Assembly: GCA_963821765.1 (NCBI GenBank)
Contig: CAWGFF010000010.1
Span: forward strand, 95,400 to 159,399
Source of the DNA: an uncultured Acidobacteriota bacterium
Lineage (GTDB): Bacteria; Acidobacteriota; Terriglobia; Acidiferrales; UBA7541
Direction: 5' to 3'
Length of the DNA: 64,000 nucleotides
Shown here: piece by piece, positions 1 through 64,000 of the stretch
Position numbering within the stretch: position 1 is the stretch's first letter
Layout: every line of letters starts with the position of its first letter
The notes under the pieces: generated by a model
Database searches by the model: none
The model's input: the letters and a program-made list of their open reading frames with translations, nothing else
What the model was told of the DNA's origin: nothing
Translations under genes and position numbers: made by a program

Positions 1-383
1 AAATAAATGCCGAGGTAGTCCATCACCAGCACGCCGTAGAGGCTGTTGAGCAGAAATGTGCCGGTCCAATTCCACCAGCCGCATTGGAAGCCCCAGAAAT
101 CGCCGAAGGCAGCGCGACTCCAGCGATAGAAGCCGCCTTGTACGGGGAGGAGGCTGTTGAGTTCGGCGGAGGCAAACGAAATCGGGATGCTCCAGAAAAA
201 CGGAACGAAGGCGAGGAAGACCAGCGCCATTCCCGGACCGGAATCGTGGAAGATGCCTTCGTAACCGAACGGACCGCCGGCGGTGTAACCATAAAAAATG
301 CAGAGTAGCGGAAGGAAACCGATCTGGCGCAGGCGCGAGCCGTCGGAAGGCGTGGAGTGCTTTTCAGCGGAAGGTGTTGGCAT
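1..383 (-). CDS. APC-superfamily amino acid permease, N-terminal part (gene continues beyond window start)
   Basis: Not in the ORF track because it has no stop in the window. My reverse-strand translation from ATG (383-381) reads MPTPSAEKHSTPSDGSRLRQIGFLPLLCIFYGYTAGGPFGYEGIFHDSGPGMALVFLAFVPFFWSIPISFASAELNSLLPVQGGFYRWSRAAFGDFWGFQCGWWNWTGTF... and stays open to base 1. PxxGGFYxWxxxAFGxxxGFxxGW is a typical APC permease N-terminal signature, and the stretch has hydrophobic TM-like runs. Confidence 0.75.
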   Translation of the reverse strand, partial: MPTPSAEKHSTPSDGSRLRQIGFLPLLCIFYGYTAGGPFGYEGIFHDSGPGMALVFLAFVPFFWSIPISFASAELNSLLPVQGGFYRWSRAAFGDFWGFQCGWWNWTGTFLLNSLYGVLVMDYLGIY

Positions 384-424
384 TGAGCTGCTGGGTGAAG
401 CGTTTGCGACGCTCCGGCGAGTAC

Positions 425-510
425 CAATTCAAGTACAAATTCGAAAAAGGTCAAAGTCAACGGCGCCGAGCTAAGGCTGGCCGCTACAAAATCAAAGGCA
501 ACAGCAAAGG
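425..510 (+). repeat. REP-like intergenic unit (AAATTCRAA tail / GTCAAAGTCAAC / imperfect GC hairpin / CCGCTACAAAA)
   Basis: The sequence gtcaaagtcaac-ggcgccgagctaaggctggccgctacaaaatcaaagg matches units at 5211-5262, 13016-13067 and 53122-53175. Confidence 0.5.
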
Positions 511-576
511 CTTGATGCAGAGTGCGGCATGATATGGGAGTGGTCCGCAGATTTCAATGACAATTAAAACAATTAC

Positions 577-606
577 TTGACTGGCAAGGCGGTTGGATAA
601 GAGAAT
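577..606 (+). promoter_or_regulatory. candidate sigma70-type promoter upstream of giant gene 1 (TTGAC-N19-GAGAAT)
   Basis: cTTGACtggcaaggcggttggataaGAGAATtc, preceded by an AT-rich stretch. The same bipartite motif at identical spacing occurs at 5453-5482, upstream of giant gene 2. No experimental support. Confidence 0.3.
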
Positions 607-740
607 TCGGCGTTGTTTCCCCGACAATAAGGTTAGTCCGCAGGCAACCTAAACATGCTGCCGAGGTAAATTTGCGCTCAGCATACGGAAGACTGTTTGG
701 TTTCGGGACTGCTTCGGGGAGCCCGTCGAGGAGAACTTTT

Positions 741-3700
741 ATGAGTCGTACTATAGGGCGCGCTGCGCAATATTTCGTTCGCGTTTTCTCGCTATCGGTT
801 CTGCTGCTGTTTGCGAATGGCGCTGACGCACAGAACACCATCTCGACCGTCGCCGGCGGCGCACCTCCCAACAATGTTTCTCCCACGGCTGCGCCGATCG
901 AGGGACCGCAAGCAATGGTTCGAGATTCCGCGGGGAATCTTTATGTGGTAAACGACAACGGCGTGATCTACAAGGTGACCGCTGGGACACCGGCACCTGC
1001 CATGTCCATTTACGCCGGAAATAATACCGCGGGATTTTCGCCGAACGGAACGCTGGCGACTGCGACGCTGTTGTATGAACCGATCGGCGCGGCGGTGGAC
1101 GCTGCCGGCAATTTTTACTTTTCCGATCAGAACAACTGTGTGGTGCGCGAGATCGTCGCTGCCAGCGGAGTGATGAACACCGTGGCGGGCACGGCGGGCG
1201 TATGCAATTATTCGGGAGACGGCGGGCAGGCAACGAGCGCGGAACTGAGTTTCCCGCAAGAGGTCGCGCTTGATGGTACGGGGGATCTTTATATCGCGGA
1301 CATTGGCAACAGCATCGTTCGCCGCGTTAACTTGACGAGTGGAATCATTACGACTTACGCAGGCATTCCCGGCACTCCAGGATTTCCCACTAACAACGTT
1401 CTGGCAACCTCGACGTCGCTGGCTGCCCCGGTAGCTTTAGCGGTAGATGGCGGCGGAAATCTTTTCATCGCTGACGAGAACGACAACATTATTTGTCGTG
1501 TGGACGGCACGTCGAAAAATATCACGATCGTGGCCGGAACTGGCGCGTTCGGATACAGCGGCGACGGTGGCCCGGCAACCGCGGCGAAGATGCGAGCGCC
1601 GGACGGTGTGGCGGTAGATAGTGCGGGAAACATTTATATCTCCGATACCCAAAGCGCAGTGATTCGGGAAGTGTTCTCGCCGACGAATCCGAATACCCCG
1701 AACCAAATTACGACAATCGTCGGCACCGGCACTTTCGGGTTCAATGGTGACGGAGCGGCAACTTCGATCGAGCTGACCAATCCTGCCGGACTTTACGCTG
1801 ATCCCCCCAGCGGTAACCTGTGGATCGCAGATTACTGGAGCAATCGGGTTCGCATGTACAACGCGACCACGAAGACGGTTTCGACTGTAGTGGGGAGCGG
1901 CGCAGTGGGCGACGGTGGGCAGGCAACCAGCGCCAGCTTGTATTACCCGCGTAATCCCGCGCTCGATTCCAGTGGCGATCTATTTCTAGTTGATGCGCAA
2001 AACAATCGAGTCCGTGAAATCAGCGCCGCGGACCAAACAATTTCAACGGTGGTGGGCACCGGGATTCCGTGTGCACGACCAGCACTACCGTGTGGGGACG
2101 GAGGTCCCGCCGCGCAAGCTGCACTTTTTCAGCCGCGCACGGTCACGGTGGAACCGTCTGGGGTGTTGATCGTCGCGGACGATGGCGACAATCGAATTCG
2201 CGAAGTGGATGCCGGAGGCACGATCACGACGATTGTGGGATCCGGGAATCTGTGCACGGCTCCTTTTTCGTCGTGCGGCGATGGTGGACCTGCGCTTAGC
2301 GCCAGCTTGAACGACGCGCGGGGAGCGGTGCTGGATGCGGCGGGAAATCTTTATTTCGTGGACGCGCAGGACAATCGCGTTCGTGAAGTGGACACGACGG
2401 GAACGATCACAACGGTCGCGGGAGGTGGAGCTGATGGGAACGCACCGGTCGGATGCCTTCCGGCGGGAAATCTTTCCGGGGACGGAGGGCCAGCGGTCAA
2501 CGCAACTTTAGATTGCCCGCTTGGCTTGGATATTGACGCGAGCGGCAATCTGTATGTGGCCGACACAGATAATAATGTGATTCGTAAAATTGACACAGGC
2601 ACGCCGCGCATTATCACGACGATCGCCGGGACGGGAACCGCTGGACACACCGGCGATGGGGGCTTGGCCACGAGCGCGACTTTGCGTACTCCGGATAGAG
2701 TGTCGGTAAATGGCGCTGGCAATTTTTTCATCTCTGATTCGGGGAATAACGTGATTCGGCGCGTGGACGGAACGAGCAAAATCATCACGGCGTTTGCGGG
2801 AAGCGGGACGTTTGCATTCTCAGGCGATGGCGGCCCGGCACTTTCGGCTAGCTTTGCTACGCCGGTGGGAATCGTGGTAACCCCTGAAGGCAATATGTAC
2901 GTGGGCGACGTGTTCAATAACCGGATCAGGAAAGTTCTACTAACTCCGAACGTAGCTCTTTCCAGTGCAACGGCGGCGTTCGCAAACCAGCCGATTAACG
3001 TGAGCGCGACTTTGCCGGTGACATTGACCAATTCGGGAGACGCGCCGCTGGCGATTTCAGACATTGCGATTACTGCGGGCGCGTTTTCGCTAGCCACATC
3101 CGCGAATCCGTGTCCAGCAGCGCCTACGACACTGGCGATTGGCGCTCGGTGCGAGATTGACGTTGCATTCACGCCAACGCAATTTATTGCTTACACCGGA
3201 ACGGTTACGATCTCTGACAACGCACCGACCGCGGGAAGCACGCAGACAGTGAATCTTTCGGGCATGGGCGCCGCGGGGTTGACGGTCACGGTGAGCGGCT
3301 CTGGAACTGTGACCAGCGCGCCGGCGGGGATCAGCTGCCCGACGACTTGTGCGGCTACGTTCGCAGGCAACAGCGCAGTGGTATTGACAGCGACGGCGGG
3401 CACGGGCTCGACTTTCACCAGTTTCAGCTCGAGCTGCACGCCGGCTAGTCCGCAGACGAATCCCCCGAGTTGTACTGTGACGATGAGCGCCGCCGAGACA
3501 GTAACGGCGACGTTTAACACTTCAGCCACAGGATCGATATCGATTGCGCCGACTACGTTGACGTTCGGCAGTCAGGCGGTCGGTACGACGAGCACGACAC
3601 AGACAGTGACGGTGTCGAACACCGGTGGGACTACGGTGACGTTCACGAATATTGTGACGAGCGGGGATTTTGCCGGCGCGACGCTGGCGCAATGCCCGAG

Positions 3701-5042
3701 CATCGCGGTGGAAGGTACGCCGTGCGCGTTTCAGATTTCGTTCAAGCCGACGGCGACGGGGACCCGTACCGGAGCGATCACGTTTACGGATAACGCGACG
3801 GGAAGTCCACAGTCCGTGACATTGACGGGGACGGGAACGCCGGCGACGGGGGAGACGATTTCGGTTACGCCGACATCGTTGACGTTCGGCAGCCAGGCGG
3901 TGGGAACGACGAGCGCGGGGCAAACGGTGACGGTGTCGAACACGGGTGGGACTACGGTGACGTTCACGAACATTGTGACGAGCGGGGATTTTGCGGGGGC
4001 GACGCTGGCGCAATGCCCGAGCATCGCGGTGGAAGGTACGCCTTGCACGTTTCAGATTACGTTCAAGCCGACGGCGACGGGAACGCGCAACGGGACGATC
4101 ACATTTACGGATAATGCGACGGGAAGTCCGCAGACGGTGACGCTGACGGGGACAGGCACGCCGGGAACGGCGACGGTGACGGTGACGCCGAGCAGTTTGG
4201 TGTTTGGATCGCAAGCGTTGACGACGACGAGCGCGCCGTTGAGCGTGACGGTAACGAACACGAGCAGCGCAGCAGTGAATTTCGCGGGCTTTACGACGAG
4301 CGGAGCGGATGCGGAGGATTTTGGAGTGCCGCTGCCGAACACGAGTTCGGGATGCAGTGCGGCGGGGACGTTGGCGGCGGGAGCGAGTTGCACGATCAGT
4401 GTGGTATTCACGCCGCAGGCGAATGGGACGCGGACGGCGACGTTGAATATTGCGGATAATGCGACGGGAAGTCCGCAGATGGTGGCGTTGAGCGGGACGG
4501 GAGTGACATCGCAAGTGATTATAGCGGTGGCGCCGGGAGGGAGTACGACGGCGACGACGGTGTCGGGAGGGACGGCGTATTACGGATTGGTGATCAGCGG
4601 AGCGCCGGGAGTGACGGGGACGGTGCAGCTGGGATGCATACCGTCGTCGGTGTTGATAACGTGCAAGGTGATACCGAGTACGGTGACGTTGACGGGCGGG
4701 GCAACGGAAGTGGCGTTTGCGATACAGACGTACTGCCAGGGGAGTACGACGGCGACGGGAATGGTAGCGCCAATGGTCGGAGGAAGTGGCGGGGGGATTG
4801 GGTGGATGCTGGTTTCGATGGTTTTCGGTGGAGCGATGTGGACGATGCGGAGGAAGCGGCGAGTGGCAATGACGTTTGCGACGTTGCTGCTGGTGGCGTT
4901 GGGAATGGCAGCTTGCAGCAATAGTTTGCCGCAGGGGCCGAACGGGGCGACGCCGGCGGGGACATATACGTTGTCGTTGACGACGACTTTGAATGGACAG
5001 ACGCAGACATTGAATAACTTTTTGACGCTGGTGGTGAAGTAG
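741..5042 (+). CDS. giant secreted NHL-repeat surface protein with choice-of-anchor-D-like Ig modules and a C-terminal TM/Arg-cluster signal
   Basis: ORF 672..5042. I prefer ATG 741, which has GAGGAG at 728-733 and the signal peptide MSRTIGRAAQYFVRVFSLSVLLLFANGADA/Q. About 10 units of [YF]xGDGG[PQ]A plus NHL-type propeller repeats (GNLY[IFV]xDxxNNxIR). One PGxxF..-type InlB-B-repeat-like module. Three ~107-aa modules (LTFGSQAVGTTS...VSNTGGTTVTFT...F.P...G......F.DNATGSPQ). Confidence 0.9.
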   Translation: MSRTIGRAAQYFVRVFSLSVLLLFANGADAQNTISTVAGGAPPNNVSPTAAPIEGPQAMVRDSAGNLYVVNDNGVIYKVTAGTPAPAMSIYAGNNTAGFSPNGTLATATLLYEPIGAAVDAAGNFYFSDQNNCVVREIVAASGVMNTVAGTAGVCNYSGDGGQATSAELSFPQEVALDGTGDLYIADIGNSIVRRVNLTSGIITTYAGIPGTPGFPTNNVLATSTSLAAPVALAVDGGGNLFIADENDNIICRVDGTSKNITIVAGTGAFGYSGDGGPATAAKMRAPDGVAVDSAGNIYISDTQSAVIREVFSPTNPNTPNQITTIVGTGTFGFNGDGAATSIELTNPAGLYADPPSGNLWIADYWSNRVRMYNATTKTVSTVVGSGAVGDGGQATSASLYYPRNPALDSSGDLFLVDAQNNRVREISAADQTISTVVGTGIPCARPALPCGDGGPAAQAALFQPRTVTVEPSGVLIVADDGDNRIREVDAGGTITTIVGSGNLCTAPFSSCGDGGPALSASLNDARGAVLDAAGNLYFVDAQDNRVREVDTTGTITTVAGGGADGNAPVGCLPAGNLSGDGGPAVNATLDCPLGLDIDASGNLYVADTDNNVIRKIDTGTPRIITTIAGTGTAGHTGDGGLATSATLRTPDRVSVNGAGNFFISDSGNNVIRRVDGTSKIITAFAGSGTFAFSGDGGPALSASFATPVGIVVTPEGNMYVGDVFNNRIRKVLLTPNVALSSATAAFANQPINVSATLPVTLTNSGDAPLAISDIAITAGAFSLATSANPCPAAPTTLAIGARCEIDVAFTPTQFIAYTGTVTISDNAPTAGSTQTVNLSGMGAAGLTVTVSGSGTVTSAPAGISCPTTCAATFAGNSAVVLTATAGTGSTFTSFSSSCTPASPQTNPPSCTVTMSAAETVTATFNTSATGSISIAPTTLTFGSQAVGTTSTTQTVTVSNTGGTTVTFTNIVTSGDFAGATLAQCPSIAVEGTPCAFQISFKPTATGTRTGAITFTDNATGSPQSVTLTGTGTPATGETISVTPTSLTFGSQAVGTTSAGQTVTVSNTGGTTVTFTNIVTSGDFAGATLAQCPSIAVEGTPCTFQITFKPTATGTRNGTITFTDNATGSPQTVTLTGTGTPGTATVTVTPSSLVFGSQALTTTSAPLSVTVTNTSSAAVNFAGFTTSGADAEDFGVPLPNTSSGCSAAGTLAAGASCTISVVFTPQANGTRTATLNIADNATGSPQMVALSGTGVTSQVIIAVAPGGSTTATTVSGGTAYYGLVISGAPGVTGTVQLGCIPSSVLITCKVIPSTVTLTGGATEVAFAIQTYCQGSTTATGMVAPMVGGSGGGIGWMLVSMVFGGAMWTMRRKRRVAMTFATLLLVALGMAACSNSLPQGPNGATPAGTYTLSLTTTLNGQTQTLNNFLTLVVK
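3535..4500 (+). repeat. three tandem ~321-bp coding repeats (Ig-like modules) inside gene 1
   Basis: ttgacgttcggca recurs at 3558 and 3879, giving a 321-bp period. Units 1 and 2 are clearly similar at nucleotide level and unit 3 is more divergent. The repeats are in frame and coding. Confidence 0.85.
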
Positions 5043-5276
5043 GGAGGGGATCGTAACCGGAAGGGCTGAGACGGGAAGAGAACCAGAGGCAAAGGAGAGC
5101 CCGGTGGTGCGTTGCGGGACGGGGCGCTACAGATTCAAAAACAAATTCAAAAACAGGGCGAAAGTGAACGGCGCCCATCCGGCAAAGGCGGGATGGGCGC
5201 TGGAAAGTCAAAGTCAAAGTCAAAGTCAACTACGCCCGCCTGAAGGCGGCCGCTACAAATTCAAGAACAAATTCAA
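3823..5276 (+). repeat. segmental duplication copy A (partner 11628-13081)
   Basis: Constant offset of 7805 bp to copy B. I found only about 10 mismatches (3851, 3853, 3919, 3920, 3923, 4176, 4595, 4772, 4836, 4887). Confidence 0.95.
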
Positions 5277-5395
5277 AAGCAACTTCAAGAACGACCTCAA
5301 AAACAACTTCAACAACGCCCGCCCAAAAAAAGCAGGCGCCCGCTACAAAGTCAGATTCAACGTCAACTTCAGAGTCAAAGTCAGAGGCCGGTGCG
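5110..5395 (+). repeat. cluster of three direct REP-like units plus perfect 10-bp-stem hairpin and (AAGTCA)4
   Basis: Heads are ggggcgCTACAgattcaaaaacaaattcaaaaac (5121-), ggcggccgCTACAaattcaagaacaaattcaaaag (5245-) and ggcgcccgCTACAaagtcagattcaac (5345-). Hairpin is gcgcccatcc/ggatgggcgc (5171-5200). (AAGTCA)4 lies at 5205-5228. Confidence 0.65.
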
Positions 5396-5452
5396 CAGTG
5401 TCGCGTCTTATCGGAGTGGTGCGCTGATTTTGGCGAGGAAGAAAAGTATTGC

Positions 5453-5482
5453 TTGACGCGGCGGGCGGGGCGGTTAGAGAAT
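5453..5482 (+). promoter_or_regulatory. candidate promoter upstream of giant gene 2 (TTGAC-N19-GAGAAT)
   Basis: cTTGACgcggcgggcggggcggttaGAGAATcc, with the same spacing as 577-606. It would give a ~470-nt leader. Confidence 0.25.
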
Positions 5483-5558
5483 CCGCGCTCAGCCCAGCGT
5501 CCCTCGTAGAGCAAGATTGGCCGCTAGAGCAGTCCTGCGTGAAAAACCATAATGAATA

Positions 5559-5597
5559 GTGATTCGTGATTGGTGATTAGTGAGTCGTGATTTGTGG
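5559..5597 (+). repeat. heptanucleotide tandem repeat (GTGATTN)x5 plus a partial sixth copy
   Basis: gtgattc gtgattg gtgatta gtgagtc gtgattt gtgg, read directly from the sequence. Confidence 0.85.
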
Positions 5598-5959
5598 CTC
5601 GGGGCGTGAGAGTTTTTGTGTTGATTCAGGGCAGTTTTCTCTCACTGGCAGGGTGCCGAGGGCGAGGACTGGGTTGATGAAAAAAGCAGTCGCTGACGAC
5701 TTGTCGCTCGTGGTTCGAAGGCGGTCGGGATGCGGCTCGGCGGCGCCCGAGTTCGGGCGGTGGGGGTGTCTGTGGCTTCCCAGTTGCAGTATCAGGGTTA
5801 GGTCGTGGTGGTCTTCGCAGAGGCGCAACAACGAACAGGCCCTAAGTTCTTTGCCAACAGGATGATGCGGATGGATGGCGGCCCCTCGCCGGCGGGTCGG
5901 CGACGGAGTATGCGCAAAGTTTTGCACTTGTATCCGTATTGTTTGCTGCGGGAGGAAAT

Positions 5960-8900
5960 ATGTCGCTAAGGCGCAGTTTGAGACGCGCGTCGGGATTTCT
6001 GGTGTTAGGGATTTGTATGCAAATTGCGAGCGTTCTGCCGCAGGGCGGATTGTCCGCGCAGACCGCGCCGAAGGCCGGGGATGGAAGCGGAGCGAATGCT
6101 CAGGAGCAGCAGAAAATCGCGGCGAGCGCGATTAAAATGCCGCTGTTTTTTGAGGCGAACGAAGGGCAGACGGATCCGAGCGTGCGATTTTTGACGCGCA
6201 GCAGCGGTTACACGATGTTCCTGACGCCGACGGAAACCGTGCTGGTGGAAGGCAAGAACGGGATCGTGAGCGATGACAAATTCGGGAAGGGACTGACTGC
6301 GTTCCGCGCGGATGCGAAGAATGCGAAGCAGTCTGTGCTGCGGATGGAATTGCTGGGCGCGAATGCGGCGCCGGACTTTCAGGGATTGCAGCAGTTGCCG
6401 GGGAAAGTGAACTACCTGATCGGGCAGGATCAGGCGGCGTGGCACACGAACGTGGCGCTGTTTTCCGAAGTGCAGGTGGCGAAAGTTTATCCGGGTGTGG
6501 ATTTGCTGTTTCACGGCGACCAGCGGCAACTGGAATACGATTTTGTGGTGGCGCCGGGAGCGGATCCGGGGCGGATTGGATTCAGGATTCGCGGGGCCAA
6601 GAAAATCGAGATTGACGCGAACGGCGATTTGATTTTGCACACGGCGGATTCTGAATTCGAAATGCGGAAGCCAGTGATTTATCAGGGCGAGGGGGCGAAC
6701 CGCAGCGAAGTGCAAGGAAGATTCGTATTGAGCGCGAAAAACCAGGTGCGCTTCGAGCTGGGGCCGTACGATCACGCGGAAAAATTGGTAATTGATCCGG
6801 TGATTTTCTTCTCGTCATTCTTGGGGGGCGCGGGGCTCGACCTGCTGCAGGCGGTGGCGGTGGATACGTCCACTCCCGGAGCACCGAAGGTTTACGTGAC
6901 GGGGTTCACGGACGACATCGCGACGTTTCCGGAGCCCAGCGCAAAGGTGGGGAATCCCTCGACCGCCGCAGGCGAGGAGAATGTTTTTGTCGCGGAAATT
7001 GATGCGACAAAGACGGGCAGTCCGTCGCTCGTGTATTTGACTTTCATCGGAGGCAGCACGCCGTTCACGGCGCTGGGTGGGACGGTTTGCGGTACTTCGT
7101 CCGGATTCCTCGCGCTGGATACCAGCCAAGGGGCTGCGAGCGTTGAGCCAGTAATTGGAGGTCTGACGCTATGCAGCGATTATCCCGGGACAGTGCTAAA
7201 TCCGGTAACAGCGACAGGCACTGACGCCAGCGCGACAGTGGTAACGCGCCTGAAGCCCGGCGGCGCGGCAATTGACGCATCGGTGCTGCTGGGCGGCAAC
7301 GGATTGATGGCAACCGGATACGTGTTCACGGATGCTGTGGGAAATGTACTTTTGACGGGGGCGACGGGTTCAACGAACTTGCCAACCAGTGCGGGGGCTT
7401 ACGCGACGGAATTCAACAACGGCGCGACGGGAGCGTTCGACGATTGCTATACAGTGAAGCTGGCGCGGTCAAATCTGACACCGGGTTATTTCAGCTATTT
7501 GAACGTGGGAGCGAGCAGCGTCAGCGGGCAGGCGGCGGGATGCGGCGGAGTGATTGATTCGGCGAACGAAAACATCCTGTACTTGGGCGGCGATACAGAA
7601 TCGAGCGTGGCGTTCAGCGGAGCAGCTGCCGGGGTGCTGGGATTCCAAAGCACATTCCATGGAACGATCGACTCGTTTGTGATGAAGCTGGACACGAGTG
7701 TAAGCGGATTCGGCGCGTTGAAGTATGCCACGTATGTGGGAGGCGGCGGGAAGACCGACGTCCAGACGGGAGCGGTGGAGCTGGGCACGGGCGTGGTTGC
7801 GTTAGCGGGCCGGACAACTTCGAACAGCACGACGAACGCTCCGGACATTGTGACTGCAAATGCGCTAAGCGGGGGAAGCAGCAATCCGGCGGCGGCTTCC
7901 ACGGGTGGCCAGGTCGGTTTTCTGGTGGTGATGGACACGACCAAAAGTGGTCTGGCGAGTCTCCTTTCGGGCAGCTACTTCGGCGGGACCAGCGGTCAGG
8001 ACGAGATCCGCGCGCTGGCCTACGACCCTTTGGTTCTCTCCGGATACAACATCATTGTGGGTGGAGACACGGCGTCCACGGATTTTCCGGTGCTCCATCC
8101 ATTTCAGGGATCGCTGGTAGGAACGCAGGATGCATTCGTTTCGTCGTTCCTGATAACACCGACCTCGGCGCAGACATTGTTCTCGAGTTACATCGGCGCC
8201 GGGGGCGTTTCAATTGGTGGCGTGTCCGTGGCGGAAAATTCCATTGCCGCGATCGGCGTGGACACAGGGCATGCGATGTACGTTGGCGGCAATGCGAGCT
8301 CGGGAAGTTATTTCGACAGCACGACGCCAACAACGACGGTGAACGGATTTCAGACGACCTGCACGAGTTGCAGCGGTACGGTTCCGGAACCCGATGCGAT
8401 CATATTTGCGCTGAAAACGGCGCCCGGAGCGGCGCTAAGTACGGTGAGCGCTTTTCCCGCGAGTGTGGGAACGCTGGCAGTGGGCGGCACACAGCAATTT
8501 TCGGCGCTGGGACTCTATGGCGACGGAACTTTTCAGGATCTGACCAGTGAGGCGACGTGGAATTCTTCGAACACGGGAGTGCTGCAGATCGGATCGACGG
8601 GATTGGCCACGGCGGTGGGCAGCGGCACGGCGACGATCACCGCACAATTTGGGGGGCTGACCTCGGCGGGAGTATTGGTCACCGTTTCAGGTGGCGCGTC
8701 AACGTTCAAGGTGCAATTGGTGCTGGAGGGAACGGCGTACGGCACGGTCACGGACAGCACTGGCGCGATCGATTGTACGAATACAACGGCACAGGGCGCG
8801 ACGGGGACGTGCACAGCGAACTTTAACACCAACGCGCAGGTGACGCTGACGGCGACTCCGGGCTCCGGATCGGTGTTTGGCGGGTGGGGCATAAGCAACG

Positions 8901-11900
8901 TCTGTCCCGGGACAACGGCGACGTGCACGTTCACGATCACCGCGGACCAAGAGCTTTCGGCGACGTTCAACAACGGGACGGGAAATTTCGCGTTGAGCGT
9001 GATTCCTGGCGGCACGGCGACGGGCGGCGGGATTGTGCTCGGGAACATCGGCGGGACGGGAACGGCGATTGATTGCACATTGAGTGGGACGACGACGCCG
9101 ACGGGAGTTTGCTCGCAGAACGTATTGAGCGGATCGATCGAGACGCTTACGGCGGAGCCGAACGCGACATCGAATTTCACGAGTTGGACCGGACCGTGCG
9201 TGATACCCACAGGACAACCGGCAAAGTGCGTGGTGACGATGGGCGCGGCGCACACTGTTACGGCGCTGTTCACGGCGCAGACGAGCAGTTTTACGGTGGC
9301 ATTGACTGGAAACGGGACGTTGACGAGCACTTCGACGCCGACGGTCACGCCGGAAATTAACTGCGCGAATCCGGCGCCGCCGAGTGCGTGCTCGACGAAT
9401 TTTGCGTCGGGGACGCAGGTGACTTTAACGGCGACGCCCGCGACAGGGTACTCGTTTACGAATTGGACGGCGGGACCGTGCGCCGGAGCGACGAATCCGT
9501 GCGTATTTACGGTGAGCAGCACCAGCCCAACGAGCGCGACGGCGTTATTTACGATAAACACTTATCCGCTGACGGTGAATCGCGCGGGGACTTTGGGAGG
9601 AACGGTCGCGAGCAACGTAGTGAATGGGCTAGGCGGCAGCATCAGCTGTGGGCCGGCCGCGGGGATTCAGGGTTGCTCGGTGACTGCGACGTATAACACG
9701 CCGGTCATTTTGACGCAAACGCCGCCTTCGGGTGGCGGTTTTGGCGGGTGGAGCGGGACGCCGACTGCGTGCACTGTGGGAGCTACGACTTGCACTTTCA
9801 ATATGCCCGCGGGACTGGAAACAGTGACGGCGACGTTTACGGCGGTTTCCGGAACCGACGCGGATCTGTCGATCGGGATACTCGCACCGGGGAGCGTAGC
9901 GCTCGGCGGGAGCGTGCCGTACACAATCACGGTGACGAACAATGGTCCCGCGAACGCAACGGGCGTGACCATGAGTGATCCAGTGCCGAATGGACTGCAA
10001 CCCATCGGGATCTCTGGACCGAGTTGTGAAATGCAACTAAACGTTGGCACTGAGCAATACACCGTGTTCTGCAACATTGGCAATCTAGCCAGCGGCGCCA
10101 GCTCAACGATAACGTATAGCGTGACGCCTACGGCGACGGGAGGCTTGACGAATACGGCGACCACTGGGGGAACGCAAACGGATCCGAACACGGCCAACAA
10201 TTCAGCGACGGTGAATACGTCAGTGACATCGGGGACCTCGAGCCCGGTGATCGTGGCGGACTTTAATGTGAACGGCGAGGGCGACGAGGACAAACAGCGA
10301 GTGGATGGAACGAGTAAGCCGCTGCAGGTGACGTTGACGAACACCTCGACCACGCTGACCGTGCACGTCAGCGGCGTTACACCGACTGCTCCGTACACAG
10401 CGACGACCGACTGCGGGACGCTAGCGCCTGGAGGGACCTGTCACGTGTTTATCGGTTTCAAGCCGGCCAGTGTTTGCCAGGACGAAACGGACCAAATAGT
10501 GACAGTGAACGACGATGATCCAGGCGGCAATTTCCAGATGACGATACACGGCTGGGGCGCAGACAGCGTGATCAAGGTGGATGATCTTACGGATTCCACA
10601 CTAACGCCGACGGCGCTGGCGCAGAGCCTAGTGGGGGCGGGAGTAGCAATCAGCAACGTTAAGTACACGGGCGCGCTCCGTGCCGCGGGCACGTTTACAA
10701 GCAGCTCGAATGTTCTGGGCTTTACGAATGGAATCGTGCTGAGTTCAGGATCGGCACGCAACGTAGCAGGCATGAATTGTGAAAACGGAATGTCGGTGGA
10801 CAACGGCGAGCCAGGCGATGCGGATCTGAACACGATCGTGGGTAAGGGAAATATCACGAACGACGCATCGGTATTGGAATTTGACTTTGTGCCGACGAGC
10901 TCGACGATCAGTTTCCAGTATGTGTTCGGTTCGGAGGAATACCCGGATTTCATCGGGTCGTTTAACGACGTGTTCGGATTCTTCCTGACGGCGCCGGGCG
11001 GCGCGCCAGTGAATCTGGCGCTAATTCCCGGGACGGACCTGCCCGTATCAATCAACGATGTGAATGACGGCAATACGACCGTCACTCCCCCGATACCTCC
11101 GACAAATCCTCAGTTCTACGTGAACAACCAGGTGCAATTCTCGGCAACCGGACCGTTGCCGCCTGTGGATACCGAGCTAAATGGGTTGACCACGGTGCTA
11201 GGGGCGCAAGCTACGGTAACTCCCGGGTTGACGTATCACATCAAGCTCGCAGTGGCCGACGCGAACGACTTCGCGCTGGATTCGAACGTATTTGTGCAGG
11301 CGGGAAGCTTGTCGAGCGCGAGCGTAACGGCGAACCCGACGTCTCTGGCTTTCGGAAATCAAGCACAGGGGACGACGAGCGCGTCGCAGCCGGTGGTGAT
11401 TACGAATGTGGGCACGACCACGGTGACGATCACGGGAATTGCGGCGAGCGCGAATTTCGGCGAGAGCAACGCTTGCCCGACAACTCTTGCGACCGGCACG
11501 GGCACGGGATCGAGCTGCACGGTGAACGTGACGTTCACGCCGACGGCTACGGGGACACTGACGGGGACGGTGACGGTGACGTACACGAGCACGGGCAGCG
11601 CGACGCCGCAAACGACGACTATCACGCTGACGGGGACGGGAACGCCGGCGACGGGCGGGACGATTTCGGTTACGCCGACATCGTTGACGTTCGGCAGCCA
11701 GGCGGTGGGAACGACGAGCGCGGCACAGACGGTGACGGTGTCGAACACGGGTGGGACTACGGTGACGTTCACGAACATTGTGACGAGCGGGGATTTTGCG
11801 GGGGCGACGCTGGCGCAATGCCCGAGCATCGCGGTGGAAGGTACGCCTTGCACGTTTCAGATTACGTTCAAGCCGACGGCGACGGGAACGCGCAACGGGA

Positions 11901-12847
11901 CGATCACATTTACGGATAATGCGACGGGAAGTCCGCAGACGGTGACGCTGACGGGGACAGGCACGCCGGGAACGGCGACGTTGACGGTGACGCCGAGCAG
12001 TTTGGTGTTTGGATCGCAAGCGTTGACGACGACGAGCGCGCCGTTGAGCGTGACGGTAACGAACACGAGCAGCGCAGCAGTGAATTTCGCGGGCTTTACG
12101 ACGAGCGGAGCGGATGCGGAGGATTTTGGAGTGCCGCTGCCGAACACGAGTTCGGGATGCAGTGCGGCGGGGACGTTGGCGGCGGGAGCGAGTTGCACGA
12201 TCAGTGTGGTATTCACGCCGCAGGCGAATGGGACGCGGACGGCGACGTTGAATATTGCGGATAATGCGACGGGAAGTCCGCAGATGGTGGCGTTGAGCGG
12301 GACGGGAGTGACATCGCAAGTGATTATAGCGGTGGCGCCGGGAGGGAGTACGACGGCGACGACGGTGTCGGGAGGGACGGCGTATTACGGATTGGTGATT
12401 AGCGGAGCGCCGGGAGTGACGGGGACGGTGCAGCTGGGATGCATACCGTCGTCGGTGTTGATAACGTGCAAGGTGATACCGAGTACGGTGACGTTGACGG
12501 GCGGGGCAACGGAAGTGGCGTTTGCGATACAGACGTACTGCCAGGGGAGTACGACGGCGACGGGAATGGTAGCGCCCATGGTCGGAGGAAGTGGCGGGGG
12601 GATTGGGTGGATGCTGGTTTCGATGGTTTTCGGTGGAGCGGTGTGGACGATGCGGAGGAAGCGGCGAGTGGCAATGACGTTTGCGACGTTGTTGCTGGTG
12701 GCGTTGGGAATGGCAGCTTGCAGCAATAGTTTGCCGCAGGGGCCGAACGGGGCGACGCCGGCGGGGACATATACGTTGTCGTTGACGACGACTTTGAATG
12801 GACAGACGCAGACATTGAATAACTTTTTGACGCTGGTGGTGAAGTAG
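5960..12847 (+). CDS. giant mosaic secreted surface protein (SBBP-type N-region, Big_2, InlB-B-repeat-like x4, DUF11, choice-of-anchor-L-like, choice-of-anchor-D-like modules, C-terminal TM/Arg-cluster signal)
   Basis: ORF 5939..12847. ATG 5960 is preceded by GGAGG (5951-5955), with signal peptide MSLRRSLRRASGFLVLGICMQIASVL. Motifs seen: PLFFEANEGQTDPSVRFLTRSSGY (N-domain typical of SBBP propeller proteins), LAVGGTQQFSALGLYGDG...TATITA (Big_2), four TATPxxGxxFxxW...C.F modules, ADLSIG...YTITVTNNGPANATGV (DUF11) and GDADLN...ISFQYVFGSEEYPDFIGSFNDVFGFFL (choice-of-anchor L). The tail is identical to gene 1. Confidence 0.9.
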   Translation: MSLRRSLRRASGFLVLGICMQIASVLPQGGLSAQTAPKAGDGSGANAQEQQKIAASAIKMPLFFEANEGQTDPSVRFLTRSSGYTMFLTPTETVLVEGKNGIVSDDKFGKGLTAFRADAKNAKQSVLRMELLGANAAPDFQGLQQLPGKVNYLIGQDQAAWHTNVALFSEVQVAKVYPGVDLLFHGDQRQLEYDFVVAPGADPGRIGFRIRGAKKIEIDANGDLILHTADSEFEMRKPVIYQGEGANRSEVQGRFVLSAKNQVRFELGPYDHAEKLVIDPVIFFSSFLGGAGLDLLQAVAVDTSTPGAPKVYVTGFTDDIATFPEPSAKVGNPSTAAGEENVFVAEIDATKTGSPSLVYLTFIGGSTPFTALGGTVCGTSSGFLALDTSQGAASVEPVIGGLTLCSDYPGTVLNPVTATGTDASATVVTRLKPGGAAIDASVLLGGNGLMATGYVFTDAVGNVLLTGATGSTNLPTSAGAYATEFNNGATGAFDDCYTVKLARSNLTPGYFSYLNVGASSVSGQAAGCGGVIDSANENILYLGGDTESSVAFSGAAAGVLGFQSTFHGTIDSFVMKLDTSVSGFGALKYATYVGGGGKTDVQTGAVELGTGVVALAGRTTSNSTTNAPDIVTANALSGGSSNPAAASTGGQVGFLVVMDTTKSGLASLLSGSYFGGTSGQDEIRALAYDPLVLSGYNIIVGGDTASTDFPVLHPFQGSLVGTQDAFVSSFLITPTSAQTLFSSYIGAGGVSIGGVSVAENSIAAIGVDTGHAMYVGGNASSGSYFDSTTPTTTVNGFQTTCTSCSGTVPEPDAIIFALKTAPGAALSTVSAFPASVGTLAVGGTQQFSALGLYGDGTFQDLTSEATWNSSNTGVLQIGSTGLATAVGSGTATITAQFGGLTSAGVLVTVSGGASTFKVQLVLEGTAYGTVTDSTGAIDCTNTTAQGATGTCTANFNTNAQVTLTATPGSGSVFGGWGISNVCPGTTATCTFTITADQELSATFNNGTGNFALSVIPGGTATGGGIVLGNIGGTGTAIDCTLSGTTTPTGVCSQNVLSGSIETLTAEPNATSNFTSWTGPCVIPTGQPAKCVVTMGAAHTVTALFTAQTSSFTVALTGNGTLTSTSTPTVTPEINCANPAPPSACSTNFASGTQVTLTATPATGYSFTNWTAGPCAGATNPCVFTVSSTSPTSATALFTINTYPLTVNRAGTLGGTVASNVVNGLGGSISCGPAAGIQGCSVTATYNTPVILTQTPPSGGGFGGWSGTPTACTVGATTCTFNMPAGLETVTATFTAVSGTDADLSIGILAPGSVALGGSVPYTITVTNNGPANATGVTMSDPVPNGLQPIGISGPSCEMQLNVGTEQYTVFCNIGNLASGASSTITYSVTPTATGGLTNTATTGGTQTDPNTANNSATVNTSVTSGTSSPVIVADFNVNGEGDEDKQRVDGTSKPLQVTLTNTSTTLTVHVSGVTPTAPYTATTDCGTLAPGGTCHVFIGFKPASVCQDETDQIVTVNDDDPGGNFQMTIHGWGADSVIKVDDLTDSTLTPTALAQSLVGAGVAISNVKYTGALRAAGTFTSSSNVLGFTNGIVLSSGSARNVAGMNCENGMSVDNGEPGDADLNTIVGKGNITNDASVLEFDFVPTSSTISFQYVFGSEEYPDFIGSFNDVFGFFLTAPGGAPVNLALIPGTDLPVSINDVNDGNTTVTPPIPPTNPQFYVNNQVQFSATGPLPPVDTELNGLTTVLGAQATVTPGLTYHIKLAVADANDFALDSNVFVQAGSLSSASVTANPTSLAFGNQAQGTTSASQPVVITNVGTTTVTITGIAASANFGESNACPTTLATGTGTGSSCTVNVTFTPTATGTLTGTVTVTYTSTGSATPQTTTITLTGTGTPATGGTISVTPTSLTFGSQAVGTTSAAQTVTVSNTGGTTVTFTNIVTSGDFAGATLAQCPSIAVEGTPCTFQITFKPTATGTRNGTITFTDNATGSPQTVTLTGTGTPGTATLTVTPSSLVFGSQALTTTSAPLSVTVTNTSSAAVNFAGFTTSGADAEDFGVPLPNTSSGCSAAGTLAAGASCTISVVFTPQANGTRTATLNIADNATGSPQMVALSGTGVTSQVIIAVAPGGSTTATTVSGGTAYYGLVISGAPGVTGTVQLGCIPSSVLITCKVIPSTVTLTGGATEVAFAIQTYCQGSTTATGMVAPMVGGSGGGIGWMLVSMVFGGAVWTMRRKRRVAMTFATLLLVALGMAACSNSLPQGPNGATPAGTYTLSLTTTLNGQTQTLNNFLTLVVK

Positions 12848-13081
12848 GGAGGGGATCGTAACCGGAAGGGCTGAGACGGGAAGAGAACCAGAGGCAAAGG
12901 AGAGCCCGGTGGTGCGTTGCGGGACGGGGCGCTACAGATTCAAAAACAAATTCAAAAACAGGGCGAAAGTGAACGGCGCCCATCCGGCAAAGGCGGGATG
13001 GGCGCTGGAAAGTCAAAGTCAAAGTCAAAGTCAACTACGCCCGCCTGAAGGCGGCCGCTACAAATTCAAGAACAAATTCAA
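11628..13081 (+). repeat. segmental duplication copy B (partner 3823-5276)
   Basis: See copy A. It includes the last ~400 codons, the stop codon and ~235 bp of downstream REP-like DNA. Confidence 0.95.
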
Positions 13082-13202
13082 GAACAAATTCAAAGGCAAA
13101 TTCAGGAGCATCAGAGGCCGTTTCGCAAAGTGGGAGGGCCACTGCAAGGGCACGCCACGTCCGTCGGTCGCTTGTGGCTCGGGTGATTAGCGGCGGGCGG
13201 CG

Positions 13203-14714
13203 CTAGGGTGCAGTGGTTATGTCGAAGAGGTGGGCCTGGAAGGGGTCGCGGCGAATGAAAAGGCCGATTTCGTGAAGTTCCTGGCCGCTGCGATCGTAGC
13301 GGACGTTGTTTAGTTCGTCGTTGAAGATGTAATTTTGTGTTGGTGAGACGCGATCGGCCAGGTGGACGCGTCCTTGCGAAGGGTAGGCCGCCAGGTTTAC
13401 TGCGATTATTTTCCACGCTTTCGATGAACGCCATTCGTAGACTAGCAGTGCGTCGGTGGGAGCATCACCTTCCGGAGCGACATCGAGTAGATTCCAGTTC
13501 CCTTCGTGAAAAACATCCTGCTTCGTAATGCGTAGAATTTTCTGGAAGAAATTCGTGCTGATGCGATCGGGTGGCTCGTCGGCGGCGACGCGCAGCGTGA
13601 TGGGAAGATGAATGCGGCGGCCTTCGAGCTCGCCCTGATGATAGAAGCGCATTCCGGGAAGGGTGGCGAGCAGAGTGCCGTCGGCGGCGAGACGATCGTT
13701 GGGGAATACCACGGCGCGGCGCTGCTCGTCGTGATTTTCCATGAAGCGCGCGAAATCACTTTGGCGTTCGGGGAGGCTCACGAGGCGTTCGCGGATTTGC
13801 GAGATGTTGTGGTCGCGGACGGCGTCGTAGAGAATTTTGTCGTAAGAGTAGGAAAATCCTAAGTCGAGCAGGCGTTGTTCGGTGCCCCAGTAGGCTTCGG
13901 CGAGGAGGGTGAGGCTGGGAAAGGCGGCGTGGGCTTCGGTCCAGAATTCTTTCTCGGGCTGAGGCGTGTTGCCGAGGAGGTAGCGCCAGTTGGTGTCGAA
14001 GATGTCGTTGAGTTGGAGCATGGCCATGTCGCAGCGGATGCCGTCGCAGTGGGCGGCGATGGTGCGGAGGTCGGCTAGTTGCGCGGCGCGGAGAGCGGGA
14101 CTGAAATGGTTAAGTTGGGCTACGTCTTGCCACGGCGGGAAGTATGGGTCCTTGGCTCGCGCGATATATTGCGGGCCCTGGTGTGTGGATTGCGTGTAGT
14201 AGAGCGCAGGATTTTTCTGGAATTCGTCTTGGGAAGCTCGGACGTAGAATTCGGGGTGCTCGCGCATCCAGGGGTGATCGAGCGCGGTGTGATTGCCGAC
14301 GAAATCGAGAAATAATGCGATGCCGCGAGCGCGTAATTTTTCGCGGGCAGCGTCGAGAGCGGCCCAATTGCCGATGCGCTGGTCGGGGACGTACGAGGTG
14401 ATGGCGTAGGGAGAGCTGATTACGTCGGCGGGTTTCCAGCCGGGCAGGGCAAGATTGTACTGCGCGGCGGTCCCGGGATTTTGGAGCGCGAGTTGGCGGG
14501 AGATGGGGCTGCGTTGCCAGACACCCATCAGCCAGACGATGTGGAAGCCTTGTGTGGCGAGAGCGTCCCATTCAGAGTCGGGGACTTCGGCGATGGTGAT
14601 ATCTTTTTTGAGGCGCGCGGAGAGCTGTTCGAGCCAGGTCCAGCTGTTGATTTCGTAGAGGTGGGGATGGGAGCGCGACAGGCTGGTCGGCGAAGAACTC
14701 GGCGGTGTAGGCAT
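13203..14714 (-). CDS. alpha-amylase family glycoside hydrolase (GH13), cytoplasmic
   Basis: 503-aa ORF with all four GH13 regions: LDFVGNH, GIRCDMAM, AEAYWG, FMENHDE. No signal peptide. Confidence 0.85.
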   Translation of the reverse strand: MPTPPSSSPTSLSRSHPHLYEINSWTWLEQLSARLKKDITIAEVPDSEWDALATQGFHIVWLMGVWQRSPISRQLALQNPGTAAQYNLALPGWKPADVISSPYAITSYVPDQRIGNWAALDAAREKLRARGIALFLDFVGNHTALDHPWMREHPEFYVRASQDEFQKNPALYYTQSTHQGPQYIARAKDPYFPPWQDVAQLNHFSPALRAAQLADLRTIAAHCDGIRCDMAMLQLNDIFDTNWRYLLGNTPQPEKEFWTEAHAAFPSLTLLAEAYWGTEQRLLDLGFSYSYDKILYDAVRDHNISQIRERLVSLPERQSDFARFMENHDEQRRAVVFPNDRLAADGTLLATLPGMRFYHQGELEGRRIHLPITLRVAADEPPDRISTNFFQKILRITKQDVFHEGNWNLLDVAPEGDAPTDALLVYEWRSSKAWKIIAVNLAAYPSQGRVHLADRVSPTQNYIFNDELNNVRYDRSGQELHEIGLFIRRDPFQAHLFDITTAP

Positions 14715-14809
14715 CGAACTGAGATTAATTGGGAGGTGCTGGGCGTGTCAATCGAACGGCGGATGGGTTGGGAGTTTTTTCGTTGCGGATAAAGGCAGTG
14801 GCTAGAACT

Positions 14810-14929
14810 CATCTCATAAGTAATCTGCCAAGATTGAGCGACGCGGCTTCAGGGGCTGAAGCCCCTTTCTTGCGATGCTTCACGGCGGGGCTGAAGCCCC
14901 GCCCTTCCGCGGGAGGCATTTATGAGATG
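14810..14929. repeat. 120-bp MITE-like element: 10-bp terminal inverted repeats around two GGGGCTGAAGCCCC hairpins
   Basis: catctcataa (14810-14819) pairs with ttatgagatg (14920-14929). ggggctgaagcccc occurs at 14852-14865 and 14887-14900, each preceded by gcttca. Confidence 0.5.
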
Positions 14930-15090
14930 GCTTACAGTGACGAGTGGTTAGTGGCGAGAAAAGGCCACGCGAAGCTGCGGCGATGGTCGGCTGAGCGATT
15001 GATGGACAAATGCGCGAATTAGTGACACATTATTTCGGGCGGAGCAGCGGGGCGGCTCGGTCGCGTGTAATAGTGAGGAGGGATTCAATA

Positions 15091-15441
15091 ATGGTAAAGC
15101 GTGCGATGCTGGCAGGATTTGCGATGGTTTGTGTGGCGGGGCTTTCGCTGGCGGGTCAGGACGGCGGGGCAAAGAGTGGTTCATGGTCCGGCGTCATTAC
15201 GAATGATATGTGCGGGGCGAAGGATGCGAGTGCAGCGAAGGCGGAGTGCACTTCGAAGTGCGTGAAATCGCATGGGGCGAAATATGCTTTGTACGATGAG
15301 GCGGACAAGAAAGTTTACATTTTGGAGCCACAGGATAAGGCGGATGGTCACGCGGGGCACGAAGTGACGGTGAAGGGGACTTTGGATGGGGATACGATTC
15401 ATGTGACTTCGTTGACGATGAATACGGCGAAGGGTTCGTAG
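15091..15441 (+). CDS. small secreted hypothetical protein (116 aa, 3 Cys in mature part)
   Basis: ATG 15091 with GAGGAGG at 15076-15082. Signal peptide MVKRAMLAGFAMVCVAGLSLAG. Followed by a strong intrinsic terminator. Confidence 0.7.
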   Translation: MVKRAMLAGFAMVCVAGLSLAGQDGGAKSGSWSGVITNDMCGAKDASAAKAECTSKCVKSHGAKYALYDEADKKVYILEPQDKADGHAGHEVTVKGTLDGDTIHVTSLTMNTAKGS

Positions 15442-15503
15442 CGCGAGCTCCCGGATTTTTTCGTTGCGTTAGAGATTCGTCTCCGCAGGGTGTACGTCAA
15501 TGA

Positions 15504-15534
15504 GGGCAGGGCCGATGGCCTTGCCCTTTTTTTT
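15504..15534 (+). terminator. Rho-independent terminator
   Basis: The gggcagggcc / ggccttgccc stem is 10 bp with one G-U pair. It has a short loop and is followed by T8 (15527-15534). Confidence 0.75.
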
Positions 15535-15599
15535 GGGATTGCGGGTTCTGATATACTTCGCGGCCTCATGAGGTTCGCTTGATTGGAAAGGGTGGCGGG

Positions 15600-17735
15600 A
15601 TGAAATTCCATAAAGCATTTGTGTTCGTGGTGATGTTGGCGGCGATGGCTTGCGGCGCGGCGCGGGCGCAGCATCCGGTGACGGTGGGGAATGCCGGCGC
15701 AGCCGCCGCGGGCGGGCGCACTTTGGTGGTGGATGATTATTTTCGGATTAAGGAAGTGGGGGATCCGCAGATCAGCCCAGACGGGAAGTGGGTGGCGTAT
15801 ACGGTGGAGACTGCGAGTCTGAAGGATGACAAGAACCGGAAGCGGATCTGGATGGTTCCTACCGGCGGAGGGGCGGCGATCGCGCTGACGGATGAAAATG
15901 AATCGTCTTCGCATCCGCGTTGGAGTCCGGATGGAAAATATCTGGCGTTTTTATCGGCCCGCGCGGGAAGCGGCAACGATGATGAAGAGAAGGGCAAGAA
16001 ACAGGTATGGATTCTGAACCGCGAAGGGGGCGAGGCGCAGCAGCTGACGGACACGATCCAGGACGTGGATAGTTTCGCGTGGGCGCCGGGAAGCGACCGG
16101 CTGGTGCTGGTGTTGCAGGATGCGTCGCCGGAAGAAATCGAGGCGGCGGCGAACAAGGAAAAGGGCAGCAAGGCGAAACCGAAGCCGCGGCCGTGGGTGA
16201 TTGACCGGATGCACTTCAAAGAGGATGAGATCGGGTATCTGGACCGGCGGCGGACGCATTTGTATGTGTTCACAATTGCGGATCACAAGAAGCGGCAAAT
16301 TACCGCGGGCGATTACGATGACGATGATCCGGCATGGTCACCGGACGGAATCAAGATCGCGTTTGCGAGCAACCGGTCGGCCCCTGAACCGGATTTGAAT
16401 TACAACAAGGACATATGGGTGGTGGAGGCGGGCAACACCGATCAGGGAAAGTCACTGGTGCAGGTGACGACGAACGTGGGGGCGGAAGAGGCGCCGGCGT
16501 GGTCACCGGACGGGAAGTGGATCGCATACACCACGCAGCTGGAGCCGGAACTGTTTCAATATTCTACGATTCAGATTGCGGTGTCGCCGGCGACGGGCGG
16601 TGCGGCGAACGTGCTGACGCGCAAGCTGGACCGCAATTCGACGATTCCGCGATTTTCGGCGGATGGGAAATGGATTTATTTTATTGCAGACGACGACGGC
16701 ACACAGAATTTACTGCGCGTGCCGGCGGCGGGCGGAGAAATTACGCGCCCGATTGGCGGGCGGAAGATGGTGGAAGCGTATTCGCTAGGCGCGGATGGCA
16801 CGGCCGTGGCGACGGTGGGAGAGCTGACGCATCCGGCCGAGCTCTACGCGGTGTCACCGGGCGGGGAATTGCGGAAATTGACGAGCGTGAATGACGCGTT
16901 GATGGCGGAATTGCGTTTGCCGACGGTGGAGTATGTGCATTTCAAGAGCAAGGACGGAACCACCGTCGCGGGATATTTGTACAAACCGCCGGATTATCAA
17001 CCGGGCGTGAAATATCCGACGATTTTGAAACCGCATGGCGGGCCGGTGTGGGCTTACTACGCGGAATTTAATTTCGATCCGCAGCTTTATGCAGCGAATG
17101 GGTATGTGGTGCTAACGCCGAATCCGAGAGGGTCTTCCGGTTACGGCGAGGATTACTGCAAAACGATTTTCGCGGATTGGGGACACAAGGATTTTGAGGA
17201 TGACATGGCGATGGTGGATTACGCCGTCGCGCAGGGGATCTCGGATCCCGAGAAATTGGGAGTGGGAGGTTGGTCGTACGGCGGGATTTCGACGAATTTC
17301 ATAATTGCGCAGACTACTCGATTCAAGGCGGCGATTTCGGGAGCTGGGGAATTCTTGTACATCACCAATTGGGGGCACGATTTGTATTCGCGCGATTGGG
17401 AGTACGAGCTGGGGTTGCCGTGGAAGAATCGCGCGCTGTGGGAGAAACTTTCGCCGTTCAATCGCGTGCTGCAGATTACGACGCCCACTTTGGTGATGGG
17501 CGGGGACGTGGATTGGAACGTTCCGGTGATTAATGGGGAGCAGCTGTACCAGAGTTTGCGGAGGTTGGGAGTGCCGACGCTTTTGGTGGTGTATCCGGGG
17601 GAATATCACGAGTTTTCGCGGCCGTCGTTTATTAAGGACAGATACGAGCGGTATTTATTTTGGTATGGGCATTATGTGAAGGGGGTGGGGCCGGCGGTGC
17701 CGCCGGTGGTTGTACCGGGGAAGGGTGCGGAGTGA
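15600..17735 (+). CDS. S9 family serine peptidase (prolyl oligopeptidase/acylaminoacyl-peptidase type) with TolB-like beta-propeller
   Basis: ATG 15600 and signal peptide MKFHKAFVFVVMLAAMACGAARA. Repeated SPDGKW[VI]AY propeller motifs. Catalytic GGWSYGG, GGDVDWNVP and GEYHEF. Confidence 0.85.
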   Translation: MKFHKAFVFVVMLAAMACGAARAQHPVTVGNAGAAAAGGRTLVVDDYFRIKEVGDPQISPDGKWVAYTVETASLKDDKNRKRIWMVPTGGGAAIALTDENESSSHPRWSPDGKYLAFLSARAGSGNDDEEKGKKQVWILNREGGEAQQLTDTIQDVDSFAWAPGSDRLVLVLQDASPEEIEAAANKEKGSKAKPKPRPWVIDRMHFKEDEIGYLDRRRTHLYVFTIADHKKRQITAGDYDDDDPAWSPDGIKIAFASNRSAPEPDLNYNKDIWVVEAGNTDQGKSLVQVTTNVGAEEAPAWSPDGKWIAYTTQLEPELFQYSTIQIAVSPATGGAANVLTRKLDRNSTIPRFSADGKWIYFIADDDGTQNLLRVPAAGGEITRPIGGRKMVEAYSLGADGTAVATVGELTHPAELYAVSPGGELRKLTSVNDALMAELRLPTVEYVHFKSKDGTTVAGYLYKPPDYQPGVKYPTILKPHGGPVWAYYAEFNFDPQLYAANGYVVLTPNPRGSSGYGEDYCKTIFADWGHKDFEDDMAMVDYAVAQGISDPEKLGVGGWSYGGISTNFIIAQTTRFKAAISGAGEFLYITNWGHDLYSRDWEYELGLPWKNRALWEKLSPFNRVLQITTPTLVMGGDVDWNVPVINGEQLYQSLRRLGVPTLLVVYPGEYHEFSRPSFIKDRYERYLFWYGHYVKGVGPAVPPVVVPGKGAE

Positions 17736-17836
17736 GGGCAGAGAGTTCGAAGGCACCGCAGAAGAACGCAGATTAACGTGGATAAATCGAAGCTGGGATA
17801 AATCCGAAAGCAAATTCAAAACCAAGAGCAAGATGC

Positions 17837-17877
17837 CCGCTTCATCCCGAAAGGCGCGGGATGAAGCGGCCGCTACA
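17837..17877 (+). repeat. REP-like hairpin (12-13 bp stem) followed by CCGCTACA; possible bidirectional terminator between convergent genes
   Basis: ccgcttcatccc (17837-17848) pairs with gggatgaagcgg (17858-17869), followed by ccgctaca. The core CATCC..AAAGGCG..GGATG is shared with hairpin 5171-5200, while the outer stem differs by compensatory changes. Confidence 0.6.
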
Positions 17878-17922
17878 CGAGCAAAGTCAAAAACGCCGAT
17901 CGGGAGATTGCCGTTCCCAGCG

Positions 17923-19479
17923 TTATTTTGATGCGCTGTCTATCAGGGCGGCGATGTTGGACTTCAGTTTGGTTAGATCTTCTTCGTGCAGGTACATCAT
18001 GTGGCCCGCGCCGTAGTATTCGAAGTGGATGTTGCTGCGCAGGTTTCCGGGCAGGAAGAGATGGTCCATGGTGTATTCAGTGGCGTAGAACGGCGTGGCC
18101 ATATCGTAGAAGCCGTTTTCGACCTGGACTTGCAGGTGGGGATTGGTCATGAGCGCCTGAATCAGGTCGCCGGAGACGTTTGCTGAGCCGGGGAAAAAGC
18201 CGCCGCCTTGCGGGCCGCGATGTTTCCAATCCCAATTGCCCCCAACGTCGCCGCTAAGAGCTTCGTAGGATCTTTCTTCCGTGACTTTTAATTCTTCGCG
18301 GGCGTAGCTGTTGAATGCGGCGGTGAAAGCGCCGCGGACCGCGGTGTAGGACGGATCCTCCTCGGCAAACTCGGTGAGCATGTCGTAAGTGGGCATGGTG
18401 TAGCGTGCGTCGTAACGGCCGGTGGTGACGCCGTGGCTGCGCATTAATTCCACATTGAATTGCGGAAGGTTAACGCGCAAGTCGGCTTTCAGGAGGTAAT
18501 CCTCGCTGAGTCCGGTGAAGTGCGAGAGTTTTTTTGCGACGTCTGATTTTTCGGCGGGAGTGATGTTGGTGCCTTTCATCAGAGCGGGGGCGTACTCGGT
18601 GGCGGCGAATTTGCGGGCTTCGGTGAGGAAGGCCGGGACGTCGGACGGCGGATCCGCGAGCGCTTTTTGATATGCCGCGGTGGCGGCGTAGCTGGGGAGG
18701 TAGAGGATGAACGGGAGATCGTCGCCGGGATTGAACGAAATGGTGCCGAGATTGAGGACGGAAGAGATAAGTACGATGCCGTTGATGTAAATGCCGTCGT
18801 GCTGCTGGAGATAATTGCCGAGCGCGGCGGAGCGGAAGGTGCCGTAACTTTCGCCGATCAGAAATTTTGGAGAATTCCAGCGGTTGTTGCGATTGAGATA
18901 GATGTTGATGAACTGCGCGAACATTTTTACGTCTTGATCCACGCCCCAGAAATCCTTGTTCTGCGCTTTGCCGACGGCGTGGCTGAAGCCGGTGCCGACG
19001 GGATCGATGAAGACCATGTCGGTTTTGTCGAGTAGGGAATTGGTGTTGTCTTCGATTTTGTACGGCGCGGGTGGAGTGGCGGCGTGGTCGGCATTGACGA
19101 CGCGACGCGGGCCGAAGGCGCCCATGTGCAACCAGATGGATGCGGAGCCGGGGCCGCCGTTGTAGAGGAAAGCGATGGGGCGCTGGGAAAAATCCTTGGT
19201 GTCGCTGCGCGTGTAGGCGGTGGAGTAGATGAGCGCGGTGGGCTCGCCTTTTTCGTCTTTCAAGAGGGTGGTGGAGGCGACGGCTTTGTAGGCGATGGAT
19301 TGGCCGTTGATTTTGATGGTGTGATCGCTGGGCCAGGCTTCTTCTTTGGGAGGATTGGCGTCTGGGGCTTTGGCGTCTGCTGCGGCGGAGGGCTTGGCAT
19401 CTTTCGGCGGTTCTTGGGCTATGGCGCTGGTGGTGAGTAAAAGCATTGCTGCCGCACAGATGGCTAGGAAGTTCTTCAT
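17923..19479 (-). CDS. S10 family serine carboxypeptidase, secreted
   Basis: 518 aa with a signal peptide. Motifs seen: NGGPGSASIWLHMGAFGP, IGESYGT and C-terminal GAGHMMY. Confidence 0.8.
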   Translation of the reverse strand: MKNFLAICAAAMLLLTTSAIAQEPPKDAKPSAAADAKAPDANPPKEEAWPSDHTIKINGQSIAYKAVASTTLLKDEKGEPTALIYSTAYTRSDTKDFSQRPIAFLYNGGPGSASIWLHMGAFGPRRVVNADHAATPPAPYKIEDNTNSLLDKTDMVFIDPVGTGFSHAVGKAQNKDFWGVDQDVKMFAQFINIYLNRNNRWNSPKFLIGESYGTFRSAALGNYLQQHDGIYINGIVLISSVLNLGTISFNPGDDLPFILYLPSYAATAAYQKALADPPSDVPAFLTEARKFAATEYAPALMKGTNITPAEKSDVAKKLSHFTGLSEDYLLKADLRVNLPQFNVELMRSHGVTTGRYDARYTMPTYDMLTEFAEEDPSYTAVRGAFTAAFNSYAREELKVTEERSYEALSGDVGGNWDWKHRGPQGGGFFPGSANVSGDLIQALMTNPHLQVQVENGFYDMATPFYATEYTMDHLFLPGNLRSNIHFEYYGAGHMMYLHEEDLTKLKSNIAALIDSASK

Positions 19480-19546
19480 TTACGCTCCGATGTCTTGATT
19501 TCGCGCCCCAATTATCGCGGAGGGATTCTACGCACGCGGGTTGAGG

Positions 19547-19672
19547 GAAGTCAAACGGGCGAAGGGCCTCTTACCGCGGAGACGCAGAGGTCGCAGAGAA
19601 AGACCAAGGCGAGCCGACAATAAGGCTGACGTCGTGGCAAGCTGGGGCGCAGCGAGCAGCGCCCCTACCGAG
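19547..19672 (+). repeat. composite intergenic repeat (AAGTCAAA / ACCGCGGAGACGCAGAGGTCGCAGAGAAAG / hairpin-CTAC)
   Basis: gggaagtcaaacggg...ttaccgcggagacgcagaggtcgcagagaaag...ggggcgc agcgagca gcgcccc tac. It is related to the units at 17752-17893, 25743-25850 and 33516-33664. Confidence 0.55.
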
Positions 19673-19725
19673 TATTTGTGTTCGGCGATTTGTTGAAGCG
19701 CACAGCCAGGAGTGGCGGTGCCGGA

Positions 19726-21189
19726 TTAATTGCACGGTGGATTCGTGAACGTTAGGGTGACTGCGCTGGGGTCATCGGATGCGTTGGCGGCGTCATCAGT
19801 GACGGCAGAAATTTTTTGGGTGTCGGAATCTATGCGGGCGGGGATGGTGCAGGTGGTTTGGCCGTGATGCTGGCTTAGGCGTTGAGGATCGAGATCTTCC
19901 CAGGCGGAAAATGTGTAGGCGGCGGATTGGAGCAGCGTGAATTCGTAGAGAGTGTCGGAGATTTTGCGGGCGGCGGGGTTGTCGCCTTTTTCGGCTTGGG
20001 CTGTGACGGTGACTTCGCCGGGCGGGCGGCCGCCTTCCCATTTTAGTTGAACTTTTACGCTGCGAGTGGGATAGCCGTTGCGGAGTTTGATGTTGGCATT
20101 GAGAATTTGCTGGCCGTCTTTTACTTTTATGAATTTAGCTTCCGACTGTTCGGGCTCGCTGGGATAAAAAGTGCGCGGGAAGGGGGAGTTGGGGTCGAGG
20201 CGATTCATGCGATTGAAGACGAGAAGATATTCGCCGGGGCCGATGTGATCGAATTCGAATTTGCCGTCTTGGCCTTGAAAGCCCCAGAGGCCGGGCTGGG
20301 CGGGATCGAAGCGTTCGGCGCGATAAAGCTCGACGGAAGCGATCTGGAGTGATTTTCCATTGGGACCGAGAACGCTGCCGCGAATTTTTCCGGTGGGCAG
20401 GGCGTTGACGTTGTACTCGTAGCAGGCGCCGGAGGGAATTCTGAATGGGGGCAAGCCGCCTTTCAGAGTTTTCTGCGAGAACTCGAAGCGCGCGGGGAGA
20501 TCGGCGGTGTAAACATATTCGCCGGCGTGAACGTCGTAGAAAGAATAGACGCCGTCGGGGCCGGTGCTGGAGGAGAAACGATCATCTTTAGAGCGCAATT
20601 TTAATTTTATGTATGGGAGAGGATCTTCAGGATCGTCGGTGGGCGCGAGGAGCGGCGGATCGGCGCGGCGCAGGACACCGAAGACGGAAGCTACGCGGTC
20701 GTGATTGCGCATGGCGCGCAACTGCGGAAGGATCGCGCGGCCTTCGCTGGCGGGGCGCGTCTGGCCGCAGATGACGGCGAAGAGGCGGCCTTCGGTTTCC
20801 TGTTGGGTGAAGACGATGTACTGCTCGCCCTTCTTGAAATAGTAGCCGCAGTCGGCGTCGTCGCCGCCGGAGAAGACGTCAATGTCCGCGGTGTTGGGGC
20901 CGGCGAATTTTTCGTCAATGTGAAAATGATAGCGAGTGATGGGCGCGACGGTTTGGGGGGTGGCGCCGGGATTTGCGTCGTTGGTGTTGGCTGCGGCAGT
21001 GGCGGCTTCGGCGGAGGTGGCGTCGGGCGCGACGGCGGCGACTTCAGTGACAGTGCCGAGGAAAACCACGTCGTCAGATTGCAGGCCGGGACATCTTCCG
21101 GGAGGCTCTTTGGAACAGGTGCAAGCGTGAAGCACGGAGGGAATGAAAAAGAGCATCAGCGCGGCGGCCAAGAATGAACGTGGAATCAT
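19726..21189 (-). CDS. secreted protein: TIMP/NTR-like N-terminal domain fused to carboxypeptidase-regulatory-like beta-sandwich domains
   Basis: The signal peptide MIPRSFLAAALMLFFIPSVLHA is followed directly by CTCSKEPPGRCPGLQSDDVVFLGTV..., then ITRYHFHIDEKFAGPNTADIDVF..DADCGYYFKKGEQYIVF...GRLFAVICG. The pattern parallels TIMP N-domains (CTCxP...C..SD.VI...V; RYEIK..K...G; ADIR.VY; CGY.F; EFLI.G; L....C). Later, GKIRGSVLGPNGKSLQIASVELY is a CarboxypepD_reg-type motif. Confidence 0.6.
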   Translation of the reverse strand: MIPRSFLAAALMLFFIPSVLHACTCSKEPPGRCPGLQSDDVVFLGTVTEVAAVAPDATSAEAATAAANTNDANPGATPQTVAPITRYHFHIDEKFAGPNTADIDVFSGGDDADCGYYFKKGEQYIVFTQQETEGRLFAVICGQTRPASEGRAILPQLRAMRNHDRVASVFGVLRRADPPLLAPTDDPEDPLPYIKLKLRSKDDRFSSSTGPDGVYSFYDVHAGEYVYTADLPARFEFSQKTLKGGLPPFRIPSGACYEYNVNALPTGKIRGSVLGPNGKSLQIASVELYRAERFDPAQPGLWGFQGQDGKFEFDHIGPGEYLLVFNRMNRLDPNSPFPRTFYPSEPEQSEAKFIKVKDGQQILNANIKLRNGYPTRSVKVQLKWEGGRPPGEVTVTAQAEKGDNPAARKISDTLYEFTLLQSAAYTFSAWEDLDPQRLSQHHGQTTCTIPARIDSDTQKISAVTDDAANASDDPSAVTLTFTNPPCN

Positions 21190-21411
21190 GAATATCTATC
21201 GTACCTTGTGAGGCGCGGGGAAATCGAGGATTCGTGTGAAATTTTTTTGGAAATGTGTGGAGTGATGGCGCTCGGAAGGAGTGGGCTATTTTGGTACACT
21301 GGGGGCCGTTTGCAGAAAACGAAGTTCCCGAGAATCGATTTGCGGACGGGCCGATCTGTGCGCGGATTCGCGCGTGGGGATGCGAGCAGGATAAGGGAGC
21401 AATTTACGAAC

Positions 21412-23004
21412 ATGGGAAAGATTATGGGGACTTTGATTGCGATCCCGGTGTTGTTTTGCGCGGCGGCGGGAGCGCAGCAATCTGCGCCGGCGTCTGCGCA
21501 GCAGGGGAGCCAGTCTATCTACAACGTGACGGTGGTAGGGAAAACCGTAACGGCGGTGAGCTATCAGCACCGCAGCGGCTCGACGATGATCGGATTCCAG
21601 GGAACGCCGCTGCTGCCGCTGGCGAAGGGCGACGCGAAGGTGGACAGCAAGCAGGGATCGATCGTGGTGACCGCGAGTTTCAAAAATATGCAGCCGGCGC
21701 AGAAATACGGGAAGGAATATTTGACGTACGTGCTATGGGCGATCACGCCGGAGGGCAAACCAAGTAACCTGGGGGAGTTGCTTCTCGATGGCGACAAGAG
21801 CAAGTTGACGGCGACCACGAATTTGCAGACCTTTGGAATGATCGTGACGGCGGAGCCGTACTTTGCGGTGAGCATGCCGAGCGACGTGGTGGTGCTGGAA
21901 AACGTAGTGCGGGCGGACACAGTGGGAACGTCGGAGCAAGTGACGGCGAATTACGAATTGATGCAGCGCGGCGGGTATACGTACGACATAACGAAGGCGC
22001 GGGAACCGATCACGGAATTTTCCCCGAAGGTGCCGCTGGAGATTTACGAAGCGCGGAATGCGGTGTCCATTGCGCAGAGCGCGGGGGCGGACACGCTGGC
22101 GCCGGATGCTTTTCAGAAGGCGGTGAGTTCGCTGAGGAACGCGGACAGTTTGCTGGCGAAGAAAGCGAACAGGAAAGAAGTGATCGCGGCGGCGCGCGAT
22201 GCGGTGCAGACCGCGGCGGATGCGCGCGCAATCGCCGTGCAACGCGCGGCGCAGCAGAAAGCGGCAGCAGAACAGGCGGCGGCGCAGGCGGCGGTGGCCG
22301 CAGCGGACGCGAAACAGAAAGAGGAAGCAGCGGCACGGCAGCAGGCTGAAATTCAGAAATTGCAAGCGGAACGGGATGCGGCGCAGGCGGCTGCTGCTCG
22401 AGCACAGGCGGACGCGGCGCGCGCGCAGGCTGATGCAGCGGCGTTGGCAGCGCAGCAACAAGCACAGGCCGCGCAACATCAGGCCGAATTGGCGCAACAG
22501 CAGGCGAAGGCGGCGCAGGATGCTGCGGCCAGGTCGGAAGCAGAGAAGCAGGCTTTGCGGGCGGCGCTGCTCGATCAGTTCAATCGGGTTTTGCCGACGA
22601 CAGATACGCCGCGCGGTTTGCAGGTGAATATGGCGGACGTGTTGTTTGCATTTGGGAAATATGAGCTGCAGCCGCCGGCGCGCGAGGCTTTGGCGAAATT
22701 TTCCGGGATCGTGCTGGCGCATCCGGGACTGCATTTATCGGTGGAGGGATACACGGATAGCGTGGGCAGTGATGCGTTCAATCAAACGCTTTCGGAGCAG
22801 CGGGCGAATGCGGTGCGGGATTATTTGATACAGCAGGGGCTGGATCCGACTTCGATTACGGCGACGGGATTCGGGAAGTCGAACCCGGTGGCGAGCAATG
22901 ATACGGCGACGGGACGGCAGCAGAATCGTCGCGTGGAGATTATTATTTCGGGCGAAGTGATTGGGACGAAGATTGGGGCGCCGAGCGCGCCGCCGCAGCA
23001 GTAG
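21412..23004 (+). CDS. OmpA-family protein with DUF4398-like region and long Ala/Gln-rich coiled coil
   Basis: I prefer ATG 21412 (MGKIMGTLIAIPVLFCAAAGAQQ signal). The C-terminal OmpA domain reads VLFAFGKYELQP...VEGYTDSVGSDAFNQTLSEQRANAVRDYL...NRRVEIIISG. Confidence 0.85.
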   Translation: MGKIMGTLIAIPVLFCAAAGAQQSAPASAQQGSQSIYNVTVVGKTVTAVSYQHRSGSTMIGFQGTPLLPLAKGDAKVDSKQGSIVVTASFKNMQPAQKYGKEYLTYVLWAITPEGKPSNLGELLLDGDKSKLTATTNLQTFGMIVTAEPYFAVSMPSDVVVLENVVRADTVGTSEQVTANYELMQRGGYTYDITKAREPITEFSPKVPLEIYEARNAVSIAQSAGADTLAPDAFQKAVSSLRNADSLLAKKANRKEVIAAARDAVQTAADARAIAVQRAAQQKAAAEQAAAQAAVAAADAKQKEEAAARQQAEIQKLQAERDAAQAAAARAQADAARAQADAAALAAQQQAQAAQHQAELAQQQAKAAQDAAARSEAEKQALRAALLDQFNRVLPTTDTPRGLQVNMADVLFAFGKYELQPPAREALAKFSGIVLAHPGLHLSVEGYTDSVGSDAFNQTLSEQRANAVRDYLIQQGLDPTSITATGFGKSNPVASNDTATGRQQNRRVEIIISGEVIGTKIGAPSAPPQQ

Positions 23005-23064
23005 TTGGCGGATTCGGCGGACGACGGGGTTGAGACCGCGACCATCCGACGTGGCCCGGTGAAA

Positions 23065-23769
23065 TTATCGCGCTGGGTGGTCTGAATGCGACCAGAGGCG
23101 GAAGCCACCTACGAAGGCGTTTTCGTTGCTGCCTCGGCGGGCGCCGGGCGGGAGATTTTTTAGCTTTTTGGCGTTGCCGCCGCCCAGGACTACGTAGTCG
23201 GCTTCGAGAGCTGTTTTCAATTTGTCGGTGACTTTGACAAGCTCTCGCCGCCATTTTTTCTTTCCATATTTTTCCAGTCCGCGAATGCCGAGGTAATCCT
23301 CGTACGTTTTCCCATGTTTGTAGAAAAGGTGCGCGAGTTCCATGGGCTCGAGGACGCCGTCAATCACCATCGCAGAGCCCAGGCCGGTGCCGAGGCCGAG
23401 AAAAAGCATGCGTCCGCCTTTGTAACTGCCGAGGGCTTGCATGCTTGCGTCATTGATAATTTTTGTGGGATGGCCGAAGGCTTTGCGGAAATCGAAACCC
23501 ACCCAGCCGCCGCCGAGGTTGTGAGGCTCGCGGAGCGGATGGTTGTTGATGACTGGGCCGGGATAGCCCATAGCGATGCAATCGTATTTCCAGGAGCGGG
23601 TGGCTTTTTTTACGGCGCGAACCATTTTGGCGGCGGTCATGGAGAGGCTGGAGGGAATTTTTACGGGGTCCTTTTGACCGGTCATCAAGAGCTTGACGTG
23701 AGTTCCGCCGACGTCAATTACCAGGATGCGGTGTGGCTTGTGTTGCGGATTTGGGCGACGAGTCGTCAT
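23065..23769 (-). CDS. ROK-family sugar kinase (polyphosphate/ATP glucokinase-like)
   Basis: ILVIDVGGTHVKL, FGHPTKIINDASMQALG, LGLGTGLGSA. The ORF track starts it at 23904, but ATG 23769 (MTTRRPNPQHKPHRILVIDVGG) fits the family length better. The start is uncertain. Confidence 0.7.
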   Translation of the reverse strand: MTTRRPNPQHKPHRILVIDVGGTHVKLLMTGQKDPVKIPSSLSMTAAKMVRAVKKATRSWKYDCIAMGYPGPVINNHPLREPHNLGGGWVGFDFRKAFGHPTKIINDASMQALGSYKGGRMLFLGLGTGLGSAMVIDGVLEPMELAHLFYKHGKTYEDYLGIRGLEKYGKKKWRRELVKVTDKLKTALEADYVVLGGGNAKKLKNLPPGARRGSNENAFVGGFRLWSHSDHPAR

Positions 23770-23925
23770 GAGCAGATGGCCTCGTTGGAGAAGGGTCGAA
23801 GGTATATCCGGGGGCAGTGGATAGTCAACGGTGGGCGATTGGGAATGGAGGCCGGTGAAGGCAATGTAGGAAGGGCTCAGGATAGAGCTAGCGTTTTTCC
23901 GCATATTATATACAATCCATTTCCT

Positions 23926-25728
23926 ATGAAATACAAACTGCTGGCGAAGTCCTCCATTTTGGCGGTTTTGCTTTCTCTTACCTTAATATCCGTGGGATTT
24001 GCGGCGGGTGGCGATGGCGGTGGCGGCGTCTGGGCCGAGCGTCGGGCCGCAGGCGGTGGCAGCGACGTCGGGGACGAATTTCAATCACCGCCGAGCGAAA
24101 TGCGAGCACTCGCGGAGAGGTACGACGCGGATCGCACCCTTTTGTTGCGCTCGTATCGGACGCCGCTATCGCCGGCGGTACTGGATCGCATGCAAAAGTT
24201 CTACGCAGGGTGGCAGACGGAAATAGAGAAGGTGGATTTCGACAGCATGCATCAGGACGGGAAGATTGATTACATTTTACTGAAGAACACGCTGAACCAC
24301 GAACTACACGGGATCGAATTGCGGCGCAAGGAAATGGCGGAGACGGCGCCGCTGCTGCCGTTTGCTCCGACGATTGTGGGGCTGGCAGAAGCTTTGCGGC
24401 ACATGGAAAACATGGATGCGGCGAAGGCGGCAGCGACGCTGGACGGATTGAACAAGCAGATCGACGAAGCGAAAAAATCATTGAGTTCGATGAAGACTTC
24501 GAAGTATGTGGCCAATCGCGCGGCGATCGAGACGGACCAACTGAGGCAGTCGCTGAAAGATTGGTTCACTTTTTACAATGGGTACGATCCGCAGTTCACT
24601 TGGTGGACGGGCGTGACGTACAAGGCGGTGGACACGAACCTGGAAAGTTACGCGGCGCAAGTGCGCGAGCAGATCGTGGGGATCAAGCCAGGGGACAAGA
24701 CCACGATTGTGGGAAATCCGATCGGGCGCGACGCGCTGATCAGCAGCTTGCGTTACGAAATGATTCCTTACACTCCGGAAGAATTATTGGTGCTGGCGGA
24801 CCGCGAATACGCGTGGTGCGAGGCGGAGATGAAACGCGCTTCGCGGGAGATGGGGGACGGGGACGACTGGCACAAGGCGCTAGAGCAGGTGAAATCGGAT
24901 TATGTGCCGCCGGGAAAACAGCCGGAGTTGATCCGGGACCTGGCGCTAGAGGCGATTGGGTATGTGGAGAAGCACGACCTGGTGACTGTGCCGGAACTGG
25001 CGAGCGAATCGTGGTGGATGGAGATGATGACGCCGGAGCGGCAGCTAGTGAACCCGTTTTTTACGGGCGGGGATCGCATCAGCGTTTCTTATCCGACGGA
25101 CGGGATGACGTTCGAGCAGAAAATGATGAGCATGCGCGGAAATAATATTCATTTTGCGCGGGCGACGGTGTTTCATGAATTGATTCCGGGGCATGAGCTA
25201 CAGGGATTCATGGCGCGGAGGTATCGGACGTGGCGGCGGCCGTTTGATACTTCGTTTTATGTGGAGGGTTGGGCGCTGCATTGGGAAATGCTTTTGTGGG
25301 ACATGAATTTTGCGCGCTCGCCGCAGGACCGGGTGGGGATGCTGTTCTGGAGGATGCATCGGGCGGCGCGAATTATGTTTTCGTTGAATTTTCATCTGGG
25401 AAACTGGACGCCGCAGCAGTGCGTCGATTTCCTGGTGGACAAGGTGGGGCACGAGCGGGAGAACGCCACGGCGGAGGTGCGGCGATCTTTTGCGGGAGAT
25501 TATTCGCCGCTGTACCAGGCTGGTTACATGCTGGGTGGATTGCAGATTGGGGCTTTGCACAAGGCGCTGGTGGAACCGGGGAAGATGACGGAGAGGCAGT
25601 TTCATGATGCGGTGTTGAAGGAGAATGCGATTCCGATTGAGATGATTCGGGCGGATTTTATGAATGAGAAATTGACACGCGATTATGTGCCGCATTGGAA
25701 ATTTTATGGGGATTTGAGCGCGAAGTAG
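23926..25728 (+). CDS. DUF885-family protein (putative secreted metallopeptidase)
   Basis: ATG 23926 (MKYKLLAKSSILAVLLSLTLISVGFA signal). The longer track ORF from 23314 overlaps the ROK gene antisense. The FHELIPGHELQ motif is typical of DUF885. Confidence 0.75.
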   Translation: MKYKLLAKSSILAVLLSLTLISVGFAAGGDGGGGVWAERRAAGGGSDVGDEFQSPPSEMRALAERYDADRTLLLRSYRTPLSPAVLDRMQKFYAGWQTEIEKVDFDSMHQDGKIDYILLKNTLNHELHGIELRRKEMAETAPLLPFAPTIVGLAEALRHMENMDAAKAAATLDGLNKQIDEAKKSLSSMKTSKYVANRAAIETDQLRQSLKDWFTFYNGYDPQFTWWTGVTYKAVDTNLESYAAQVREQIVGIKPGDKTTIVGNPIGRDALISSLRYEMIPYTPEELLVLADREYAWCEAEMKRASREMGDGDDWHKALEQVKSDYVPPGKQPELIRDLALEAIGYVEKHDLVTVPELASESWWMEMMTPERQLVNPFFTGGDRISVSYPTDGMTFEQKMMSMRGNNIHFARATVFHELIPGHELQGFMARRYRTWRRPFDTSFYVEGWALHWEMLLWDMNFARSPQDRVGMLFWRMHRAARIMFSLNFHLGNWTPQQCVDFLVDKVGHERENATAEVRRSFAGDYSPLYQAGYMLGGLQIGALHKALVEPGKMTERQFHDAVLKENAIPIEMIRADFMNEKLTRDYVPHWKFYGDLSAK

Positions 25729-25742
25729 TAGGTGCTCGGGGG

Positions 25743-25850
25743 AAAGTCAAAAGACTTGACACAGCGGACACAGAGAAAAGCGGAGAGCACAGAGAAAGAC
25801 GAGTCCGAGATCACCGCAGAGACGAAGAGGCCGCAGCGAAAGTGGAGAGC
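25743..25850 (+). repeat. purine-rich CACAGAGAA / ACCGCAGAGAC intergenic repeat array
   Basis: aagtcaaaagacttgacacagcggacacagagaaaagcggagagcacagagaaagacgagtccgagatcaccgcagagacgaagaggccgcag. Confidence 0.55.
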
Positions 25851-25929
25851 GCGATGAATTTATCGCTGAGGGCTTCAGGAATTTTTGATTTGATTCATAT
25901 TTTCTACATTTCACAAAGGATCGCCAATT

Positions 25930-28155
25930 ATGAGCAGGCAATTTGATCGCAGGCAAGCATTGAAAGTTGTGGGCGCGACTTGTGCGGCGTTTATTTTGCC
26001 GGGTACCGGATTCGCGGGCGGTGGATTGGGGCCGGCGGAAGAAGATCTGGAGATTCGGATTTCTTCGGTCAGCGCGCATACGTTGCGGTTGAGTATTTTT
26101 TCGGCGAAGGGCAGCGGTGTTGTGCGCGGCGATGGGTCGTTGGTGCAGGAGAGTTGGGACGGGCCAGTGACGAAGTTGAACGGGGAATTTGCGGAGCACG
26201 CTGTGAAAGTGGGCGACCTGACTGTGAAGGTTTCCGCGAGCCCGCTAACGTTCTCGATTGCTGGCGCGGATGACGCGGCGATTCAGCAACTCAAGGTGGA
26301 TCGCGCAAGCGGAATGGTTTCTTTCGCGACGGGAAATTCGCCGTTGCTGGGATTGGGCGAGGGCGGACCGCAATTCGATCGTCGCGGGTCAGTGGACACG
26401 ATGAAGCGCGGGCAAGGCGGCTACAAACTGCAGACGAATGGCGGACGCGTGCCGATTCCTTGGCTGATTGGGACGGCGGGGTGGGCGATGTTTTTTCATT
26501 CGCCGTTCGGGACGTTTGATTTTTCGGGCGAGGAGAGCAAATTCTTGCCTGCGGGGCCGGACGCGGCGTATCCGCTGGACATTTTTTTCGTCGCGGCGCG
26601 GGAGCCGGCGACGATCATGAGCGAGTACGCGCGACTGACGGGTAATGCGGAGCTGCCGCCGCTGTGGAGTTTTGGTTATATGCAATCGCACCGGACGTTG
26701 GGGAGCCCGGAGGAAATACTGGCGGAGGCGAAGACGTTTCGCGAAAAGAAACTGCCGTGCGACGCGATGATTTATCTGGGGACGGGATTTTGTCCGAACG
26801 GGTGGAACACGGAAAACGGCGCGTTCGAATGGAATGCGCGGGCCTTTCCAGATCCGCCGAAGATGCTCGCGGAATTGCACAAGGATAATTTTCGCGCGGT
26901 GGTGCACACCGTGATTTTGACGGACAAGTTGACCGGAAAAGCGCAGGACGCTTGCGACGTGACGAAATATGACGAGACGGAGGCGGGCTGTTATTGGGAC
27001 GCGCACCGCAAAGATTTCGCGATGGGCGTGGATGGATGGTGGCCGGACGAAGGCGATCCGTTGGACATTGCGTCGAGTTTGGTGCGCAACCGGATGTACT
27101 GGGAAGGGCCGCAGATCGACCGGCCGAATGAGCGGCCGTTTGCTTTGCACCGCAATGGATATGCGGGGATGCAACGTTATGCCTCGTTCTTGTGGTCGGG
27201 AGATGTCTATTCCACTTGGGAGACGTTGAAAACGCATTTGCCGATCGCGGTTAACACGGGATTGACCGGCATTCCTTATTGGGGGACGGACATTGGCGGA
27301 TTCGTGCCGACGAAAGAATTCACGGCAGAATTATTCGTGCGCTGGTTTCAGTTTGGCGCGTTCTGCACGTTGTTTCGTTCGCACGGGCGCGCTTGGAAAT
27401 TACGGCTGCCTTGGGGTTGGAACACGGGCGATACGGGGCCGGCGGAAATACGAAATTATGGGGGCGCGGCGCTGCCGGATGAAAGCCAACTGCATAATCC
27501 GCAGGTGGAAATAATTTGCAGGAAATATCTGGAGCTGCGTTACCGGATGCTGCCGTACATCTATAGCGCGGTGCGGGAATGCACCCTGACGGGGATGCCG
27601 GTGATGCGGTCTTTGTGGCTGCATTATCCGGATGATCCCGCGGCGGTGGCGCGTGGCGACGAATATTTGTGGGGCCGAGATATTTTGGTGGCGCCGGTGG
27701 TGGAGCAGGGCGCGGCTTCGCGGGCGATTTACTTGCCGCGCGGGGATTGGTGGGATTTCTGGAGTGGGGAACGCGTGAAGGGCGGGAGGGAAATCACGCG
27801 GGCCGTGGACTTGGAGACGACTCCTTTGTACGTGCGGGCTGGGGCGATTGTACCGATGGGGCCGGTGAAGCAATTTACGGATGAGAAGGTGGAGGGGCCG
27901 CTTTCGATTTCTGTTTATGCGGGAGCGGACGCGTCGTTTTTGTTGTACGAGGACGATGGGAATTCTTTTAACTACCGGAAGGGCGAGTGGATGGGGATTC
28001 AAATGCGGTGGAATGATGCGCGGAGGGTCTTGAAATTGGAATTGGCTGAGGGATCGCGGATGTTGGCGCCGGGGCGTCGTGAGATTGAAGTGAAGGTGGG
28101 TTCGACCGTGAAGAAGGTGGCGTTCGAGGGGAAGGCGGTGGAAGTGGCGATTTAA
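25930..28155 (+). CDS. glycoside hydrolase family 31 (alpha-glucosidase/alpha-xylosidase type), Tat-exported
   Basis: Tat motif SRQFDRRQALKVVGA. GVDGWWPDEGDP (nucleophile region) and FCTLFRSHG. Confidence 0.8.
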   Translation: MSRQFDRRQALKVVGATCAAFILPGTGFAGGGLGPAEEDLEIRISSVSAHTLRLSIFSAKGSGVVRGDGSLVQESWDGPVTKLNGEFAEHAVKVGDLTVKVSASPLTFSIAGADDAAIQQLKVDRASGMVSFATGNSPLLGLGEGGPQFDRRGSVDTMKRGQGGYKLQTNGGRVPIPWLIGTAGWAMFFHSPFGTFDFSGEESKFLPAGPDAAYPLDIFFVAAREPATIMSEYARLTGNAELPPLWSFGYMQSHRTLGSPEEILAEAKTFREKKLPCDAMIYLGTGFCPNGWNTENGAFEWNARAFPDPPKMLAELHKDNFRAVVHTVILTDKLTGKAQDACDVTKYDETEAGCYWDAHRKDFAMGVDGWWPDEGDPLDIASSLVRNRMYWEGPQIDRPNERPFALHRNGYAGMQRYASFLWSGDVYSTWETLKTHLPIAVNTGLTGIPYWGTDIGGFVPTKEFTAELFVRWFQFGAFCTLFRSHGRAWKLRLPWGWNTGDTGPAEIRNYGGAALPDESQLHNPQVEIICRKYLELRYRMLPYIYSAVRECTLTGMPVMRSLWLHYPDDPAAVARGDEYLWGRDILVAPVVEQGAASRAIYLPRGDWWDFWSGERVKGGREITRAVDLETTPLYVRAGAIVPMGPVKQFTDEKVEGPLSISVYAGADASFLLYEDDGNSFNYRKGEWMGIQMRWNDARRVLKLELAEGSRMLAPGRREIEVKVGSTVKKVAFEGKAVEVAI

Positions 28156-28209
28156 GTTGGTTTTCGATTCGGCGAGTGCTGAGTGGTTCGGTTGATTCGG
28201 GGGTGACGG

Positions 28210-30573
28210 ATGGATCGGCGAGAATTTCTGCGGGATTTGGGAGTGACGACTGCGGCGCTGGGGTATGTGGCGACTGGGGAGCGAGTCGCAGCTGCTGAGC
28301 GGGCAAAGGCGGCAATGTTTGATCCGACGATGGAGTCGGGTCTGAACTCGGGAGCGGCACCGGACGTTGCGGGTCACACTTTAGTTTGCGAATTCAAAAT
28401 TGGCGCGACTGGGTGGAAGGTTTACGAAGATTTGCGAGCGCGCGACGGGGCGATCACTTTTATTTCTGCGGCGGGAGCGTCGCGAGTTTTGCCGAAGAGC
28501 ACGGAGGCGACTTTCGCGGAAACTGATCCGCCATATTTGGGATTGAAGCTGGCGGACATTGGAATGGCCGGGCCGGATTTACTGGCAGACAAGCTTTTGC
28601 AGCATGGCGATCCGGATCCGGAGCAGGTGAAATCGGCGGCGCCGCCGCAGGGCACGGCGAAGGAGGAATCGCGCTGGCGATTGCCGTGGAATACATTTGT
28701 GGGAACGAAAGAATGCGCGGACACGATGCCGGTTTTTCCCGCGGGAAACACCAGGACTTACCATCCGGCGCAATATTTTCCGGAGATTACGAATGACGCG
28801 GCGAAAAAAAGATTTGAAGGGTTGATTGGCGGCTGGATGCCGGCGGTGCGCAAGGTGATGCCGAGTTCCGATGGCGCGTATGTGGAAGTGGTGGTGTTTG
28901 GAGACGTGGAGGCGCGCGACCGGTTCATCGTGCAGACCTGGCACCGCACGATGCGTGTGGAAAACGGGAAAGTGGCGATGGTGGTGTACGGGTACAGCTA
29001 TCCCGCATTTCCTCCCACGCGGGAAGATCCGAGCGCGGAGGAATTTCATCGCGCGCTGCTGGTGTTTGCGGCGTACTGGGAAAAACAGCTGCAGGATTTT
29101 GCGCCGGCTGCTTTGCCGGATGGCGCATGGGTGGATATGGCGAAGCACGCGTTCGCTAAGGAATTGATGGTACGGCCGGGCGGAGTGTATCCGAAGTATG
29201 GCGCGGTGGATCGCGATTATTACGGGCCGGAATACGACGGGTTCCAGGATATTTTCACGATGGCGGTGTATGCGAATCTGGAGTGGGGGCGATTCGATGC
29301 GGCGCGGGAGATTATTGATAATTATTTGACGGATTTCACGGACGCGAAGGGAATGATCAACATGCGCGGGCCGGAGACGGCGCAGTTCGGGCTGACGCTT
29401 TTCTTGCTGGCGCGTTATTTCCAATACACACAGGATGCGGCGCTGCTGGTGAAGCATCGCGAGAAGATTGTGGCGACGGCGGCGATTTTGACGGAGTTAC
29501 ATGATGAGAGTTTGAAATTGCCGAAGGATGACGTGGGTTACGGGATTATTCACGGGTGGAGCGAGTCGGATTCGTGTTTGCATCCCAAGCCGATGACTTG
29601 GTGGCTGCCTTATTTTGCGAACAACGCGTTTGCGGCGCGGGGATTGAAGGATATCGGCGGAGTGTGGCCGGCGATTCGGCCGGGCGAGGGAGTTGCGGCG
29701 GCAGCCTGGTTGAAGCGCAGCAAGGATTTGCAGGACGCGGTGATTGCGAGCATGCAGAAAAACGTGCGGCGCGACGTGACGCCAGCGTATATCGGACCTT
29801 TGCCGGGTACGACTTTGATGTTTCGCGAATCGCTGGAAAAAGAGTATCCCAGCCCGCAGCAGTGGGTGCATCGCGCTTATGCGGAGTTGCTGCAGCCGGA
29901 CGTGTTGCCCGCGGATTTGGCGAACACGGTGATTGATTGCATGCGGGCCTATGGCGGAACGACTTTGGGGGTGGTGGCGAATATTGAGCGGCCGCATCCG
30001 GAGGGTCGCGACATTCTGGGATTTATTTCGTATGGATACGCGCAGATGCTTTTGCGGTTGGATCGCGTGGAGGAGTATTTGCTGTTTCTTTACGCGCATC
30101 GTTATCACGATCACACGCGGGGGAGTTGGACGGCGGGCGAAGTTTCGGGAGTGGACGGCGATACCGCGCTATTTTGCATTCCGGCGCAGCAGACGATTCC
30201 TCTATTGGTGAGGTGGATGCTGGTGCTGGAGGATTCGGACGAGGACAGAATTTATTTTGGGAAGGGATTGCCGCGGGAGTGGGTGGCGTCGGGGAAAGAG
30301 ATACGGATTGAGGGCGCGCCGACGCGGTTTGGGAGGGTGAGTTTCAGTATGGCGGCGGATCGTGCTTCGCGAAAAGTGAATGCCAAAATTGATTTGATGA
30401 AGGCTGGCGGAGTGAAGGAAGTGCATTTGAAATTGCGGATGCCATCGGCGAACACGGTGCGGCGTGTGACAGTGAATGGGCGAGTGGTGGAGTTGGGTGG
30501 CGCCACTCGGGATACGGTGATTTTTCTGACGGACGGGGAAGAGCGGTTTGAGGTGGTTGGGGAATTTAGTTGA
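28210..30573 (+). CDS. uncharacterised Tat-exported 787-aa protein (possible alpha/alpha-barrel glycoside hydrolase; function unknown)
   Basis: Tat motif MDRREFLRDLGVTTAAL. Starts 54 bp after GH31 on the same strand. I recognise no family signature. Confidence 0.6.
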   Translation: MDRREFLRDLGVTTAALGYVATGERVAAAERAKAAMFDPTMESGLNSGAAPDVAGHTLVCEFKIGATGWKVYEDLRARDGAITFISAAGASRVLPKSTEATFAETDPPYLGLKLADIGMAGPDLLADKLLQHGDPDPEQVKSAAPPQGTAKEESRWRLPWNTFVGTKECADTMPVFPAGNTRTYHPAQYFPEITNDAAKKRFEGLIGGWMPAVRKVMPSSDGAYVEVVVFGDVEARDRFIVQTWHRTMRVENGKVAMVVYGYSYPAFPPTREDPSAEEFHRALLVFAAYWEKQLQDFAPAALPDGAWVDMAKHAFAKELMVRPGGVYPKYGAVDRDYYGPEYDGFQDIFTMAVYANLEWGRFDAAREIIDNYLTDFTDAKGMINMRGPETAQFGLTLFLLARYFQYTQDAALLVKHREKIVATAAILTELHDESLKLPKDDVGYGIIHGWSESDSCLHPKPMTWWLPYFANNAFAARGLKDIGGVWPAIRPGEGVAAAAWLKRSKDLQDAVIASMQKNVRRDVTPAYIGPLPGTTLMFRESLEKEYPSPQQWVHRAYAELLQPDVLPADLANTVIDCMRAYGGTTLGVVANIERPHPEGRDILGFISYGYAQMLLRLDRVEEYLLFLYAHRYHDHTRGSWTAGEVSGVDGDTALFCIPAQQTIPLLVRWMLVLEDSDEDRIYFGKGLPREWVASGKEIRIEGAPTRFGRVSFSMAADRASRKVNAKIDLMKAGGVKEVHLKLRMPSANTVRRVTVNGRVVELGGATRDTVIFLTDGEERFEVVGEFS

Positions 30574-30627
30574 GTTGAGCGATCGTGGCGCGGGCAACAG
30601 TGCGTTGAGGGCAATTAAGGAAGGTCC

Positions 30628-32412
30628 ATGACTGACAAAATGTCGCGCAGGGAATTGTTGAAGACGAGTATGGTTGCGGGCGCTTCGTCCGTGGTGCTGC
30701 GGAAATTGGATGTGGGATTGCAGCCTGAAGCGGCTCCGGAACCGCTCCCAGCCGCTGCTGATGGAGAGATCGTGGCGTTGAATTGCAACGATGGCGTGTA
30801 TGTGCCGCCGCGTGGGGAGAGTTTCTTCAAGTTTGGGTTTGATTTTCCGGAGCCTTCGGTGGCGTTTCAGGGGCTTCTGTTCTCCTTCCGGTTGCACACG
30901 TTTGAGGATTGCTACGGAATGGACCGCGCAAGCATGACGGTGGGAAAAACCGCAGATGGCTTTGAAATGCACTGCTCGCAATTGGTTTGGGCCGGCGATC
31001 AGATGAAAGCGCCAGGGTTGGTGGTGGCGCGAGTGCGGAAGAACGGGGATTATTTCGAGTGGAATGTGACGGCGGAGACGGACCGGCCGATCAAATCAGT
31101 GACTTCGATCGTGCGGGGAGTGCCGCGGGGGCAGGTATCCGTCTCGTGTAACAAGTTTTTCGATCCGAAAGATAACGAGATATCGGTGGAACATCCTTAT
31201 CTTTTTGGCGGGATGACCACACCTTTGGTGGTGATACAGAAAGGCAGCGGGGATTTCTTCTATCTTTCGGCGCGGGACGAGCAGGTGCGGGCGACGCGAT
31301 TTTATATGCAGCCGGGGGATGATGGTTATCGCGTCGAGCTGATTTACGAGGGCGGAGGCTGGGAAAAAAGCAACAAATTGGATAGCGCGACGTGGCGCGT
31401 GGGGCGCGCGGCAAGCATGGACGCGGCTTCGCGGATGCATTTCGAACATGTAGAGCAGGCTTTTCAGATTCCGGATTGGGAGAAGAGGACGGATGTGCCG
31501 GAGTGGTTCCGGGAAATTGCCCTGGTGCTTTCGATTCACGGTATGCACTGGAGCGGATACATTTATAACGACTACGCGAAAATTGGGAAGACACTGGAGT
31601 GGGCCGCGACGCAAATCCCCGCGAAGAACGTGCTGGTTTTTCTTCCGGCGTGGGATGGGCGCTACTACTGGAATTATCCGTTATACAAGGCCGACCCGCG
31701 ATTGGGAGGCGAGGAGGGATTTCGCGCGCTGATCGAGCAAGGGCAGAAGCTGGGATTCCGGATGATGCCGATGTTTGGCGCGAATGTGGCGAACCGGAAG
31801 TTTCCCATGTACGCGAAAGTGGCGAATGCACAGACGGTGCGGATTGACGGCGACGATTTCGCGAATGATTGGGTGGACATGGATAACGACCGGAGCAACG
31901 ATGGCTGGGGTTCGTTCATGAATCTGGCCGTTCCTTCCTGGCGAGAATATCTGGCGGGGCGGATTTCGGAAGTGATTGAGCAATACCATGTGGATGCATA
32001 TTTTTTGGATATTGCGGGAGCGTGGATCAATAATTTGAGCGGCGGAATGTATGAAGGGACCGTGGAATTGGTGAAGGAATTGCGGGCGAAATTTCCGGGA
32101 GTGCTGGCGGTGGGGGAGATGCATTACGACGCGCTGATGTCGTGCATTCCGGTGTACCAGGTGCCGCGGTCGCCTGCTTATCCGGCGGCTTTGACCAAAT
32201 ATGCGCGATCGTTTGAGCATTTGAGCAGGCCGGCGCCGGGACGGGGGAGCACGGGCGTGCATGAGGATGGATTTCAGAAATTCAAGCCGACGATGCCGGA
32301 GGAGAAGCACACGATTCCGACGATTACTGTAGTTGATGATACATTCGCGAAATATCGTGATGTGATGGTCGAGGTGATTGCCGCGGCTAAGGTGCGGGCG
32401 GGGATTTCGTGA
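30628..32412 (+). CDS. uncharacterised Tat-exported 594-aa protein (possible TIM-barrel glycosidase-like; function unknown)
   Basis: AAGGAAGG RBS. Tat motif SRRELLKTSMVAGA. Starts 54 bp after the previous gene. I recognise no family signature. Confidence 0.6.
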   Translation: MTDKMSRRELLKTSMVAGASSVVLRKLDVGLQPEAAPEPLPAAADGEIVALNCNDGVYVPPRGESFFKFGFDFPEPSVAFQGLLFSFRLHTFEDCYGMDRASMTVGKTADGFEMHCSQLVWAGDQMKAPGLVVARVRKNGDYFEWNVTAETDRPIKSVTSIVRGVPRGQVSVSCNKFFDPKDNEISVEHPYLFGGMTTPLVVIQKGSGDFFYLSARDEQVRATRFYMQPGDDGYRVELIYEGGGWEKSNKLDSATWRVGRAASMDAASRMHFEHVEQAFQIPDWEKRTDVPEWFREIALVLSIHGMHWSGYIYNDYAKIGKTLEWAATQIPAKNVLVFLPAWDGRYYWNYPLYKADPRLGGEEGFRALIEQGQKLGFRMMPMFGANVANRKFPMYAKVANAQTVRIDGDDFANDWVDMDNDRSNDGWGSFMNLAVPSWREYLAGRISEVIEQYHVDAYFLDIAGAWINNLSGGMYEGTVELVKELRAKFPGVLAVGEMHYDALMSCIPVYQVPRSPAYPAALTKYARSFEHLSRPAPGRGSTGVHEDGFQKFKPTMPEEKHTIPTITVVDDTFAKYRDVMVEVIAAAKVRAGIS

Positions 32413-32523
32413 ATTCTGAAAAAGCTTGAGATGATTCCTTCCGATCGAGATTAGGAGTTTACGCCCGGTTTGAATTTGGCGTTAGGCGTGGCGGCGCATC
32501 GCGTTTCAATCTATAGTCAATTC

Positions 32524-33516
32524 ATGATCAGACTGACCGTTGTGTCGATTACCGCGTTTTTGATTGTGGGATTTTTGGCGCGACCTTGCGTAGCTCAGGT
32601 GCAGGCACCTGCCTCGTCTGCGTTACCCGGTGCGTCGCAGACGGCGAAGGGCGCGGGTGTTGCGGATGTTTCCGCGACCGCTCAGCAGGGGATTGCCTTG
32701 GCGGAGAAGGGGCGGTGCCGGGAAGCTCTGCCAATGCTGAAGAAAGCCATTCCGCATTTGAGCGACAAGCAATTGAAATTTGAGGCTTCCATGGCTAGCG
32801 TGCGATGCGCCATGAGTCTGAATCAGCCGGAGACGACCGCGGACACTTTGCTGTTGCTGAATCGTGAGTATCCGCACAATCCTGAAGTGCTGTATGTGAC
32901 GGTTCATTATTTCTCGGAGTTGGCGAATCGGGCCGAGCAGGATTTGGTGACCTCAGCTCCAGGATCTTATCAGGTGCACAAGCTGGATGCGGAGGGTTTG
33001 GAGTCGCAGGAAAAATGGGACGAGGCGGCGGCGGAATACCGGAAAATTCTGGAGGAAAATCCGAAATTGCCGGAGATTCACTATCGTCTGGGGCGTATTT
33101 TGCTTTCGAAGCAGCCGCCGGCGGTGGAAGAGGCGAGGAAGGAATTCGAGGCGGAGCTGGCGGTTGAGCCTTCGAATGCGGCGGCGGAATTTATGTTGGG
33201 AGATATTGCACGGCAGGCGCAGCAATGGGAGGAGGCGATCGCACGTTTTTCGCGGGCGATAAAGCTGGATCCTGGGTTTGAGGAAGCGTATCTGGGATTG
33301 GGAATGGCGTTGAATGCTTCGGGAAAATACTCGGAAGCAGTGGGGCCGCTCGATTCATACGTAAAGATGGAGGCGGCGGATCCGGCGGGGCATTATCAGC
33401 TTTCGATCGCGTATGCGAAGTTGGGGCGGAAGGAAGACGCGGCGCGGGAGATGGCTTTACAGAGGAAAGCGGAGATTAAGGCGCAGGCGCAGGAAGGGTC
33501 GGAGAGGCCGCAGTAA
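32524..33516 (+). CDS. secreted TPR-repeat protein
   Basis: ATG 32524 (MIRLTVVSITAFLIVGFLARPCVAQ). TPR-like A..Y..AL...P....A...LG periodicity. Confidence 0.75.
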   Translation: MIRLTVVSITAFLIVGFLARPCVAQVQAPASSALPGASQTAKGAGVADVSATAQQGIALAEKGRCREALPMLKKAIPHLSDKQLKFEASMASVRCAMSLNQPETTADTLLLLNREYPHNPEVLYVTVHYFSELANRAEQDLVTSAPGSYQVHKLDAEGLESQEKWDEAAAEYRKILEENPKLPEIHYRLGRILLSKQPPAVEEARKEFEAELAVEPSNAAAEFMLGDIARQAQQWEEAIARFSRAIKLDPGFEEAYLGLGMALNASGKYSEAVGPLDSYVKMEAADPAGHYQLSIAYAKLGRKEDAAREMALQRKAEIKAQAQEGSERPQ

Positions 33517-33664
33517 GTCAAAGGATTTTACACAGAGAATACGGAGGAACGGCGGAGGTAAATCCCAGCAGGCAGGGAGATTTACCGCCGCGACGCAGGG
33601 GGCGAAGAGACAGGCAACAGCAACGGCCAAGAGCCGGCGGGACGCCAGCGCTACGAACCGCGCG
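33516..33664 (+). repeat. composite intergenic repeat filling a convergent gap
   Basis: agtcaaagg...cacagagaatacggaggaacggcggaggtaaatccc/agggagatttaccgccg (long imperfect hairpin) ...gagccggcgggacgccagcgctacgaa. Confidence 0.55.
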
Positions 33665-35398
33665 CTACTTCCAGTTTTTCTGGCCTTCTGTGATGGTGAT
33701 GTAGCGATCAATTGGGATGTCGGAGAAACGCTGTTTTGCGCCGCTGGGTTGCGGCCATTGAATTTCCAGCCAATCAATTTTTGTGCGTTGGCCAATTCCT
33801 AACACAATTCGAGGGTCGTGGGCTGCGAGGTAGCTGCCGCCGCCTACTTTAGTGTGGGTGCGTTGGAGATTGCCGGAGCTGTAGGTGATTTTGGCGCCTA
33901 CTGCGTCAATGTTGGATTTGCTTCCGATGAGGCGGAGGCCGAGCCAGTGGTTTTGGCGTCCGGCATTGTTGCGGAGGAGCACCGGCGCGCCGTTGTTCGT
34001 TGCGATCAGGACATCAACCGAGCCGTCGTTATCGAAATCGCCCAGGGCCATTCCGCGGGCCGCGAGCGATTTGGAAAAAATGGGGCCGCTTTCCAGGCTG
34101 ACATTTTTGAAGCCGTTGGGCGTGTTGCGGAAGAGGAGCAGCGGTTCGCGATAGGTGACGTGCTCGACGCGTTTTTCGACGCCGTCATCGGGATGCCCGT
34201 TGCAGAGGAAGAGGTCGAGGTCGCCGTCGTTGTCGTAATCGAAAAATTTCAGGCCCCAGCCGCTCATGTACTGGGTGGTGGGGCCGATCCCGGTGGGAAT
34301 GGAAACGTCGTTAAAGGTTTCGTCCTTGTTATTGTGATAGAGCGCGTACATCTCCTGGTCCACGTTGGCGACGAAAAGATCGAGAAAACCGTCCTGGTCG
34401 TAATCGGCGGCATCCACGCCCATGCCGGAACGGGCGCGGCCGAAAGTGTTGTAGCCGACACCTGCTAGTAAACCGATTTCTTCGAAGCCTTTTTTGCCGC
34501 GGTTGGCGAAAAGAAAATTCGCCACGGTGTCGTTGCCGACAAAGAGATCCATCCATCCGTCGTTGTTGATGTCGGCAGCGACTACTCCCCAGGCTTTTCC
34601 TAGCGCAGCCGCAATTCCGGATTCTTTGCTGACGTCGGTGAACGTGCCGTCGCCATTGTTGTGGAAGAGGTAGCTGGGTTCGGGGCCGTAAACATTTGGC
34701 TTGCAGTACCAGCGTTCGCCGGTGATGGTGTTACCGCAAAATTTATTTTTGGATTTGTCGAAATCCACAAAGCGGCAGACGAATAGGTCGAGGCGGCCGT
34801 CGTTGTCATAATCAAACCAGACGGCGCTGCTGCCCCAGCCGGGAGCGGCGACGCCGGCTTTCGCGGTGACGTCGGTAAAAGTGCCGTCGCCATTATTGTG
34901 ATAGAGGATGCTGCGCGGATATTGCGTGACGTAGAGATCGGGGAAACCGTCGGCATCGTAATCTCCGACGGCGACGCCCATGCCGTAGGCATTGCCGAGG
35001 ACTCCGGCCTTTTCGGTGACGTCAGTAAACGTGCCGTCGCGATTATTGCGGTAGAGCGCGTTGCGCAGAGGTTGCGGCGGGGTGTAGAAATCGCAAGGGC
35101 CGCTGTTGACGAGGTAGATGTCCATCCAGCCGTCGTTATCGTAATCGAGGAAGCCGCAGCCGGCGCCCACGGTTTCGGGGAGATACCATTCGGGGGAGCG
35201 GCCGTTGGTGTGGGTCCAGTTGATTTTCGTGCCGGAGTTAGGCATTTCTTCGAAGGCGGGGAGGGAATTTGCGGACGGTGGCGATTGAAAGAGACGCGAG
35301 CGATTCGCGGCGAAGTTGCTGAGACCTGAGGCGGCCAGTAATTGCAAGAAACGGCGGCGGGGGAGCGAATTCCAGCGGCCGTCTCCACCTCTCGACAT
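33665..35398 (-). CDS. CRTAC1-family protein (FG-GAP/VCBS repeats + ASPIC/UnbV C-domain), paralog 1
   Basis: Repeated DYDNDGxxDL[FY]V and [11 protein letters not shown] motifs. C-terminal GAKITY...[17 protein letters not shown]. Tat-like [13 protein letters not shown]. Confidence 0.85.
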
Positions 35399-35449
35399 GC
35401 AGCGAGCCTCCTAATTCGAACTCGAGCCTGACAACGTTGCAGATTGCTG

Positions 35450-37219
35450 TTACTGATGCGCGACGATTCCCGCGCCTTCTTTTATTATGATGATTCTGTT
35501 GGCTGAAATATTTTTTAATTCTTGCTGGAGGCCGCCGGGCCAGCGGATCTGCAGGCTGTCAATTTGGGTGGCGGGGCCAACGCCGAAGTGCAGGCGAAAA
35601 TCGCTTTGGGAAATGTAGCTGCCGCCGCTGCGGACTTCCTGGATTTGCTGATGGCCGGCGGCGCGCAGAGTGACGCGAGCGCCGATGGCGTCGCGATTGG
35701 ATTTTGTGCCAATCAGTTTTACGGCGAGCCAGTTTCCCTGGGGGGCGTCATTTTTCAGGAGGCTGGGGGCGTCGTAGCTATTGTTGACGAGAAGCTCGAC
35801 GTTGCCGTCGTTGCGAAAATCGGCGGCGGCCAGGCCGTGGCTGTTGGAAAGTTTGGTGATGGCAGGGCCGGCGTCGAGCGAAACGTCTTTAAACTTACCG
35901 TTGTGCTCATTCCAATAAACTAATTTTCGCTCGCGAAAAGAGCTAGGCAGGCCTTTTCCGTCAATTTCCGGATAGACGTGGCCATTGACGATGAAAATAT
36001 CGGGCCAACCGTCGTTATCTACGTCCACGAATAGAGCGCCCCAGCCGAGAAACTCTACATTGCCGCCGAGGCCGGCCTGAAGAGTCGCGTCGGTGAACGT
36101 GCCGTCTTGGTTGTTGCGGTAAAGAGTGGAGCTGTCGTCGGAAAAATTTGTTTTGATGATGTCGAGCCAGCCGTCGCCGTCGTAATCGCCGGCGTCCACG
36201 CCCATGCCGGCTTGTGTGTGGCCGTCTTCGTTGTAAGCGACGCCGGCGCCAAGAGCTGTATCGGTGAAGGAGCCGTCACGATTATTGTGAAAAAACAGAT
36301 TGGGAGAGGAATCGCAGGAGACGTAGATGTCGGGCCAGCCATTATTTTCAAAATCGGCGGTGAGGGGAGTGAAGCAGTAGTGCGGGACGTTGTCTTTCAG
36401 AATTAATTTATCGGACACGTCGGTGAAGGTGCCGTCGCCATTATTGTGATAGAGCTCGTTGCGTGCGCCTTTCAGGCCCATGGGGCCGCAGAAGACGGGC
36501 TGCCCTTTCCAATCGCAGGCGGAGGCGGTGGAAGGATCGTGGAGTTGCGCGGCGTCGAAATCAACGTAGCGGGCGACAAAAAGATCTAGATGGCCGTCGC
36601 GATCGTAATCCACGAAGGAGCAGCCGGTGTTCCAGCGGACGTCTTCGTGCGCGAGCCCCGATTTTTTGGTGGCGTCGGTGAATGTGCCATCGCCATTATT
36701 GTGGAGGAGAACGTTGTGTCCCCAGAAAGTGACGAAGAGATCGGTGAAGCCATCGTTATCGTAATCGCCGGCGCAGACGCCCTGGCCCCATCCGGGGAGC
36801 GCGACGCCGGCTTTTTGGGTGACGTCGCTGAACGTGCCGTCGCGATTATTGTGATAGAGGTGGCTGGTGGGTTCGTGGCCCCTGGGGAAACCTTCGAGGG
36901 TGCTGCCGTTGACTAAAAACATATCGGGCCAGCCGTCGTTATCGTAATCAATGACGGCGGCGCCCGTGCCGGTGCTTTCGATGATGTATTTTTTGACGTG
37001 GTCGCCGCCGTATTCGGTGCGCGCGGTTAGGCCGGCTTGCGCGGCGATATCCACGAAATGGATTTTCGGGGGCGCGGGCGTGGTGGCCTGTTGAATTGCG
37101 GTAGCGGCGGGCTGTTGCTGCCGCCGTTGTTCTTGCGAGAAGGCCGGAGTGGGCGCAAGGGCGCACAGCTCAACAAGCACGGCGAACGCGATGATTTTTG
37201 CGGTGGAGGGGATGGGCAT
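35450..37219 (-). CDS. CRTAC1-family protein, paralog 2
   Basis: Same repeat architecture. C-terminal GARVTLRA...GGSYISQSDFRLHFGVG. Sec-type signal peptide. Confidence 0.85.
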   Translation of the reverse strand: MPIPSTAKIIAFAVLVELCALAPTPAFSQEQRRQQQPAATAIQQATTPAPPKIHFVDIAAQAGLTARTEYGGDHVKKYIIESTGTGAAVIDYDNDGWPDMFLVNGSTLEGFPRGHEPTSHLYHNNRDGTFSDVTQKAGVALPGWGQGVCAGDYDNDGFTDLFVTFWGHNVLLHNNGDGTFTDATKKSGLAHEDVRWNTGCSFVDYDRDGHLDLFVARYVDFDAAQLHDPSTASACDWKGQPVFCGPMGLKGARNELYHNNGDGTFTDVSDKLILKDNVPHYCFTPLTADFENNGWPDIYVSCDSSPNLFFHNNRDGSFTDTALGAGVAYNEDGHTQAGMGVDAGDYDGDGWLDIIKTNFSDDSSTLYRNNQDGTFTDATLQAGLGGNVEFLGWGALFVDVDNDGWPDIFIVNGHVYPEIDGKGLPSSFRERKLVYWNEHNGKFKDVSLDAGPAITKLSNSHGLAAADFRNDGNVELLVNNSYDAPSLLKNDAPQGNWLAVKLIGTKSNRDAIGARVTLRAAGHQQIQEVRSGGSYISQSDFRLHFGVGPATQIDSLQIRWPGGLQQELKNISANRIIIIKEGAGIVAHQ

Positions 37220-37348
37220 TTAGCTCCGACCGGCGTTGACGGAAATATTTTGACAGCGATGAGGCAAGAATCCCTGCACGGTGCGCGACCTCTGATGTAG
37301 GCTACCAGCGTTGTAAACTTTTTTGGAGCGCATAGCGAGTTTTGTCCG

Positions 37349-39082
37349 GTGGCGAAACATTCGATTATTTCGAGGCGTGACTTGTTGAAATCGGTGGGGG
37401 CGGTTTTTGCGGCTCCGCGAGGCGTTTGGAGTAGTGCGGCAGCGGCAATCCCTGTGACGTATGTAGATATAGCGGCCGCGGCGGGGATTGCTTTTCAGCA
37501 TGACGATGCCGCGTCTGCGGAAAAATATTTGATTGAAACGATGGGCTCGGGGTGCGGGTGGATTGATTACGATCAGAACGGTTTGATGGATTTGTATTTG
37601 GTGAACGGAGCGGCGACGCGGTTGTACACGCCGAAGCGGCGGCTGGAGAGCGCGCTGTATCGCAACAACGGTGACGGGACGTTTACGGATGTAGCGGCGA
37701 GGGCAGGAGTGGGAGCGGAAGGGCTGTTTGGCATGGGCGTGGCGGTGGGGGATTACGACAACGACGGATTTCCGGATCTTTTTGTGCTGGGGTACGGGCG
37801 ATGCATTTTGTATCACAACAACGGGGACGGAACTTTCACGGATGTGACGGCGAAGGCGGGCGTGGAAAATTCGGGGCGATGGGGATCAAGCGCTGCTTGG
37901 TTTGATTACGACAATGACGGGCGCCTTGATTTGGTGATCGCGAACTATGTGGATTGGGGGCCGGACAACAATTTTTGGTGCGGAGATCACGGGCCGGGGC
38001 TGCGCAGCTATTGCCATCCGGATAATTATCGCGGGCAGGCGCCGACGCTTTATCACAACAATGGCGACGGCACGTTTACGGACGTGAGCGTGCGATCGGG
38101 GGTGGGAGCGAAGGCGGGGAACGGCCTGGGCGTGGTGACTTTTGATTACGATGACGATGGATGGCAGGACATTTTCATCGCAAACGATTCGATGCCGAAT
38201 TTCTTATTTCACAACAATCGCGATGGAACGTTTCGGGAAGTGGGATACATGGCGGGCGTGGCGGTGAGCATGGACGGCACGTCGGAAGCGGGGATGGGAG
38301 TGGACGCCGCGGACGCTACAGGGAACGGGCGGATGGATTTGATTGTGACGCACCTGGATTCGCAGCTGGCGCGGTTTTATCAAAATATGGGAGAGGGAGT
38401 GTATGACGATGCGACGCTGCGATCGAAGATTTCTTATGCCACGTTTCATATGAGCGGGTTCGGTACGCGGTTCATGGATTACGACAATGACGGTTGGCGC
38501 GACGTTTTTATGGCCGACGGGCACATTTTGGACAACATCGAGCGATATCGGGCGGAAGTGCGCTATGCGGAGCCCAAGCTGATGTTTCGCAATACGGGGC
38601 GGGGGATTTTTGAAAATGTAAGCGAGCGGCTGGGTGCGGATTTTGTGCGTCCGCGGGTGAGCAGGGGCGCGGCGATTGGGGATTTCGACAATGATGGGGA
38701 TCTGGATATTTTGGTGAACAACAATGGTGAACCGGCGCAGTTGTTGCGGAACGATGGTGGGAACGCGAATCACTGGCTGGAACTTTTTCTGATCGGGACG
38801 AAATCGAACCGGGACGGCGTCGGAGCGCGAGTGAAGCTTACGGCGGGAGATTTGACGCTTTACGAGCAGCGGAAGGGTGGGATGAGCTATCAATCGGCGC
38901 AGGATCCCCGACTGCATTTTGGATTGGGTGCGCACGTGACTGTGGACGCGTTGAAGATCATTTGGCCGAGCGGGGTGGTGACGAAACTTGCGGGGTTGAA
39001 GAGCGATCAGATTATTTCGGTGAAGGAGGGCGAGGGGATCGTGGAACGGCCCTTCCCGCGCGTAATTGCCCGCACCAGGTAA
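37349..39082 (+). CDS. CRTAC1-family protein, paralog 3
   Basis: GTG start and Tat motif SRRDLLKSVGAVFAA. Same repeats. C-terminal GARVKLTA...GGMSYQSAQDPRLHFGLG. Confidence 0.85.
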   Translation: MAKHSIISRRDLLKSVGAVFAAPRGVWSSAAAAIPVTYVDIAAAAGIAFQHDDAASAEKYLIETMGSGCGWIDYDQNGLMDLYLVNGAATRLYTPKRRLESALYRNNGDGTFTDVAARAGVGAEGLFGMGVAVGDYDNDGFPDLFVLGYGRCILYHNNGDGTFTDVTAKAGVENSGRWGSSAAWFDYDNDGRLDLVIANYVDWGPDNNFWCGDHGPGLRSYCHPDNYRGQAPTLYHNNGDGTFTDVSVRSGVGAKAGNGLGVVTFDYDDDGWQDIFIANDSMPNFLFHNNRDGTFREVGYMAGVAVSMDGTSEAGMGVDAADATGNGRMDLIVTHLDSQLARFYQNMGEGVYDDATLRSKISYATFHMSGFGTRFMDYDNDGWRDVFMADGHILDNIERYRAEVRYAEPKLMFRNTGRGIFENVSERLGADFVRPRVSRGAAIGDFDNDGDLDILVNNNGEPAQLLRNDGGNANHWLELFLIGTKSNRDGVGARVKLTAGDLTLYEQRKGGMSYQSAQDPRLHFGLGAHVTVDALKIIWPSGVVTKLAGLKSDQIISVKEGEGIVERPFPRVIARTR

Positions 39083-39180
39083 GCTGGCGCGCTCGCCATC
39101 GAGCGGATGCCGAGGGAAAAGCAGATCCCTCCGGCACACTGCGCCTGCGGGATGACAACTTTCCCGGTCTCCACAGACTT

Positions 39181-40395
39181 TTACTCGACGCGGGAAGGCG
39201 CGGTGCCGACCTTGTGGTCGCTCGGGACTGAACGGATTTTGGCGGCCTGCGCTTCGTTGAGGTTGGCGAGGATTGCGAGCATTTTCTGCGCTTCTTCGAG
39301 TTGGCCGCGCTGGCGGTAGGCGGTGGCAAGGTGCGAGTACACGGAAGTATTCGCTGGATCGAATTGGCGCGCAATTTGCAGGTGAGTGATGGCGTCGCCG
39401 GAGCGGCCGTCCATCAGATAGATTTTGGCCAGGGAGATTTGGGCACGGGAACTTTCCGGATGATCGGCTACTGATTTTTCCAGCGCGGTTTGTGCCTCGG
39501 CGAATTCCGGTTGGCCCGGCGCGATGCCGGAACGGATCAACGCTTCTCCCAGAAGGGTGAGCAAGATGTAATTTTCGTGGCCCGCGGCAATGCCTTGGCG
39601 GGCCGCAGCGATCGTCTCCGGAATTTTTCCTTCCTCTAGATCTCTCTGCGCGGTTGCCATGTAGGCGATGTCGGTACCGGGCGCGAGCGCGGCGGCCTGC
39701 GCGAAATCGTTTGCGGCGAGGTCACCGCGTTCCAGCAAGGTCTGGAAGACGCCGCGTTCATAGAACAAGCGCGCGGACTTCGGCAGATTTTCGATGCCGA
39801 GATTTACGACTTTTACGCCCAGAGCATAGTGCTGGTGGTCCATGCAGGCGTCGGCTGCGAGAACGTAGAGTTTTTCATTTGCAGGCTCGAGGCTGGCGGC
39901 TTGTTGCAGCGCTGTAAACGCTTCCTCGGGCTGGTCATTTCCGATGTGGGCCTGGGCCAGCAGATCGTAAACGCCGGCGGAAGGATGCGCGGCGCTGCTG
40001 AGATTAGTAAGGATGGAGATCGCTTTATCGAACTGGCTGGTGGCGGTGTAACAGAGCGCGAGGTTGAAGTCTGCCGCGAATTCATTCGAGACGCGGCCTT
40101 GGGCGGCGAGGAGATATGGAATGGCTTCGCGGAAGTGGCCTTGGCGCGTGAGATCGGTTCCGGTTCGAAGCTCATCCTCAGCGGCGGAGGAAGATGGGGT
40201 TGAGGGGCCGGAGGGCGGCGTGGCCTGCGATTGCTGGCGACCGGGAGAGGTTTGCGCCGCAGCCGGCGAGCAGGTACACAGCGAGATTGGAACTTCCAAG
40301 AGCAAGGCGATGGCTGTAGCCCGCAGGAACGCGTTGCCGCGTCGCTTGCCGCCTTTGCTGGCGGATTGAGGATGACTTCTCACAAGTGAATTCAA
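39181..40395 (-). CDS. secreted TPR-repeat protein
   Basis: 404-aa ORF with a TTG start as given in the track, so the start is uncertain. TPR periodicity throughout. Confidence 0.7.
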   Translation of the reverse strand: MNSLVRSHPQSASKGGKRRGNAFLRATAIALLLEVPISLCTCSPAAAQTSPGRQQSQATPPSGPSTPSSSAAEDELRTGTDLTRQGHFREAIPYLLAAQGRVSNEFAADFNLALCYTATSQFDKAISILTNLSSAAHPSAGVYDLLAQAHIGNDQPEEAFTALQQAASLEPANEKLYVLAADACMDHQHYALGVKVVNLGIENLPKSARLFYERGVFQTLLERGDLAANDFAQAAALAPGTDIAYMATAQRDLEEGKIPETIAAARQGIAAGHENYILLTLLGEALIRSGIAPGQPEFAEAQTALEKSVADHPESSRAQISLAKIYLMDGRSGDAITHLQIARQFDPANTSVYSHLATAYRQRGQLEEAQKMLAILANLNEAQAAKIRSVPSDHKVGTAPSRVE

Positions 40396-40930
40396 AAAGG
40401 CTCCGGTCCCGACCTGATTCTGCCAGCATTTCGCCGCGGTGAGAAGGTGGCGACCAGAAACTGCTGGCAGGGGCTATGAGACGAGAGACGGGCATGGAAA
40501 AGAGTGCCCGTGGCGGGTGGAATGGGGCCGCGTAGTAGGAAAGTATTAGGAGGAGGAAGAAATGGCTTGACAGGATATCGAATACAATATAAAAGAAGCG
40601 CCATCAAGCGGGTGTTCTTTCCCATTGGGGTAATGGGGAACATGAGTAAACGCTTACTTTATACAAAATACTTGGCATTCTCGCTCGGAGCAGTACACCT
40701 GCCTGGCCGTGCTGGCGCTACCACCCTAGCATGCAGCACGGCCATCTCTCCTAGCCTGCAAGTTCGTTCAAGCAACAACAGCGGATCTGCAATCACTTCC
40801 AACCTGGTGAGGGATCCTCATGACGCATAACGCCCTCGCTCGAGTCTTTACGCATCTGTCCGGACGTTTCCATTCAAGTTCTGGGGTTCGCGTGCCGCGC
40901 AAAAGTTCCGAGAGTGAACAAGGAGGAAAT

Positions 40931-43900
40931 ATGTCGCGCAGGTTCTCGATGGGATTCGGTTTGAGCGTGCTGGCGTGTTTGCTGTCTGTGGTGGGGTTGG
41001 GCGTGCAGCCGGCTTGGGGGCAGGCGGGCAGCCAGGGATCCATCAACGTGACGGTGTTGGATCCGGACGGGAAGGTGGTGCCGGGCACGACGCTGGTGCT
41101 GCAGGATCTCTCGACGAACGATATACGAAACGCGGTGACAGCCGGAGATGGAACATATACGTTCGTCAATCTGTCGCTGGGAACTTATAAGCTGACGGTG
41201 ACGAAGAAGGATTTTCAGAGCCAGACTTTTACCGACATTTCGGTCCACGCGGCACAGGTTTCCGACATCGCCGTGAACTTGAAGGTCGGTCAATCGAACG
41301 AGACAGTGGAAGTCCGCGAAAACGAGACTCCGCTGGTTGAAACGACCTCGAACGCTTTGGGCACGAATATTGATATTAAGCAGCTGGAGGATTTGCCTCT
41401 CAGCGGCCGCGACGTGAGCCAACTTTCGTTCTTGGCCGCGGGATTCAATGGCCTCCCTGGGAACGGCAACGGCACGTGGAACGGGCTGCCGGTGATCGCG
41501 CAGGGAAACAACGTGGACGGTGTGATATCCAGCACGAGCCGGATGAAATTTAGCGGGAACCAACAGCCGGCCATTCAGGCGCGCCTGGAAGACATGCAGG
41601 AAATGACGATACAGACGGACCAACTCGACGTGAACCAAGGGTACGGGGCGACGAACATGCAAGTAAACTTCGTCACGCGCCGCGGAACGAACTCCTACCA
41701 TGGCCGCGTCTTCGAGAACTATCAAAATGCCGGATTGAACGCCAACAGCTGGGCCAATGATGCGCAGGGCCTTCCCAAGAATAAGTTCATCAAGAACGAT
41801 TTCGGAGGGAGTATCGGTGGCCCAATCCTGAAAGACAAATTGTTTTTCTTTGCAAGTTTTGCGACGTCCCGGCAACCCGGCTCGTACACGCAAACAAACA
41901 ACGTCTTCACGACCGGCGTGCAAGGTGGCTTGTTCACATTTGCTGGAGCCGGTGGCCCTACATCGGTGCAATTGCTAGGAACGCCGACCAGCGTTGCTGC
42001 ATTGGCGGGCGTGAATAATACAATCAACAGCGTATATATCGCTGAGCAAACGAAAATCAACGGCATCCTTTCGCTTGGGAAACTGACAAATGTGAGCAAT
42101 GACCCTAGCGTTCAACAGTTCGGCTTTCAGGTGCAGAGTCCCCAAACGTATTACTTCCCGACGTTCCGCCTCGATTACAACATGTCGCAGAGCATCCGAT
42201 TCAACTTGGCGCTGAACGAATCAACATTCGACCAGCCGGGCGCGACTGCGCCGTGGTTTCCAGGAGCCCCCTTCGCCAGTTCCGAAGGAGCGAACAAGTG
42301 GAAAGCTTACCCAGTGGCGTTTGGATTTGATTGGACGATCAAGCCGACGTTGGTAAATCAATTCCGCGGAGGGTTCTTGTACAACTGGAATATCTACGGT
42401 GCTGGTGCGGCGTTGCCGACGCCGGGCTCCAGCCTCAATGTGCAATGGGATCTGTATCCGTATAATCTTGGAACTGGCGCGAACATGTCCGGAGATCTGT
42501 TCCAGCAGGGAACCTCGAACTATTATCCGCTTTTCAACATGTCCGATTCTTTGACCTGGCAAAAATCCGCGCACACGTTCAATTTTGGTTTCTCGTGGTA
42601 TCGCGAACAGGACCATTACTGGAACGCCCCGTCGGGAATAGCGTTTACAAATCTGGGATTGGTGACAGGCGACCCGGCATTGAACCCGATCGCGAATGCG
42701 CTGGCCGCGGCTGGCGCGAGTTCCGCGCAGCAGACGGAAGGCGAGCAGGTCTATGCGATTCTTTCGGGGGACATCGGAGCTTCAAACGGTCCTGCGGTGC
42801 GAACTGCGTTTGCTTTGAACCCGCAAACCAAGCAGTACGACACGAATTCCACGGCACCCTTCGTGCTCGATGAGCTGCAAAAGGCTTGGGGTTTATTTTT
42901 CCAGGATTCCTGGCGTCTCAAGCCGAACTTCACGCTGAACTATGGATTGCGGTGGGATTTCACGGGTGATGACCACGACTTGAAGAATGCGTATGAAAGC
43001 GTGGGTTTGGATGGAGTATGGGGACCTTCCGGCGCAGGAAATGAATTCATGCCGGGAGTCCTGACGGGAAACCAAAACCCGTACTTTGTGGCACGCGGGC
43101 ACCAGTACAACTCGTGGAACGTAAGCCCCCAACCGCAAATTGGATTTGCGTGGAGTCCGGCCTTCACCGACGGGTTCATGGGTAAGCTGACGGCGCAAGG
43201 GCAAACGGTCGTCCGCGCCGGGTTCGCGTTCAGGAAGTACACGGAGCCATATCAGTTCTTCTGGGATGCCGCGACCAATTATGGCGCCTTCTTCTATCAG
43301 AATAACCAGTTGGTGGATAATCCGACGCCGACATCCGCCGGCCAATTCAAGCCCGGAACGCAGTTCCTTGGCCAGCCGTTTCCGCCATACCAAAACCTGA
43401 CCCCGAATTACACCCCGACGTTTCCGGAAGCGGGGTTGACGTTCGTGTATCCCTACCAACAAATCTTCAACCCTGGCATCGCGTTGGGCGCGATTGATCC
43501 GACCATTAAGCAGCCGTACACCGAATCGTGGAACTTGAGCATTCAGCGTCCGATCGGCCGAAACAACGTGCTGGAGTTCCGCTACATCGGCAGCCATAGC
43601 GTGCACCAGTGGTTGAATGTGTTTACCGACGAGGTGAACATTTTTGGGGGCAACGGAAACCCTGGATTCTTGCCGCAGTTCCAGCAGGCGCAGAAAAACC
43701 TAGCAATCAACGCCGCGAACGGAAATCCGAATTCTTTTGCGAATAACGGACTAGCCGGGCAGGCGGCCACGCCGATATTTGACGCGGCATTCGCGGGCGT
43801 GCCAGCGGCGCAGGCATACGGGAACTCCACATTCATATCCATGTTGCAAGCGGGAGCTGCTGGAGGACTGGCCACAGCGATGGCAGGAGGTCCGGGAGGC

Positions 43901-44884
43901 AATCCCACCTACTTCTGCAACATCGTGACAACGTTCGCGCCTTGCGCGGCGAACGGAGGTTACACCGGTGCCGGCGGGACTCAGCCGATCAACTACTTCC
44001 AGATGAACCCGTTGAACAGCGGACAGGACGTCGGGCTGACGACAGCGGCCGGTTACTCCAATTACAATGGGTTGCAAATAGATTTTCGGCAGAAGCAATG
44101 GCACGGGATGCAGTTCGATGCGAACTACACCTGGAGCCATACGTTGGGAATCAACACGCAAAATTCCTGGACTGGGGTATTCAACCAGTTCTCGCTGCGC
44201 AACCTGCGACAGAGCTATGGGCCGCTGCCGTTTGACATCCGGAATTCGTTCCACGTGAACGGCACGTACGATTTGCCGTTTGGATCAGGACAACATTTCT
44301 TGAACCAGACCGGTTTGGTTGACAAGATCGTGGGAGGATGGTCCGTTGGAACGATCGTAACTTTGCAGAGTGGCGAGCCGTTCCAGTTGCTGGGCGTACA
44401 ATCAATCAACGGGAACGTCTCTTCCACGTTTAACGACTTTGGCGACAGCGGCGTGGTATTGAATGGCGTGACGCAGTCACAACTACAAAGTTCAGTGGGT
44501 GTCTATCACGTCCCGGGACAGACGACGGTGGACTTGATCAATCCGAAGTACCTGAGCAGTACGGGTGCGAATCCGGCGTTCATCACACCGAATACGACGC
44601 CGGGGGCATTCGCGCTGAACCCTTGGTTGTACGGGCCTCGCTACTTTAACCAGGACATCGCGATCAGTAAGCAAATCCCAATTACCGAGCGCTTCCACCT
44701 GAGTTTCCAAAGTGAGTTTTTGAATGTCTACAATCACCCGAACTTTGGTCCAACGCCGGCATCGTTTGGGAACGTGAATATCAACAACGGCGGTTTTGGT
44801 CAGGCGGGGACGATCGGCACTCCCAATAGTCCTGGAAATGTCGGAGCGCGCGAAATCGAGTTCCGGTTGAATCTGATGTTCTAG
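40931..44884 (+). CDS. TonB-dependent outer-membrane receptor with N-terminal carboxypeptidase-regulatory-like domain
   Basis: ATG 40931 with AGGAGG at 40921-40926, plus a signal peptide. GSINVTVLDPDGKVVPGTTLVLQD...GTYTFVNLSLGTYKLTV. Plug region ETPLVETTSNALGTNI. Ends ...REIEFRLNLMF (C-terminal Phe). Confidence 0.85.
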   Translation: MSRRFSMGFGLSVLACLLSVVGLGVQPAWGQAGSQGSINVTVLDPDGKVVPGTTLVLQDLSTNDIRNAVTAGDGTYTFVNLSLGTYKLTVTKKDFQSQTFTDISVHAAQVSDIAVNLKVGQSNETVEVRENETPLVETTSNALGTNIDIKQLEDLPLSGRDVSQLSFLAAGFNGLPGNGNGTWNGLPVIAQGNNVDGVISSTSRMKFSGNQQPAIQARLEDMQEMTIQTDQLDVNQGYGATNMQVNFVTRRGTNSYHGRVFENYQNAGLNANSWANDAQGLPKNKFIKNDFGGSIGGPILKDKLFFFASFATSRQPGSYTQTNNVFTTGVQGGLFTFAGAGGPTSVQLLGTPTSVAALAGVNNTINSVYIAEQTKINGILSLGKLTNVSNDPSVQQFGFQVQSPQTYYFPTFRLDYNMSQSIRFNLALNESTFDQPGATAPWFPGAPFASSEGANKWKAYPVAFGFDWTIKPTLVNQFRGGFLYNWNIYGAGAALPTPGSSLNVQWDLYPYNLGTGANMSGDLFQQGTSNYYPLFNMSDSLTWQKSAHTFNFGFSWYREQDHYWNAPSGIAFTNLGLVTGDPALNPIANALAAAGASSAQQTEGEQVYAILSGDIGASNGPAVRTAFALNPQTKQYDTNSTAPFVLDELQKAWGLFFQDSWRLKPNFTLNYGLRWDFTGDDHDLKNAYESVGLDGVWGPSGAGNEFMPGVLTGNQNPYFVARGHQYNSWNVSPQPQIGFAWSPAFTDGFMGKLTAQGQTVVRAGFAFRKYTEPYQFFWDAATNYGAFFYQNNQLVDNPTPTSAGQFKPGTQFLGQPFPPYQNLTPNYTPTFPEAGLTFVYPYQQIFNPGIALGAIDPTIKQPYTESWNLSIQRPIGRNNVLEFRYIGSHSVHQWLNVFTDEVNIFGGNGNPGFLPQFQQAQKNLAINAANGNPNSFANNGLAGQAATPIFDAAFAGVPAAQAYGNSTFISMLQAGAAGGLATAMAGGPGGNPTYFCNIVTTFAPCAANGGYTGAGGTQPINYFQMNPLNSGQDVGLTTAAGYSNYNGLQIDFRQKQWHGMQFDANYTWSHTLGINTQNSWTGVFNQFSLRNLRQSYGPLPFDIRNSFHVNGTYDLPFGSGQHFLNQTGLVDKIVGGWSVGTIVTLQSGEPFQLLGVQSINGNVSSTFNDFGDSGVVLNGVTQSQLQSSVGVYHVPGQTTVDLINPKYLSSTGANPAFITPNTTPGAFALNPWLYGPRYFNQDIAISKQIPITERFHLSFQSEFLNVYNHPNFGPTPASFGNVNINNGGFGQAGTIGTPNSPGNVGAREIEFRLNLMF

Positions 44885-44917
44885 TTTGTTGCGGCCAGGT
44901 CCACCCTCCATCGCATT

Positions 44918-44945
44918 CGCTGGATGCCAGCTCTGGTATCCAGCG
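44918..44945 (+). terminator. hairpin downstream of the TonB receptor gene (weak terminator candidate)
   Basis: 8-bp stem cgctggat / atccagcg with a 12-nt loop. Only a short T-rich run (ggtttctt) follows. Confidence 0.35.
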
Positions 44946-45411
44946 AGCGCGTCGGTTTCTTGAATTCACTGCAGATCATTTGTGGGCCGAGTTGGCGGCT
45001 TGGCCGCTCTCTGCGGGGTCTGGAGGAATCTATCATCGCGAAAATCGACAGGCTTGGGTAACGGTTCCGCGTGGGATTTTGCTTCAAGCCCACCAGTGGA
45101 TGCTGCGGGGAAATCCAAAACAAATCGGCTTGTGTGCCTGGACGGTTGGTTTCTGGCGCAGCGCCGTGTTTCTGGCAACATCTTTATTTGCAGACGGTTA
45201 CGACTTTTTTGGCTGCGGTGAAGTGCTTGCATATAATTGGCAATCAGATATATTCCATAGAGGGCCGTCATGTTAGCTGACGTGCCGACGATGCGAAACG
45301 CCAAGATCGAGGAGAGTAGTACCACGGACCGGCGCCCGGAGTAGCGGATTGAGTAAACGCTTCCTTGCACTTGGGTTTTGGTTGCGGCGTGGCACTTGGT
45401 CGTAGCGACGG

Positions 45412-47415
45412 ATGGAGGACAACGTGAAGTTTCCTAAGGGCGTCTCGCGACGGCAGTTTGTTTCAGGGATGATGTCGTCGGCTGCGCTGGCGTGTCTTCC
45501 GAAAACGGCGGGCGCCTATGCAGAGAATGCTCCTTTGGAGAACTTGCTGTTGCAGGGCGGGCGACAGCACGGTCCGGAGGGGCGGGTGACGCTGCTGGCC
45601 GAGCCGTTCCCCATGATTCAAGTGCGTCTGCTGGATGGACCGTTCCTCGATGCCACGAAGTTGAATTTGCAATATCTGCGTTCGCTGCCAGTTGATCGGT
45701 TGGTGCACAATTTTCGCGTGAATGCGGGACTGGCGAGTACGGCGGAGCCTTTGGGGGGCTGGGAAGCTCCGGACTGCGAACTGCGCGGACATTTTACGGG
45801 GCATTTTCTTTCGGCGTGCGCGCTGGGGTACGCGAGTACCGGCGACGAAGAATTGAAAACGAAGGGCGAGGCGGTGGTGGCGGAGCTGGCGAAGTGCCAG
45901 GAAGCGAAGGGCAACGGATACCTAAGCGCGTTCCCGGAGAGTTTTTTTGACCGATTGAGCGATGGCAAAGGCGTGTGGGCGCCATTCTATACGTTGCACA
46001 AGATTATGGCGGGAAATCTGGACATGTACACGTACTGCCAATCGGAACAAGCCCTGGCCGTGGCGGAGGGAATGGCGCGATGGATGGGTCACTGGACGAA
46101 TGGCATCAGTGACGATCACATGCAGCGGATCTTGAAGACGGAGTACGGCGGGACGAACGAGGCGCTTTATAACCTGAGCGCGATTACCGGAAAGTGGCAA
46201 TATTTTCGGACCGCGACGCGATTCGAGCAGCCGGATTTCTTCGGGCCTCTGGCGGGACATCGAGACGAGCTCAAGGGTCTGCACACGAATACCAATATTC
46301 CCAAGGTGATTGGCGCGGCGCGGCGGTATGAATTGACCGGTGTTCCCTACTACCATGAGGTTTCGAAGTATTTTTGGGAAGAAGTGACGCAAGAACGGGC
46401 GTACGTGACGGGCGGCACGAGCAATGGCGAAGGATGGGACACGGACGCGGGGAATTTATCGAAGGCGCTGAGCTTATGGTCGGAAGAATGCTGCTGCGGC
46501 TACAACATGTTGAAATTGACGCGCCACGTGCATCAATGGAGCGCGGATCCGCGCTACATGGATTATTACGAGCGGACGCTGTTTAATTCCCGACTGGGGA
46601 CGCAGCATCCGGATAACGGGATGAAGATGTATTATTTCCCGCTGGAGACGGGTTACTGGAAATTTTTCCATTCGCAGTTCAATTCATTCTGGTGTTGCAC
46701 GGGAACAGGAGTGGAAGAATTTTCAAAGTTTACCGATACGATCTATTCGCACAATGAGCGCGATGTGTTCGTGAACCTTTTTATTGCTTCCGAAGTGCGC
46801 TGGCCCGAGAAGGGGCTGAAGGTGCGGCAGACGACGAGTTTTCCCGAGCAGGATGGCACCAGCATCACGGTGAGCGCGGAAGAGCCGGTGCAGGCGGGGA
46901 TCAATATACGAATTCCGAGTTGGGCGGTGGATGGCGGCACGGTCGAGCTGAATGGAAAGCCGTTGCCGGTGTTTTCGAGCCCTGGAAGCTATCTTAGGAT
47001 CACGCGGGAATGGGCGGATGGAGACCAGCTGGAAGTGAAATTGCCGATGCGCTTGCATACAGAGCCGCTGCTGGGGGATCCGACGCAGGTGGCGGCGTTG
47101 TATGGGCCGATCGTGCTGGCGGGACGATTGGGGACCGACGGGCTGACGGAAGCGATGCAATTCGATCCGGATCATGGGCCGACGCAATTGTCTCCACCCC
47201 ATGCGGAAGCGAAGGGCAGCGCAAACATTTTCGCAAAGTCCGGTGAAGAAATTCGCGCGGCAGCTTGGGTGGAACCCGTGAAGGGGCAGCCGCTGAGTTT
47301 TCAGACCGTGGGCCAGAAAAATGCGACGATGTTGATACCGCTGAATCGAATCTTCGGGGAACGTTACGCGGTGTACTGGAAGACGAGCACGCGAAGCGAA
47401 GACGCGGACGGCTAG
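45412..47415 (+). CDS. glycoside hydrolase family 127 (beta-L-arabinofuranosidase, HypBA1-like), Tat-exported
   Basis: Tat motif SRRQFVSGMMSSAALA. Motifs seen: GHFTGHFLSA, YTLHKIMAG, VTGGTSNGEGW, ECCCGYNMLKL, FWCCTGTGVE (Cys-rich GH127/DUF1680 motifs). Confidence 0.8.
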   Translation: MEDNVKFPKGVSRRQFVSGMMSSAALACLPKTAGAYAENAPLENLLLQGGRQHGPEGRVTLLAEPFPMIQVRLLDGPFLDATKLNLQYLRSLPVDRLVHNFRVNAGLASTAEPLGGWEAPDCELRGHFTGHFLSACALGYASTGDEELKTKGEAVVAELAKCQEAKGNGYLSAFPESFFDRLSDGKGVWAPFYTLHKIMAGNLDMYTYCQSEQALAVAEGMARWMGHWTNGISDDHMQRILKTEYGGTNEALYNLSAITGKWQYFRTATRFEQPDFFGPLAGHRDELKGLHTNTNIPKVIGAARRYELTGVPYYHEVSKYFWEEVTQERAYVTGGTSNGEGWDTDAGNLSKALSLWSEECCCGYNMLKLTRHVHQWSADPRYMDYYERTLFNSRLGTQHPDNGMKMYYFPLETGYWKFFHSQFNSFWCCTGTGVEEFSKFTDTIYSHNERDVFVNLFIASEVRWPEKGLKVRQTTSFPEQDGTSITVSAEEPVQAGINIRIPSWAVDGGTVELNGKPLPVFSSPGSYLRITREWADGDQLEVKLPMRLHTEPLLGDPTQVAALYGPIVLAGRLGTDGLTEAMQFDPDHGPTQLSPPHAEAKGSANIFAKSGEEIRAAAWVEPVKGQPLSFQTVGQKNATMLIPLNRIFGERYAVYWKTSTRSEDADG

Positions 47416-47539
47416 GTTCGGGTCGCGCCGCGAGTGACGTTTTTTCGAACGCGCTTTGCACTGAGATTTCTTGGGCCAAACGTTGACGGATCAGCCATGG
47501 GAGCGGATCATACGTCGCACGCGTCACCGGAGATGAGAA

Positions 47540-48592
47540 GTGAGCATCCACGAAGTTGCAAAGTTGGCCAAGGTTTCCATTGCGACAGTGTCGCGCACCA
47601 TTAATGGCGTGCCGACCGTAACGCCGCAGCTTTCTCGCCGCGTGTGGAAAGTGATCGAAGAGCTGGGATATTACCCGAACACACAGGCACGCGCGCTGGT
47701 TTCCGGACGCAGCCGGATTTTCGGTTTGATCGTTTCGGAAATCACCAACCCGTTCTTTCCGGAAATTGTGCAGGGATTCGAGGACATCGCGGTTCAGAAT
47801 AATTACGAGATTCTAACGACTTCCACGGTGCACGACCCGGCGCGGATGGCACTTTCCGTGCGTCGGATGATCGAGCGACGAGTGGAGGGCGTGGCGGTCG
47901 TCACGTTCGGGATGGAAGAAGCGCTGTTCGATGATTTGAAATCGCGCAACGTGCCGCTGGTGTTTATTGATGTGGGGCCGCCGCTGCCGCGGATCAGCAC
48001 GATCAAGATTGATTACTTGAACGGACTGCGGCAGGCGGTGCAACATCTGGCGGCGCTGCGGCACGAAAAAATCGCTTTTATTTCCGGACCGCTGACGCTC
48101 AAGACGGCCCAGGCGCGACAGCATGCGTTCATGCAAGCAATGGGCGAAATTGGGCTGCGCGTGGATCCGCAGCACCTAGTGGAAGGAAATCACACGATGG
48201 AGGGCGGCATCGCGGCGATGCAGAAACTTTTGGCGCACGTCGAAAGTCCGACAGCGGTGATTTGCTCGAATGACATGACGGCGCTGGGCGTGATGCGCGA
48301 GAGTTATGCGCAGGGGATTCATGTGCCCAAGGAACTCTCCGTCGTGGGGTTTGACGACATCCGGCTGGCGCAATTCGTGATACCGCCTTTGACCACGGTA
48401 AAAATGTCGCAAGCAGAAATTGCCCGCCTGGCATTCAACGCGCTTCTGGCGGAGGTGCGGCGTAAGTCTCCTTCTCCGACGGGAAGCGAATACATGCTCC
48501 GCACCAGCCTGGTCCTTCGTGATTCCACCGCCCTGGCTCCGAAGACAGCGCGCAAGCGAAAACCCAAAGCCGCCAACTCCGGCGGTGAGTGA
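47540..48592 (+). CDS. LacI-family transcriptional regulator
   Basis: GTG start. N-terminal HTH IHEVAKLAKVSIATVSRTINGVPTV and a periplasmic-binding-fold C-domain. Confidence 0.9.
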   Translation: MSIHEVAKLAKVSIATVSRTINGVPTVTPQLSRRVWKVIEELGYYPNTQARALVSGRSRIFGLIVSEITNPFFPEIVQGFEDIAVQNNYEILTTSTVHDPARMALSVRRMIERRVEGVAVVTFGMEEALFDDLKSRNVPLVFIDVGPPLPRISTIKIDYLNGLRQAVQHLAALRHEKIAFISGPLTLKTAQARQHAFMQAMGEIGLRVDPQHLVEGNHTMEGGIAAMQKLLAHVESPTAVICSNDMTALGVMRESYAQGIHVPKELSVVGFDDIRLAQFVIPPLTTVKMSQAEIARLAFNALLAEVRRKSPSPTGSEYMLRTSLVLRDSTALAPKTARKRKPKAANSGGE

Positions 48593-48829
48593 ACCAATTG
48601 AAAGCATTGATTTGAAGCGCCGTGGACGATCATGCCTAGACTCGCGAGTTCGGCGGGAATACGCGCGTACCAGGCTGTTTGGCGCGTGATTCTTGCGAGG
48701 AAACGTCTGCTGCGGCGCGGGCACTGTGGTTTTTTGTAAGTCAGTGGGGACGCAAGCACGGTTGGGGTGCGTTATTTGAGCTGGGACATGTACTGGCACG
48801 AAAATTAACACTTAGAGGCGCAGATTTTT

Positions 48830-50431
48830 ATGGCGATCGTCGCAGGCGTGGATTTCGGAACATTGAGTGTTCGCGTTTCGATCGTGGACAGCGAGAAGGG
48901 CACGCTGGAATCCGCGGTGGCTGAATATCCTTTGCATCGCAAACGCGAGGACCCGGAATTTGCGACGCAATCCCACGAAGATCACATGCGAGCGCTGGCA
49001 GCGGCGACGCGCGAGGCGTTGAAGAAGGCGGGAGTGCGCGGCGAGGACGTGCAGGCGATCGCGCTGGATACGACGGGATCTTCGGTGGTGCCGGTGGATG
49101 CGAAGATGGTCCCGCTGGACGATTATTATTTGTGGTGCGACCATCGCGCGAAGAAGGAAGCGGCGGAAATTACCGAACTGGCGAACCGCGAAGGATTGGA
49201 AGCGATTCGCTGGTGCGGTGGCGTTTATTCCTCGGAATGGGGTTTCGCGAAGCTACTGCATTGGCTGCGGCACAATCCCGAGAAGCGCGGGAAATTCGCC
49301 AGCGCGTTCGAGCATTGCGACATGGTGGCGGCCACGCTCTGCGGCGTTGCCGATCCGAGCAAGGCGAAACGCAGCATTTGCGCGATGGGACACAAATGGT
49401 TGTGGCATGCGGATTTGGGCGGGCTGCCGTCGGAAGATTTTTTGGTGAAATTGGATCCACTGCTGGCGGGAGTGCGCGCGAAACTCGCGGGGCAGTACGA
49501 GACTTCGGACAAAATTGCCGGGACATTGTCTCCGTACTGGGCGGAAAAGTTGGGATTGCACGCGGGAATTCCTATTCCAGTGGGCGCGTTCGACGCGCAT
49601 TGGGACGCGATCGGCGCGGGCACGCAAGAAAAAGATGTGGCGAATGTGGTGGGGACATCCACTTGCATTATCGGAATCTCAAGCCAGACTCAGTTGGTGC
49701 CAGGAGTTTGCGGTGTCGTGCAGGGCAGCGTGCATCCCGGTTATACGGGGATCGAGGCGGGGCTTTCCGCCACTGGAGATATTTTCGAAGCGATCGCGCG
49801 GCGGGCAAACACTTCCATTTCGCAATTGAGTGTCGGACTGGAGAAGTATCGCGCTGGCCAAACGGGCTTGCTGCGCATGACTTGGGACAATGGCGACCGG
49901 ACCGTGCTTGTGAATCCGAATCTGCGCGGGATGACGCTGGGGTGGAACCTGCAGAATAGCGCGCAGGATGAACTTTTTGCGGCGATCGAGGGAACGGCGT
50001 TTCACACGCGTGTGATTCTGGACCGCATGGCGGAATATGGCACGAAGATCGAACGCGTGATCAATGCTGGCGGGATTCCGCAGAGCAATCCAGTTTTGAA
50101 TCAAGTGTACGCGAACGTGCTGGGGCGGCCGGTGCTGGTGCCGAGCAAAAAAGTGACGAGCCTGGGGTCCGCGATTTTTGCGTTTTTGGCGGCCGGGACG
50201 TTTAAGACGATCGAAGAGGCGCAGAAGCAGATTTGTCCGTCACACATCGTGTTTCATCCGCAAAAGGATGCGCAAGGAATTTACGATGAGTTGTACGGGT
50301 TGTACCGGAGATTGTATTTCGAATTTGGCGGAGCGGCGGGCGGCGGGAGTTTTGCCGATGTGTTGCCCGCGCTGATCCGGATATCCGCCAGTCAAATGTC
50401 GCGCGCGCACACGGCGGAAAAAGCGAATTAG
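48830..50431 (+). CDS. araB: ribulokinase (FGGY family)
   Basis: MAIVAGVDFGTLSVRVSIVD...LDTTGSSVVPVD...LWCDHRAKKEAAEIT...GGVYSSEWGFAKLLH is colinear with enterobacterial AraB as I remember it. 533 aa. Confidence 0.75.
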   Translation: MAIVAGVDFGTLSVRVSIVDSEKGTLESAVAEYPLHRKREDPEFATQSHEDHMRALAAATREALKKAGVRGEDVQAIALDTTGSSVVPVDAKMVPLDDYYLWCDHRAKKEAAEITELANREGLEAIRWCGGVYSSEWGFAKLLHWLRHNPEKRGKFASAFEHCDMVAATLCGVADPSKAKRSICAMGHKWLWHADLGGLPSEDFLVKLDPLLAGVRAKLAGQYETSDKIAGTLSPYWAEKLGLHAGIPIPVGAFDAHWDAIGAGTQEKDVANVVGTSTCIIGISSQTQLVPGVCGVVQGSVHPGYTGIEAGLSATGDIFEAIARRANTSISQLSVGLEKYRAGQTGLLRMTWDNGDRTVLVNPNLRGMTLGWNLQNSAQDELFAAIEGTAFHTRVILDRMAEYGTKIERVINAGGIPQSNPVLNQVYANVLGRPVLVPSKKVTSLGSAIFAFLAAGTFKTIEEAQKQICPSHIVFHPQKDAQGIYDELYGLYRRLYFEFGGAAGGGSFADVLPALIRISASQMSRAHTAEKAN

Positions 50432-50440
50432 TTTGATTTC

Positions 50441-50461
50441 GGCGGCATCCTGCCTTTTTTT
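50441..50461 (+). terminator. weak intrinsic terminator candidate after araB
   Basis: ggcgg cat cctgcc (5-bp stem with one G-U pair) followed by T7. Confidence 0.35.
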
Positions 50462-50578
50462 CTGTTTCTGAAAGCCAAACCATTGATTTGCGGAAAAGCC
50501 GTTGCATCCGTATGCTTATTGGATTCTTGTGGCAGAAAAAACAAATGATGGGTTGGACTCGCACGCCCGGAGTTGCGG

Positions 50579-51262
50579 ATGACGCGGATTTGCTGCGCTG
50601 CATTACTTTTTGATATGGATGGGGTGCTGGTGGATTCGACGCCGGCGGTGGCGCGCGTTTGGACGCGTTGGGCTGCGCGGCACGGATTTGACGCTGCGGA
50701 AGTGGTGCATCGGGCGCACGGGCGGCCGAGCATCACCACGGTGCGCGAGTACCTGCCGAACGGCGATCATCTCGGCGAAAATCAGCAAATTGAGCAGGAC
50801 GAGGTCACGGACCTGGACGGAGTGGTGCCGCTGCCAGGGACGCGGGAACTGTTGAGCGCTCTGCCACTCGGACGGTGGACGATCGTGACATCGTGCTCGC
50901 GGCGTCTGGCGGAAGTGCGATTGAAGGCCAGCGGATTGCCGCGGCCGGATGTTTTTGTTACGTCGAGCGACATCACGAACGGCAAGCCGGCCCCGGATGC
51001 TTATCTGAAGGGAGCGGAGGTGCTGGGGTTTGCGCCGCAGGATTGCGTAGTGGTGGAGGATGCGCCGGCGGGTGTGAGTTCGGGGAAGGCTGCGGGTGCG
51101 CGCGTGATTGCGTTGCGCACTACGATGCCGAAGGCAGAATTGTGGGATGCTGGCGCGGATTGGGTGGTGCGGGATTGCTCCGCGATCGGGCTTAATATCC
51201 CTGGGATCCGCGACGGGAAGCTCTCGCTGATCCTGCAGAAGGACGGCGCGCACGATTCGTAG
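50579..51262 (+). CDS. HAD-IA family hydrolase (sugar-phosphate phosphatase / beta-phosphoglucomutase-like)
   Basis: LLFDMDGVLVDS (DxD motif I), TSCSR, KPAPD, VVVEDAPAGVSSGKAAG. Confidence 0.8.
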   Translation: MTRICCAALLFDMDGVLVDSTPAVARVWTRWAARHGFDAAEVVHRAHGRPSITTVREYLPNGDHLGENQQIEQDEVTDLDGVVPLPGTRELLSALPLGRWTIVTSCSRRLAEVRLKASGLPRPDVFVTSSDITNGKPAPDAYLKGAEVLGFAPQDCVVVEDAPAGVSSGKAAGARVIALRTTMPKAELWDAGADWVVRDCSAIGLNIPGIRDGKLSLILQKDGAHDS

Positions 51263-51305
51263 CCGGGGCGCGGGTTCTACCTAGTTTGTGCCGCCAATTC
51301 GTTCA

Positions 51306-52910
51306 CTAGGAATGCAGCGTCAGTACGGTTAGCGAGTGCGCGGCGAACGTTTGACGGAATGCCGGCGCGGCTCCAGAAAATGAGCTGCGTTTCACGCCCA
51401 CGTTTTTCGGCTCGGCGAACGTGTTCGTCGAATCCAGGCTCGGGCCGTTTACCTCGTATAGATCTCCCGCAGGCTGCAATTTAAATCCTTCGATGCCGAT
51501 GTCCGCGGCTATATCCGACGTCGGATGCCGATTTACGATGGCGAGAGTCAGTTTTTGGCCGTTGTCGTCCGTGGTTGCCGAGACGTCCAGGTATGGCGTG
51601 TCGGGCATGTCCGGGAAAGTATCGGAGCGCACGAAAGCGTCTAGCGCGACGTTGCCGGAATGTTGGGCGTAGAGCTGCAGCGGAAAATAAATCGTCTGGA
51701 GGACGATTCCTGTCGAATTGGCCATGATCGGCGCGATCACGTTTACAAGTTGTGCGAGATCGGCCATCTGCACCGTGCGGCAGTTGCGATGAAAGATGTT
51801 GAGCGCGGAGGCGGCCCAGAGGGCATCGCGCAGATTGTAAATTTCCTCGAGCTTGTGATCGTCGCCGCGCTTGAACCAAGAGCGGAACCAGATGTTCCAT
51901 TCGTCGGCCGCGATTTTGACCCGTTCCTTCTTTTCATTTTTGCCGGCGACGGAAGTGATTACGGCGTCGAGTACCTTTATTTCGTGCTCGAGTTTGCTGG
52001 CGTCGTGAATTTCCTTGGCTGTGTCGGTGCTGCCCCCGTAGTGATGCAGAGAAATGTAATCCACCACGTCCACCAGGCGTTCCAGGACCTGGCGGTCCCA
52101 ATCAGCATTATTTCCGCCACAGGCGACGAGTTTGATAGTGGGATCCACCCACTGCATCATCTTGGCGAATTCCAGCGCGAGGTCGGCGTAGGCTGTGGCG
52201 GTTTTGTGGCCGGCTTGCCAAGAGCCGTAAATTTCGTTCCCCAAGCCCCAATATTTGACGTTGTAGGGTTCCGGATGGCCATTTTTTCTGCGCAGGTTGG
52301 CCCAAGCGGTGTTCATCGTGCCGTTGCAATATTCCACCCAGTCCGCGGCATCCTGCATGGTGCCGGTGCCCATATTCACCGTGATGTACGGCTCAGAGCC
52401 GAGCTTGCGACAATATTGGATGAATTCGTCGGTGCCGAAGCGGTTGGATTCTTCGGCTTGCCACGCAGTGTCCCAACGGCGCGGACGAGAAGCTTTCGGG
52501 CCAACACCGTCTTTCCAATTGTAGCCGGAAGAAAAATTTCCACCGGGCCAGCGCAGGAGAGGAATGTTCAGGCCACGCGCGGCTTCCAGAACGTCCTTGC
52601 GAAAACCGTCACTATCGGAGAGCGGCGAGCCTTCTTCGTAAATTCCACCATAGATGCAGCGGCCGAGATGTTCGATGAAGTTGCCGTAGATGTTGCGGTC
52701 GATCTTGCCGATCTGGCGATCGAGATCAATTTTGATGCGGGCGCTGGCTGCAGGCGCCGGAGCTTGCGGCGCAGTCGCGGCCGCGGCTTTAGCTGTTGCG
52801 GATTTGTTGACGAGCGGCGAAGAGGAAATTAGAGGGAACGCAGCGGCACCGAGCGCCGCGGCCATGCCATCCTTCAGGAAATTGCGTCGTGCGGAGAGCT
52901 TGATGGTCAT
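51306..52910 (-). CDS. abfA: alpha-L-arabinofuranosidase, GH51, Tat-exported
   Basis: I prefer ATG 52910 (MTIKLSARRNFLKDGMAAALGAAAF Tat signal, GGAGA RBS). Motifs seen: NIYGNFIEHLGRCIYGGIY, LRWPGGNFSSGYNWKDGVGP, YWGLGNEIYG, ADEWNIW. Confidence 0.85.
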   Translation of the reverse strand: MTIKLSARRNFLKDGMAAALGAAAFPLISSSPLVNKSATAKAAAATAPQAPAPAASARIKIDLDRQIGKIDRNIYGNFIEHLGRCIYGGIYEEGSPLSDSDGFRKDVLEAARGLNIPLLRWPGGNFSSGYNWKDGVGPKASRPRRWDTAWQAEESNRFGTDEFIQYCRKLGSEPYITVNMGTGTMQDAADWVEYCNGTMNTAWANLRRKNGHPEPYNVKYWGLGNEIYGSWQAGHKTATAYADLALEFAKMMQWVDPTIKLVACGGNNADWDRQVLERLVDVVDYISLHHYGGSTDTAKEIHDASKLEHEIKVLDAVITSVAGKNEKKERVKIAADEWNIWFRSWFKRGDDHKLEEIYNLRDALWAASALNIFHRNCRTVQMADLAQLVNVIAPIMANSTGIVLQTIYFPLQLYAQHSGNVALDAFVRSDTFPDMPDTPYLDVSATTDDNGQKLTLAIVNRHPTSDIAADIGIEGFKLQPAGDLYEVNGPSLDSTNTFAEPKNVGVKRSSFSGAAPAFRQTFAAHSLTVLTLHS

Positions 52911-53118
52911 TGCAGTGTCTCCATTTTCGCCGCGCACCGTTTGCAGGGATTCGGAGGACGAACTGCATCCACAGCCGAATCGTTGGCTGGTGCGCGGCAC
53001 GAGTATCTATGAGAAAACGTTTACTCGTCAACCAGGGATTGTGAAATTCGTGATTTCTCATGAGGGAGGAACCGCTTGGCCACGATGGACGACGAGGCGG
53101 GACGGCGGGATGGCAAGG

Positions 53119-53262
53119 TGCTCGGAGTCAAAGTCAACTATGCCCGCCTCAGAGGTTGGCGGCCGTTGGAAGGTGAAAAGCAAAAGAGCCGGCGGGACGC
53201 CCTTCGATCCTGCCGCAGGCAGCGGCTGAGGACGAGGCGGCGCCACGAACGCCAAAGTCAGT
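53119..53262 (+). repeat. degenerate REP-like units
   Basis: ggagtcaaagtcaactatgcccgcctcagaggttggcggccg... aligns with 5205-5255. Then gagccggcgggacgcc... (as at 33640) and ...ggcggcgccacgaacgccaaagtcag. Confidence 0.5.
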
Positions 53263-53283
53263 GCCGATGTGGTCACGAAGAAA

Positions 53284-54018
53284 TCAGGAATGTTGTTCGC
53301 GGTGGCGCTGGATAAATTCCTTTAGGTATGCGCCGGCGGTGGTGATGTGCTTCCAGAGCGCGTCGGACGCGATGTCCGGATTTTTAGTGCGGCAGGCATC
53401 AAGGAGTTCGTGGTGAGCTTTTCCGGCCACGTGCAATTCGCGGGTGAACACCAGATGGAGGCGCGTGTAGCGGTCGCAATTGTTGTTGAGAGTTTTGAGG
53501 AAGGCGAGCATGACCGGACGATTGGCGGGCGCGTATAACGCGGAATGGAACGCCCAATTCCATTGGCCCCAGGACTTCACGTCGGCGTCGTTGTCGAGCG
53601 ATTCCTCGAACTGCTGGAGAATTTGCTCGGCGGCTTGAAAATCTTTTTCTGTGAAATTGGCGATGGCTTGGCGGAGCATGTAGCACTCGAGGACGGCGCG
53701 CGTTTCGAACAGCTGCATAATTTCGTCGGGCGAGAGCGCGGAAACGACTGCGCCACGATTGGCGACGATGGTGATCAGGCCTTCGGCGGCAAGATGGCTG
53801 AGCGCTTCGCGCACGGGGATGCGGCTGATCTGAAATTCGGCGGCGATGGCGTCCTGGCGGAGCTGCTCGCCTTCGCGCAGTTCGCCGTGGAGAATTTTGT
53901 CGCGGAGGCGCTCCACGACGGCCGCGGCCAAGGATTGGCGCGGGATGGCATCGGATTTTCTAGGCGCGGAGTGCTCGTGAGTTTGCGCCGTTACGAACTT
54001 AGATTGAGTTTTTTGCAT
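53284..54018 (-). CDS. GntR-family (FadR/FCD subfamily) transcriptional regulator
   Basis: LRDKILHGELREGEQLRQDAIAAEFQISRIPVREAL (winged HTH) plus a helical FCD-type C-domain. Last gene of the hydroxyproline cluster. Confidence 0.85.
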   Translation of the reverse strand: MQKTQSKFVTAQTHEHSAPRKSDAIPRQSLAAAVVERLRDKILHGELREGEQLRQDAIAAEFQISRIPVREALSHLAAEGLITIVANRGAVVSALSPDEIMQLFETRAVLECYMLRQAIANFTEKDFQAAEQILQQFEESLDNDADVKSWGQWNWAFHSALYAPANRPVMLAFLKTLNNNCDRYTRLHLVFTRELHVAGKAHHELLDACRTKNPDIASDALWKHITTAGAYLKEFIQRHREQHS

Positions 54019-54174
54019 AGTTAGTTACGTAACCTTTCCGGGACAGGTGCCCGCGAAGTACAGTCCGACTCCGACAACTCGGATTTGGATCGGCGGCTTC
54101 TGCCGGCAAGGATTTTGCGCAGGCGATCCGCCCAGCCAGGGAATCCTCGCGTCTGGAATCATCTATCAGGACGG

Positions 54175-55776
54175 CTAGCGTGTCAATTCTCCGTCCACCA
54201 TGCGCCAGATGCCAAGAGAATTTTCATTTTTCAATTCATCAGGCAGCGCGACATCTGGAAAATCCTGATAGCAGACGGGACGGGCAAAGCGGAAGATCGC
54301 CAAAGTGCCTACGGAAGTGGTGCGCGAATCGGTGCTGGCAGGATAGGGGCCGCCGTGAACGATGGCATCGCAGAGTTCCAGCCCCGTGGGATAGCCGTTG
54401 TAAATGATTCGGCCGACTTTGTTTTCGAGAATGACGATGAGTTCGGAAAATTCCACGATGTCCTGCTCATTGCCGTGAATGGTGGCGGTGAGATGGCCGT
54501 GCAGACCCCGAGCCGCTTCGAGGATTTGATCTTTCTTTGAATAGTTGATCAGGAGAGTTTCGGGCCCGAATACTTCGTTGGAGAGATCGGGATTGGCGAG
54601 GAACGAGGCGATGTCCGTTTGAAATAGCGTAGCTCCTGCTTGAAACGCGGTGGCAGCGTCTGGCGATTTTTCTTCGGCGAGCAGGCGGACATCGCCGCGA
54701 TTTTTACGATTGCGTACCTCGCGGGTGTACGAGGCGCTGATGCCGGAAGTCAACAGGGAGAACTTCGCGGATTCGGATACTTTGCCGCTTATTACGTTTA
54801 TGAGAGCTTCCGCGGGTTTTCCTTCGGAGACAAAGACGAGGCCGGGCTTGGTGCAGAATTGTCCGGCGCCGAGAGTGAAGGAGCCGTAGAGCTCCGCGGC
54901 GATTTTTTCACCGCGAGCGGCGAGCGCGCCGGGAAGGATGAAAGTGGGATTGGTGCTGCCCATTTCGCCGTAAAACGGAATGGGCGCAGGCCGCCTGGCG
55001 GCCAAATCGAAAAGTGCGCGGCCGGCGGGAATGGAGCCGGTAAAGCCGACGGCTTTCACAAGCGGATGTTGCACGAGGGTGGCGCCGATGGAAACACCAG
55101 AATCGAAGAGCAAAGAAAAAACACCTTCCGGCAGATTGCACGCGCGCACGCTATTTCGAATGATGCGGCCTACCAGTTCGCTGGTGCCGGGATGCGCGGG
55201 ATGCGCTTTGACGATGACGGGATTGCCTGCGGCGAATGCGGAGGCGGTGTCGCCACCGGCCACGGAAAATGCGAGCGGAAAATTACTGGCGCCGAAGACA
55301 ACTACGGGGCCGAGTGGGCGAAGCATCGAGCGAACGTCCGGCTTGGGAACCGGTTTGCGTTGTGGATCGGCGCGATCGATGCGTGCGTTGACCCAAGACC
55401 CTTCGCGCGCGACTCTCGCGAACATGCGGAGCTGCGTGCAAGTGCGTCCCATTTCCGATTGCAAACGAGCCACAGTGAGCGCGGATTCCTGACTGGCGCG
55501 GGTGACCAGAGATTCGGTCTGCGCTTCGATGCCGGAGGCGATCGTTTCGAGGAATTCTGCTTTTTTTGCGCCGGACAATCGGCCGAATTCGATGCTGGCT
55601 TCGGTGGCAAGCCTTACGGCGAGATCCACTTCCTCGGCTGTTGCGGAGTGGAAGACCGGCTCGATTTTCTGGGCGGTGGCCGGGGCGAAGGCTTGGAATG
55701 CGCCGTTACCGGTTTCGCCCGCTCTGCCCGCATTGCCGTCACGAAATCCGATGATTGATCTTCCCAGAAATTCCAT
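54175..55776 (-). CDS. NADP-dependent aldehyde dehydrogenase, alpha-ketoglutaric semialdehyde (2,5-dioxovalerate) dehydrogenase type
   Basis: 533 aa. ALDH fold motifs (VVFGASNFPLAFSVAGGDTASA, GAGQFCTKPG, GYPTGLE). The size and context are typical of the KGSADH/LhpG type. Confidence 0.75.
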   Translation of the reverse strand: MEFLGRSIIGFRDGNAGRAGETGNGAFQAFAPATAQKIEPVFHSATAEEVDLAVRLATEASIEFGRLSGAKKAEFLETIASGIEAQTESLVTRASQESALTVARLQSEMGRTCTQLRMFARVAREGSWVNARIDRADPQRKPVPKPDVRSMLRPLGPVVVFGASNFPLAFSVAGGDTASAFAAGNPVIVKAHPAHPGTSELVGRIIRNSVRACNLPEGVFSLLFDSGVSIGATLVQHPLVKAVGFTGSIPAGRALFDLAARRPAPIPFYGEMGSTNPTFILPGALAARGEKIAAELYGSFTLGAGQFCTKPGLVFVSEGKPAEALINVISGKVSESAKFSLLTSGISASYTREVRNRKNRGDVRLLAEEKSPDAATAFQAGATLFQTDIASFLANPDLSNEVFGPETLLINYSKKDQILEAARGLHGHLTATIHGNEQDIVEFSELIVILENKVGRIIYNGYPTGLELCDAIVHGGPYPASTDSRTTSVGTLAIFRFARPVCYQDFPDVALPDELKNENSLGIWRMVDGELTR

Positions 55777-55788
55777 TGTGCAGATCCT

Positions 55789-56712
55789 TTACCTTGCGGC
55801 TTGCGCTAGAGCTGAGCTCGCATTCTTTGGGCGATTGTGAATGGCGTGACGAATTACTTTTTTGGTGGCTTCTAATTCTTCGCCGATGAGCTCCAGTTTT
55901 GGGGCACGGACTCGCGCGTTGCCGATACCAAGGTCCTGCTGAACCAACTTTATCAGCTGAACAAATTTGGGCACTGTGTCAAGGCGCAGCAGCGGCAAGA
56001 ACCAACAATACAGTTCGAACGCCTGCGCGGATTTTCCTTCCATGCCGTAAGTGAACAGGTCCACGGATTCGCGCGGCAGAGCGTTGGCGAGACCGGCGAT
56101 CCAACCAGTGGCGCCGACTCCGATGCCTTCGAGTATTGCGTCGTCTACGCCGATAAATAAAACCAGGCGATCGCCGATGAGGGCGCGAATCGCGCTGACT
56201 CTGCGCACATCCGTGCTCGATTCCTTCACGGAATGCAAATTCTGGTGCTCGTTTGCGAGTTCCTGAATTTGCTCCGGCAGAAAATCGGTACCGTACGAGA
56301 CAGGATTATTGTACAGCATGCAGGAAAGCGGAGTGGCTTTCAGAACGGCAGCGACGTGGGCTTTCATTTCGCGCCAGTCGCCCTTGTAAACATAGGGCGG
56401 AAGAACCATGAGGCCTTCGCATCCTGCGGATTCCGCAACTTTGGCTTGCGCGATGGCGTCGGCTGTGGAGAGCGCGGAAATCGCAGCGACCACGGGAGCG
56501 CGACCTTTCAAGGCGCCCACGCAATTGCGCAGAATCGAGACCTTTTCATCGAATGACAGTGTGGCTCCTTCGCCCAGCGAGCCGAGTGCGACTACCCCGG
56601 TGCAGCCATTTTCAACCAGCCAGCGGCAGTGATTGGCCATGAAGTTGTGGTCAACTTTTCCGTTTGGATCGAAACACGTGGTGATTGCGGGCATTACGCC
56701 TGTCCACTTCAT
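55789..56712 (-). CDS. DHDPS/NAL-family enzyme, probable 1-pyrroline-4-hydroxy-2-carboxylate deaminase (LhpC-like)
   Basis: ATG 56712 with GGAGGA RBS. MKWTGVMPAITTCF...GCTGVVALGSLGEGATLS...YNNPVSYG. The function is assigned from context. Confidence 0.65.
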   Translation of the reverse strand: MKWTGVMPAITTCFDPNGKVDHNFMANHCRWLVENGCTGVVALGSLGEGATLSFDEKVSILRNCVGALKGRAPVVAAISALSTADAIAQAKVAESAGCEGLMVLPPYVYKGDWREMKAHVAAVLKATPLSCMLYNNPVSYGTDFLPEQIQELANEHQNLHSVKESSTDVRRVSAIRALIGDRLVLFIGVDDAILEGIGVGATGWIAGLANALPRESVDLFTYGMEGKSAQAFELYCWFLPLLRLDTVPKFVQLIKLVQQDLGIGNARVRAPKLELIGEELEATKKVIRHAIHNRPKNASSALAQAAR

Positions 56713-56725
56713 CAGAATCCTCCGT

Positions 56726-58006
56726 TTAATTTCGTGGCGCGGAACGCGATGGAATTGCCGCCAGGCTCGAACAACGTACGGGAAAGAGCGGCGGGCGGAC
56801 GGAATCAATCTGCCAACCGAAAAGAAATTCAGCAGCGGGCGCGCAAACGCGTCCCTGGCAGGGACCCATGCCGCAGCGGGCGTGCAATTTGGCAGCGCGC
56901 CAGGACGCGTGTTCGCACAAGCGTTCGTGCGAGACGTCTTCGCAACGGCAGACTAGCGTGTCTGGGCGCGCGAGATTTTTCAGCTCGGGGCGCAAAAGGA
57001 ATGCTTCTTGCAGTATGCGAACAACTTTTTGGTAGCGGGCGCGCTTGGCGAATAGATGCTTGGCGCGATCTTCCCAATTTGTCGCGGCGTATCCGGCGAT
57101 CTCGCCTTCGACGAGCGCGAGCTCAAGGCCGCCAATTCCGGTGGGTTCGCCGGCGCAGAATATTCCGGGGACGGAGGTTTGCTGAAACTCGTCCACTTGT
57201 ACAAAGTTTTCGTGGAGATCGCATCCGCACATGCGTGGGAGCTCGACGTTGGGAATGAGATGAAAGCCGCAAGCGAGATAGTCACATTCGATTTCGCTGG
57301 TTTGTCCTTGGCGCCAAATGCGCACGGTTTCAACGCGGCGATTTCCGAAGGCGGCGACCGGCCAACAATCGGTCCAGTGCGGAATGCCGCGAAGCTCGTG
57401 GGCGAAGCGCATAGCCTCTGCAGCTTTTCCTGGGATGAGCATCATTTTCAGCCCGAAGCGCGCCATCCGCGAGCGAGAAGTCTGCTCGCAAATGCCAATC
57501 ACTTTCGCGCCACATTTGCGTGCGTAGGCGGCGACTGCGAGAAGTAGCGGGCCCGTTCCGGCGATGACGATGCGCTTTCCGGATATATCGAGGCCGGATT
57601 TTACGAGGGCTTGCAGGCCGCCCGCCCCCATGACGTTCGGAAGAGTCCAGCCCGGGAAGGGAAGGAAAAGTTCCCGAGCGCCGGTGGCGAGAATTAATTT
57701 TCCATAGCCGATTTGAATCGCGGAGTCGTCGGATTCGGCGGCGAGTTCGCCTTTCGCGGCGTGAAAGACACGCGCGCCGCGAACAATTTGAACCGCGGAT
57801 TTATTCAGGCGATCAAACCAGGTTTGTGATGCCGAGGGCCGGGCGGAGCTGCACGCGGCGCGCCAAATTTGCCCACCGGCGGCGGGATTGTCGTCAATTA
57901 ATCCGACGGTGCGGCCGGAATCGGCGGCCGCTAGCGCCGCGGCGATTCCCGCGGGACCTGCGCCGACGACGGCGACGTCGAATCTTAGGTGTTTGACGCT
58001 ATCCAT
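56726..58006 (-). CDS. FAD/NAD(P)-binding oxidoreductase, D-hydroxyproline dehydrogenase alpha-subunit-like (LhpE/HcnB/opine oxidase A type)
   Basis: FDVAVVGAGPAGIAAALAAADSG plus a second Rossmann motif RIVIAGTGPLLLAVAAY. Confidence 0.7.
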   Translation of the reverse strand: MDSVKHLRFDVAVVGAGPAGIAAALAAADSGRTVGLIDDNPAAGGQIWRAACSSARPSASQTWFDRLNKSAVQIVRGARVFHAAKGELAAESDDSAIQIGYGKLILATGARELFLPFPGWTLPNVMGAGGLQALVKSGLDISGKRIVIAGTGPLLLAVAAYARKCGAKVIGICEQTSRSRMARFGLKMMLIPGKAAEAMRFAHELRGIPHWTDCWPVAAFGNRRVETVRIWRQGQTSEIECDYLACGFHLIPNVELPRMCGCDLHENFVQVDEFQQTSVPGIFCAGEPTGIGGLELALVEGEIAGYAATNWEDRAKHLFAKRARYQKVVRILQEAFLLRPELKNLARPDTLVCRCEDVSHERLCEHASWRAAKLHARCGMGPCQGRVCAPAAEFLFGWQIDSVRPPLFPVRCSSLAAIPSRSAPRN

Positions 58007-58244
58007 TGGCTTCTATTTCCATATTCGCTTCGCAAAGAACCTGGCAACTGCGGCGCTGCGATTCTCCGTTGATTGCGACGCGGCATTCGAAGCAGGTGCC
58101 CATGCCGCAGAGAGGCGAGCGCGGCTGACCGGTCACCGACGCGCGGCAAGTTGCGCCGGAAGCGAGCACAGCGACAGCAACAGTGGCGCCGGCGCGCACA
58201 GTGACGAGTTTTCCATTGACGCGGACGGAGACGGATTCAGACAT
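57999..58244 (-). CDS. small (2Fe-2S)-binding subunit (LhpF/HcnA-like)
   Basis: ATG 58244 gives 81 aa: MSESVSVRVNGKLVTVRAG...PRSPLCGMGTCFECRVAINGESQRRSCQVLC. It has 8-nt overlaps with both neighbours. Confidence 0.7.
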   Translation of the reverse strand: MSESVSVRVNGKLVTVRAGATVAVAVLASGATCRASVTGQPRSPLCGMGTCFECRVAINGESQRRSCQVLCEANMEIEANG

Positions 58245-59364
58245 GGGCCTCCGCAGCCATTTGTCGCGACGGCAGATAAGGCTGAATGGGAATTGCGGGA
58301 CGCTGGCCGAGAATTTGCGCGCAGGCAAGTTTCGCTGTGGCGAGCGAGGTGGTGATGCCCAAGCCTTCGTGGCCGGCCGCAACTAAAACGGATGGGTCCT
58401 GTGGCGACGGGCCGATTAATGGGAGTTTATCGGGAGTGGCGGGGCGGAAGCCAGTCCACACGCGAATCGCCGAGAGAGAATTCAGGTCTGGCATGTATTC
58501 GAAGGCGCGTTGCAACATGCGCGAGAGAATGGATTCGTCCACGGCCGAATTTTCCGCACCGTATTGGCGTGACGAGCCGATTAGAATTTGGCCGCTTTTA
58601 CGGGGCTGCACGTTGAAGGCGACGGAATCGGCGGTGAGGGAGTGCGCGCTTTTCAGATAGCCGAGTTCGACGACCTGATGATGGAGGAAATTCGGATGAC
58701 GATCGGTGATGACCAGGTGGCCTTTGCGCGGTTTGATATTGATGCCGGGGCTGAGCTTCGGGGCGGATTGGCCGGCGGCGTTGATTATGAAGCCAGCCGC
58801 GAAAACGGTGCCGTCGGCGAGACGCGCGGCGCCTTTTCCGATTGCGGCGACTGGTTGGCCCTGAATGACGCGAGCTCCCAAGGCGCGAGCCTTCTGCAAC
58901 AAAAATTCCGCAGCGCACGGAGGGTAAATTACCGAATCTCCCGGCACGCGAAGACCGCCCGCAAGCGGCGTACGAAGGTGAGGTTCGGCATCGCGAACCT
59001 GCCGCGAATCGAGGATTTCCGCGTTTACGCCACGTTCGCGGTAATAATCAAATTTTCGGCTGACTTCGCGCATTTCGTCTTCATCGGCGGCCACCCACAG
59101 CGTGCCGCACGGGTCGAATTCAACGGACGCGGGAAGCTGATCGCGCAAATCGTCCCAGAGAATTTGCGAATAGCGCGTGATGGCAAATTGCGCTTCGGAA
59201 TCGTCCATTACCACGATGTGGCCCATGGCGGCACCAGTGGAGCCAGCGCTGGGAAATCCTTCGTCGATCACCAGAACGCGCAGGCCCTCCAAAGAGAGTT
59301 CCAGCGCGCAGGCGGCGCCGACGATACCGGCGCCGACAATAACAGCATCGGCGGGCTTGTTCAC
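58237..59364 (-). CDS. FAD-dependent oxidoreductase (DAO family), D-hydroxyproline dehydrogenase beta-subunit-like (LhpB)
   Basis: GTG start with a GTGA overlap onto the upstream stop. ADAVIVGAGIVGAACALELSLEGLRVLVID. Confidence 0.75.
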   Translation of the reverse strand: MNKPADAVIVGAGIVGAACALELSLEGLRVLVIDEGFPSAGSTGAAMGHIVVMDDSEAQFAITRYSQILWDDLRDQLPASVEFDPCGTLWVAADEDEMREVSRKFDYYRERGVNAEILDSRQVRDAEPHLRTPLAGGLRVPGDSVIYPPCAAEFLLQKARALGARVIQGQPVAAIGKGAARLADGTVFAAGFIINAAGQSAPKLSPGINIKPRKGHLVITDRHPNFLHHQVVELGYLKSAHSLTADSVAFNVQPRKSGQILIGSSRQYGAENSAVDESILSRMLQRAFEYMPDLNSLSAIRVWTGFRPATPDKLPLIGPSPQDPSVLVAAGHEGLGITTSLATAKLACAQILGQRPAIPIQPYLPSRQMAAEAHV

Positions 59365-60353
59365 GGGTAGATGCCATTACGAAAGGGATCGCGGGGGTCG
59401 AGAATCACATCCGCCTCCGATGTGATGAACGCGGAGCCTTTGATAATGGGCAGCACTTGGCCGTCCTCAATGCGAACTTGTCCTTCAAAAACGCTGCCGA
59501 CAATGCTTTCCTGACGCCAGACTTCGCCGGGTTTCAATTTTCCGTCAGCGTAGAGGCATGCGAGCTTGGCACTGGTGCCCGTGCCGCAGGGTGAACGGTC
59601 GTACGCTTTTCCAGGGCAGAGCACAAAATTCTGGCTTTGAATACCGGGTTTGCGCGAGGGACGAAATAATTCGACGTGGTCAATTTCTTTGCCGTCGGAG
59701 CCGGTGATGCCATTGGTCGCCAACGTCTGGCGAATGGCCCACGTAAATTCCGTCAACTTTTCAATATTTGCGGAATTCAACTCCACAGGATTATTGTTCA
59801 CCAGGAAAAACCAATTGCCGCCCCAGGCGACATCGCCGCTGACCGCGCCGTAACCCGGCACCTGGACCGTGACATCGGCAGCGGTGCGTTTGCTGGCGAC
59901 GTTAACGACGGTGACTTCGCCGGTCTCATGTAGAGTCGCGGTAACAGTGCCCACAGGCGTTTCGATGCGGTGATCGCCGTAGGTGATTCTCCCCAAGTAT
60001 GCGAGCGTGGTTACCAAGCCAATCGTGCCGTGCACACACATGCCGAGATATCCAACATTGTTGAAGAAAATTACTCCCGCGGCACTGGCCGGATCGGCAG
60101 GCTTGCAGAGGATTCCACCGACGACGACTTCGGAACCGCGCGGTTCGTTGGCGAGTGCGCTGCGGAGGTAATCGTGGTCGAGGCGAAAGCGTTCCATTTG
60201 CTTGGCGACGGAACCGCCGCCGAGGTCTGGGGCGCCGCTGACAACGATTCTGGTGGGCTCGCCACCGGTGTGAGAGTCAACGATATGAATACGCTCGACG
60301 GCGTCGAACATGTTCGCGGGGCTATTTTCAACACGTGGTTTGGTAAGACTCAT
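59361..60353 (-). CDS. 4-hydroxyproline 2-epimerase (proline racemase family, Cys/Cys type)
   Basis: IHIVDSHTGGEPTRIV. The first catalytic motif is GMCVHG and the second is DRSPCGTGTSAKLA. The start could instead be the internal Met at 60311. Confidence 0.75.
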   Translation of the reverse strand: MSLTKPRVENSPANMFDAVERIHIVDSHTGGEPTRIVVSGAPDLGGGSVAKQMERFRLDHDYLRSALANEPRGSEVVVGGILCKPADPASAAGVIFFNNVGYLGMCVHGTIGLVTTLAYLGRITYGDHRIETPVGTVTATLHETGEVTVVNVASKRTAADVTVQVPGYGAVSGDVAWGGNWFFLVNNNPVELNSANIEKLTEFTWAIRQTLATNGITGSDGKEIDHVELFRPSRKPGIQSQNFVLCPGKAYDRSPCGTGTSAKLACLYADGKLKPGEVWRQESIVGSVFEGQVRIEDGQVLPIIKGSAFITSEADVILDPRDPFRNGIYP

Positions 60354-61082
60354 GAGCAGGCTATCCGCTCCTCACACGGGACGCGAGTTTCGAACATGCA
60401 TTATTGCGTCTGACAGCAGACATTTGCGAGCGAAAATGCGGGGAGGAAGGGAGCAAGTACCAGGGAAAGTTGGTAAGGAGAAACTGAGGGTGCCCGGAAG
60501 AAGGAATCCGAAAAATGGAAGGAGGGAGTTTAAGTGCTTTGGATTCGTGGATGAGAGAAATGGGCATTGACGGGCAGCGGTGCATATAATATACATCGTG
60601 GGGATGCTAGGCAACCAAAAAAGGCAATGTGGGCTGAAAACGTTTACCGCGATTGGTACTGTTCGCGGAACGCGATAGGGTTTTTCCCAGTGCTTTCCGC
60701 AATTTACGGGCATCGGACGCGCTAGAAAGTAACGTGGATTACGCGGTCGAATATCTTTTTGTCGCGCGGCACGAGGGTACGGCGACCGGCGATCCGGTTC
60801 CGGCTGCGAACGGGTTGCAGTGCTTTGCGAAATGGCCAGGGCGCCGTGGCCACCCCGATGGCTTCGGGTGCCAGCAAGGAGGATGACGGGAACGGCAGAG
60901 CTTCCCCGGCCGCCCTTCCCAAAATCCTTCAGGTCGAATCGGGAACATGGTGGCTGGGCCGTCAGTGCTTGTTCGCGGGCTTAACAAATGCAGGCGGGCA
61001 TGATTAAAAAGTTTCGCATTGTACACAAACGAAGCGCCGCTAAGTTGTCCTGTGAAAACACCTCGCCGGAGGAACAAGTAAA

Positions 61083-63389
61083 ATGAAGCCCAGTTTCCGC
61101 GGATGGATTTTGGCTGCGATATTTTTCGTGTCCGCTGCAGCGCCGGCGAACGCGCAAGGCACACTCGCGGACTATCAGCGCGCCGAAAAATTCCTGCCCG
61201 GGAATTTGCGTCATCAGATTTACGTGGCGGATGTGACGCCGCACTGGATCGAGAAGGCCAGCCGCTTCTGGTATAGGAAGGCGGGGCCGCGCGGAACGGA
61301 ATTCATACTGGTGGATCCGGCGCAGAATACCAGCGCGCCTGCATTTGATCACGCGAAGCTGGCGGCGTCGCTCACGCGCGCGACGAAGCGGGAATATGCA
61401 GCTGCGCAGCTACCGTTCGACGGTTTCGAGTTCGCGAAGGATGGCCAATCCATTAATTTTCAATTGGAAGGCGCGGCGTGGACCTGCACTTTGGAGAAGT
61501 ACAACTGCAAGAAGTCCAGCGATACGCAACCTGGACCCTATGAAGATTTTTCTCCGAACGGGGCATGGGCCGCTTACGTGAAGGATCACAACCTTTACGT
61601 GCGCGACGTTTCCACTGGCTCTGTGCAACAAATTACGCGTGATGGCGAGGCGGGTTGGGACTATGCGACGCCGATTCCTTCGCTGCGGCCGATGGTGGCG
61701 CAAGGAACCGACGATGTAAAACAGCGCCCGGCGGTTTTCTGGTCGCCGGATTCATCGAAGCTGGTTACGTACCGGCTGGATTCGCGCAATGCGGGGCATT
61801 TCACGACGCTGCAGTTCGTTCCGCCGAATCAACTTCGGCCGAAGGCGTACGACGTGGTGTATCCGCTGCCGGGCGAGTCGTTGCCTACGGCCGAGCCGAT
61901 AATATTCGACGTTCCCTCGGGGAAGCGGACGGACATTAAGACCGCGCCGCTGGAAATTCGATTTCAGGGCGGGCCGGGTTTCGACTGGTATCCGGGCGGT
62001 AAGGGCATTTTTTACGACTACAGCGAGCGTGGAGAGAAGGCGATCGAATTTCGGGAAGTGGATCCAGAGACTGGCGGGCAGCGAGTGCTGGTCCGAGAAC
62101 AATCGAACCTCTATGTGGATCCGGGCGAGACCTTTTTTCGATTTGCGCACGAAAGCGGCGAGGTTGTGTGGACTTCGGAACGCGACGGCTGGAATCATTT
62201 GTATCTTTCTAGCGCAAAAACCGAGCAATTGATCAATCAGGTGACGCAGGGGCCGTGGGTGGTGCGGCAAATACTCTTTGTGGATGAAAAGGCCCGGCGA
62301 GTTTATTTTTCGGGATGCGGGCGCGAGAAGGACGAAGATCCCTATCTGATGCATGTCTACAGCGTGGGATTTGACGGTAAGGGACTGACGCTGCTAACGC
62401 CGGAAAATGCGAATCACATGGCGAGTGTGTCACCGGATGGCGCGTATTTTGTGGACAGTTATTCGCGGGCGGATTTGCCGGGGAAGGCGGTGCTGCGGCG
62501 CACTAAGGACGGCTCGGAAGTACGCGTGCTGGAGGAGACTGACGCTGCCGAGTTGCTGAAGACCGGCTGGAAATATCCTGAGCCTTTTCACGGAAAGGCC
62601 GCGGATGGCTCGACCGATCTATACGGATTGATTTGGCGACCTTCAAATTTCGATCCAGCGAGGAAATATCCAATCGTCGAGCAGGTGTACACCGGGCCGC
62701 AGGGATTTTTTGTTCCGAAATCGTTTGGGCAGGCGAACCGCGGCGGTCTGCAATCAGTTGCGGAATTGGGATTTATCGTGGTGATGGTGGATGGACGCGG
62801 GACGACGGGGCGCTCGCGCGCGTTTCACGAATACTCGTACCGAAATTTGGGCGGATCGTTTGAAGATCATGTGGCGATGATCAAACAGATGGCGGCGCGC
62901 TACCCGTACATGGATATCGAGCGCGTGGGAATATGGGGAACTTCGGCGGGCGGTTACGGTGCGGCGCACGCGATGCTGGTGTTTCCGGAATTTTACAAAG
63001 TGGGAGTGACAATTTCCGGAGATCACGACGCGCGGCTGGATAAGGCGTGGTGGAACGAGCTGTATCAGGGATACCCGCTGCAAGAGAACTACGTCGCGCA
63101 ATCGAATGTGACCATGGCCGGGAAGTTGCAGGGGCATTTGCTGATCGTGCACGGCGATATTGATGACAATGTGCATCCCGTGGAGTCGATGCGTTTTGTG
63201 GACGCTTTGATGAAGGCGAATAAGAACTTTGACATGCTTTTCGTGCCGAATATGTATCACGGAGAAGGCGGCAATCTCTACTTGATCCGGCGGCGATGGG
63301 ATTATTTCGTGGAGTATTTGTTGGGAGTGACGCCGCCGAGTGGATTTGAAATTCATGAGGATCGGGAGGAGCCTGCGCGCGGCCGTTGA
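61083..63389 (+). CDS. S9B dipeptidyl-peptidase IV-type (X-Pro) serine peptidase, secreted
   Basis: Signal peptide MKPSFRGWILAAIFFVSAAAPANA. DPP-IV-type N-propeller (FSPNGAWAAYVKDHNLYVRDVSTG...ITRDG). Catalytic GIWGTSAGGYG, HGDIDDNVH, MYHGEG. Confidence 0.8.
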   Translation: MKPSFRGWILAAIFFVSAAAPANAQGTLADYQRAEKFLPGNLRHQIYVADVTPHWIEKASRFWYRKAGPRGTEFILVDPAQNTSAPAFDHAKLAASLTRATKREYAAAQLPFDGFEFAKDGQSINFQLEGAAWTCTLEKYNCKKSSDTQPGPYEDFSPNGAWAAYVKDHNLYVRDVSTGSVQQITRDGEAGWDYATPIPSLRPMVAQGTDDVKQRPAVFWSPDSSKLVTYRLDSRNAGHFTTLQFVPPNQLRPKAYDVVYPLPGESLPTAEPIIFDVPSGKRTDIKTAPLEIRFQGGPGFDWYPGGKGIFYDYSERGEKAIEFREVDPETGGQRVLVREQSNLYVDPGETFFRFAHESGEVVWTSERDGWNHLYLSSAKTEQLINQVTQGPWVVRQILFVDEKARRVYFSGCGREKDEDPYLMHVYSVGFDGKGLTLLTPENANHMASVSPDGAYFVDSYSRADLPGKAVLRRTKDGSEVRVLEETDAAELLKTGWKYPEPFHGKAADGSTDLYGLIWRPSNFDPARKYPIVEQVYTGPQGFFVPKSFGQANRGGLQSVAELGFIVVMVDGRGTTGRSRAFHEYSYRNLGGSFEDHVAMIKQMAARYPYMDIERVGIWGTSAGGYGAAHAMLVFPEFYKVGVTISGDHDARLDKAWWNELYQGYPLQENYVAQSNVTMAGKLQGHLLIVHGDIDDNVHPVESMRFVDALMKANKNFDMLFVPNMYHGEGGNLYLIRRRWDYFVEYLLGVTPPSGFEIHEDREEPARGR

Positions 63390-63438
63390 CAGCCCGAGGT
63401 AATCGATAAGCGCTCGCCGTTTTCGACGCCCCGAGTGT

Positions 63439-64000
63439 TCATTCTGCTCTGCCCCAGATGTCTCCTACTGTGTAGCCGGTCGGAAACGGATCGTCGGAAT
63501 CGAGGACGTATTGCGCGATGCCGGTGATCCAAGCGCTGCCGCTAATTGTGGGAACTACGGCGGGGTAGGGGCCGACGCGCTTTTCGGCGATCAGACGGCC
63601 GGTGAAAGTCGTGCCGAGGATTCCTTCGTGCACAAAATCCTGATGCAGCGGCAGCTTGCCTTTGGCGTGAAGCGTGGCCATTTTTGCGCAGGTTCCGGTA
63701 CCGCAGGGCGAACGATCGAGTGCGCCGGTCCACGAAGCGGGCCGCTTCCAATCTAGTTTGCCCGTGGAGACGATTACGGTGTTCTTGCAGTCGGAGCGCG
63801 GATGGTCCCCAGGCGCGGAAAGTTGGGCAATGGTGATGCCTGCGATGGCGGAATTTTCCGGATGAACCGCGCGGAGTTGTTCATTTGCGGCGGCTTTGAT
63901 CATTTCGGCGACGCGGACGATGTCGCGCGCGTCGTCTGGGGTTAGATGGAAGCCCAGAGGCGCGGAGTCGGCGATGACGTAGAACATGCCGCCGTAGGCG
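63439..64000 (-). CDS. proline racemase-family protein, C-terminal part (gene continues beyond window end)
   Basis: DRSPCGTGTCAKMATLHAKGKL...GSAWITG. The frame stays open upstream of the track Met (…AYGGMFYVIAD). Confidence 0.75.
   Translation of the reverse strand, partial: AYGGMFYVIADSAPLGFHLTPDDARDIVRVAEMIKAAANEQLRAVHPENSAIAGITIAQLSAPGDHPRSDCKNTVIVSTGKLDWKRPASWTGALDRSPCGTGTCAKMATLHAKGKLPLHQDFVHEGILGTTFTGRLIAEKRVGPYPAVVPTISGSAWITGIAQYVLDSDDPFPTGYTVGDIWGRAE

Follow-up and report, generated by a model that had tools for sequence, protein, structure and literature searches.

The two giant open reading frames of the window, the whole stretch of 64,000 nucleotides that was analysed from an uncultured Acidobacteriota bacterium, end in the same C-terminal membrane cassette. 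This cassette is a divergent form of the NCBIfam family NF058595 and probably serves as a membrane-tethering module, set within the last Ig-like domain of each protein, with a cysteine to which the general lipoprotein enzymes would attach a lipid. The module stands at the ends of hundreds of giant Acidobacteriota proteins, and its features suggest that housekeeping lipoprotein machinery, rather than a dedicated sortase, fixes the C-terminus to the membrane.

The common end of ORFs A and B reads GGSGGG-IGWMLVSMVFGGA[M/V]WTM-RRKRR-VAMTFATLLLVALGMAA-C-SNSLPQGPNGATPAGTYTLSLTTTLNGQTQTLNNFLTLVVK, followed directly by the stop codon. The layout reported in the preliminary description was recovered in both ORFs, namely a Gly-rich linker, a first transmembrane helix (TM1), the RRKRR cluster, a second helix (TM2) with the lipobox GMAAC, and a tail of 41 residues. 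In copy A the GGSGGG motif begins at 4779, the codon of the lipobox Cys (TGC) lies at 4914–4916 and the stop codon at 5040–5042. An in-frame internal ATG is present at 4845 in copy A and at 12650 in copy B. Counted from the probable starts, the cassette Cys is residue 1392 of the gene A product and residue 2254 of the gene B product. Coordinates of all features are listed in Table 1.

Table 1 Features of the two giant genes and their terminal modules. Positions are those of the window.
Feature	Position	Strand	Basis or remark
ORF A	672–5042	+	probable ATG 741, inferred as first ATG of the ORF (MSRTIGRAAQYFVRVFSLSVLLLFANGADA/Q)
Gene A, exported giant protein, ~1433 aa	741–5042	+	
Copy A, Ig-like domain front part (SQVIIAVAPGG...AFAIQTYCQG)	4509–4742	+	AF2 strands 6–76, pLDDT ~80
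Copy A, low-conservation linker ending in GGSGGG	4743–4796	+	AF2 pLDDT <50, residues 82–99
Copy A, TM1 (IGWMLVSMVFGGAMWTM)	4797–4847	+	AF2 helix 98–115; contains ATG 4845
Copy A, predicted cytoplasmic basic loop RRKRR (+5)	4848–4862	+	residue conservation, loop charge
Copy A, TM2 (VAMTFATLLLVALGMAA-C), lipoprotein-signal-like h-region and lipobox	4863–4916	+	AF2 helix 120–137
Copy A, 41-aa tail: linker SNSLPQGPNGATPA and last two Ig strands GTYTLSLTTTLNGQTQTLNNFLTLVVK	4917–5039	+	AF2 strands 154–164 and 167–179
ORF B	5939–12847	+	probable ATG 5960, inferred (MSLRRSLRRASGFLVLGICMQIASVLPQGGLSA/Q)
Gene B, exported giant protein, ~2295 aa	5960–12847	+	
Copy B, whole terminal module	12314–12844	+	copy A offset by +7805
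Copy B, Ig front part	12314–12547	+	
Copy B, linker	12548–12601	+	
Copy B, TM1	12602–12652	+	
Copy B, RRKRR	12653–12667	+	
Copy B, TM2 plus Cys	12668–12721	+	
Copy B, tail	12722–12844	+	

Upstream of the cassette the two proteins are built differently. The gene A product contains an N-terminal Sec-type signal, NHL beta-propeller repeats and choice-of-anchor D/ASH-type Ig domains, and closes with the split Ig domain that carries the anchor cassette. The gene B product contains DUF7948, InlB-B-like repeats, DUF11 and choice-of-anchor domains of types L and D, and shares the terminal module of gene A. The choice-of-anchor domains noted previously were present, type D in both ORFs and type L in ORF B; the name of these families reflects the varied C-terminal anchors found downstream of them. 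In translation the two terminal modules differ only by the M/V exchange in TM1, and approximately 1.45 kb of DNA (roughly 3830–5290 versus 11635–13095), including ~250 nt past the stop codon, is 97–100% identical. Copies A and B are not independent. No third copy of the cassette was found within the window.

The C-terminus of the window proteins was scored by the NF058595 (invert_tail) model, named "lipo-invert putative C-terminal anchoring domain", at 39.0 bits for the last 180 residues, 43.3 bits for the last 104 and 42.8 bits for the last 65, against a curated cutoff of 37 bits. The isolated C-terminus thus lies only just above the cutoff, and the family was absent from the report when the full-length ORFs were scanned; canonical cassettes matched in 30 of 30 cases with scores of up to 84 bits. 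The layout of the family, as inferred from its member sequences, is a TM helix, a basic cluster, a second TM helix with a lipobox Cys and a short strand-rich tail, and the window cassette has each of these parts. After the Cys, canonical members continue with GGGSS...GTPAGTY, whereas the window subfamily has LP.GPNGATPAGTY, and it also has one more conserved Cys and, before TM1, a linker rich in Gly. The window cassette is a divergent NF058595 member. An undescribed sorting signal had been considered for it, yet NCBIfam already models the domain; in the literature searched, no publication describing the lipo-invert domain was found. Neither the cassette nor the terminal domain with its hairpin excised matched a Pfam family, even at E ≤ 10.

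A search for the cassette in other proteins, as suggested in the preliminary description, showed that it is not unique to the two genes: when 1.84 billion proteins were searched with its profile, 759 cluster representatives were recovered at E ≤ 1e-3. In nearly all of the 150 representatives listed, the cassette is located at the extreme C-terminus of a protein of 800–3700 aa, and in both window ORFs the profile match likewise runs to its end at the stop codon. All 51 related genome loci belong to Acidobacteriota, a count that applies to the close subfamily of the window through which these loci were found; for the wider family, taxonomic placement comes from a few source names. Acidobacteriota are abundant in soil, and hardly any work has addressed their giant surface or periplasmic proteins.

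Conservation was assessed in two sets, the 71 close homologues that form the subfamily and the wider representatives, 134 of the 143 listed, that parse as TM1, basic loop, TM2, Cys and tail. Among the close homologues the Cys and R98 are present in 71/71 and R97 in 68/71, the G-T-G-Y residues of the tail are invariant, and a GG pair is conserved inside TM1. Across the family, the Cys is the sole invariant residue of the membrane part. Among the parsed representatives, position −1 of the lipobox is always A, S or G (134/134), 96/134 have the Cys 17 aa after the last basic residue, the net loop charge ranges from +2 to +6 in every case, and the tail measures 37–66 aa. The TM1 segment is hydrophobic in 97% of representatives. 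Its top-residue frequency is 0.61 compared to 0.83 for TM2, an excess that would be expected if an enzyme reads TM2. The tail is the most conserved part of the cassette; conservation is lowest in TM1 and in the linker, which has a mean column entropy of 1.6 bits. A GG pair before TM1 occurs in only 74 of 127 family members, the others being Pro-rich. Neither the GGSGGG motif nor the internal ATG is family-wide.

TM2 resembles a lipoprotein signal peptide. The lipobox-like GMAAC pointed out previously withstood a formal pattern search, in that LLLVALGMAAC matches the core pattern of PS51257 (PROSITE-type), as do 71/71 sequences of the subfamily and 123/134 of the wider representatives. Like classical lipoprotein signals, the cassette has a positively charged n-region followed by an h-region of ~13 uncharged residues, and its Cys (+1) comes directly after a small residue (−1). 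Canonical members run from the Cys into GGGSS, a typical lipoprotein linker, and the piece starting at the internal Met matched N-terminal signal regions of the Mfa1, LppK and LptM families, although below threshold. Position −3 is usually G, S or M, Met in the window, and rarely the classical Leu. Classical signals are N-terminal, whereas the cassette signal lies 1400–2260 residues into the protein behind another TM helix, and the Cys falls outside the ~35 N-terminal residues within which it is placed in SPase II substrates. The part that would be "mature" after the cassette Cys is only 41 aa and has no independent domain, unlike that of classical lipoproteins. We know of no precedent for Lgt or Lsp acting on a signal so far into a protein. 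A Tat reading of N-R-R-V-A-L was also considered and dropped, since topology alone predicts basic loops and an unfolded tail of 41 aa needs no Tat.

The 41-residue tail is not a separate protein. Comparison with an uninterrupted domain shows that the TM hairpin has been inserted into one of the loops of the terminal Ig-like domain, and that the tail is the last two beta strands of that domain. In the family protein P0219, an internal domain without interruption aligns collinearly with both halves of the terminal domain, between which ~58 aa are inserted (59% identity, E=8e-27; 62% identity, E=4e-11). When the hairpin was excised from the window domain, hhalign against the uninterrupted P0219 domain spanned the junction with 96% probability (E=2e-9). 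Taken separately, the window Ig front part aligned to positions 25–83 of that domain (E=8e-6) and the window tail to positions 90–105 (E=4e-6), and the tail match was lost in a control with permuted order. Foldseek comparison with MSP/PapD-like Ig domains of 120–126 aa gave alignments spanning 180–195 columns, and these had higher TM-scores than alignments of 77–85 columns.

An internal paralogue close enough for BLAST-level proof, under default statistics and a collinear-pair rule, was present in one of 91 proteins, namely P0219. BLAST of the excised domains against their own upstream sequence without composition correction gave 43 junction-crossing matches, which were rejected as nearly all Thr/Ser/Gly-rich noise. 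An hhalign comparison gave no significant match between the excised window domain and the choice-of-anchor D repeats present in these ORFs; the terminal domain is of another Ig type than these repeats. The AF2 confidence was not taken as evidence of packing because the tail hairpin keeps a pLDDT of ~75–82 when the cassette is modelled without the Ig front part. Ig-like sandwiches split by an element inserted in a loop have been described in the giant RTX adhesins FrhA and MpIBP, and homology tools have difficulty in recognising them (PMC10865825). The insert in FrhA and MpIBP is a soluble ligand-binding domain that faces outward, in contrast to the window insert, a TM hairpin with a lipobox that would pin the domain to the membrane. 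A split of this kind explains how the domain in both window genes escapes homology tools and annotation pipelines.

The following order of events is proposed for the anchoring. The N-terminal Sec signal would export the passenger until TM1 stops transfer, running from outside to inside, and the RRKRR cluster would be held in the cytoplasm by the positive-inside rule. TM2 would then re-insert from inside to outside in the manner of a lipoprotein signal peptide, which would bring the invariant Cys of the lipobox to the outer surface of the cytoplasmic membrane. By analogy with the general lipoprotein pathway, Lgt would add diacylglycerol to the Cys and Lsp would probably cut between Ala(−1) and Cys(+1). 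Sequence homology shows that the 41 residues after the Cys supply the last two Ig strands, so the folded passenger would keep the lipidated piece with or without a cut in the chain. In effect, a helical hairpin and a lipid would together hold the C-terminus of the giant protein at the membrane, with no requirement for a dedicated sortase. Among the points against this proposal, a passenger cut by Lsp would still carry the TM1–TM2 hairpin, so that the lipid would have no obvious added role, and the lipobox −3 is non-classical, with the SAA/C junction also fitting the signal peptidase I rule. The split-domain nature of the tail guides construct design and, if cleavage occurs, predicts a two-chain complex.

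A more far-reaching version, which we consider rather unlikely, is that the triacylated 41-residue peptide released by Lsp remains on the passenger solely through its two core strands, as a non-covalent lipid anchor provided in trans, and that the hairpin is then removed by proteases. Signal-peptide or rhomboid-type intramembrane proteases, for example, might remove the TM1–loop–TM2 segment. The product would be a C-terminally lipid-anchored protein that is transportable by Lol to the outer membrane or cell surface; if true, this would constitute a new sortase-free route of C-terminal lipid anchoring and a new principle of protein sorting.

The cassette could instead be a plain two-helix hairpin anchor that is neither lipidated nor cleaved, its Cys serving, for example, in a disulfide with the Cys of the QT[FY]C motif. 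The hairpin with a strongly basic loop, one of the options raised in the preliminary description, is itself well supported by the AF2 helices and the family-wide parse. The Ig front part of the subfamily contains three conserved Cys residues, an odd number that makes a fourth partner conceivable, and the unusual −3 residue also fits a simple hairpin. The QT[FY]C Cys is missing from canonical members, however, in which the lipobox Cys is still invariant. The exclusive use of A, S or G at −1, the spacing of 17 from the basic cluster, the stronger conservation of TM2 than of TM1, and the Gly/Ser linker after the Cys in canonical members are hallmarks of SPase II substrates and would be superfluous for a simple hairpin. 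A plain hairpin is accordingly judged improbable, although it deserves some weight.

Cleavage of TM2 as an internal signal-anchor by signal peptidase I instead of II appears very unlikely. This enzyme favours small residues at −3 and −1, and the common SAA/C junction is small at both, but it has no need of an invariant Cys at +1, which is a defining feature of SPase II substrates, and the Met at −3 in the window is poor for signal peptidase I.

Equally slight is the likelihood that the Gly-rich motif, TM1 and the Arg cluster form a tripartite sorting signal cut by an enzyme of the rhombosortase, exosortase or myxosortase type, with the downstream part discarded. Tripartite signals have a motif/TM/Arg layout (10.1101/2023.06.07.544157), which the first half of the cassette superficially matches, and they end large surface proteins, often after choice-of-anchor domains (10.1101/2023.06.07.544157; PMC11980579). 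Compared with the PEP-CTERM/exosortase, GlyGly-CTERM/rhombosortase, MYXO-CTERM/myxosortase and LPXTG/sortase systems, TM1 and the Arg cluster of the cassette resemble parts two and three, and the window subfamily also offers GGSGGG and the conserved GG within TM1. The assignment to PEP-CTERM- or MYXO-CTERM-type signals made in the preliminary description did not hold when the first half was scored alone: TIGR02595 gave 7.7 bits against a cutoff of 16, with no PEP motif, and TIGR03901 gave 10.1 bits against a cutoff of 20. The NPXTG model also stayed below its cutoff (13.2 versus 23.5), and the GlyGly-CTERM model gave no match at E ≤ 10.

The architecture differs as well. Tripartite signals carry their signature motif before the TM helix, whereas the cassette family has no conserved motif before TM1. 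The Arg cluster of PEP-CTERM stands at the very C-terminus, but that of the window cassette is followed by ~60 more conserved residues, and the tail that would supposedly be discarded is the most conserved part and belongs to a folded domain. For MYXO-CTERM, too, a C-terminal lipid anchor linked through a Cys is presumed; its invariant Cys lies just before the TM helix, that of the window cassette after TM2. No enzyme of the types named, other dedicated processing enzyme or rhomboid-type gene was found within the 64 kb window.

The remaining explanation, a small lipoprotein gene nested in or fused to the giant gene and separately translated from the internal ATG, is extremely improbable, since the Met is kept in only 8 of 71 homologues (44 have Phe), the tail is part of the upstream Ig-like domain, and apparent stand-alone cassette genes are truncated or frameshifted remnants. 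The SPase II precursor previously read from this ATG does fit the rules for lipoproteins, with K/R within the first 7 residues and Cys at position 24 from 4845. A GGAG located 11 nt upstream of 4845 is forced by the conserved Gly-Gly codons. At 43 of 51 loci the 8 codons before the basic cluster include an ATG, GTG or TTG, but the position of these start-like codons varies, as it would in any helix rich in Met, Val and Leu, and the other 8 loci have none. As two strands of the upstream domain, the tail is unable to fold alone. Two apparent stand-alone cassette genes of 95–96 aa, P0228 and P0253, were rejected as examples of such a gene; in both, the Ig front part is located upstream, cut off by a stop codon or a frameshift.

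The two giant exported-protein genes of the window, referred to as ORF A and ORF B, both start with Sec-type signal peptides, judging by the sequence: each has a basic n-region and a hydrophobic core, followed by ADA/Q or LSA/Q. At the other end, each carries a cassette in the order GGSGGG, IGWMLVSMVFGGA(M/V)WTM, RRKRR, VAMTFATLLLVALGMAA, Cys, 41 residues and stop, confirming the preliminary description: a Gly-rich linker, a first transmembrane helix (TM1), a basic loop, a second helix (TM2) ending in a lipobox Cys, and a tail. Copies A and B are 97–100% identical over ~1.45 kb, including ~250 nt past the stop, and therefore do not constitute independent evidence. No third copy was found within the 64-kb window.

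Coordinates of the features in the window
Feature	Position	Strand	Remark
ORF A	672-5042	+	probable start ATG 741
ORF B	5939-12847	+	probable start ATG 5960
In-frame internal ATG, copy A	4845	+	
In-frame internal ATG, copy B	12650	+	
Cassette Cys codon, copy A	4914-4916	+	
QT[FY]C Cys codons	4731-4733, 12536-12538		QTYCQG
3' anchor module copies	3830-5290, 11635-13095		
Tandem duplication, gene A	3535-4164		321-bp unit
Copy of second 321-bp unit, gene B	11628-11927		98% identical
Repeat arrays after gene A	5129-5155, 5204-5229, 5255-5317		
Repeat arrays after gene B	12934-12960, 13009-13034, 13060-13104		
Similar 12-mer pair upstream of gene A	420-442		
Adjacent large ORFs	28210-30573, 30628-32412	+	787 and 594 aa
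FG-GAP/ASPIC(UnbV) paralogues	33665-39082	two minus, one plus	577, 589, 577 aa

The isolated C-terminus scored 39.0 to 43.3 bits (cutoff 37) with NCBIfam model NF058595, "invert_tail", labeled as a lipo-invert putative C-terminal anchoring domain. Although the score is borderline, the cassette very probably belongs to this family. NF058595 was absent from full-length scans of ORFs A and B even at E ≤ 1, so routine annotation probably overlooks the anchor domain in both genes; HMMER filters or composition correction on long Thr/Ser/Gly-rich proteins are the likely cause. Pfam gave no match for the cassette. Searching with the final 180 aa retrieved 82 close relatives, every one of them from an Acidobacteriota metagenome or MAG. 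A cassette-only profile, run against 1.84 billion cluster representatives, gave 759 matches at E ≤ 1e-3, of which 98 reached E ≤ 1e-10, and in nearly all matches listed the cassette is the extreme C-terminus of an 800–3700 aa protein. More distant members carry a canonical form (...RRRR...LAAC-GGGSS...GTPAGTYTLTVTATSG..H..LTLTVQ). All 30 canonical cassettes tested matched NF058595, up to 84 bits; the window cassette thus represents a divergent subfamily, and genes A and B are divergent members barely caught by the model. A curated library already lists this anchor type, albeit only as "putative", and no paper on the lipo-invert or NF058595 domain was found. Scanning a single genome for each species yielded 51 loci. 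All of them lie in MAGs of Acidobacteriota (Candidatus Acidiferrales and relatives), and two copies 7–8 kb apart, as in the window, are present in many of these genomes. In public records such proteins are named for the other domains they carry, such as FG-GAP, choice-of-anchor D or TIGR01451, and never for lipo-invert.

No variation was seen among the 71 close cassettes at the Cys, at the loop's second Arg, in the tail motif G-x-T-x-x-G-x-Y or in the terminal L-x-V. Family-wide features were counted on the 134 of 143 listed representatives whose layout parsed cleanly. Position -1 is Ala, Ser or Gly in 134/134, the last basic residue lies 17 residues from the Cys in 96/134, loop net charge is +2 to +6, and the tail spans 37–66 aa (median 40). 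TM1 is hydrophobic in 97% of representatives. A PROSITE-type lipobox core pattern is satisfied by the window, by 71/71 subfamily members and by 123/134 representatives. Top-residue frequency per segment is lowest in the linker (0.66) and TM1 (0.61), and reaches 0.83 in TM2 plus lipobox and 0.87 in the tail strands, on par with the Ig strand preceding the linker. A third conserved Cys, in QT[FY]C (69/71 of the subfamily), ends the last strand before the linker and is missing from canonical members; it may form a disulfide or be a second site of modification.

The main new point of the analysis is the relation of the tail to an Ig-like domain. P0219 is a 1132-aa FG-GAP protein that carries a canonical cassette. 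Its pre-TM1 region aligns to an uninterrupted internal domain of its own (59% identity, E = 8e-27), and its post-Cys tail matches the immediately following end of this domain (62% identity, E = 4e-11). The two halves are separated by an insert of ~58 residues (TM1, RRQR, TM2, lipobox, GGGG), a split that held up under a stricter collinear-pair test. With the hairpin excised, the terminal-domain profile of the window subfamily aligned to the uninterrupted P0219 domain across the excision point, both locally (96% probability, E = 2e-9) and globally (102 columns, 95% probability). As controls, the front part alone aligned to template positions 25–83 (E = 8e-6) and the tail alone to 90–105 (E = 4e-6); with the halves permuted, only the front part aligned. 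AF2 modeling of the last 180 aa gave strands at 6–76, a disordered linker, helices at 98–115 and 120–137, and a final beta hairpin at 154–179. Foldseek alignments of 180–195 columns to MSP/PapD-like Ig domains (120–126 residues) outscored those limited to the first 77–85 columns, consistent with a tail inside the sandwich. pLDDT was excluded as evidence because the cassette modeled alone retained its tail hairpin confidence. Taken at the sequence level, these comparisons argue strongly that the 41-aa tail belongs to a split Ig-like domain into which the membrane hairpin is inserted. Giant RTX adhesins also have Ig-like domains split by an inserted element (PMC10865825); in the window, the insert is a membrane hairpin.

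Of the three readings offered in the preliminary description, the hairpin anchor is supported. Beyond the observed family membership, conserved layout and split-domain relation, an anchoring route may be proposed. After the Sec-exported passenger, TM1 would act as a stop-transfer helix and the Arg-rich loop would remain inside; TM2 would cross back outward in the manner of a lipoprotein signal, so that the Cys comes to lie on the outer side of the cytoplasmic membrane. This TM1-in, loop-inside, TM2-out topology is likely. The Cys would then be lipidated by Lgt, and Lsp would probably cut just before it, a prediction we favor only slightly; the lipobox has a non-classical position -3, the SAA/C junction also fits signal peptidase I, and we are aware of no case in which Lgt and Lsp act on a signal so deep within a protein. 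Since the tail would supply two core strands of the Ig sandwich, it would be retained with the passenger. A further weak point is that the hairpin would keep the passenger tethered even after cleavage. Less likely, strand complementation may provide a lipid anchor in trans, with hairpin removal and Lol-dependent trafficking to follow.

A nested or fused small lipoprotein gene, suggested by the internal ATG, did not hold up. Its Met is kept in only 8/71 close cassettes (Phe in 44/71), the position of start-like codons ahead of the basic cluster varies, with 8/51 loci having none, and the tail does not form a fold of its own. In the two apparent stand-alone cassette genes examined, the Ig front part lies directly upstream, severed by a stop or frameshift. 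P0228, a 96-aa cassette-only ORF (L053/L054/L055, 6001–6291), is kept in at least 24 contigs between glycosyltransferase-cluster genes in divergent orientation; it is preceded by ~45 in-frame codons of Ig front part and then a stop, and looks like a truncated remnant. An undescribed PEP-CTERM/MYXO-CTERM-type sorting signal, a class that terminates at the Arg cluster (10.1101/2023.06.07.544157), is disfavored: scanned as though the protein ended at RRKRR, the first half stayed below cutoff with the PEP-CTERM (7.7 vs 16), MYXO-CTERM (10.1 vs 20) and NPXTG (13.2 vs 23.5) models and had no GlyGly-CTERM match, and the GG motif before TM1 occurs in only 74/127 representatives, the remainder being Pro-rich. 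Genes for Lgt, Lsp, a rhomboid, an exosortase or a CPBP-type protein are absent from the 64-kb window.

The 3' anchor module shows concerted evolution within genomes. In the window and in seven of eight other two-cassette genomes (pairs L005/L006, L007/L008, L013/L014, L015/L016, L018/L020, L002/L003, L034/L035 and the weaker L009/L012, at 65–93% identity), the last 0.9–1.5 kb before the stop are ~90–100% identical within the genome and then drop abruptly to background. Between genomes, the modules are clearly diverged. The L034/L035 copies lie ~650 kb apart. This pattern suggests repeated gene conversion or module exchange. Gene A also contains a tandem duplication (two copies, 88% identical) corresponding to two adjacent choice-of-anchor D/ASH-type Ig domains, the second unit recurring in gene B. 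In the intergenic DNA 3' of both genes, ACAAATTCAAAA-type arrays with a 12-nt period and an (AAAGTC)4 run are interspersed with GC-rich inverted repeats.

Other genes of the window encode glycosidases, peptidases, FG-GAP/ASPIC proteins, a large outer-membrane barrel, an OmpA-family protein and a hydroxyproline-type catabolic cluster. Two adjacent large ORFs had no Pfam match at E ≤ 1e-3. Three neighboring paralogous FG-GAP/ASPIC(UnbV) genes, flanked by TPR proteins, are without the cassette; FG-GAP repeats are a common passenger of canonical lipo-invert proteins (P0219, P0192, P0208).

Follow-up and report, generated by a model that had tools for sequence, protein, structure and literature searches.

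Bacterial protease inhibitors are commonly paired with their target protease. The periplasmic inhibitor Inh of Erwinia places its N-terminal residues at the catalytic zinc of a metzincin, and E. coli ecotin is a periplasmic shield that has no genetic link to its target protease. TIMPs are held in the literature to be an animal family, and a paper on their evolution does not mention bacteria (PMC4860685). APRin of Pseudomonas, a periplasmic serralysin inhibitor, also reaches the metzincin catalytic zinc with its N-terminal residues (see also PMC8235301). In Listeria monocytogenes, a 'TIMP-like' protein, Tim (LMRG_00714), has been described as partner of the metzincin Mtz. It is a lipoprotein whose lipobox reads LTAC, its gene adjoins that of its metzincin, and the metzincin cleaves it around residue 50; the authors could find no TIMP-like protein on record for bacteria (PMC8235301).

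Here we analyze a gene from an uncultured soil Acidobacteriota bacterium, carried on a 64-kb window (the whole stretch of DNA under study, 64,000 nucleotides), whose product belongs to a clearly delimited bacterial family that is homologous to TIMPs at the sequence level. The family keeps a cysteine at position 1 of the predicted mature protein, where its amino group is predicted to be free, Ser or Thr at position 2, and the cysteines of two putative disulfides that would fix this N-terminal ridge.

The gene and its predicted export

The architecture of the 487-residue precursor comprises a 22-residue signal peptide, Cys-Thr-Cys at once, a domain of ~150 residues, and three beta-sandwich domains. 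The interval drawn in a preliminary description of this DNA (20680-21189) covers residues 1-170 of the 487-aa ORF. The order of elements along the ORF is MIPRSFLAAALMLFFIPSVLHA / CTCSKEPPGRC...SDDVVFLGTV...RYHFHIDEKFAG...DIDVF...DCGYYFKKGEQYIVF...RLFAVICG, and an exact-sequence look-up of the protein returned no identical entry. The features of the gene are as follows.

19726..21189, minus strand: whole gene, 487-aa precursor and stop codon (19726-19728), from the ORF list and translation
21124..21189, minus strand: predicted signal peptide MIPRSFLAAALMLFFIPSVLHA, residues 1-22, from the -3/-1 rule and lipobox patterns
20665..21123, minus strand: TIMP-like OB-fold domain, mature residues 1-153, from AlphaFold, Foldseek, hmmsearch and hhalign
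21115..21123, minus strand: Cys1-Thr2-Cys3 of the predicted mature protein, from alignment with TIMP-2 Cys1 and Cys3
21091..21093, minus strand: Cys11 (mature numbering), near the TIMP Cys13 position, conserved in 36/37 full-length members
20944..21039, minus strand: Ala/Thr/Pro-rich hypervariable insertion between beta-strands 1 and 2, at the TIMP A-B loop position, from TIMP alignments
20842..20853, minus strand: Asp-Cys-Gly-Tyr motif with invariant Cys92, aligned with TIMP-2 Cys72 (TIMP-1 Cys70), the partner of Cys1
20767..20769, minus strand: invariant Cys119, aligned with TIMP-2 Cys101 (TIMP-1 Cys99), the partner of Cys3
20422..20424, minus strand: Cys234, at the end of the first beta-sandwich, invariant in 37/37 full-length members
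19729..20685, minus strand: three beta-sandwich domains (CarboxypepD_reg / prealbumin-like), mature residues about 147-465, from PF13620, PF17210 and AlphaFold

The signal peptide, whose composition fits signal peptidase I, has an Arg in its n-region and a core of 15 uncharged residues, and it ends in L-H-A (positions -3 to -1). A cysteine at +1 typifies bacterial lipoproteins, a point in favor of a signal peptidase II substrate. We tested two lipobox patterns ending at the +1 Cys, a strict one ([LVI][ASTVI][GAS]C) and a permissive one of the PROSITE PS51257 type. The window protein (..VLHA/CTC) satisfies the -3/-1 rule and fails both patterns, with His at -2. Across the family, 180 of 190 members (95%) fit the -3/-1 rule immediately before Cys1 and 17 (9%) match the strict lipobox; among 148 members, residue -1 is Ala in 122 and Gly in 15, and residue -2 is frequently W, R, H, D or E. 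The monoderm members from Bacillus and Nonomuraea also have CxC directly behind the signal peptide, and it is a C-terminal transmembrane helix, not Cys1, that serves them as anchor. Judged from these sequences, the best reading for the window protein and the family alike is a signal peptidase I cut directly before Cys1, the putative cleavage site that the preliminary description had proposed.

Relationship of the N-terminal domain to TIMPs

Taken singly, the window protein does not retrieve the TIMPs. A full-length, single-sequence Pfam scan returned neither TIMP nor NTR, an NCBIfam scan gave no entry, and a PDB sequence search gave no TIMP, with weak chance matches only; those to the EAL enzyme Bd1971 and to norovirus 3C-like proteases are short and were set aside. 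The N-domain alone (residues 23-175) scores 11.6 bits against PF00965 (E=0.24), below the gathering cut-off of 23.1, and a profile of close relatives only finds no TIMP in the PDB. At the family level, PF00965 matches 19 of 48 diverse members at E<=1, and eight of ten relatives tested pass its gathering cut-off with 24.5-34.2 bits, in matches that begin at position 1-2 of the model. NTR (PF01759) matches none of the 48 at E<=1, the window protein included, and a Bacillus member gives a weak match to Pfam NTR. A profile of the 48 members retrieves TIMP-2 from the PDB at E=1.1e-6 (hmmsearch), in an alignment that starts at residue 1 and holds Cys1, Cys3, Cys72 and Cys101 all in register, and hhalign against human N-TIMPs gives a probability of 96.3% with E=1.6e-9. 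The TIMP link reaches significance only through the diverse-family profile and the structure. The preliminary description had pointed to both Pfam models: the window protein itself falls short of the first and does not match the second, but the TIMP link stands for the family.

The predicted structure leads to the same relatives. AlphaFold models an OB-type five-stranded barrel with a helix after it. When the N-domain model is searched with Foldseek, TIMP-2 ranks first (1br9, E=5.6e-4, probability 1.00), followed by TIMP-1, the NTR domain of PCPE, the C345C domains of C3/C5, and agrin NtA; generic OB-fold proteins are also among the matches. With the full-length model (pLDDT 88.5, pTM 0.82), the N-terminal domain is again matched best by TIMP-2 (E=6.3e-5, probability 1.00), which ranks 16th overall, after pilin and adhesin matches to the C-terminal domains. 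The alignment with 2e2d_C has an rmsd of 4.8 A over 130 columns. The N-TIMP OB fold, which the preliminary description had named for comparison, is thus the closest match to the domain in both AlphaFold models. By family profile and predicted structure, the N-terminal domain has an OB fold of the TIMP type and is remotely homologous to the N-domains of TIMPs. The domain had been said to mimic a TIMP, a word that is too weak, as the evidence favors homology over convergence.

The ordered hallmark motifs picked out from the single sequence are not due to chance. Residues C1, C3, C92 (in DCGY), F96, Y102 and C119 are invariant in the 48 diverse relatives, C11 is kept in at least 90% of them, and C1 and C3 are also invariant in a second family alignment. 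The spacing from C92 to C119 has a median of 26 residues, compared with 28 in TIMP-1 and TIMP-2. The alignments suggest that Cys1-Cys92 and Cys3-Cys119 probably form TIMP-like disulfides. Six cysteines are invariant or near-invariant, and many distant members have exactly six. No cysteine is found between C119 and C234; Cys234 is the last cysteine of the minimal forms of 241-256 aa, and C11 and C234 are jointly missing from the monoderm forms, which have no beta-sandwich. From this pattern we infer a third disulfide, Cys11-Cys234, that would join the barrel to the first beta-sandwich. The third disulfide of the TIMP N-domain (Cys13-Cys124) has no counterpart within the domain here, the presumed partner of Cys11 being located in the beta-sandwich.

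The rest of the protein departs from the TIMP plan: the TIMP C-terminal domain, with its three further disulfides, is absent, and CarboxypepD_reg-like beta-sandwiches are found in its place. PF13620 matches two stretches at 32.4 bits, just above its cut-off of 32.3, PF17210 is also matched, and the full-length model contains three beta-sandwich domains with pLDDT >90, in keeping with the fusion to carboxypeptidase-regulatory-like beta-sandwiches that had been noticed at the outset. Foldseek relates this C-terminal part to tandem Ig-like pilin and adhesin domains. The top full-length matches, B. anthracis TIE and pilins, are generic tandem Ig-like domains (TM ~0.2) and were rejected as specific kin.

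The family contains at least 272 clusters at E<=1e-10, and up to 2,907, with known members in Acidobacteriota, Bacillus and Nonomuraea. Close relatives occur in 181 stretches of GTDB species-representative genomes, in a search with the close-relative profile that reaches close Acidobacteriota relatives only. The searchable literature holds no functional study of, or paper on, this bacterial TIMP-like family, so that 'essentially uncharacterised', as the preliminary description put it, holds for experiments but not for annotation: some members carry the automatic label 'Tissue inhibitor of metalloproteinase'.

Proposed function and competing readings

By analogy with TIMPs, tight-binding inhibition of a metalloprotease through a free N-terminal cysteine is the most likely function, and we lean, at slightly better than an even chance, toward an exported, envelope-protecting inhibitor of the free-Cys1 TIMP type. 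To illustrate how such an inhibitor would work, we divide the protein into three regions. First: signal peptidase I would cut after Ala22, leaving Cys23 as residue 1 with a free alpha-amino group, and Cys1-Thr2-Cys3 would be the zinc-chelating N-terminus. Second: residues 1-153 form a TIMP-type OB barrel that shares common ancestry with the animal TIMP N-domain, from which the Cys1-Thr2-Cys3 ridge and the loop ahead of Cys92 would enter a zinc endopeptidase at its active-site cleft, where Cys1 would chelate the zinc through its N-terminal amino group and its carbonyl group; specificity may be tuned by the hypervariable A-B loop, whose insertion ranges from 8 to 43 residues across the 48 members and has reduced pLDDT. 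Third: the beta-sandwich stalk may act as a spacer or tether within the cell envelope.

The residues that would enter the cleft speak for both sides. Position 2 is Ser in 68 and Thr in 49 of 148 members (117 together) and Ala in 14, the window protein having Thr, as CTC. Asp, Glu or Lys occupies this position in some members, which counts against TIMP-type inhibition. The Gly-rich loop ahead of Cys92, with Asp91 in 37 of 48 members, counts in the same direction, reading Gly-Gly-Asp where TIMPs have Ser/Ala-Val/Leu.

Three peptidase-related genes lie in the vicinity, identified by neighbour annotation.

15579-17735: S9 peptidase
17923-19479: S10 peptidase
23314-25728: DUF885

The preliminary description had placed the gene among these secreted peptidases; the positions stand, but the neighbours carry little information. 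S9 and S10 enzymes belong to the serine peptidases, against which TIMPs are inactive, and the S9/S10/DUF885 synteny is found only in close Acidiferrales relatives. It is missing from the distant contexts examined, several of which are contigs of only 2-3 kb. A functional link to S9, S10 or DUF885 was rejected, since the synteny is limited to close relatives and none of the three are metzincins; an operon with S10 is unproven, given a 247-bp gap and a promoter-like site ahead of the S10 gene. No HExxH motif occurs in ORFs of at least 250 aa of the window, and no metzincin or HExxH protease was found in the window or beside the family genes examined, which also counts against TIMP-type inhibition. 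Because no protease gene is linked, an ecotin-like role would be favored, in which the protein gives the envelope standing protection against own or foreign metalloproteases. Extending this proposal to a large, old bacterial family of genuine free-Cys1 TIMP-type inhibitors, spanning at least Acidobacteriota, Bacillota and Actinomycetota and acting as standing envelope shields, is a bolder step that we offer tentatively.

It is rather unlikely, though worth serious consideration, that the domain is a non-inhibitory TIMP/NTR-fold module, i.e., a head that binds proteins or glycans and is carried on the beta-sandwich stalk of an envelope or adhesin-like protein, with Cys1 placed first for a structural disulfide. 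Most domains of the NTR fold (netrins, complement C345C, agrin NtA) have no inhibitory role, which counts against inhibition here. The Foldseek matches to PCPE NTR, C3/C5 C345C and agrin NtA, the pilin- and adhesin-like C-terminal part, the weak NTR match of the Bacillus member, and the lack of a genetically linked protease in the 64-kb window and the contexts examined would all suit such a module. However, the sequence likeness of the 48 members is to TIMP and not to NTR, Ser/Thr is conserved at position 2, and Cys1 follows the signal-peptidase site with zero spacer in three phyla and two architectures, which a purely structural cysteine leaves unexplained.

A periplasmic metal-binder is very improbable. 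In such a protein, free Cys-x-Cys thiols, and perhaps Asp91, would hold Cu, Zn or another metal on the OB fold in the manner of CusF, an OB-fold copper chaperone. The CxC motif, the fold, the near-invariant Asp beside Cys92, and the generic OB-fold proteins among the Foldseek matches point that way, but the cysteines are even in number and located at TIMP disulfide positions, the exported compartment is oxidising, and no metal-homeostasis genes lie near the family genes examined.

The least probable reading is a lipoprotein processed by signal peptidase II, in which lipid modification would block both the thiol and the amino group of Cys1 and make TIMP-like chelation impossible: Listeria Tim, the only published bacterial 'TIMP-like' protein, is a lipoprotein (PMC8235301), and 49 of 190 members (26%) match the permissive lipobox, e.g., close relatives with ..ALLA|C, but 74% fail even this pattern, His at -2 sets the window protein apart from it, residue -2 is R, E, Q or W in close orthologues, an invariant cysteine lies where TIMPs have the partner of Cys1, and the monoderm members are anchored by their transmembrane helix.

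Significance and comparison with known systems

Should the proteins be inhibitory, they would constitute a new class of bacterial metalloprotease inhibitors and indicate that soil Acidobacteria have a so far unrecognised layer of defence against proteases; they would also be relevant to how the TIMP/NTR fold arose and provide small, stable scaffolds for engineering metalloprotease inhibitors. If the family-wide proposal is true, the TIMP inhibitory mechanism would be no metazoan invention, being either older than animals or moved between domains of life.

Ecotin has an unrelated fold and serine protease targets, and APRin and Inh are likewise of unrelated fold and are encoded in protease operons. 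Listeria Tim is, like the present protein, bacterial and exported, with a predicted TIMP-like fold. Unlike Tim, the present family has sequence homology to TIMPs, is predicted to be cut by signal peptidase I at Cys1, and has no protease linked to it. The NTR/C345C domains (PF01759) and agrin NtA share the OB-type fold, but they are internal or C-terminal, without a free Cys1, and mostly non-inhibitory, and of the members scanned only the Bacillus form matches PF01759, weakly. The animal TIMPs (TIMP-1 to -4; PF00965, MEROPS I35) differ from this bacterial protein in their C-terminal domain, which three beta-sandwiches replace, and in the loop before the Cys70 equivalent, here Gly-rich with an Asp; identity is about 14-21%, and the window protein lies under the Pfam cut-off. 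In TIMPs, the third partner cysteine follows the Cys99 equivalent by ~25 residues, whereas its presumed counterpart here lies in the first beta-sandwich. In both, Cys-Ser/Thr-Cys comes directly behind the signal peptide, a third cysteine occurs early on, near the Cys13 position, a variable loop occupies the A-B position, and an OB barrel precedes a helix, with [F/Y]-x-G, CG[Y], a hydrophobic strand, Gly-x-Leu and Cys in the same order.

Gene, domain make-up and family

The TIMP-like gene encodes a precursor whose N-terminus reads MIPRSFLAAALMLFFIPSVLHA, followed by CTCSKEPPGRCPGLQSDDVVFLGTV, and every motif quoted in the preliminary description occurs in the protein, in the order stated.

19726..21189, minus strand: TIMP-like gene, ORF of 487 aa
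20944-21039, minus strand: Ala/Thr/Pro-rich low-complexity insert between strands 1 and 2, where TIMPs have their A-B loop

The insert varies in sequence and length even between close orthologues, and the segment from strand 1 to strand 2 spans 8-43 residues across the family. CarboxypepD_reg/SdrD_B-type beta-sandwiches, in the C-terminal two-thirds of the protein, were the sole Pfam result; the NCBIfam scan gave no match, and a PDB sequence search with the single protein as query found no TIMP.

A word-seeded search recovered 39 close relatives, those with names being Acidoferrales/Acidiferrales hypothetical proteins. An exhaustive HMM search with a 14-sequence N-domain profile against 1.84 billion cluster representatives gave 2,907 matches at E<=1e-3, 272 at E<=1e-10 and 25 at E<=1e-30; the matches listed cover chiefly the domain core and not the low-complexity insert. 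In a one-genome-per-species collection, 181 stretches encode a close relative, nearly all of them from Acidobacteriota MAGs (Acidiferrales, Terriglobia). Tblastn with a short family member as query revealed members in two further phyla, both within mis-filed 'plasmid' records of whole-chromosome size (5.5 and 11.9 Mb) that are nearly unannotated.

L094 (locus in Bacillus sp. N5-665) 5950-6489, plus strand: family member, 179 aa
L095 (locus in Nonomuraea gerenzanensis) 5902-6594, plus strand: family member, 230 aa

These monoderm members score 65 bits (Bacillus) and 55 bits (Nonomuraea) with the family HMM, both aligned from profile position 1, and each consists of a signal peptide, CxC, a TIMP-like domain with four cysteines and, in place of a beta-sandwich, a transmembrane helix at the C-terminus.

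In mature-protein numbering, C1, C3, C92 (in D-C-G-Y), F96, Y102 and C119 are invariant in 48 diverse N-domains, in which C11 is conserved at 90% or more. C234, which closes the first beta-sandwich, is invariant in 37 full-length members; six is the exact cysteine count of many distant members. The minimal diderm unit is seen in complete proteins of 241-256 aa: a signal peptide, then the N-domain, then a single beta-sandwich with the C234 equivalent at its end. Because C11 and C234 are both missing from the two monoderm members, the sequences support a putative inter-domain third disulfide, C11-C234.

Relationship to the TIMP N-domain

Several lines of evidence argue that the N-domain is, very probably, remotely homologous to that of TIMPs. 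First, a PDB search with the close-relative profile found no TIMPs; the profile of 48 diverse N-domains found TIMP-2 (E=1.1e-6 and 1.5e-6) and TIMP-3 (E=0.011), with profile positions 1 to 100 lying on TIMP-2 residues 1-102 and C1, C3, C92 and C119 aligned to Cys1, Cys3, Cys72 and Cys101. Second, hhalign of this profile with the four human N-TIMPs, of which the TIMP-1 sequence was confirmed (PDB 1d2b, all 126 residues, 291.6 bits), gave a probability of 96.3% (E=1.6e-9, 100 columns), with Cys1 on Cys1 at the start of the alignment. Third, Pfam TIMP (PF00965) recognised 19 of the 48 at E<=1 (best E 3.5e-7), and its gathering cut-off was passed by eight of ten further relatives, from model position 1-2; the window protein's own domain reached E=0.24 only. 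Fourth, TIMP-2 was the best Foldseek match in the PDB to the N-domain in both predicted structures: for the N-domain model (1br9, E=5.6e-4, probability 1.00; pLDDT 68 overall, with 10-residue block means of 78-93 in the beta-strand core apart from two low blocks of 64 and 67) and for the N-domain of the full-length model (E=6.3e-5; 2e2d_C, rmsd 4.8 Å over 130 columns; pLDDT 88.5, pTM 0.82), the rest of which resembled tandem Ig-like pilin and adhesin domains. Fifth, cysteine spacings are similar: 7-12 residues for C1-C11 against 11 for Cys1-Cys13 in TIMPs, and a median of 26 for C92-C119 against 28 in TIMP-1 and TIMP-2. The domain was earlier said to mimic TIMPs; remote homology replaces that wording.

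Proposed inhibition and alternative readings

The strictest constraints on the family are the zero spacing between signal-peptidase site and Cys1, kept in three phyla and two architectures, Ser/Thr at position 2, and the two cysteines pinning residues 1 and 3 to the barrel. We know of no reason for such N-terminal constraint other than a functional free N-terminus. In TIMPs the N-terminus chelates the catalytic zinc and residue 2 enters the S1' pocket, as seen in TIMP-MMP complexes, the PDB entries matched here among them. Since these features of the TIMP mechanism are the ones most strictly constrained, we favour, with moderate confidence and by analogy, a tight-binding metalloprotease inhibitor. 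The free N-terminus of Cys1 would chelate the zinc of the target protease, the hypervariable A-B loop would act as specificity element, and the beta-sandwich stalk, or the transmembrane helix in monoderms, would serve as spacer or tether.

A non-inhibitory NTR-like binding head is possible, if doubtful: Foldseek with the N-domain model returned, after TIMP-2, TIMP-1, the PCPE NTR, C3/C5 C345C domains and agrin NtA; against it, Pfam NTR matched none of the 48 members at E<=1. That the family is a metal-binding CxC protein is improbable. A lipoprotein is the least probable reading, for the lipobox fits few members (49/190 with a permissive PROSITE-type pattern, 17/190 with a strict one) and V-L-H-A|C of the window protein matches neither.

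Among 148 members with a complete N-terminus, the median position of Cys1 is residue 23; position -1 is Ala in 122 and Gly in 15, position -3 is Ala, Leu, Ser or Val, and Trp, Arg, His, Asp, Glu and Gln are frequent at -2, the close orthologues having Arg, Glu, Gln or Trp there. Of 190 members, 180 comply with the -3/-1 rule of signal peptidase I cleavage, and in 187 the uncharged core is 8 residues or longer. The monoderm members are anchored by a C-terminal helix, though a lipidated Cys1 could easily have served. Given this anchor, the -3/-1 fit and the few lipobox fits, predicted signal peptidase I cleavage leaving a free Cys1, as first proposed, is the best-supported reading.

Genomic context and comparison with known proteins

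The neighbours named in the preliminary description, an S9 prolyl-oligopeptidase family protein, an S10 carboxypeptidase family protein and a DUF885 protein, are present, together with an OmpA-family protein and a ROK kinase.

19525-19554, minus strand: sigma-70-like promoter match (10/12 positions) ahead of the S10 gene
21208-23004, plus strand: OmpA-family protein, divergent from the TIMP-like gene

The promoter match falls within the 247 bp that separate the TIMP-like gene from the S10 gene downstream of it, and suggests that the two are transcribed separately. The OmpA-family protein has a long Ala/Gln/Glu-rich, coiled-coil-like stretch ahead of its OmpA domain, and its true start is likely the internal MGKIMGTLIAIPV.

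Synteny is partly retained in 80 close relatives (S9 in 57, DUF885 in 50, S10 in 49, OmpA in 37), as expected of related genomes. Distant members lie next to arginine-biosynthesis genes, enolase with phosphoglycerate mutase and heptosyltransferase, HtrA-like serine proteases, other CarboxypepD_reg proteins or unrelated genes. HExxH is missing from every ORF of 250 aa or more in the 64-kb window, and the metzincin motif HExxHxxGxxH from every ORF of 200 aa or more in the window and in those loci that the six-frame ORF set included. The S9 and S10 enzymes belong to the serine peptidases, a class that is not inhibited by TIMPs. The peptidase neighbourhood, once offered in support, therefore carries no weight and names no cognate protease. 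Housekeeping-like contexts and the absence of a genetically linked protease point to a protective role of the ecotin kind.

The window also encodes the following.

672-5042, plus strand: very large ORF, 1,456 aa
5939-12847, plus strand: very large ORF, 2,302 aa
28210-30573, plus strand: long ORF, 787 aa
30628-32412, plus strand: long ORF, 594 aa
32470-33516 and 39181-40395: two TPR proteins, either side of the next cluster
33665-39082: three clustered paralogous FG-GAP / UnbV_ASPIC proteins (577, 589 and 577 aa)

Giant surface proteins are the probable products of the first two, which carry NHL/teneurin-like repeats, ASH/Cep192/HYDIN-type Ig-like domains, DUF11 and DUF7948; for the 787- and 594-aa ORFs Pfam gave nothing at E<=1e-3. 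L091, a locus with a distant member, resembles the window in content, with several multi-domain CarboxypepD_reg and FG-GAP proteins (4291-8003 and 11050-12555) around the family gene.

Phrases for bacterial or prokaryotic TIMPs returned nothing relevant in the searchable literature, where we found no description of the whole family, its strict N-terminal architecture, the inferred inter-domain third disulfide or the cross-phylum spread. The database signal for bacterial TIMP-like members is not new: automatic pipelines have already assigned PF00965 tags to some, and two carry the JGI name 'Tissue inhibitor of metalloproteinase'. The view of such proteins as essentially uncharacterised stands for experiments and not for database annotation. 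A study of TIMP evolution treated the family as animal-only (PMC4860685). The one bacterial 'TIMP-like' protein in the searchable literature is the Listeria lipoprotein Tim, whose TIMP-like fold is a Phyre2 prediction unaccompanied by sequence similarity and whose partner is a metzincin (PMC8235301).

Follow-up and report, generated by a model that had tools for sequence, protein, structure and literature searches.

We describe two neighbouring gene modules in a window of 64,000 nucleotides (the whole stretch of DNA analysed), and from their sequences we lean towards the reading that they are functionally linked and serve the use of arabinosylated hydroxyproline-rich (extensin-type) plant cell-wall glycopeptides. 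This reading is built on observed domain content, export signals and conserved catalytic motifs, on operator motifs and how far they are conserved, and on recurrent synteny. Many related soil bacteria show the same pairing, and this points to a route for eating extensin-like glycoproteins that, if the reading is true, would be a so far undescribed bacterial way into plant cell-wall glycoproteins. We found no published description of a locus linking arabinoside and hydroxyproline (Hyp) catabolism, in agreement with an earlier note on this DNA, which knew of no such combined locus and whose overall interpretation is partly supported here.

The receptor, GH51, LacI regulator, ribulokinase, HAD phosphatase, Hyp pathway, GntR regulator, DPP-IV and second racemase-family gene listed in that note were all recovered with Pfam and NCBIfam, at or near the positions it gave, with N-termini inspected (window positions 40.9-64 kb). 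The host is a soil acidobacterium (Candidatus Acidiferrales, Acidobacteriota). The genes are as follows.

23927-25728, + strand: DUF885 gene, possible satellite
25930-28155, + strand: GH31 gene, possible satellite
40931-44884, + strand: TonB-dependent outer-membrane receptor, 1317 aa (CarboxypepD_reg and OMP_b-brl_4; PF25183, E 1e-118; PF13620)
45412-47415, + strand: GH146-type beta-L-arabinofuranosidase (PF07944 and PF20736; Tat motif SRRQFV)
47540-48592, + strand: LacI-family regulator (Pfam/NCBIfam)
48830-50431, + strand: L-ribulokinase AraB (NF003154, 557.6 bits against a cut-off of 428)
50579-51262, + strand: HAD-IA sugar phosphatase, YfbT-like (Pfam/NCBIfam)
51306-52910, - strand: GH51 alpha-L-arabinofuranosidase (ArfA model, E 1e-141; Tat motif ARRNFLK)
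53284-54018, - strand: GntR/FCD regulator, presumed HypR (Pfam/NCBIfam)
54175-55776, - strand: ALDH, presumed alpha-ketoglutarate-semialdehyde (KGSA) dehydrogenase (the top NCBIfam model, with a score far below its cut-off)
55789-56712, - strand: DHDPS-family protein, presumed delta1-pyrroline-4-hydroxy-2-carboxylate deaminase (Pfam/NCBIfam)
56726-59364, - strand: three-subunit D-Hyp dehydrogenase (Pyr_redox_2, 56726-58006; Fer2_4, 57999-58244; DAO, 58237-59364)
59361-60353, - strand: 4-hydroxyproline 2-epimerase, HypE (NF052296, 420 bits against a cut-off of 450; Cys/Cys catalytic pair)
61083-63389, + strand: DPP-IV-type (S9B) X-Pro dipeptidyl peptidase (Sec signal peptide; P. gingivalis DPP-IV, E 5e-66)
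63439-64000, - strand: second proline-racemase-superfamily gene, cut by the window end (Ser/Cys active-site pair in full-length orthologues)

The receptor is of the acidobacterial CarboxypepD_reg plus beta-barrel type, with a signal peptide at M38 of the open reading frame. GH146, LacI, araB and HAD follow one another on the + strand; GH51, on the other strand, lies downstream of and co-directional with the hyp operon and GntR, and always adjoins the HAD gene in orthologous loci. An exact match of the GH51 protein is encoded on an independent contig. Stops and starts of the D-Hyp dehydrogenase subunit genes overlap or almost touch. Only some sister genomes have DPP-IV, a lineage-variable insert between HypE and the second racemase-family gene; the latter gene, preceded by an APC-family amino-acid permease in L002, L004 and L093, is predicted to encode either a 4-/3-Hyp epimerase or a 3-Hyp dehydratase. 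Arabinose catabolism at the locus, as previously proposed, holds for the ribulokinase and not for the pathway, araA and araD being absent from the entire window; nor does the window encode an arabinose transporter, endo-protease or prolidase.

The PF07944 enzyme had been read as a Tat-exported GH127. The export motif stands, but the family does not: the protein is far closer to the GH146 enzymes BT0349 (5OPJ; E 6.7e-101) and Bll3HypBA1 (2.5e-65) than to HypBA1 (7.7e-10), and its E-x-C and WCC zinc/nucleophile motifs align with those of BT0349. By sequence it is thus GH146-type, with BT0349 its closest solved relative among the enzymes compared. Of the four GH146 enzymes that are characterised, two (XeHypBA1 and Bll4HypBA1) act on Araf-beta1-Hyp (PMC10850190). 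A possible alternative start lies 4 codons downstream in the GH146 gene.

Two sets of operator-like sites accompany these genes.

39914-39925, + strand: LacI-type operator-like site GTAAACGCTTCC, inside a TPR open reading frame (39181-40395, - strand); role uncertain
40646-40657, + strand: LacI-type (AraR-like) operator GTAAACGCTTAC, between the divergent TPR and TonB-receptor genes, 285 bp before the receptor start
45353-45364, + strand: LacI-type operator GTAAACGCTTCC, 59 bp upstream of the GH146 start
53013-53024, - strand: LacI-type operator GTAAACGTTTTC, 103 bp upstream of GH51
60581-60595: candidate HypR operator TGCATATAATATACA, 228 bp upstream of HypE
60636-60647, - strand: LacI-type operator GTAAACGTTTTC, HypE/DPP-IV divergent region, upstream of both DPP-IV (by 447 bp) and HypE (by 283 bp)

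The window has five matches to the LacI-type motif GTAAACGYTTNC, where 0.07 would be expected. In all orthologous loci the operator is accompanied by the LacI gene, which presumably encodes an AraR-like repressor of these sites. The site upstream of GH146 is kept at the same place in L001-L005 and L102, and that about 100 bp upstream of GH51, which sits in the spacer of a promoter-like site (TTGACG-18-GATACT), in L001-L008, L085, L086 and L089. Sites similar to that at 40646-40657 precede the receptor in L087 and the TPR gene in L098; the TPR Pfam matches start before position 39914. A LacI operator occurs in the HypE intergenic region of the window, L095, L098, L102 and L106; L095, where the counterpart of the 60636-60647 site is found, has DPP-IV, and L002 and L004, both lacking DPP-IV, have no LacI operator upstream of HypE.

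The GntR-type consensus, TGnATA-N3-TATnCA, precedes only the hyp operon in the window; the site there coincides in part with promoter-like -10 boxes of both strands, 40 bp away from the LacI operator. The consensus has 23 matches in 777 kb, where 0.3 would be expected. L002, L004, L087 and most of L093-L160 have a single site per hyp locus. We presume from sequence that the GntR/FCD protein is HypR, a type of repressor with precedent in Streptomyces; the motif differs from the Streptomyces one. The sugar and Hyp halves of the window would thus be separate regulons with their own regulators and operators, so that the 'one system' that had been suggested does not hold at the level of an operon; what speaks for a functional link is the recurrent pairing and the HypR operators found elsewhere before glycosidase and peptidase genes. 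In the window no GntR-type operator lies upstream of the glycosidases, but elsewhere predicted HypR operators stand directly upstream of DPP-IV (L118), GH27-DPP-IV-GH31 (L149), receptor-DPP-IV (L160), a DUF5695 pair (L101) and a GH146/GH51 operon (L134). A one-mismatch HypR-like site at 23900-23914 lies near DUF885/GH31; the window GH31 is 69% identical to the GH31 following hyp-DPP-IV in L118, and DUF885 adjoins GH146 in L106 and L155, which weakly ties these genes (23927-28155) to the main locus.

In the model that we favour, where all substrates and activities, and the pairing of both regulators with their operators, are predictions, the TonB receptor would import HRGP fragments (arabinosylated oligosaccharides or glycopeptides) across the outer membrane. 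In the periplasm, Tat-exported GH51 would take off terminal alpha-linked L-arabinofuranose, Tat-exported GH146 would remove the beta-linked residues down to Hyp, and Sec-exported DPP-IV would then cut X-Pro and X-Hyp dipeptides off the bared backbone. Arabinose would pass to the ribulokinase, with isomerase and epimerase necessarily encoded elsewhere. Hyp may enter through the APC permease, encoded just past the window in sister genomes, and be converted to 2-oxoglutarate by the epimerase, three-subunit D-Hyp dehydrogenase, deaminase and KGSA dehydrogenase. HypR would control the hyp operon; the LacI-type repressor would have as its targets the receptor, GH51, the GH146 operon and, probably, DPP-IV.

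The earlier note had proposed synteny in relatives as a check; the outcome is mixed and on balance favourable. An alternative that we regard as possible, though clearly the less likely, is that independent units lie side by side through litter-gene clustering with no shared substrate: an AraR-controlled locus for arabinan, arabino-oligosaccharides or L-arabinose, and a HypR-controlled operon for free Hyp. The differing regulators and operator motifs are consistent with this, and GH51 and GH146 fit pectic arabinan or arabino-oligosaccharides equally well, BT0349 having been described on arabinan oligosaccharides and cleaving beta-1,2-arabinobiose (PMC10850190). Six of nine sampled sister lineages (L006, L007, L085, L086, L089, L090) keep the GH146-LacI-ara-HAD/GH51 module with no hyp operon within 10 kb. 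The ancestral module resembles ordinary arabinose loci (araD, araA, SSF transporter, aldose epimerase), and L093 and L094, of the same genus, retain the hyp operon after losing the adjoining GH51 and ara genes. Against independence, no endo-arabinanase (GH43) was seen in any of these loci, and glycosidase or peptidase genes adjoin hyp operons in at least about ten lineages in varied arrangements, a recurrence because of which we conclude that the juxtaposition exceeds chance. An assembly artefact was ruled out, the juxtaposition being repeated in independent assemblies (L001-L005, L092, L095). In L087 (receptor-TPR-GH51-GH127), a true GH127 and GH51 converge on a complete hyp operon; in L102 a distance of 115 bp separates the hyp operon from a divergently transcribed GH146-GH27-DPP-IV operon; next to araA-HAD-GH51, L082 carries GntR, the second racemase gene and an amino-acid permease; ALDH is followed by DPP-IV and GH31 in L118, and by receptor and DPP-IV in L160. 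DPP-IV orthologues adjoin hyp operons in L095, L101, L102, L118, L134, L149 and L160. Among the soil/peat matches listed, a sample neither exhaustive nor random, 9 of 29 hyp operons with at least 5 kb of flank have a PF07944 gene, against 7 of 73 GH51-anchored loci (p = 0.013, a modest value against a control that is not neutral); these nine represent distinct lineages (ALDH 56-80% identical to each other) and three subfamilies. The commonest neighbour families among the matches listed are GH127/146, DPP-IV, GH27, GH31 and GH51, whether counted by clustering (PF07944 in 9 loci, DPP-IV 7, DUF5695 6, and GH27, GH31 and GH51 5 each) or by Pfam in 91 proteins (PF07944 7, DPPIV_N 5, GH27 4, GH31 3, GH51 3).

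Alternatively, the shared substrate might be a different Hyp source, such as arabinogalactan-proteins, HRGPs of mosses or algae, or collagen-like peptides; the peptide would then be the target of DPP-IV and the hyp operon, and the arabinose genes would be incidental. Family GH27 also includes beta-L-arabinopyranosidases, the relatives are known from metagenomes of peat and soil, and collagen use would likewise need DPP-IV and Hyp catabolism; the GH146 enzyme Bll3HypBA1 acts on arabinogalactan-protein side chains (PMC10850190). We consider this unlikely, as GH43_24, GH30 and GH35 (beta-galactanase/beta-galactosidase, needed for arabinogalactan backbones) are not recurrent near the listed hyp operons, collagen use leaves the glycosidases unexplained, and the set of beta- and alpha-arabinofuranosidase, alpha-galactosidase and X-Pro peptidase fits extensin chemistry best; a GH27 alpha-galactosidase suits the Ser-O-alpha-Gal of extensin (see PMC5371791). 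More improbable still is metabolic convergence, in which arabinose-releasing genes cluster with a lower pathway (DHDPS-family enzyme and KGSA dehydrogenase) shared by the oxidative, Weimberg-type L-arabinose and Hyp routes. In L134, L152 and L122, DHDPS-ALDH comes after a HypR-type operator, and neither an epimerase nor a D-Hyp dehydrogenase is in view; in L134 and L152 GH146-GH51-DUF5695 come next, all co-directional, and some such pairs beside GH146 (L134, lacking HypE and the dehydrogenase) may serve another pathway. L129 reads receptor-GH51-ALDH, L114 SSF-araD-ALDH, and L103 has an ILVD/EDD dehydratase and MFS transporter beside GH127. However, the window and most positive loci carry a complete Hyp-specific upper pathway, the clade's arabinose route is phosphorylative (araA/araB/araD), no arabinose dehydrogenase or lactonase was seen in these loci, and DPP-IV and GH27 would be left unexplained.

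A linked extensin-type locus, the reading that we prefer, can be compared with several known systems. Bifidobacterium longum hypBA1/hypBA2/hypAA (GH127, GH121 and GH43, with an ABC transporter) serves HRGP beta-L-arabinooligosaccharides; it likewise combines an alpha-arabinofuranosidase with a cysteine-nucleophile beta-L-arabinofuranosidase on Hyp-linked arabinofuranosides and feeds arabinose into catabolism. In the window the GH121 arabinobiosidase is absent, GH51 replaces GH43 and GH146 replaces GH127, so that GH121 and GH43 of both characterised HRGP systems are missing here; the enzymes are predicted to be periplasmic behind a TonB receptor, whereas the bifidobacterial ones are surface-anchored or intracellular, and the B. 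longum cluster, unlike the window, has neither peptidase nor Hyp catabolism. Xanthomonas euvesicatoria, with XeHypBA1 (XCV2724, now GH146), XeHypBA2 (GH121) and XeHypAA (GH43), shares a Gram-negative setting and an exported GH146, which cleaves Araf-beta1-Hyp, but its peptidase is a pseudogene, the strain does not use arabinose, and Hyp catabolic genes are not reported in the cluster. BT0349 of B. thetaiotaomicron, the founding GH146 member, comes from a pectic arabinan utilisation system; its active-site Trp, zinc ligands and cysteine nucleophile align with the window enzyme, which lacks its C-terminal jelly-roll domain (DUF6805; long forms with this domain adjoin hyp operons in L101, L134, L151 and L152), and the window locus has no SusD partner or endo-arabinanase. 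With the bacterial trans-4-hydroxy-L-proline clusters (Pseudomonas/Azospirillum Lhp, Sinorhizobium hyp and the Streptomyces HypR regulon) the window shares epimerase, DHDPS-like deaminase, KGSA dehydrogenase, GntR/FCD repressor and the heteromeric D-Hyp dehydrogenase (DAO, 2Fe-2S and Pyr_redox_2). A published study of genome neighbourhoods in the proline racemase superfamily mentions neither 'glycoside' nor 'arabino' nor 'DUF1680', and 'peptidase' once; compared with such known hyp clusters, the window and related soil contigs stand apart in having glycosidases and a peptidase as the commonest neighbours among the matches listed.

All genes that the earlier note placed in this locus were confirmed by Pfam and NCBIfam searches, and the close homologues of the window's proteins carry the names Candidatus Acidiferrales/Acidoferrales or Terriglobia. 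The locus comprises the following features:

40931-44884, TonB-dependent receptor of the CarboxypepD_reg/OMP_b-brl_4 type
45412-47415, + strand, PF07944 glycosidase, opening a + strand run that continues with a LacI regulator, a ribulokinase and a HAD phosphatase
51306-52910, - strand, GH51, last gene of a - strand run that comprises 4-hydroxyproline (Hyp) epimerase, DAO, Fer2_4, Pyr_redox_2, DHDPS-like, ALDH, GntR/FCD and GH51
59361-60353, - strand, 4-Hyp epimerase (HypE) of this run
61083-63389, + strand, DPP-IV
63439-64000, - strand, second proline-racemase-family gene, truncated at the window end

The ribulokinase scores 558 bits against an NCBIfam cut-off of 428, and the catalytic and C-terminal domains of GH51 were both found (PF06964, PF22848), its match to the ArfA model (E 1e-141, 473 bits) lying under the cut-off of 625. 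Because the two glycosidases bear twin-arginine signals (SRRQFV and ARRNFLK) and DPP-IV a Sec signal, all three should act in the periplasm behind the receptor. No adjacent SusC/SusD pair, as in Bacteroidota-type polysaccharide utilisation loci, was found at this receptor, and the 527 bp separating it from the PF07944 gene hold a single ORF without a Pfam match. The arabinose catabolism read here by the earlier note is incomplete: neither araA nor araD occurs in the whole 64 kb.

G+C content is ~58% across the window, and GC skew stays positive in all 2-kb bins (0.01-0.31), whichever strand the genes lie on; both its strength and its uniformity are unusual. The region 672-12847 encodes two very large secreted repeat proteins, of 1456 and 2302 aa judged by their ORFs, which contain NHL/teneurin, ASH/Cep192-like Ig, DUF11 and DUF7948 domains and have no bearing on the finding. 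Two genes 25-30 kb upstream of the hyp operon may add further proline-directed peptidases: one (15579-17735) encodes a second member of the S9 prolyl-oligopeptidase family, with PD40 repeats, the other (17923-19479) an S10-like serine carboxypeptidase. Next to the receptor (33665-40395) are genes for a TPR protein and for three FG-GAP/ASPIC (UnbV) paralogues; the same gene types lie beside the hyp operon in comparison locus L098 (1-4980) and beside receptor-GH51-GH127 in L087 (2529-9972).

The PF07944 glycosidase had been labelled GH127, a name we replace by GH146-like: the protein clusters with BT0349, the founding member of GH146 (5OPJ; E 7e-101, 342 bits), and with the bifidobacterial beta-1,3 enzyme Bll3HypBA1, also GH146 (8K7Y/8K7X; E 2.5e-65, ~224 bits), and not with the GH127 enzyme HypBA1 (3WKW; E 8e-10, 41 bits). 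Assignment to GH127 of the HypBA1 type was rejected, as the protein shows neither the closest kinship to HypBA1 or Geobacillus GH127 nor the C-terminal PF20737 that mark that family; the neighbour of the hyp operon in L087 has both. In the GH146 alignment, E-E-C takes the place of the E-T-C of BT0349, the WCC motifs coincide, and GGTSNGE is matched at its Glu by GGNSVRE, so that the E-x-C plus Cys-Cys zinc site, the cysteine nucleophile and the glutamate acid/base named for this family (PMC10850190) are all conserved. We predict a beta-L-arabinofuranosidase. Four GH146 enzymes have been characterised (PMC10850190): two of them, Xanthomonas XeHypBA1 and Bll4HypBA1, use Araf-beta1-Hyp as substrate, and BT0349 cleaves beta-1,2-arabinobiose. 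The analogy with HypBA1 is weakened because the enzyme is GH146-like, yet the idea behind it is not removed.

The complete trans-4-Hyp gene set proposed earlier, following the epimerase route, is borne out as a prediction by Pfam families and a catalytic cysteine pair. Six hyp genes run co-directionally, overlapping or 12-13 bp apart. The 4-Hyp 2-epimerase retains both catalytic cysteines (MCVHG and SPCGTG motifs) with NCBIfam scores of 420 and 418 bits, just under the cut-offs of 450 and 442, and is encoded with a D-Hyp dehydrogenase, a DHDPS-family deaminase and a KGSA dehydrogenase, assigned by Pfam with every equivalog model under its cut-off. The nearest structures to DPP-IV are the DPP-IV enzymes of P. 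gingivalis, B. thetaiotaomicron and Stenotrophomonas. The second racemase-family protein carries a Ser/Cys pair, and its top-ranking NCBIfam model is 3-Hyp dehydratase. We did not adopt the name trans-3-Hyp dehydratase, since that match is under the cut-off, the PDB neighbours are mixed, and the Ser/Cys pair is found in an epimerase elsewhere (for one such cluster, 4-Hyp epimerase function with activity on 3-Hyp has been demonstrated).

Other peptidases also lie next to hyp operons. Peptidase M64, of the IgA-protease family that cleaves proline-rich hinges, does so in two lineages (L149, 3583-4983; L139, 3220-4644), and M1 aminopeptidases adjoin hyp operons in three further lineages. In a distant acidobacterial locus (L054, Vicinamibacterales, 4834-16900), a DPP-IV homologue (39% identical) occurs with a long GH146, GH51, araB, HAD and LacI, with no hyp genes in view: another peptidase-arabinofuranosidase pairing.

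Synteny was followed from GH51 through a single genome of each species and six additional context look-ups, with genes in comparison loci called by a simple longest-ORF rule; the genome scan used family-wide peptide patterns, and 7 of the 80 loci listed were orthologous in this non-random sample. The adjacency expected by the earlier note stands in the four closest species among the loci listed (GH51 90-94% identical), where the hyp operon still adjoins GH51, in two of the four with DUF5695 in between. It is rearranged in L082, where araA-HAD-GH51 is accompanied by the permease, GntR and a second racemase gene (80% identical), and in L087, where a true GH127 (HypBA1 E 6e-93) comes after receptor-TPR-GH51 and the group converges on a complete hyp operon. 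It fails in six lineages (L006, L007, L085, L086, L089, L090) that keep the arabinose module and have no hyp operon within 10 kb. In these sampled lineages beyond the four closest species, GH51 is 62-76% identical. The exact arrangement of the window is thus genus-level, and elsewhere the association persists in rearranged form. In L003 and L005, which are sister species, araA, a GH27 and a DUF5695 gene are retained in this locus, and more distant relatives show the full order receptor-SSF-GH146-LacI-araD-araA-araB-HAD facing GH51-(DUF5695)-(aldose epimerase).

Two of the closest-species loci, L002 and L004, reach beyond the operon and read, all co-directionally, amino-acid permease, second racemase gene, HypE...ALDH, GntR, GH51; DPP-IV is absent from both, and the DPP-IV of the window is therefore an insert. 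Gene content past 64000 is inferred from these two loci, L093 and L095. A chimeric assembly was ruled out by independent assemblies, the trimmed GH51 protein matching exactly on a 10-kb contig. In L093 (11758-16393) and L094, of the same genus (ALDH 87-89% identical), the gene right after GntR is the HAD gene, behind which come homologues of the genes at 21-24 kb in the window; both contigs are without GH51 and without a counterpart of window 24-50.5 kb, a large deletion or rearrangement exactly at the module junction.

A metagenome scan by ALDH gave at least 80 soil and peat loci, not a random sample, whose contigs best match mostly Acidobacteriota among the named loci and in some cases an Ignavibacteria genome (L041). 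Label-free ORF clustering of the loci listed found, beyond the hyp genes, PF07944 in at least nine loci, DPP-IV orthologues in at least seven, DUF5695 in at least six, GH27, GH31 and GH51 in at least five each, and an APC permease and TonB receptors in at least four each; the same families rank first when 91 proteins encoded up to 8 kb away from 24 operons among those loci are counted by Pfam. A GH127/146-family gene is present in 9 of 29 listed hyp loci whose flanks reach 5 kb or more, versus 7 of 73 GH51-anchored loci from other phyla (Fisher p = 0.013), a comparison that is conservative because this control, being GH51-anchored and not neutral, should be biased upwards. The PF07944-positive hyp loci are distinct lineages (ALDH 56-80% mutual identity), and three subfamilies are involved: the window's short GH146, a long BT0349-like GH146 with DUF6805, and true GH127. 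No GH121 beta-L-arabinobiosidase or GH43 alpha-1,3-arabinofuranosidase was found among the window ORFs or the recurrent neighbours of the loci listed. The arrangements include:

L102, GH146-GH27-DPP-IV operon divergent from the hyp operon, 115 bp between them
L118, ALDH, DPP-IV and GH31 in series
L149, GH27, DPP-IV and GH31
L160, ALDH, receptor and DPP-IV
L134 and L152, DHDPS, ALDH, GH146, long GH51 and DUF5695, with gaps of 50-65 bp

DUF5695 proteins (~930-1070 aa) recur beside GH51, GH146 and hyp operons (L003, 6477-9698; L007, 6419-9637; L090, 6398-9592; L101, 15662-21581; L134, 16688-19471) and are absent from the window; they may represent a new hydrolase family acting on this hydroxyproline-rich glycoprotein (HRGP) type of substrate. 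The ALDH subfamily of the hyp operons is also encoded away from them: immediately behind GH51 and a TonB receptor in L129 (4790-8121), behind araD and an SSF transporter in L114 (1258-3850), and behind a TonB receptor alone in L141 and L154. These positions hint that it has another role, in the oxidation of pentoses or uronates.

Reading the intergenic regions brought out a LacI-type palindrome, GTAAACGYTTNC, with five sites in the window versus 0.07 expected: upstream of the receptor, 59 bp before GH146, in the spacer of a promoter-like site before GH51, inside the TPR ORF and between HypE and DPP-IV. In every orthologous locus the sites keep their positions; 1.15 Mb of unrelated loci contain the palindrome once. 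Such repeated upstream palindromes, co-conserved with the regulator, point to a LacI/AraR-type arabinose regulon, and the sites near the FG-GAP/ASPIC and TPR genes suggest that these belong to it. A GntR-type palindrome, TGnATA-N3-TATnCA, is found once per hyp locus, before HypE and just downstream of a TTGAC -35 box, with at least 23 sites versus 0.3 expected in the metagenome loci listed; its only full match in the window (60581-60595) is 40 bp from a LacI site.

We assign this LacI site, at 60636, to DPP-IV, because site and gene are both absent in L002/L004 and both present in L095, and because in L007 a LacI site precedes aldose epimerase-DPP-IV; no aldose-epimerase remnant, sought as homology with L007, was found between operator and DPP-IV in the window. 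Direct regulation of the hyp operon from 60636 was set aside as the primary reading, since L002/L004 lack the site together with DPP-IV and a divergent ara-regulon gene is present in L095, L098, L102 and arguably L106; dual control may also operate. The single system envisaged in the earlier note thus divides in the window: a predicted LacI regulon takes in the receptor, both glycosidases and probably the peptidase, and the hyp operon would form a separate GntR regulon. Elsewhere, GntR-type operators lie directly upstream of DPP-IV-GH31 (L118), GH27-DPP-IV-GH31 (L149), receptor-DPP-IV (L160), a divergent DUF5695 pair (L101) and the DHDPS-ALDH-GH146-GH51-DUF5695 operon (L134), and direct co-regulation of these hydrolase genes with Hyp catabolism is therefore predicted.

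A co-directional run at window 23900-33516, encoding DUF885 (true start 23927, signal peptide), GH31, two Pfam-less proteins (787 and 594 aa; 28210-32412) and a TPR protein, may be part of the same theme, on slight evidence: GH31 shares 69% identity with the one placed after hyp-DPP-IV in L118, DUF885 adjoins GH146 in L106 and L155, and a HypR-like palindrome with one mismatch, CGCATATTATATACA, lies 13 nt before the DUF885 start.

We favour, at somewhat better than even chances, a reading from gene content and operators in which two functionally linked modules would serve arabinosylated Hyp-rich glycopeptides, with separate sugar- and Hyp-sensing control in this genome. Extensin repeats have the form Ser(Gal)-Hyp(Ara1-4), which the set of beta- and alpha-arabinofuranosidase, alpha-galactosidase and X-Pro peptidase would fit. 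The main rival holds that the modules are independent and that the arabinose half serves arabinan; the separate regulators and the six sister lineages without a hyp operon speak for it, but it leaves unexplained both the recurrent, multi-subfamily association and the GntR-type operators before hydrolase genes, and we hold it unlikely, if worth serious attention. That the Hyp comes from another source, arabinogalactan-proteins or collagen, is a poorer fit to the recurrent enzyme set and seems improbable. Convergence of the two pathways on alpha-ketoglutarate semialdehyde could account for L134, L129 and L114 but fails for the window, where the arabinose route is phosphorylative; we give it very little weight.

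The linked-module reading can be carried further, tentatively and with more doubt than belief: soil and peat Acidobacteriota might possess a dedicated modular extensin/HRGP system, in which a Hyp-responsive GntR and an arabinose-responsive LacI jointly control the receptor, GH146/GH127, GH51, GH27 (for Ser-O-Gal), DPP-IV and the hyp operon, and in which DUF5695, DUF885, GH31 and the two unannotated proteins (28210-32412) would be new glycoprotein-linkage enzymes; it would be the first locus on record to combine, for plant cell-wall glycoproteins, deglycosylation and proteolysis with Hyp catabolism. In plant cell walls and litter, HRGPs make up a fraction rich in nitrogen, and to our knowledge almost nothing is known of their mineralisation by soil bacteria. 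If true, abundant and poorly understood soil Acidobacteriota would gain a concrete substrate niche, GH146, GH51, GH27 and DPP-IV would become candidate extensin-acting enzymes, and DUF5695 and DUF885 possible new activities, alongside two predicted operator/regulator pairs. Such a locus type would also explain why Hyp degradation is enriched in soil lineages, including soil Acidobacteriota (PMC11778308).

Every module is known singly. As the earlier note supposed, no combined locus appears to have been described: a search of open-access full text gave no paper that treats beta-L-arabinofuranosidases and Hyp catabolic genes together, and glycosidases are not mentioned in the part of a proline-racemase neighbourhood study covered by a term search. 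HRGP-arabinoside systems are already known from Bifidobacterium and Xanthomonas, the only characterised ones we know of, which release sugars and go no further; their clusters have GH121 and GH43, whereas the window has neither. A decayed prolyl oligopeptidase beside the Xanthomonas HRGP genes was noted by its authors. For the regulator, Streptomyces offers a precedent in HypR, a GntR/FCD repressor of Hyp genes, whose motif differs from TGnATA-N3-TATnCA.
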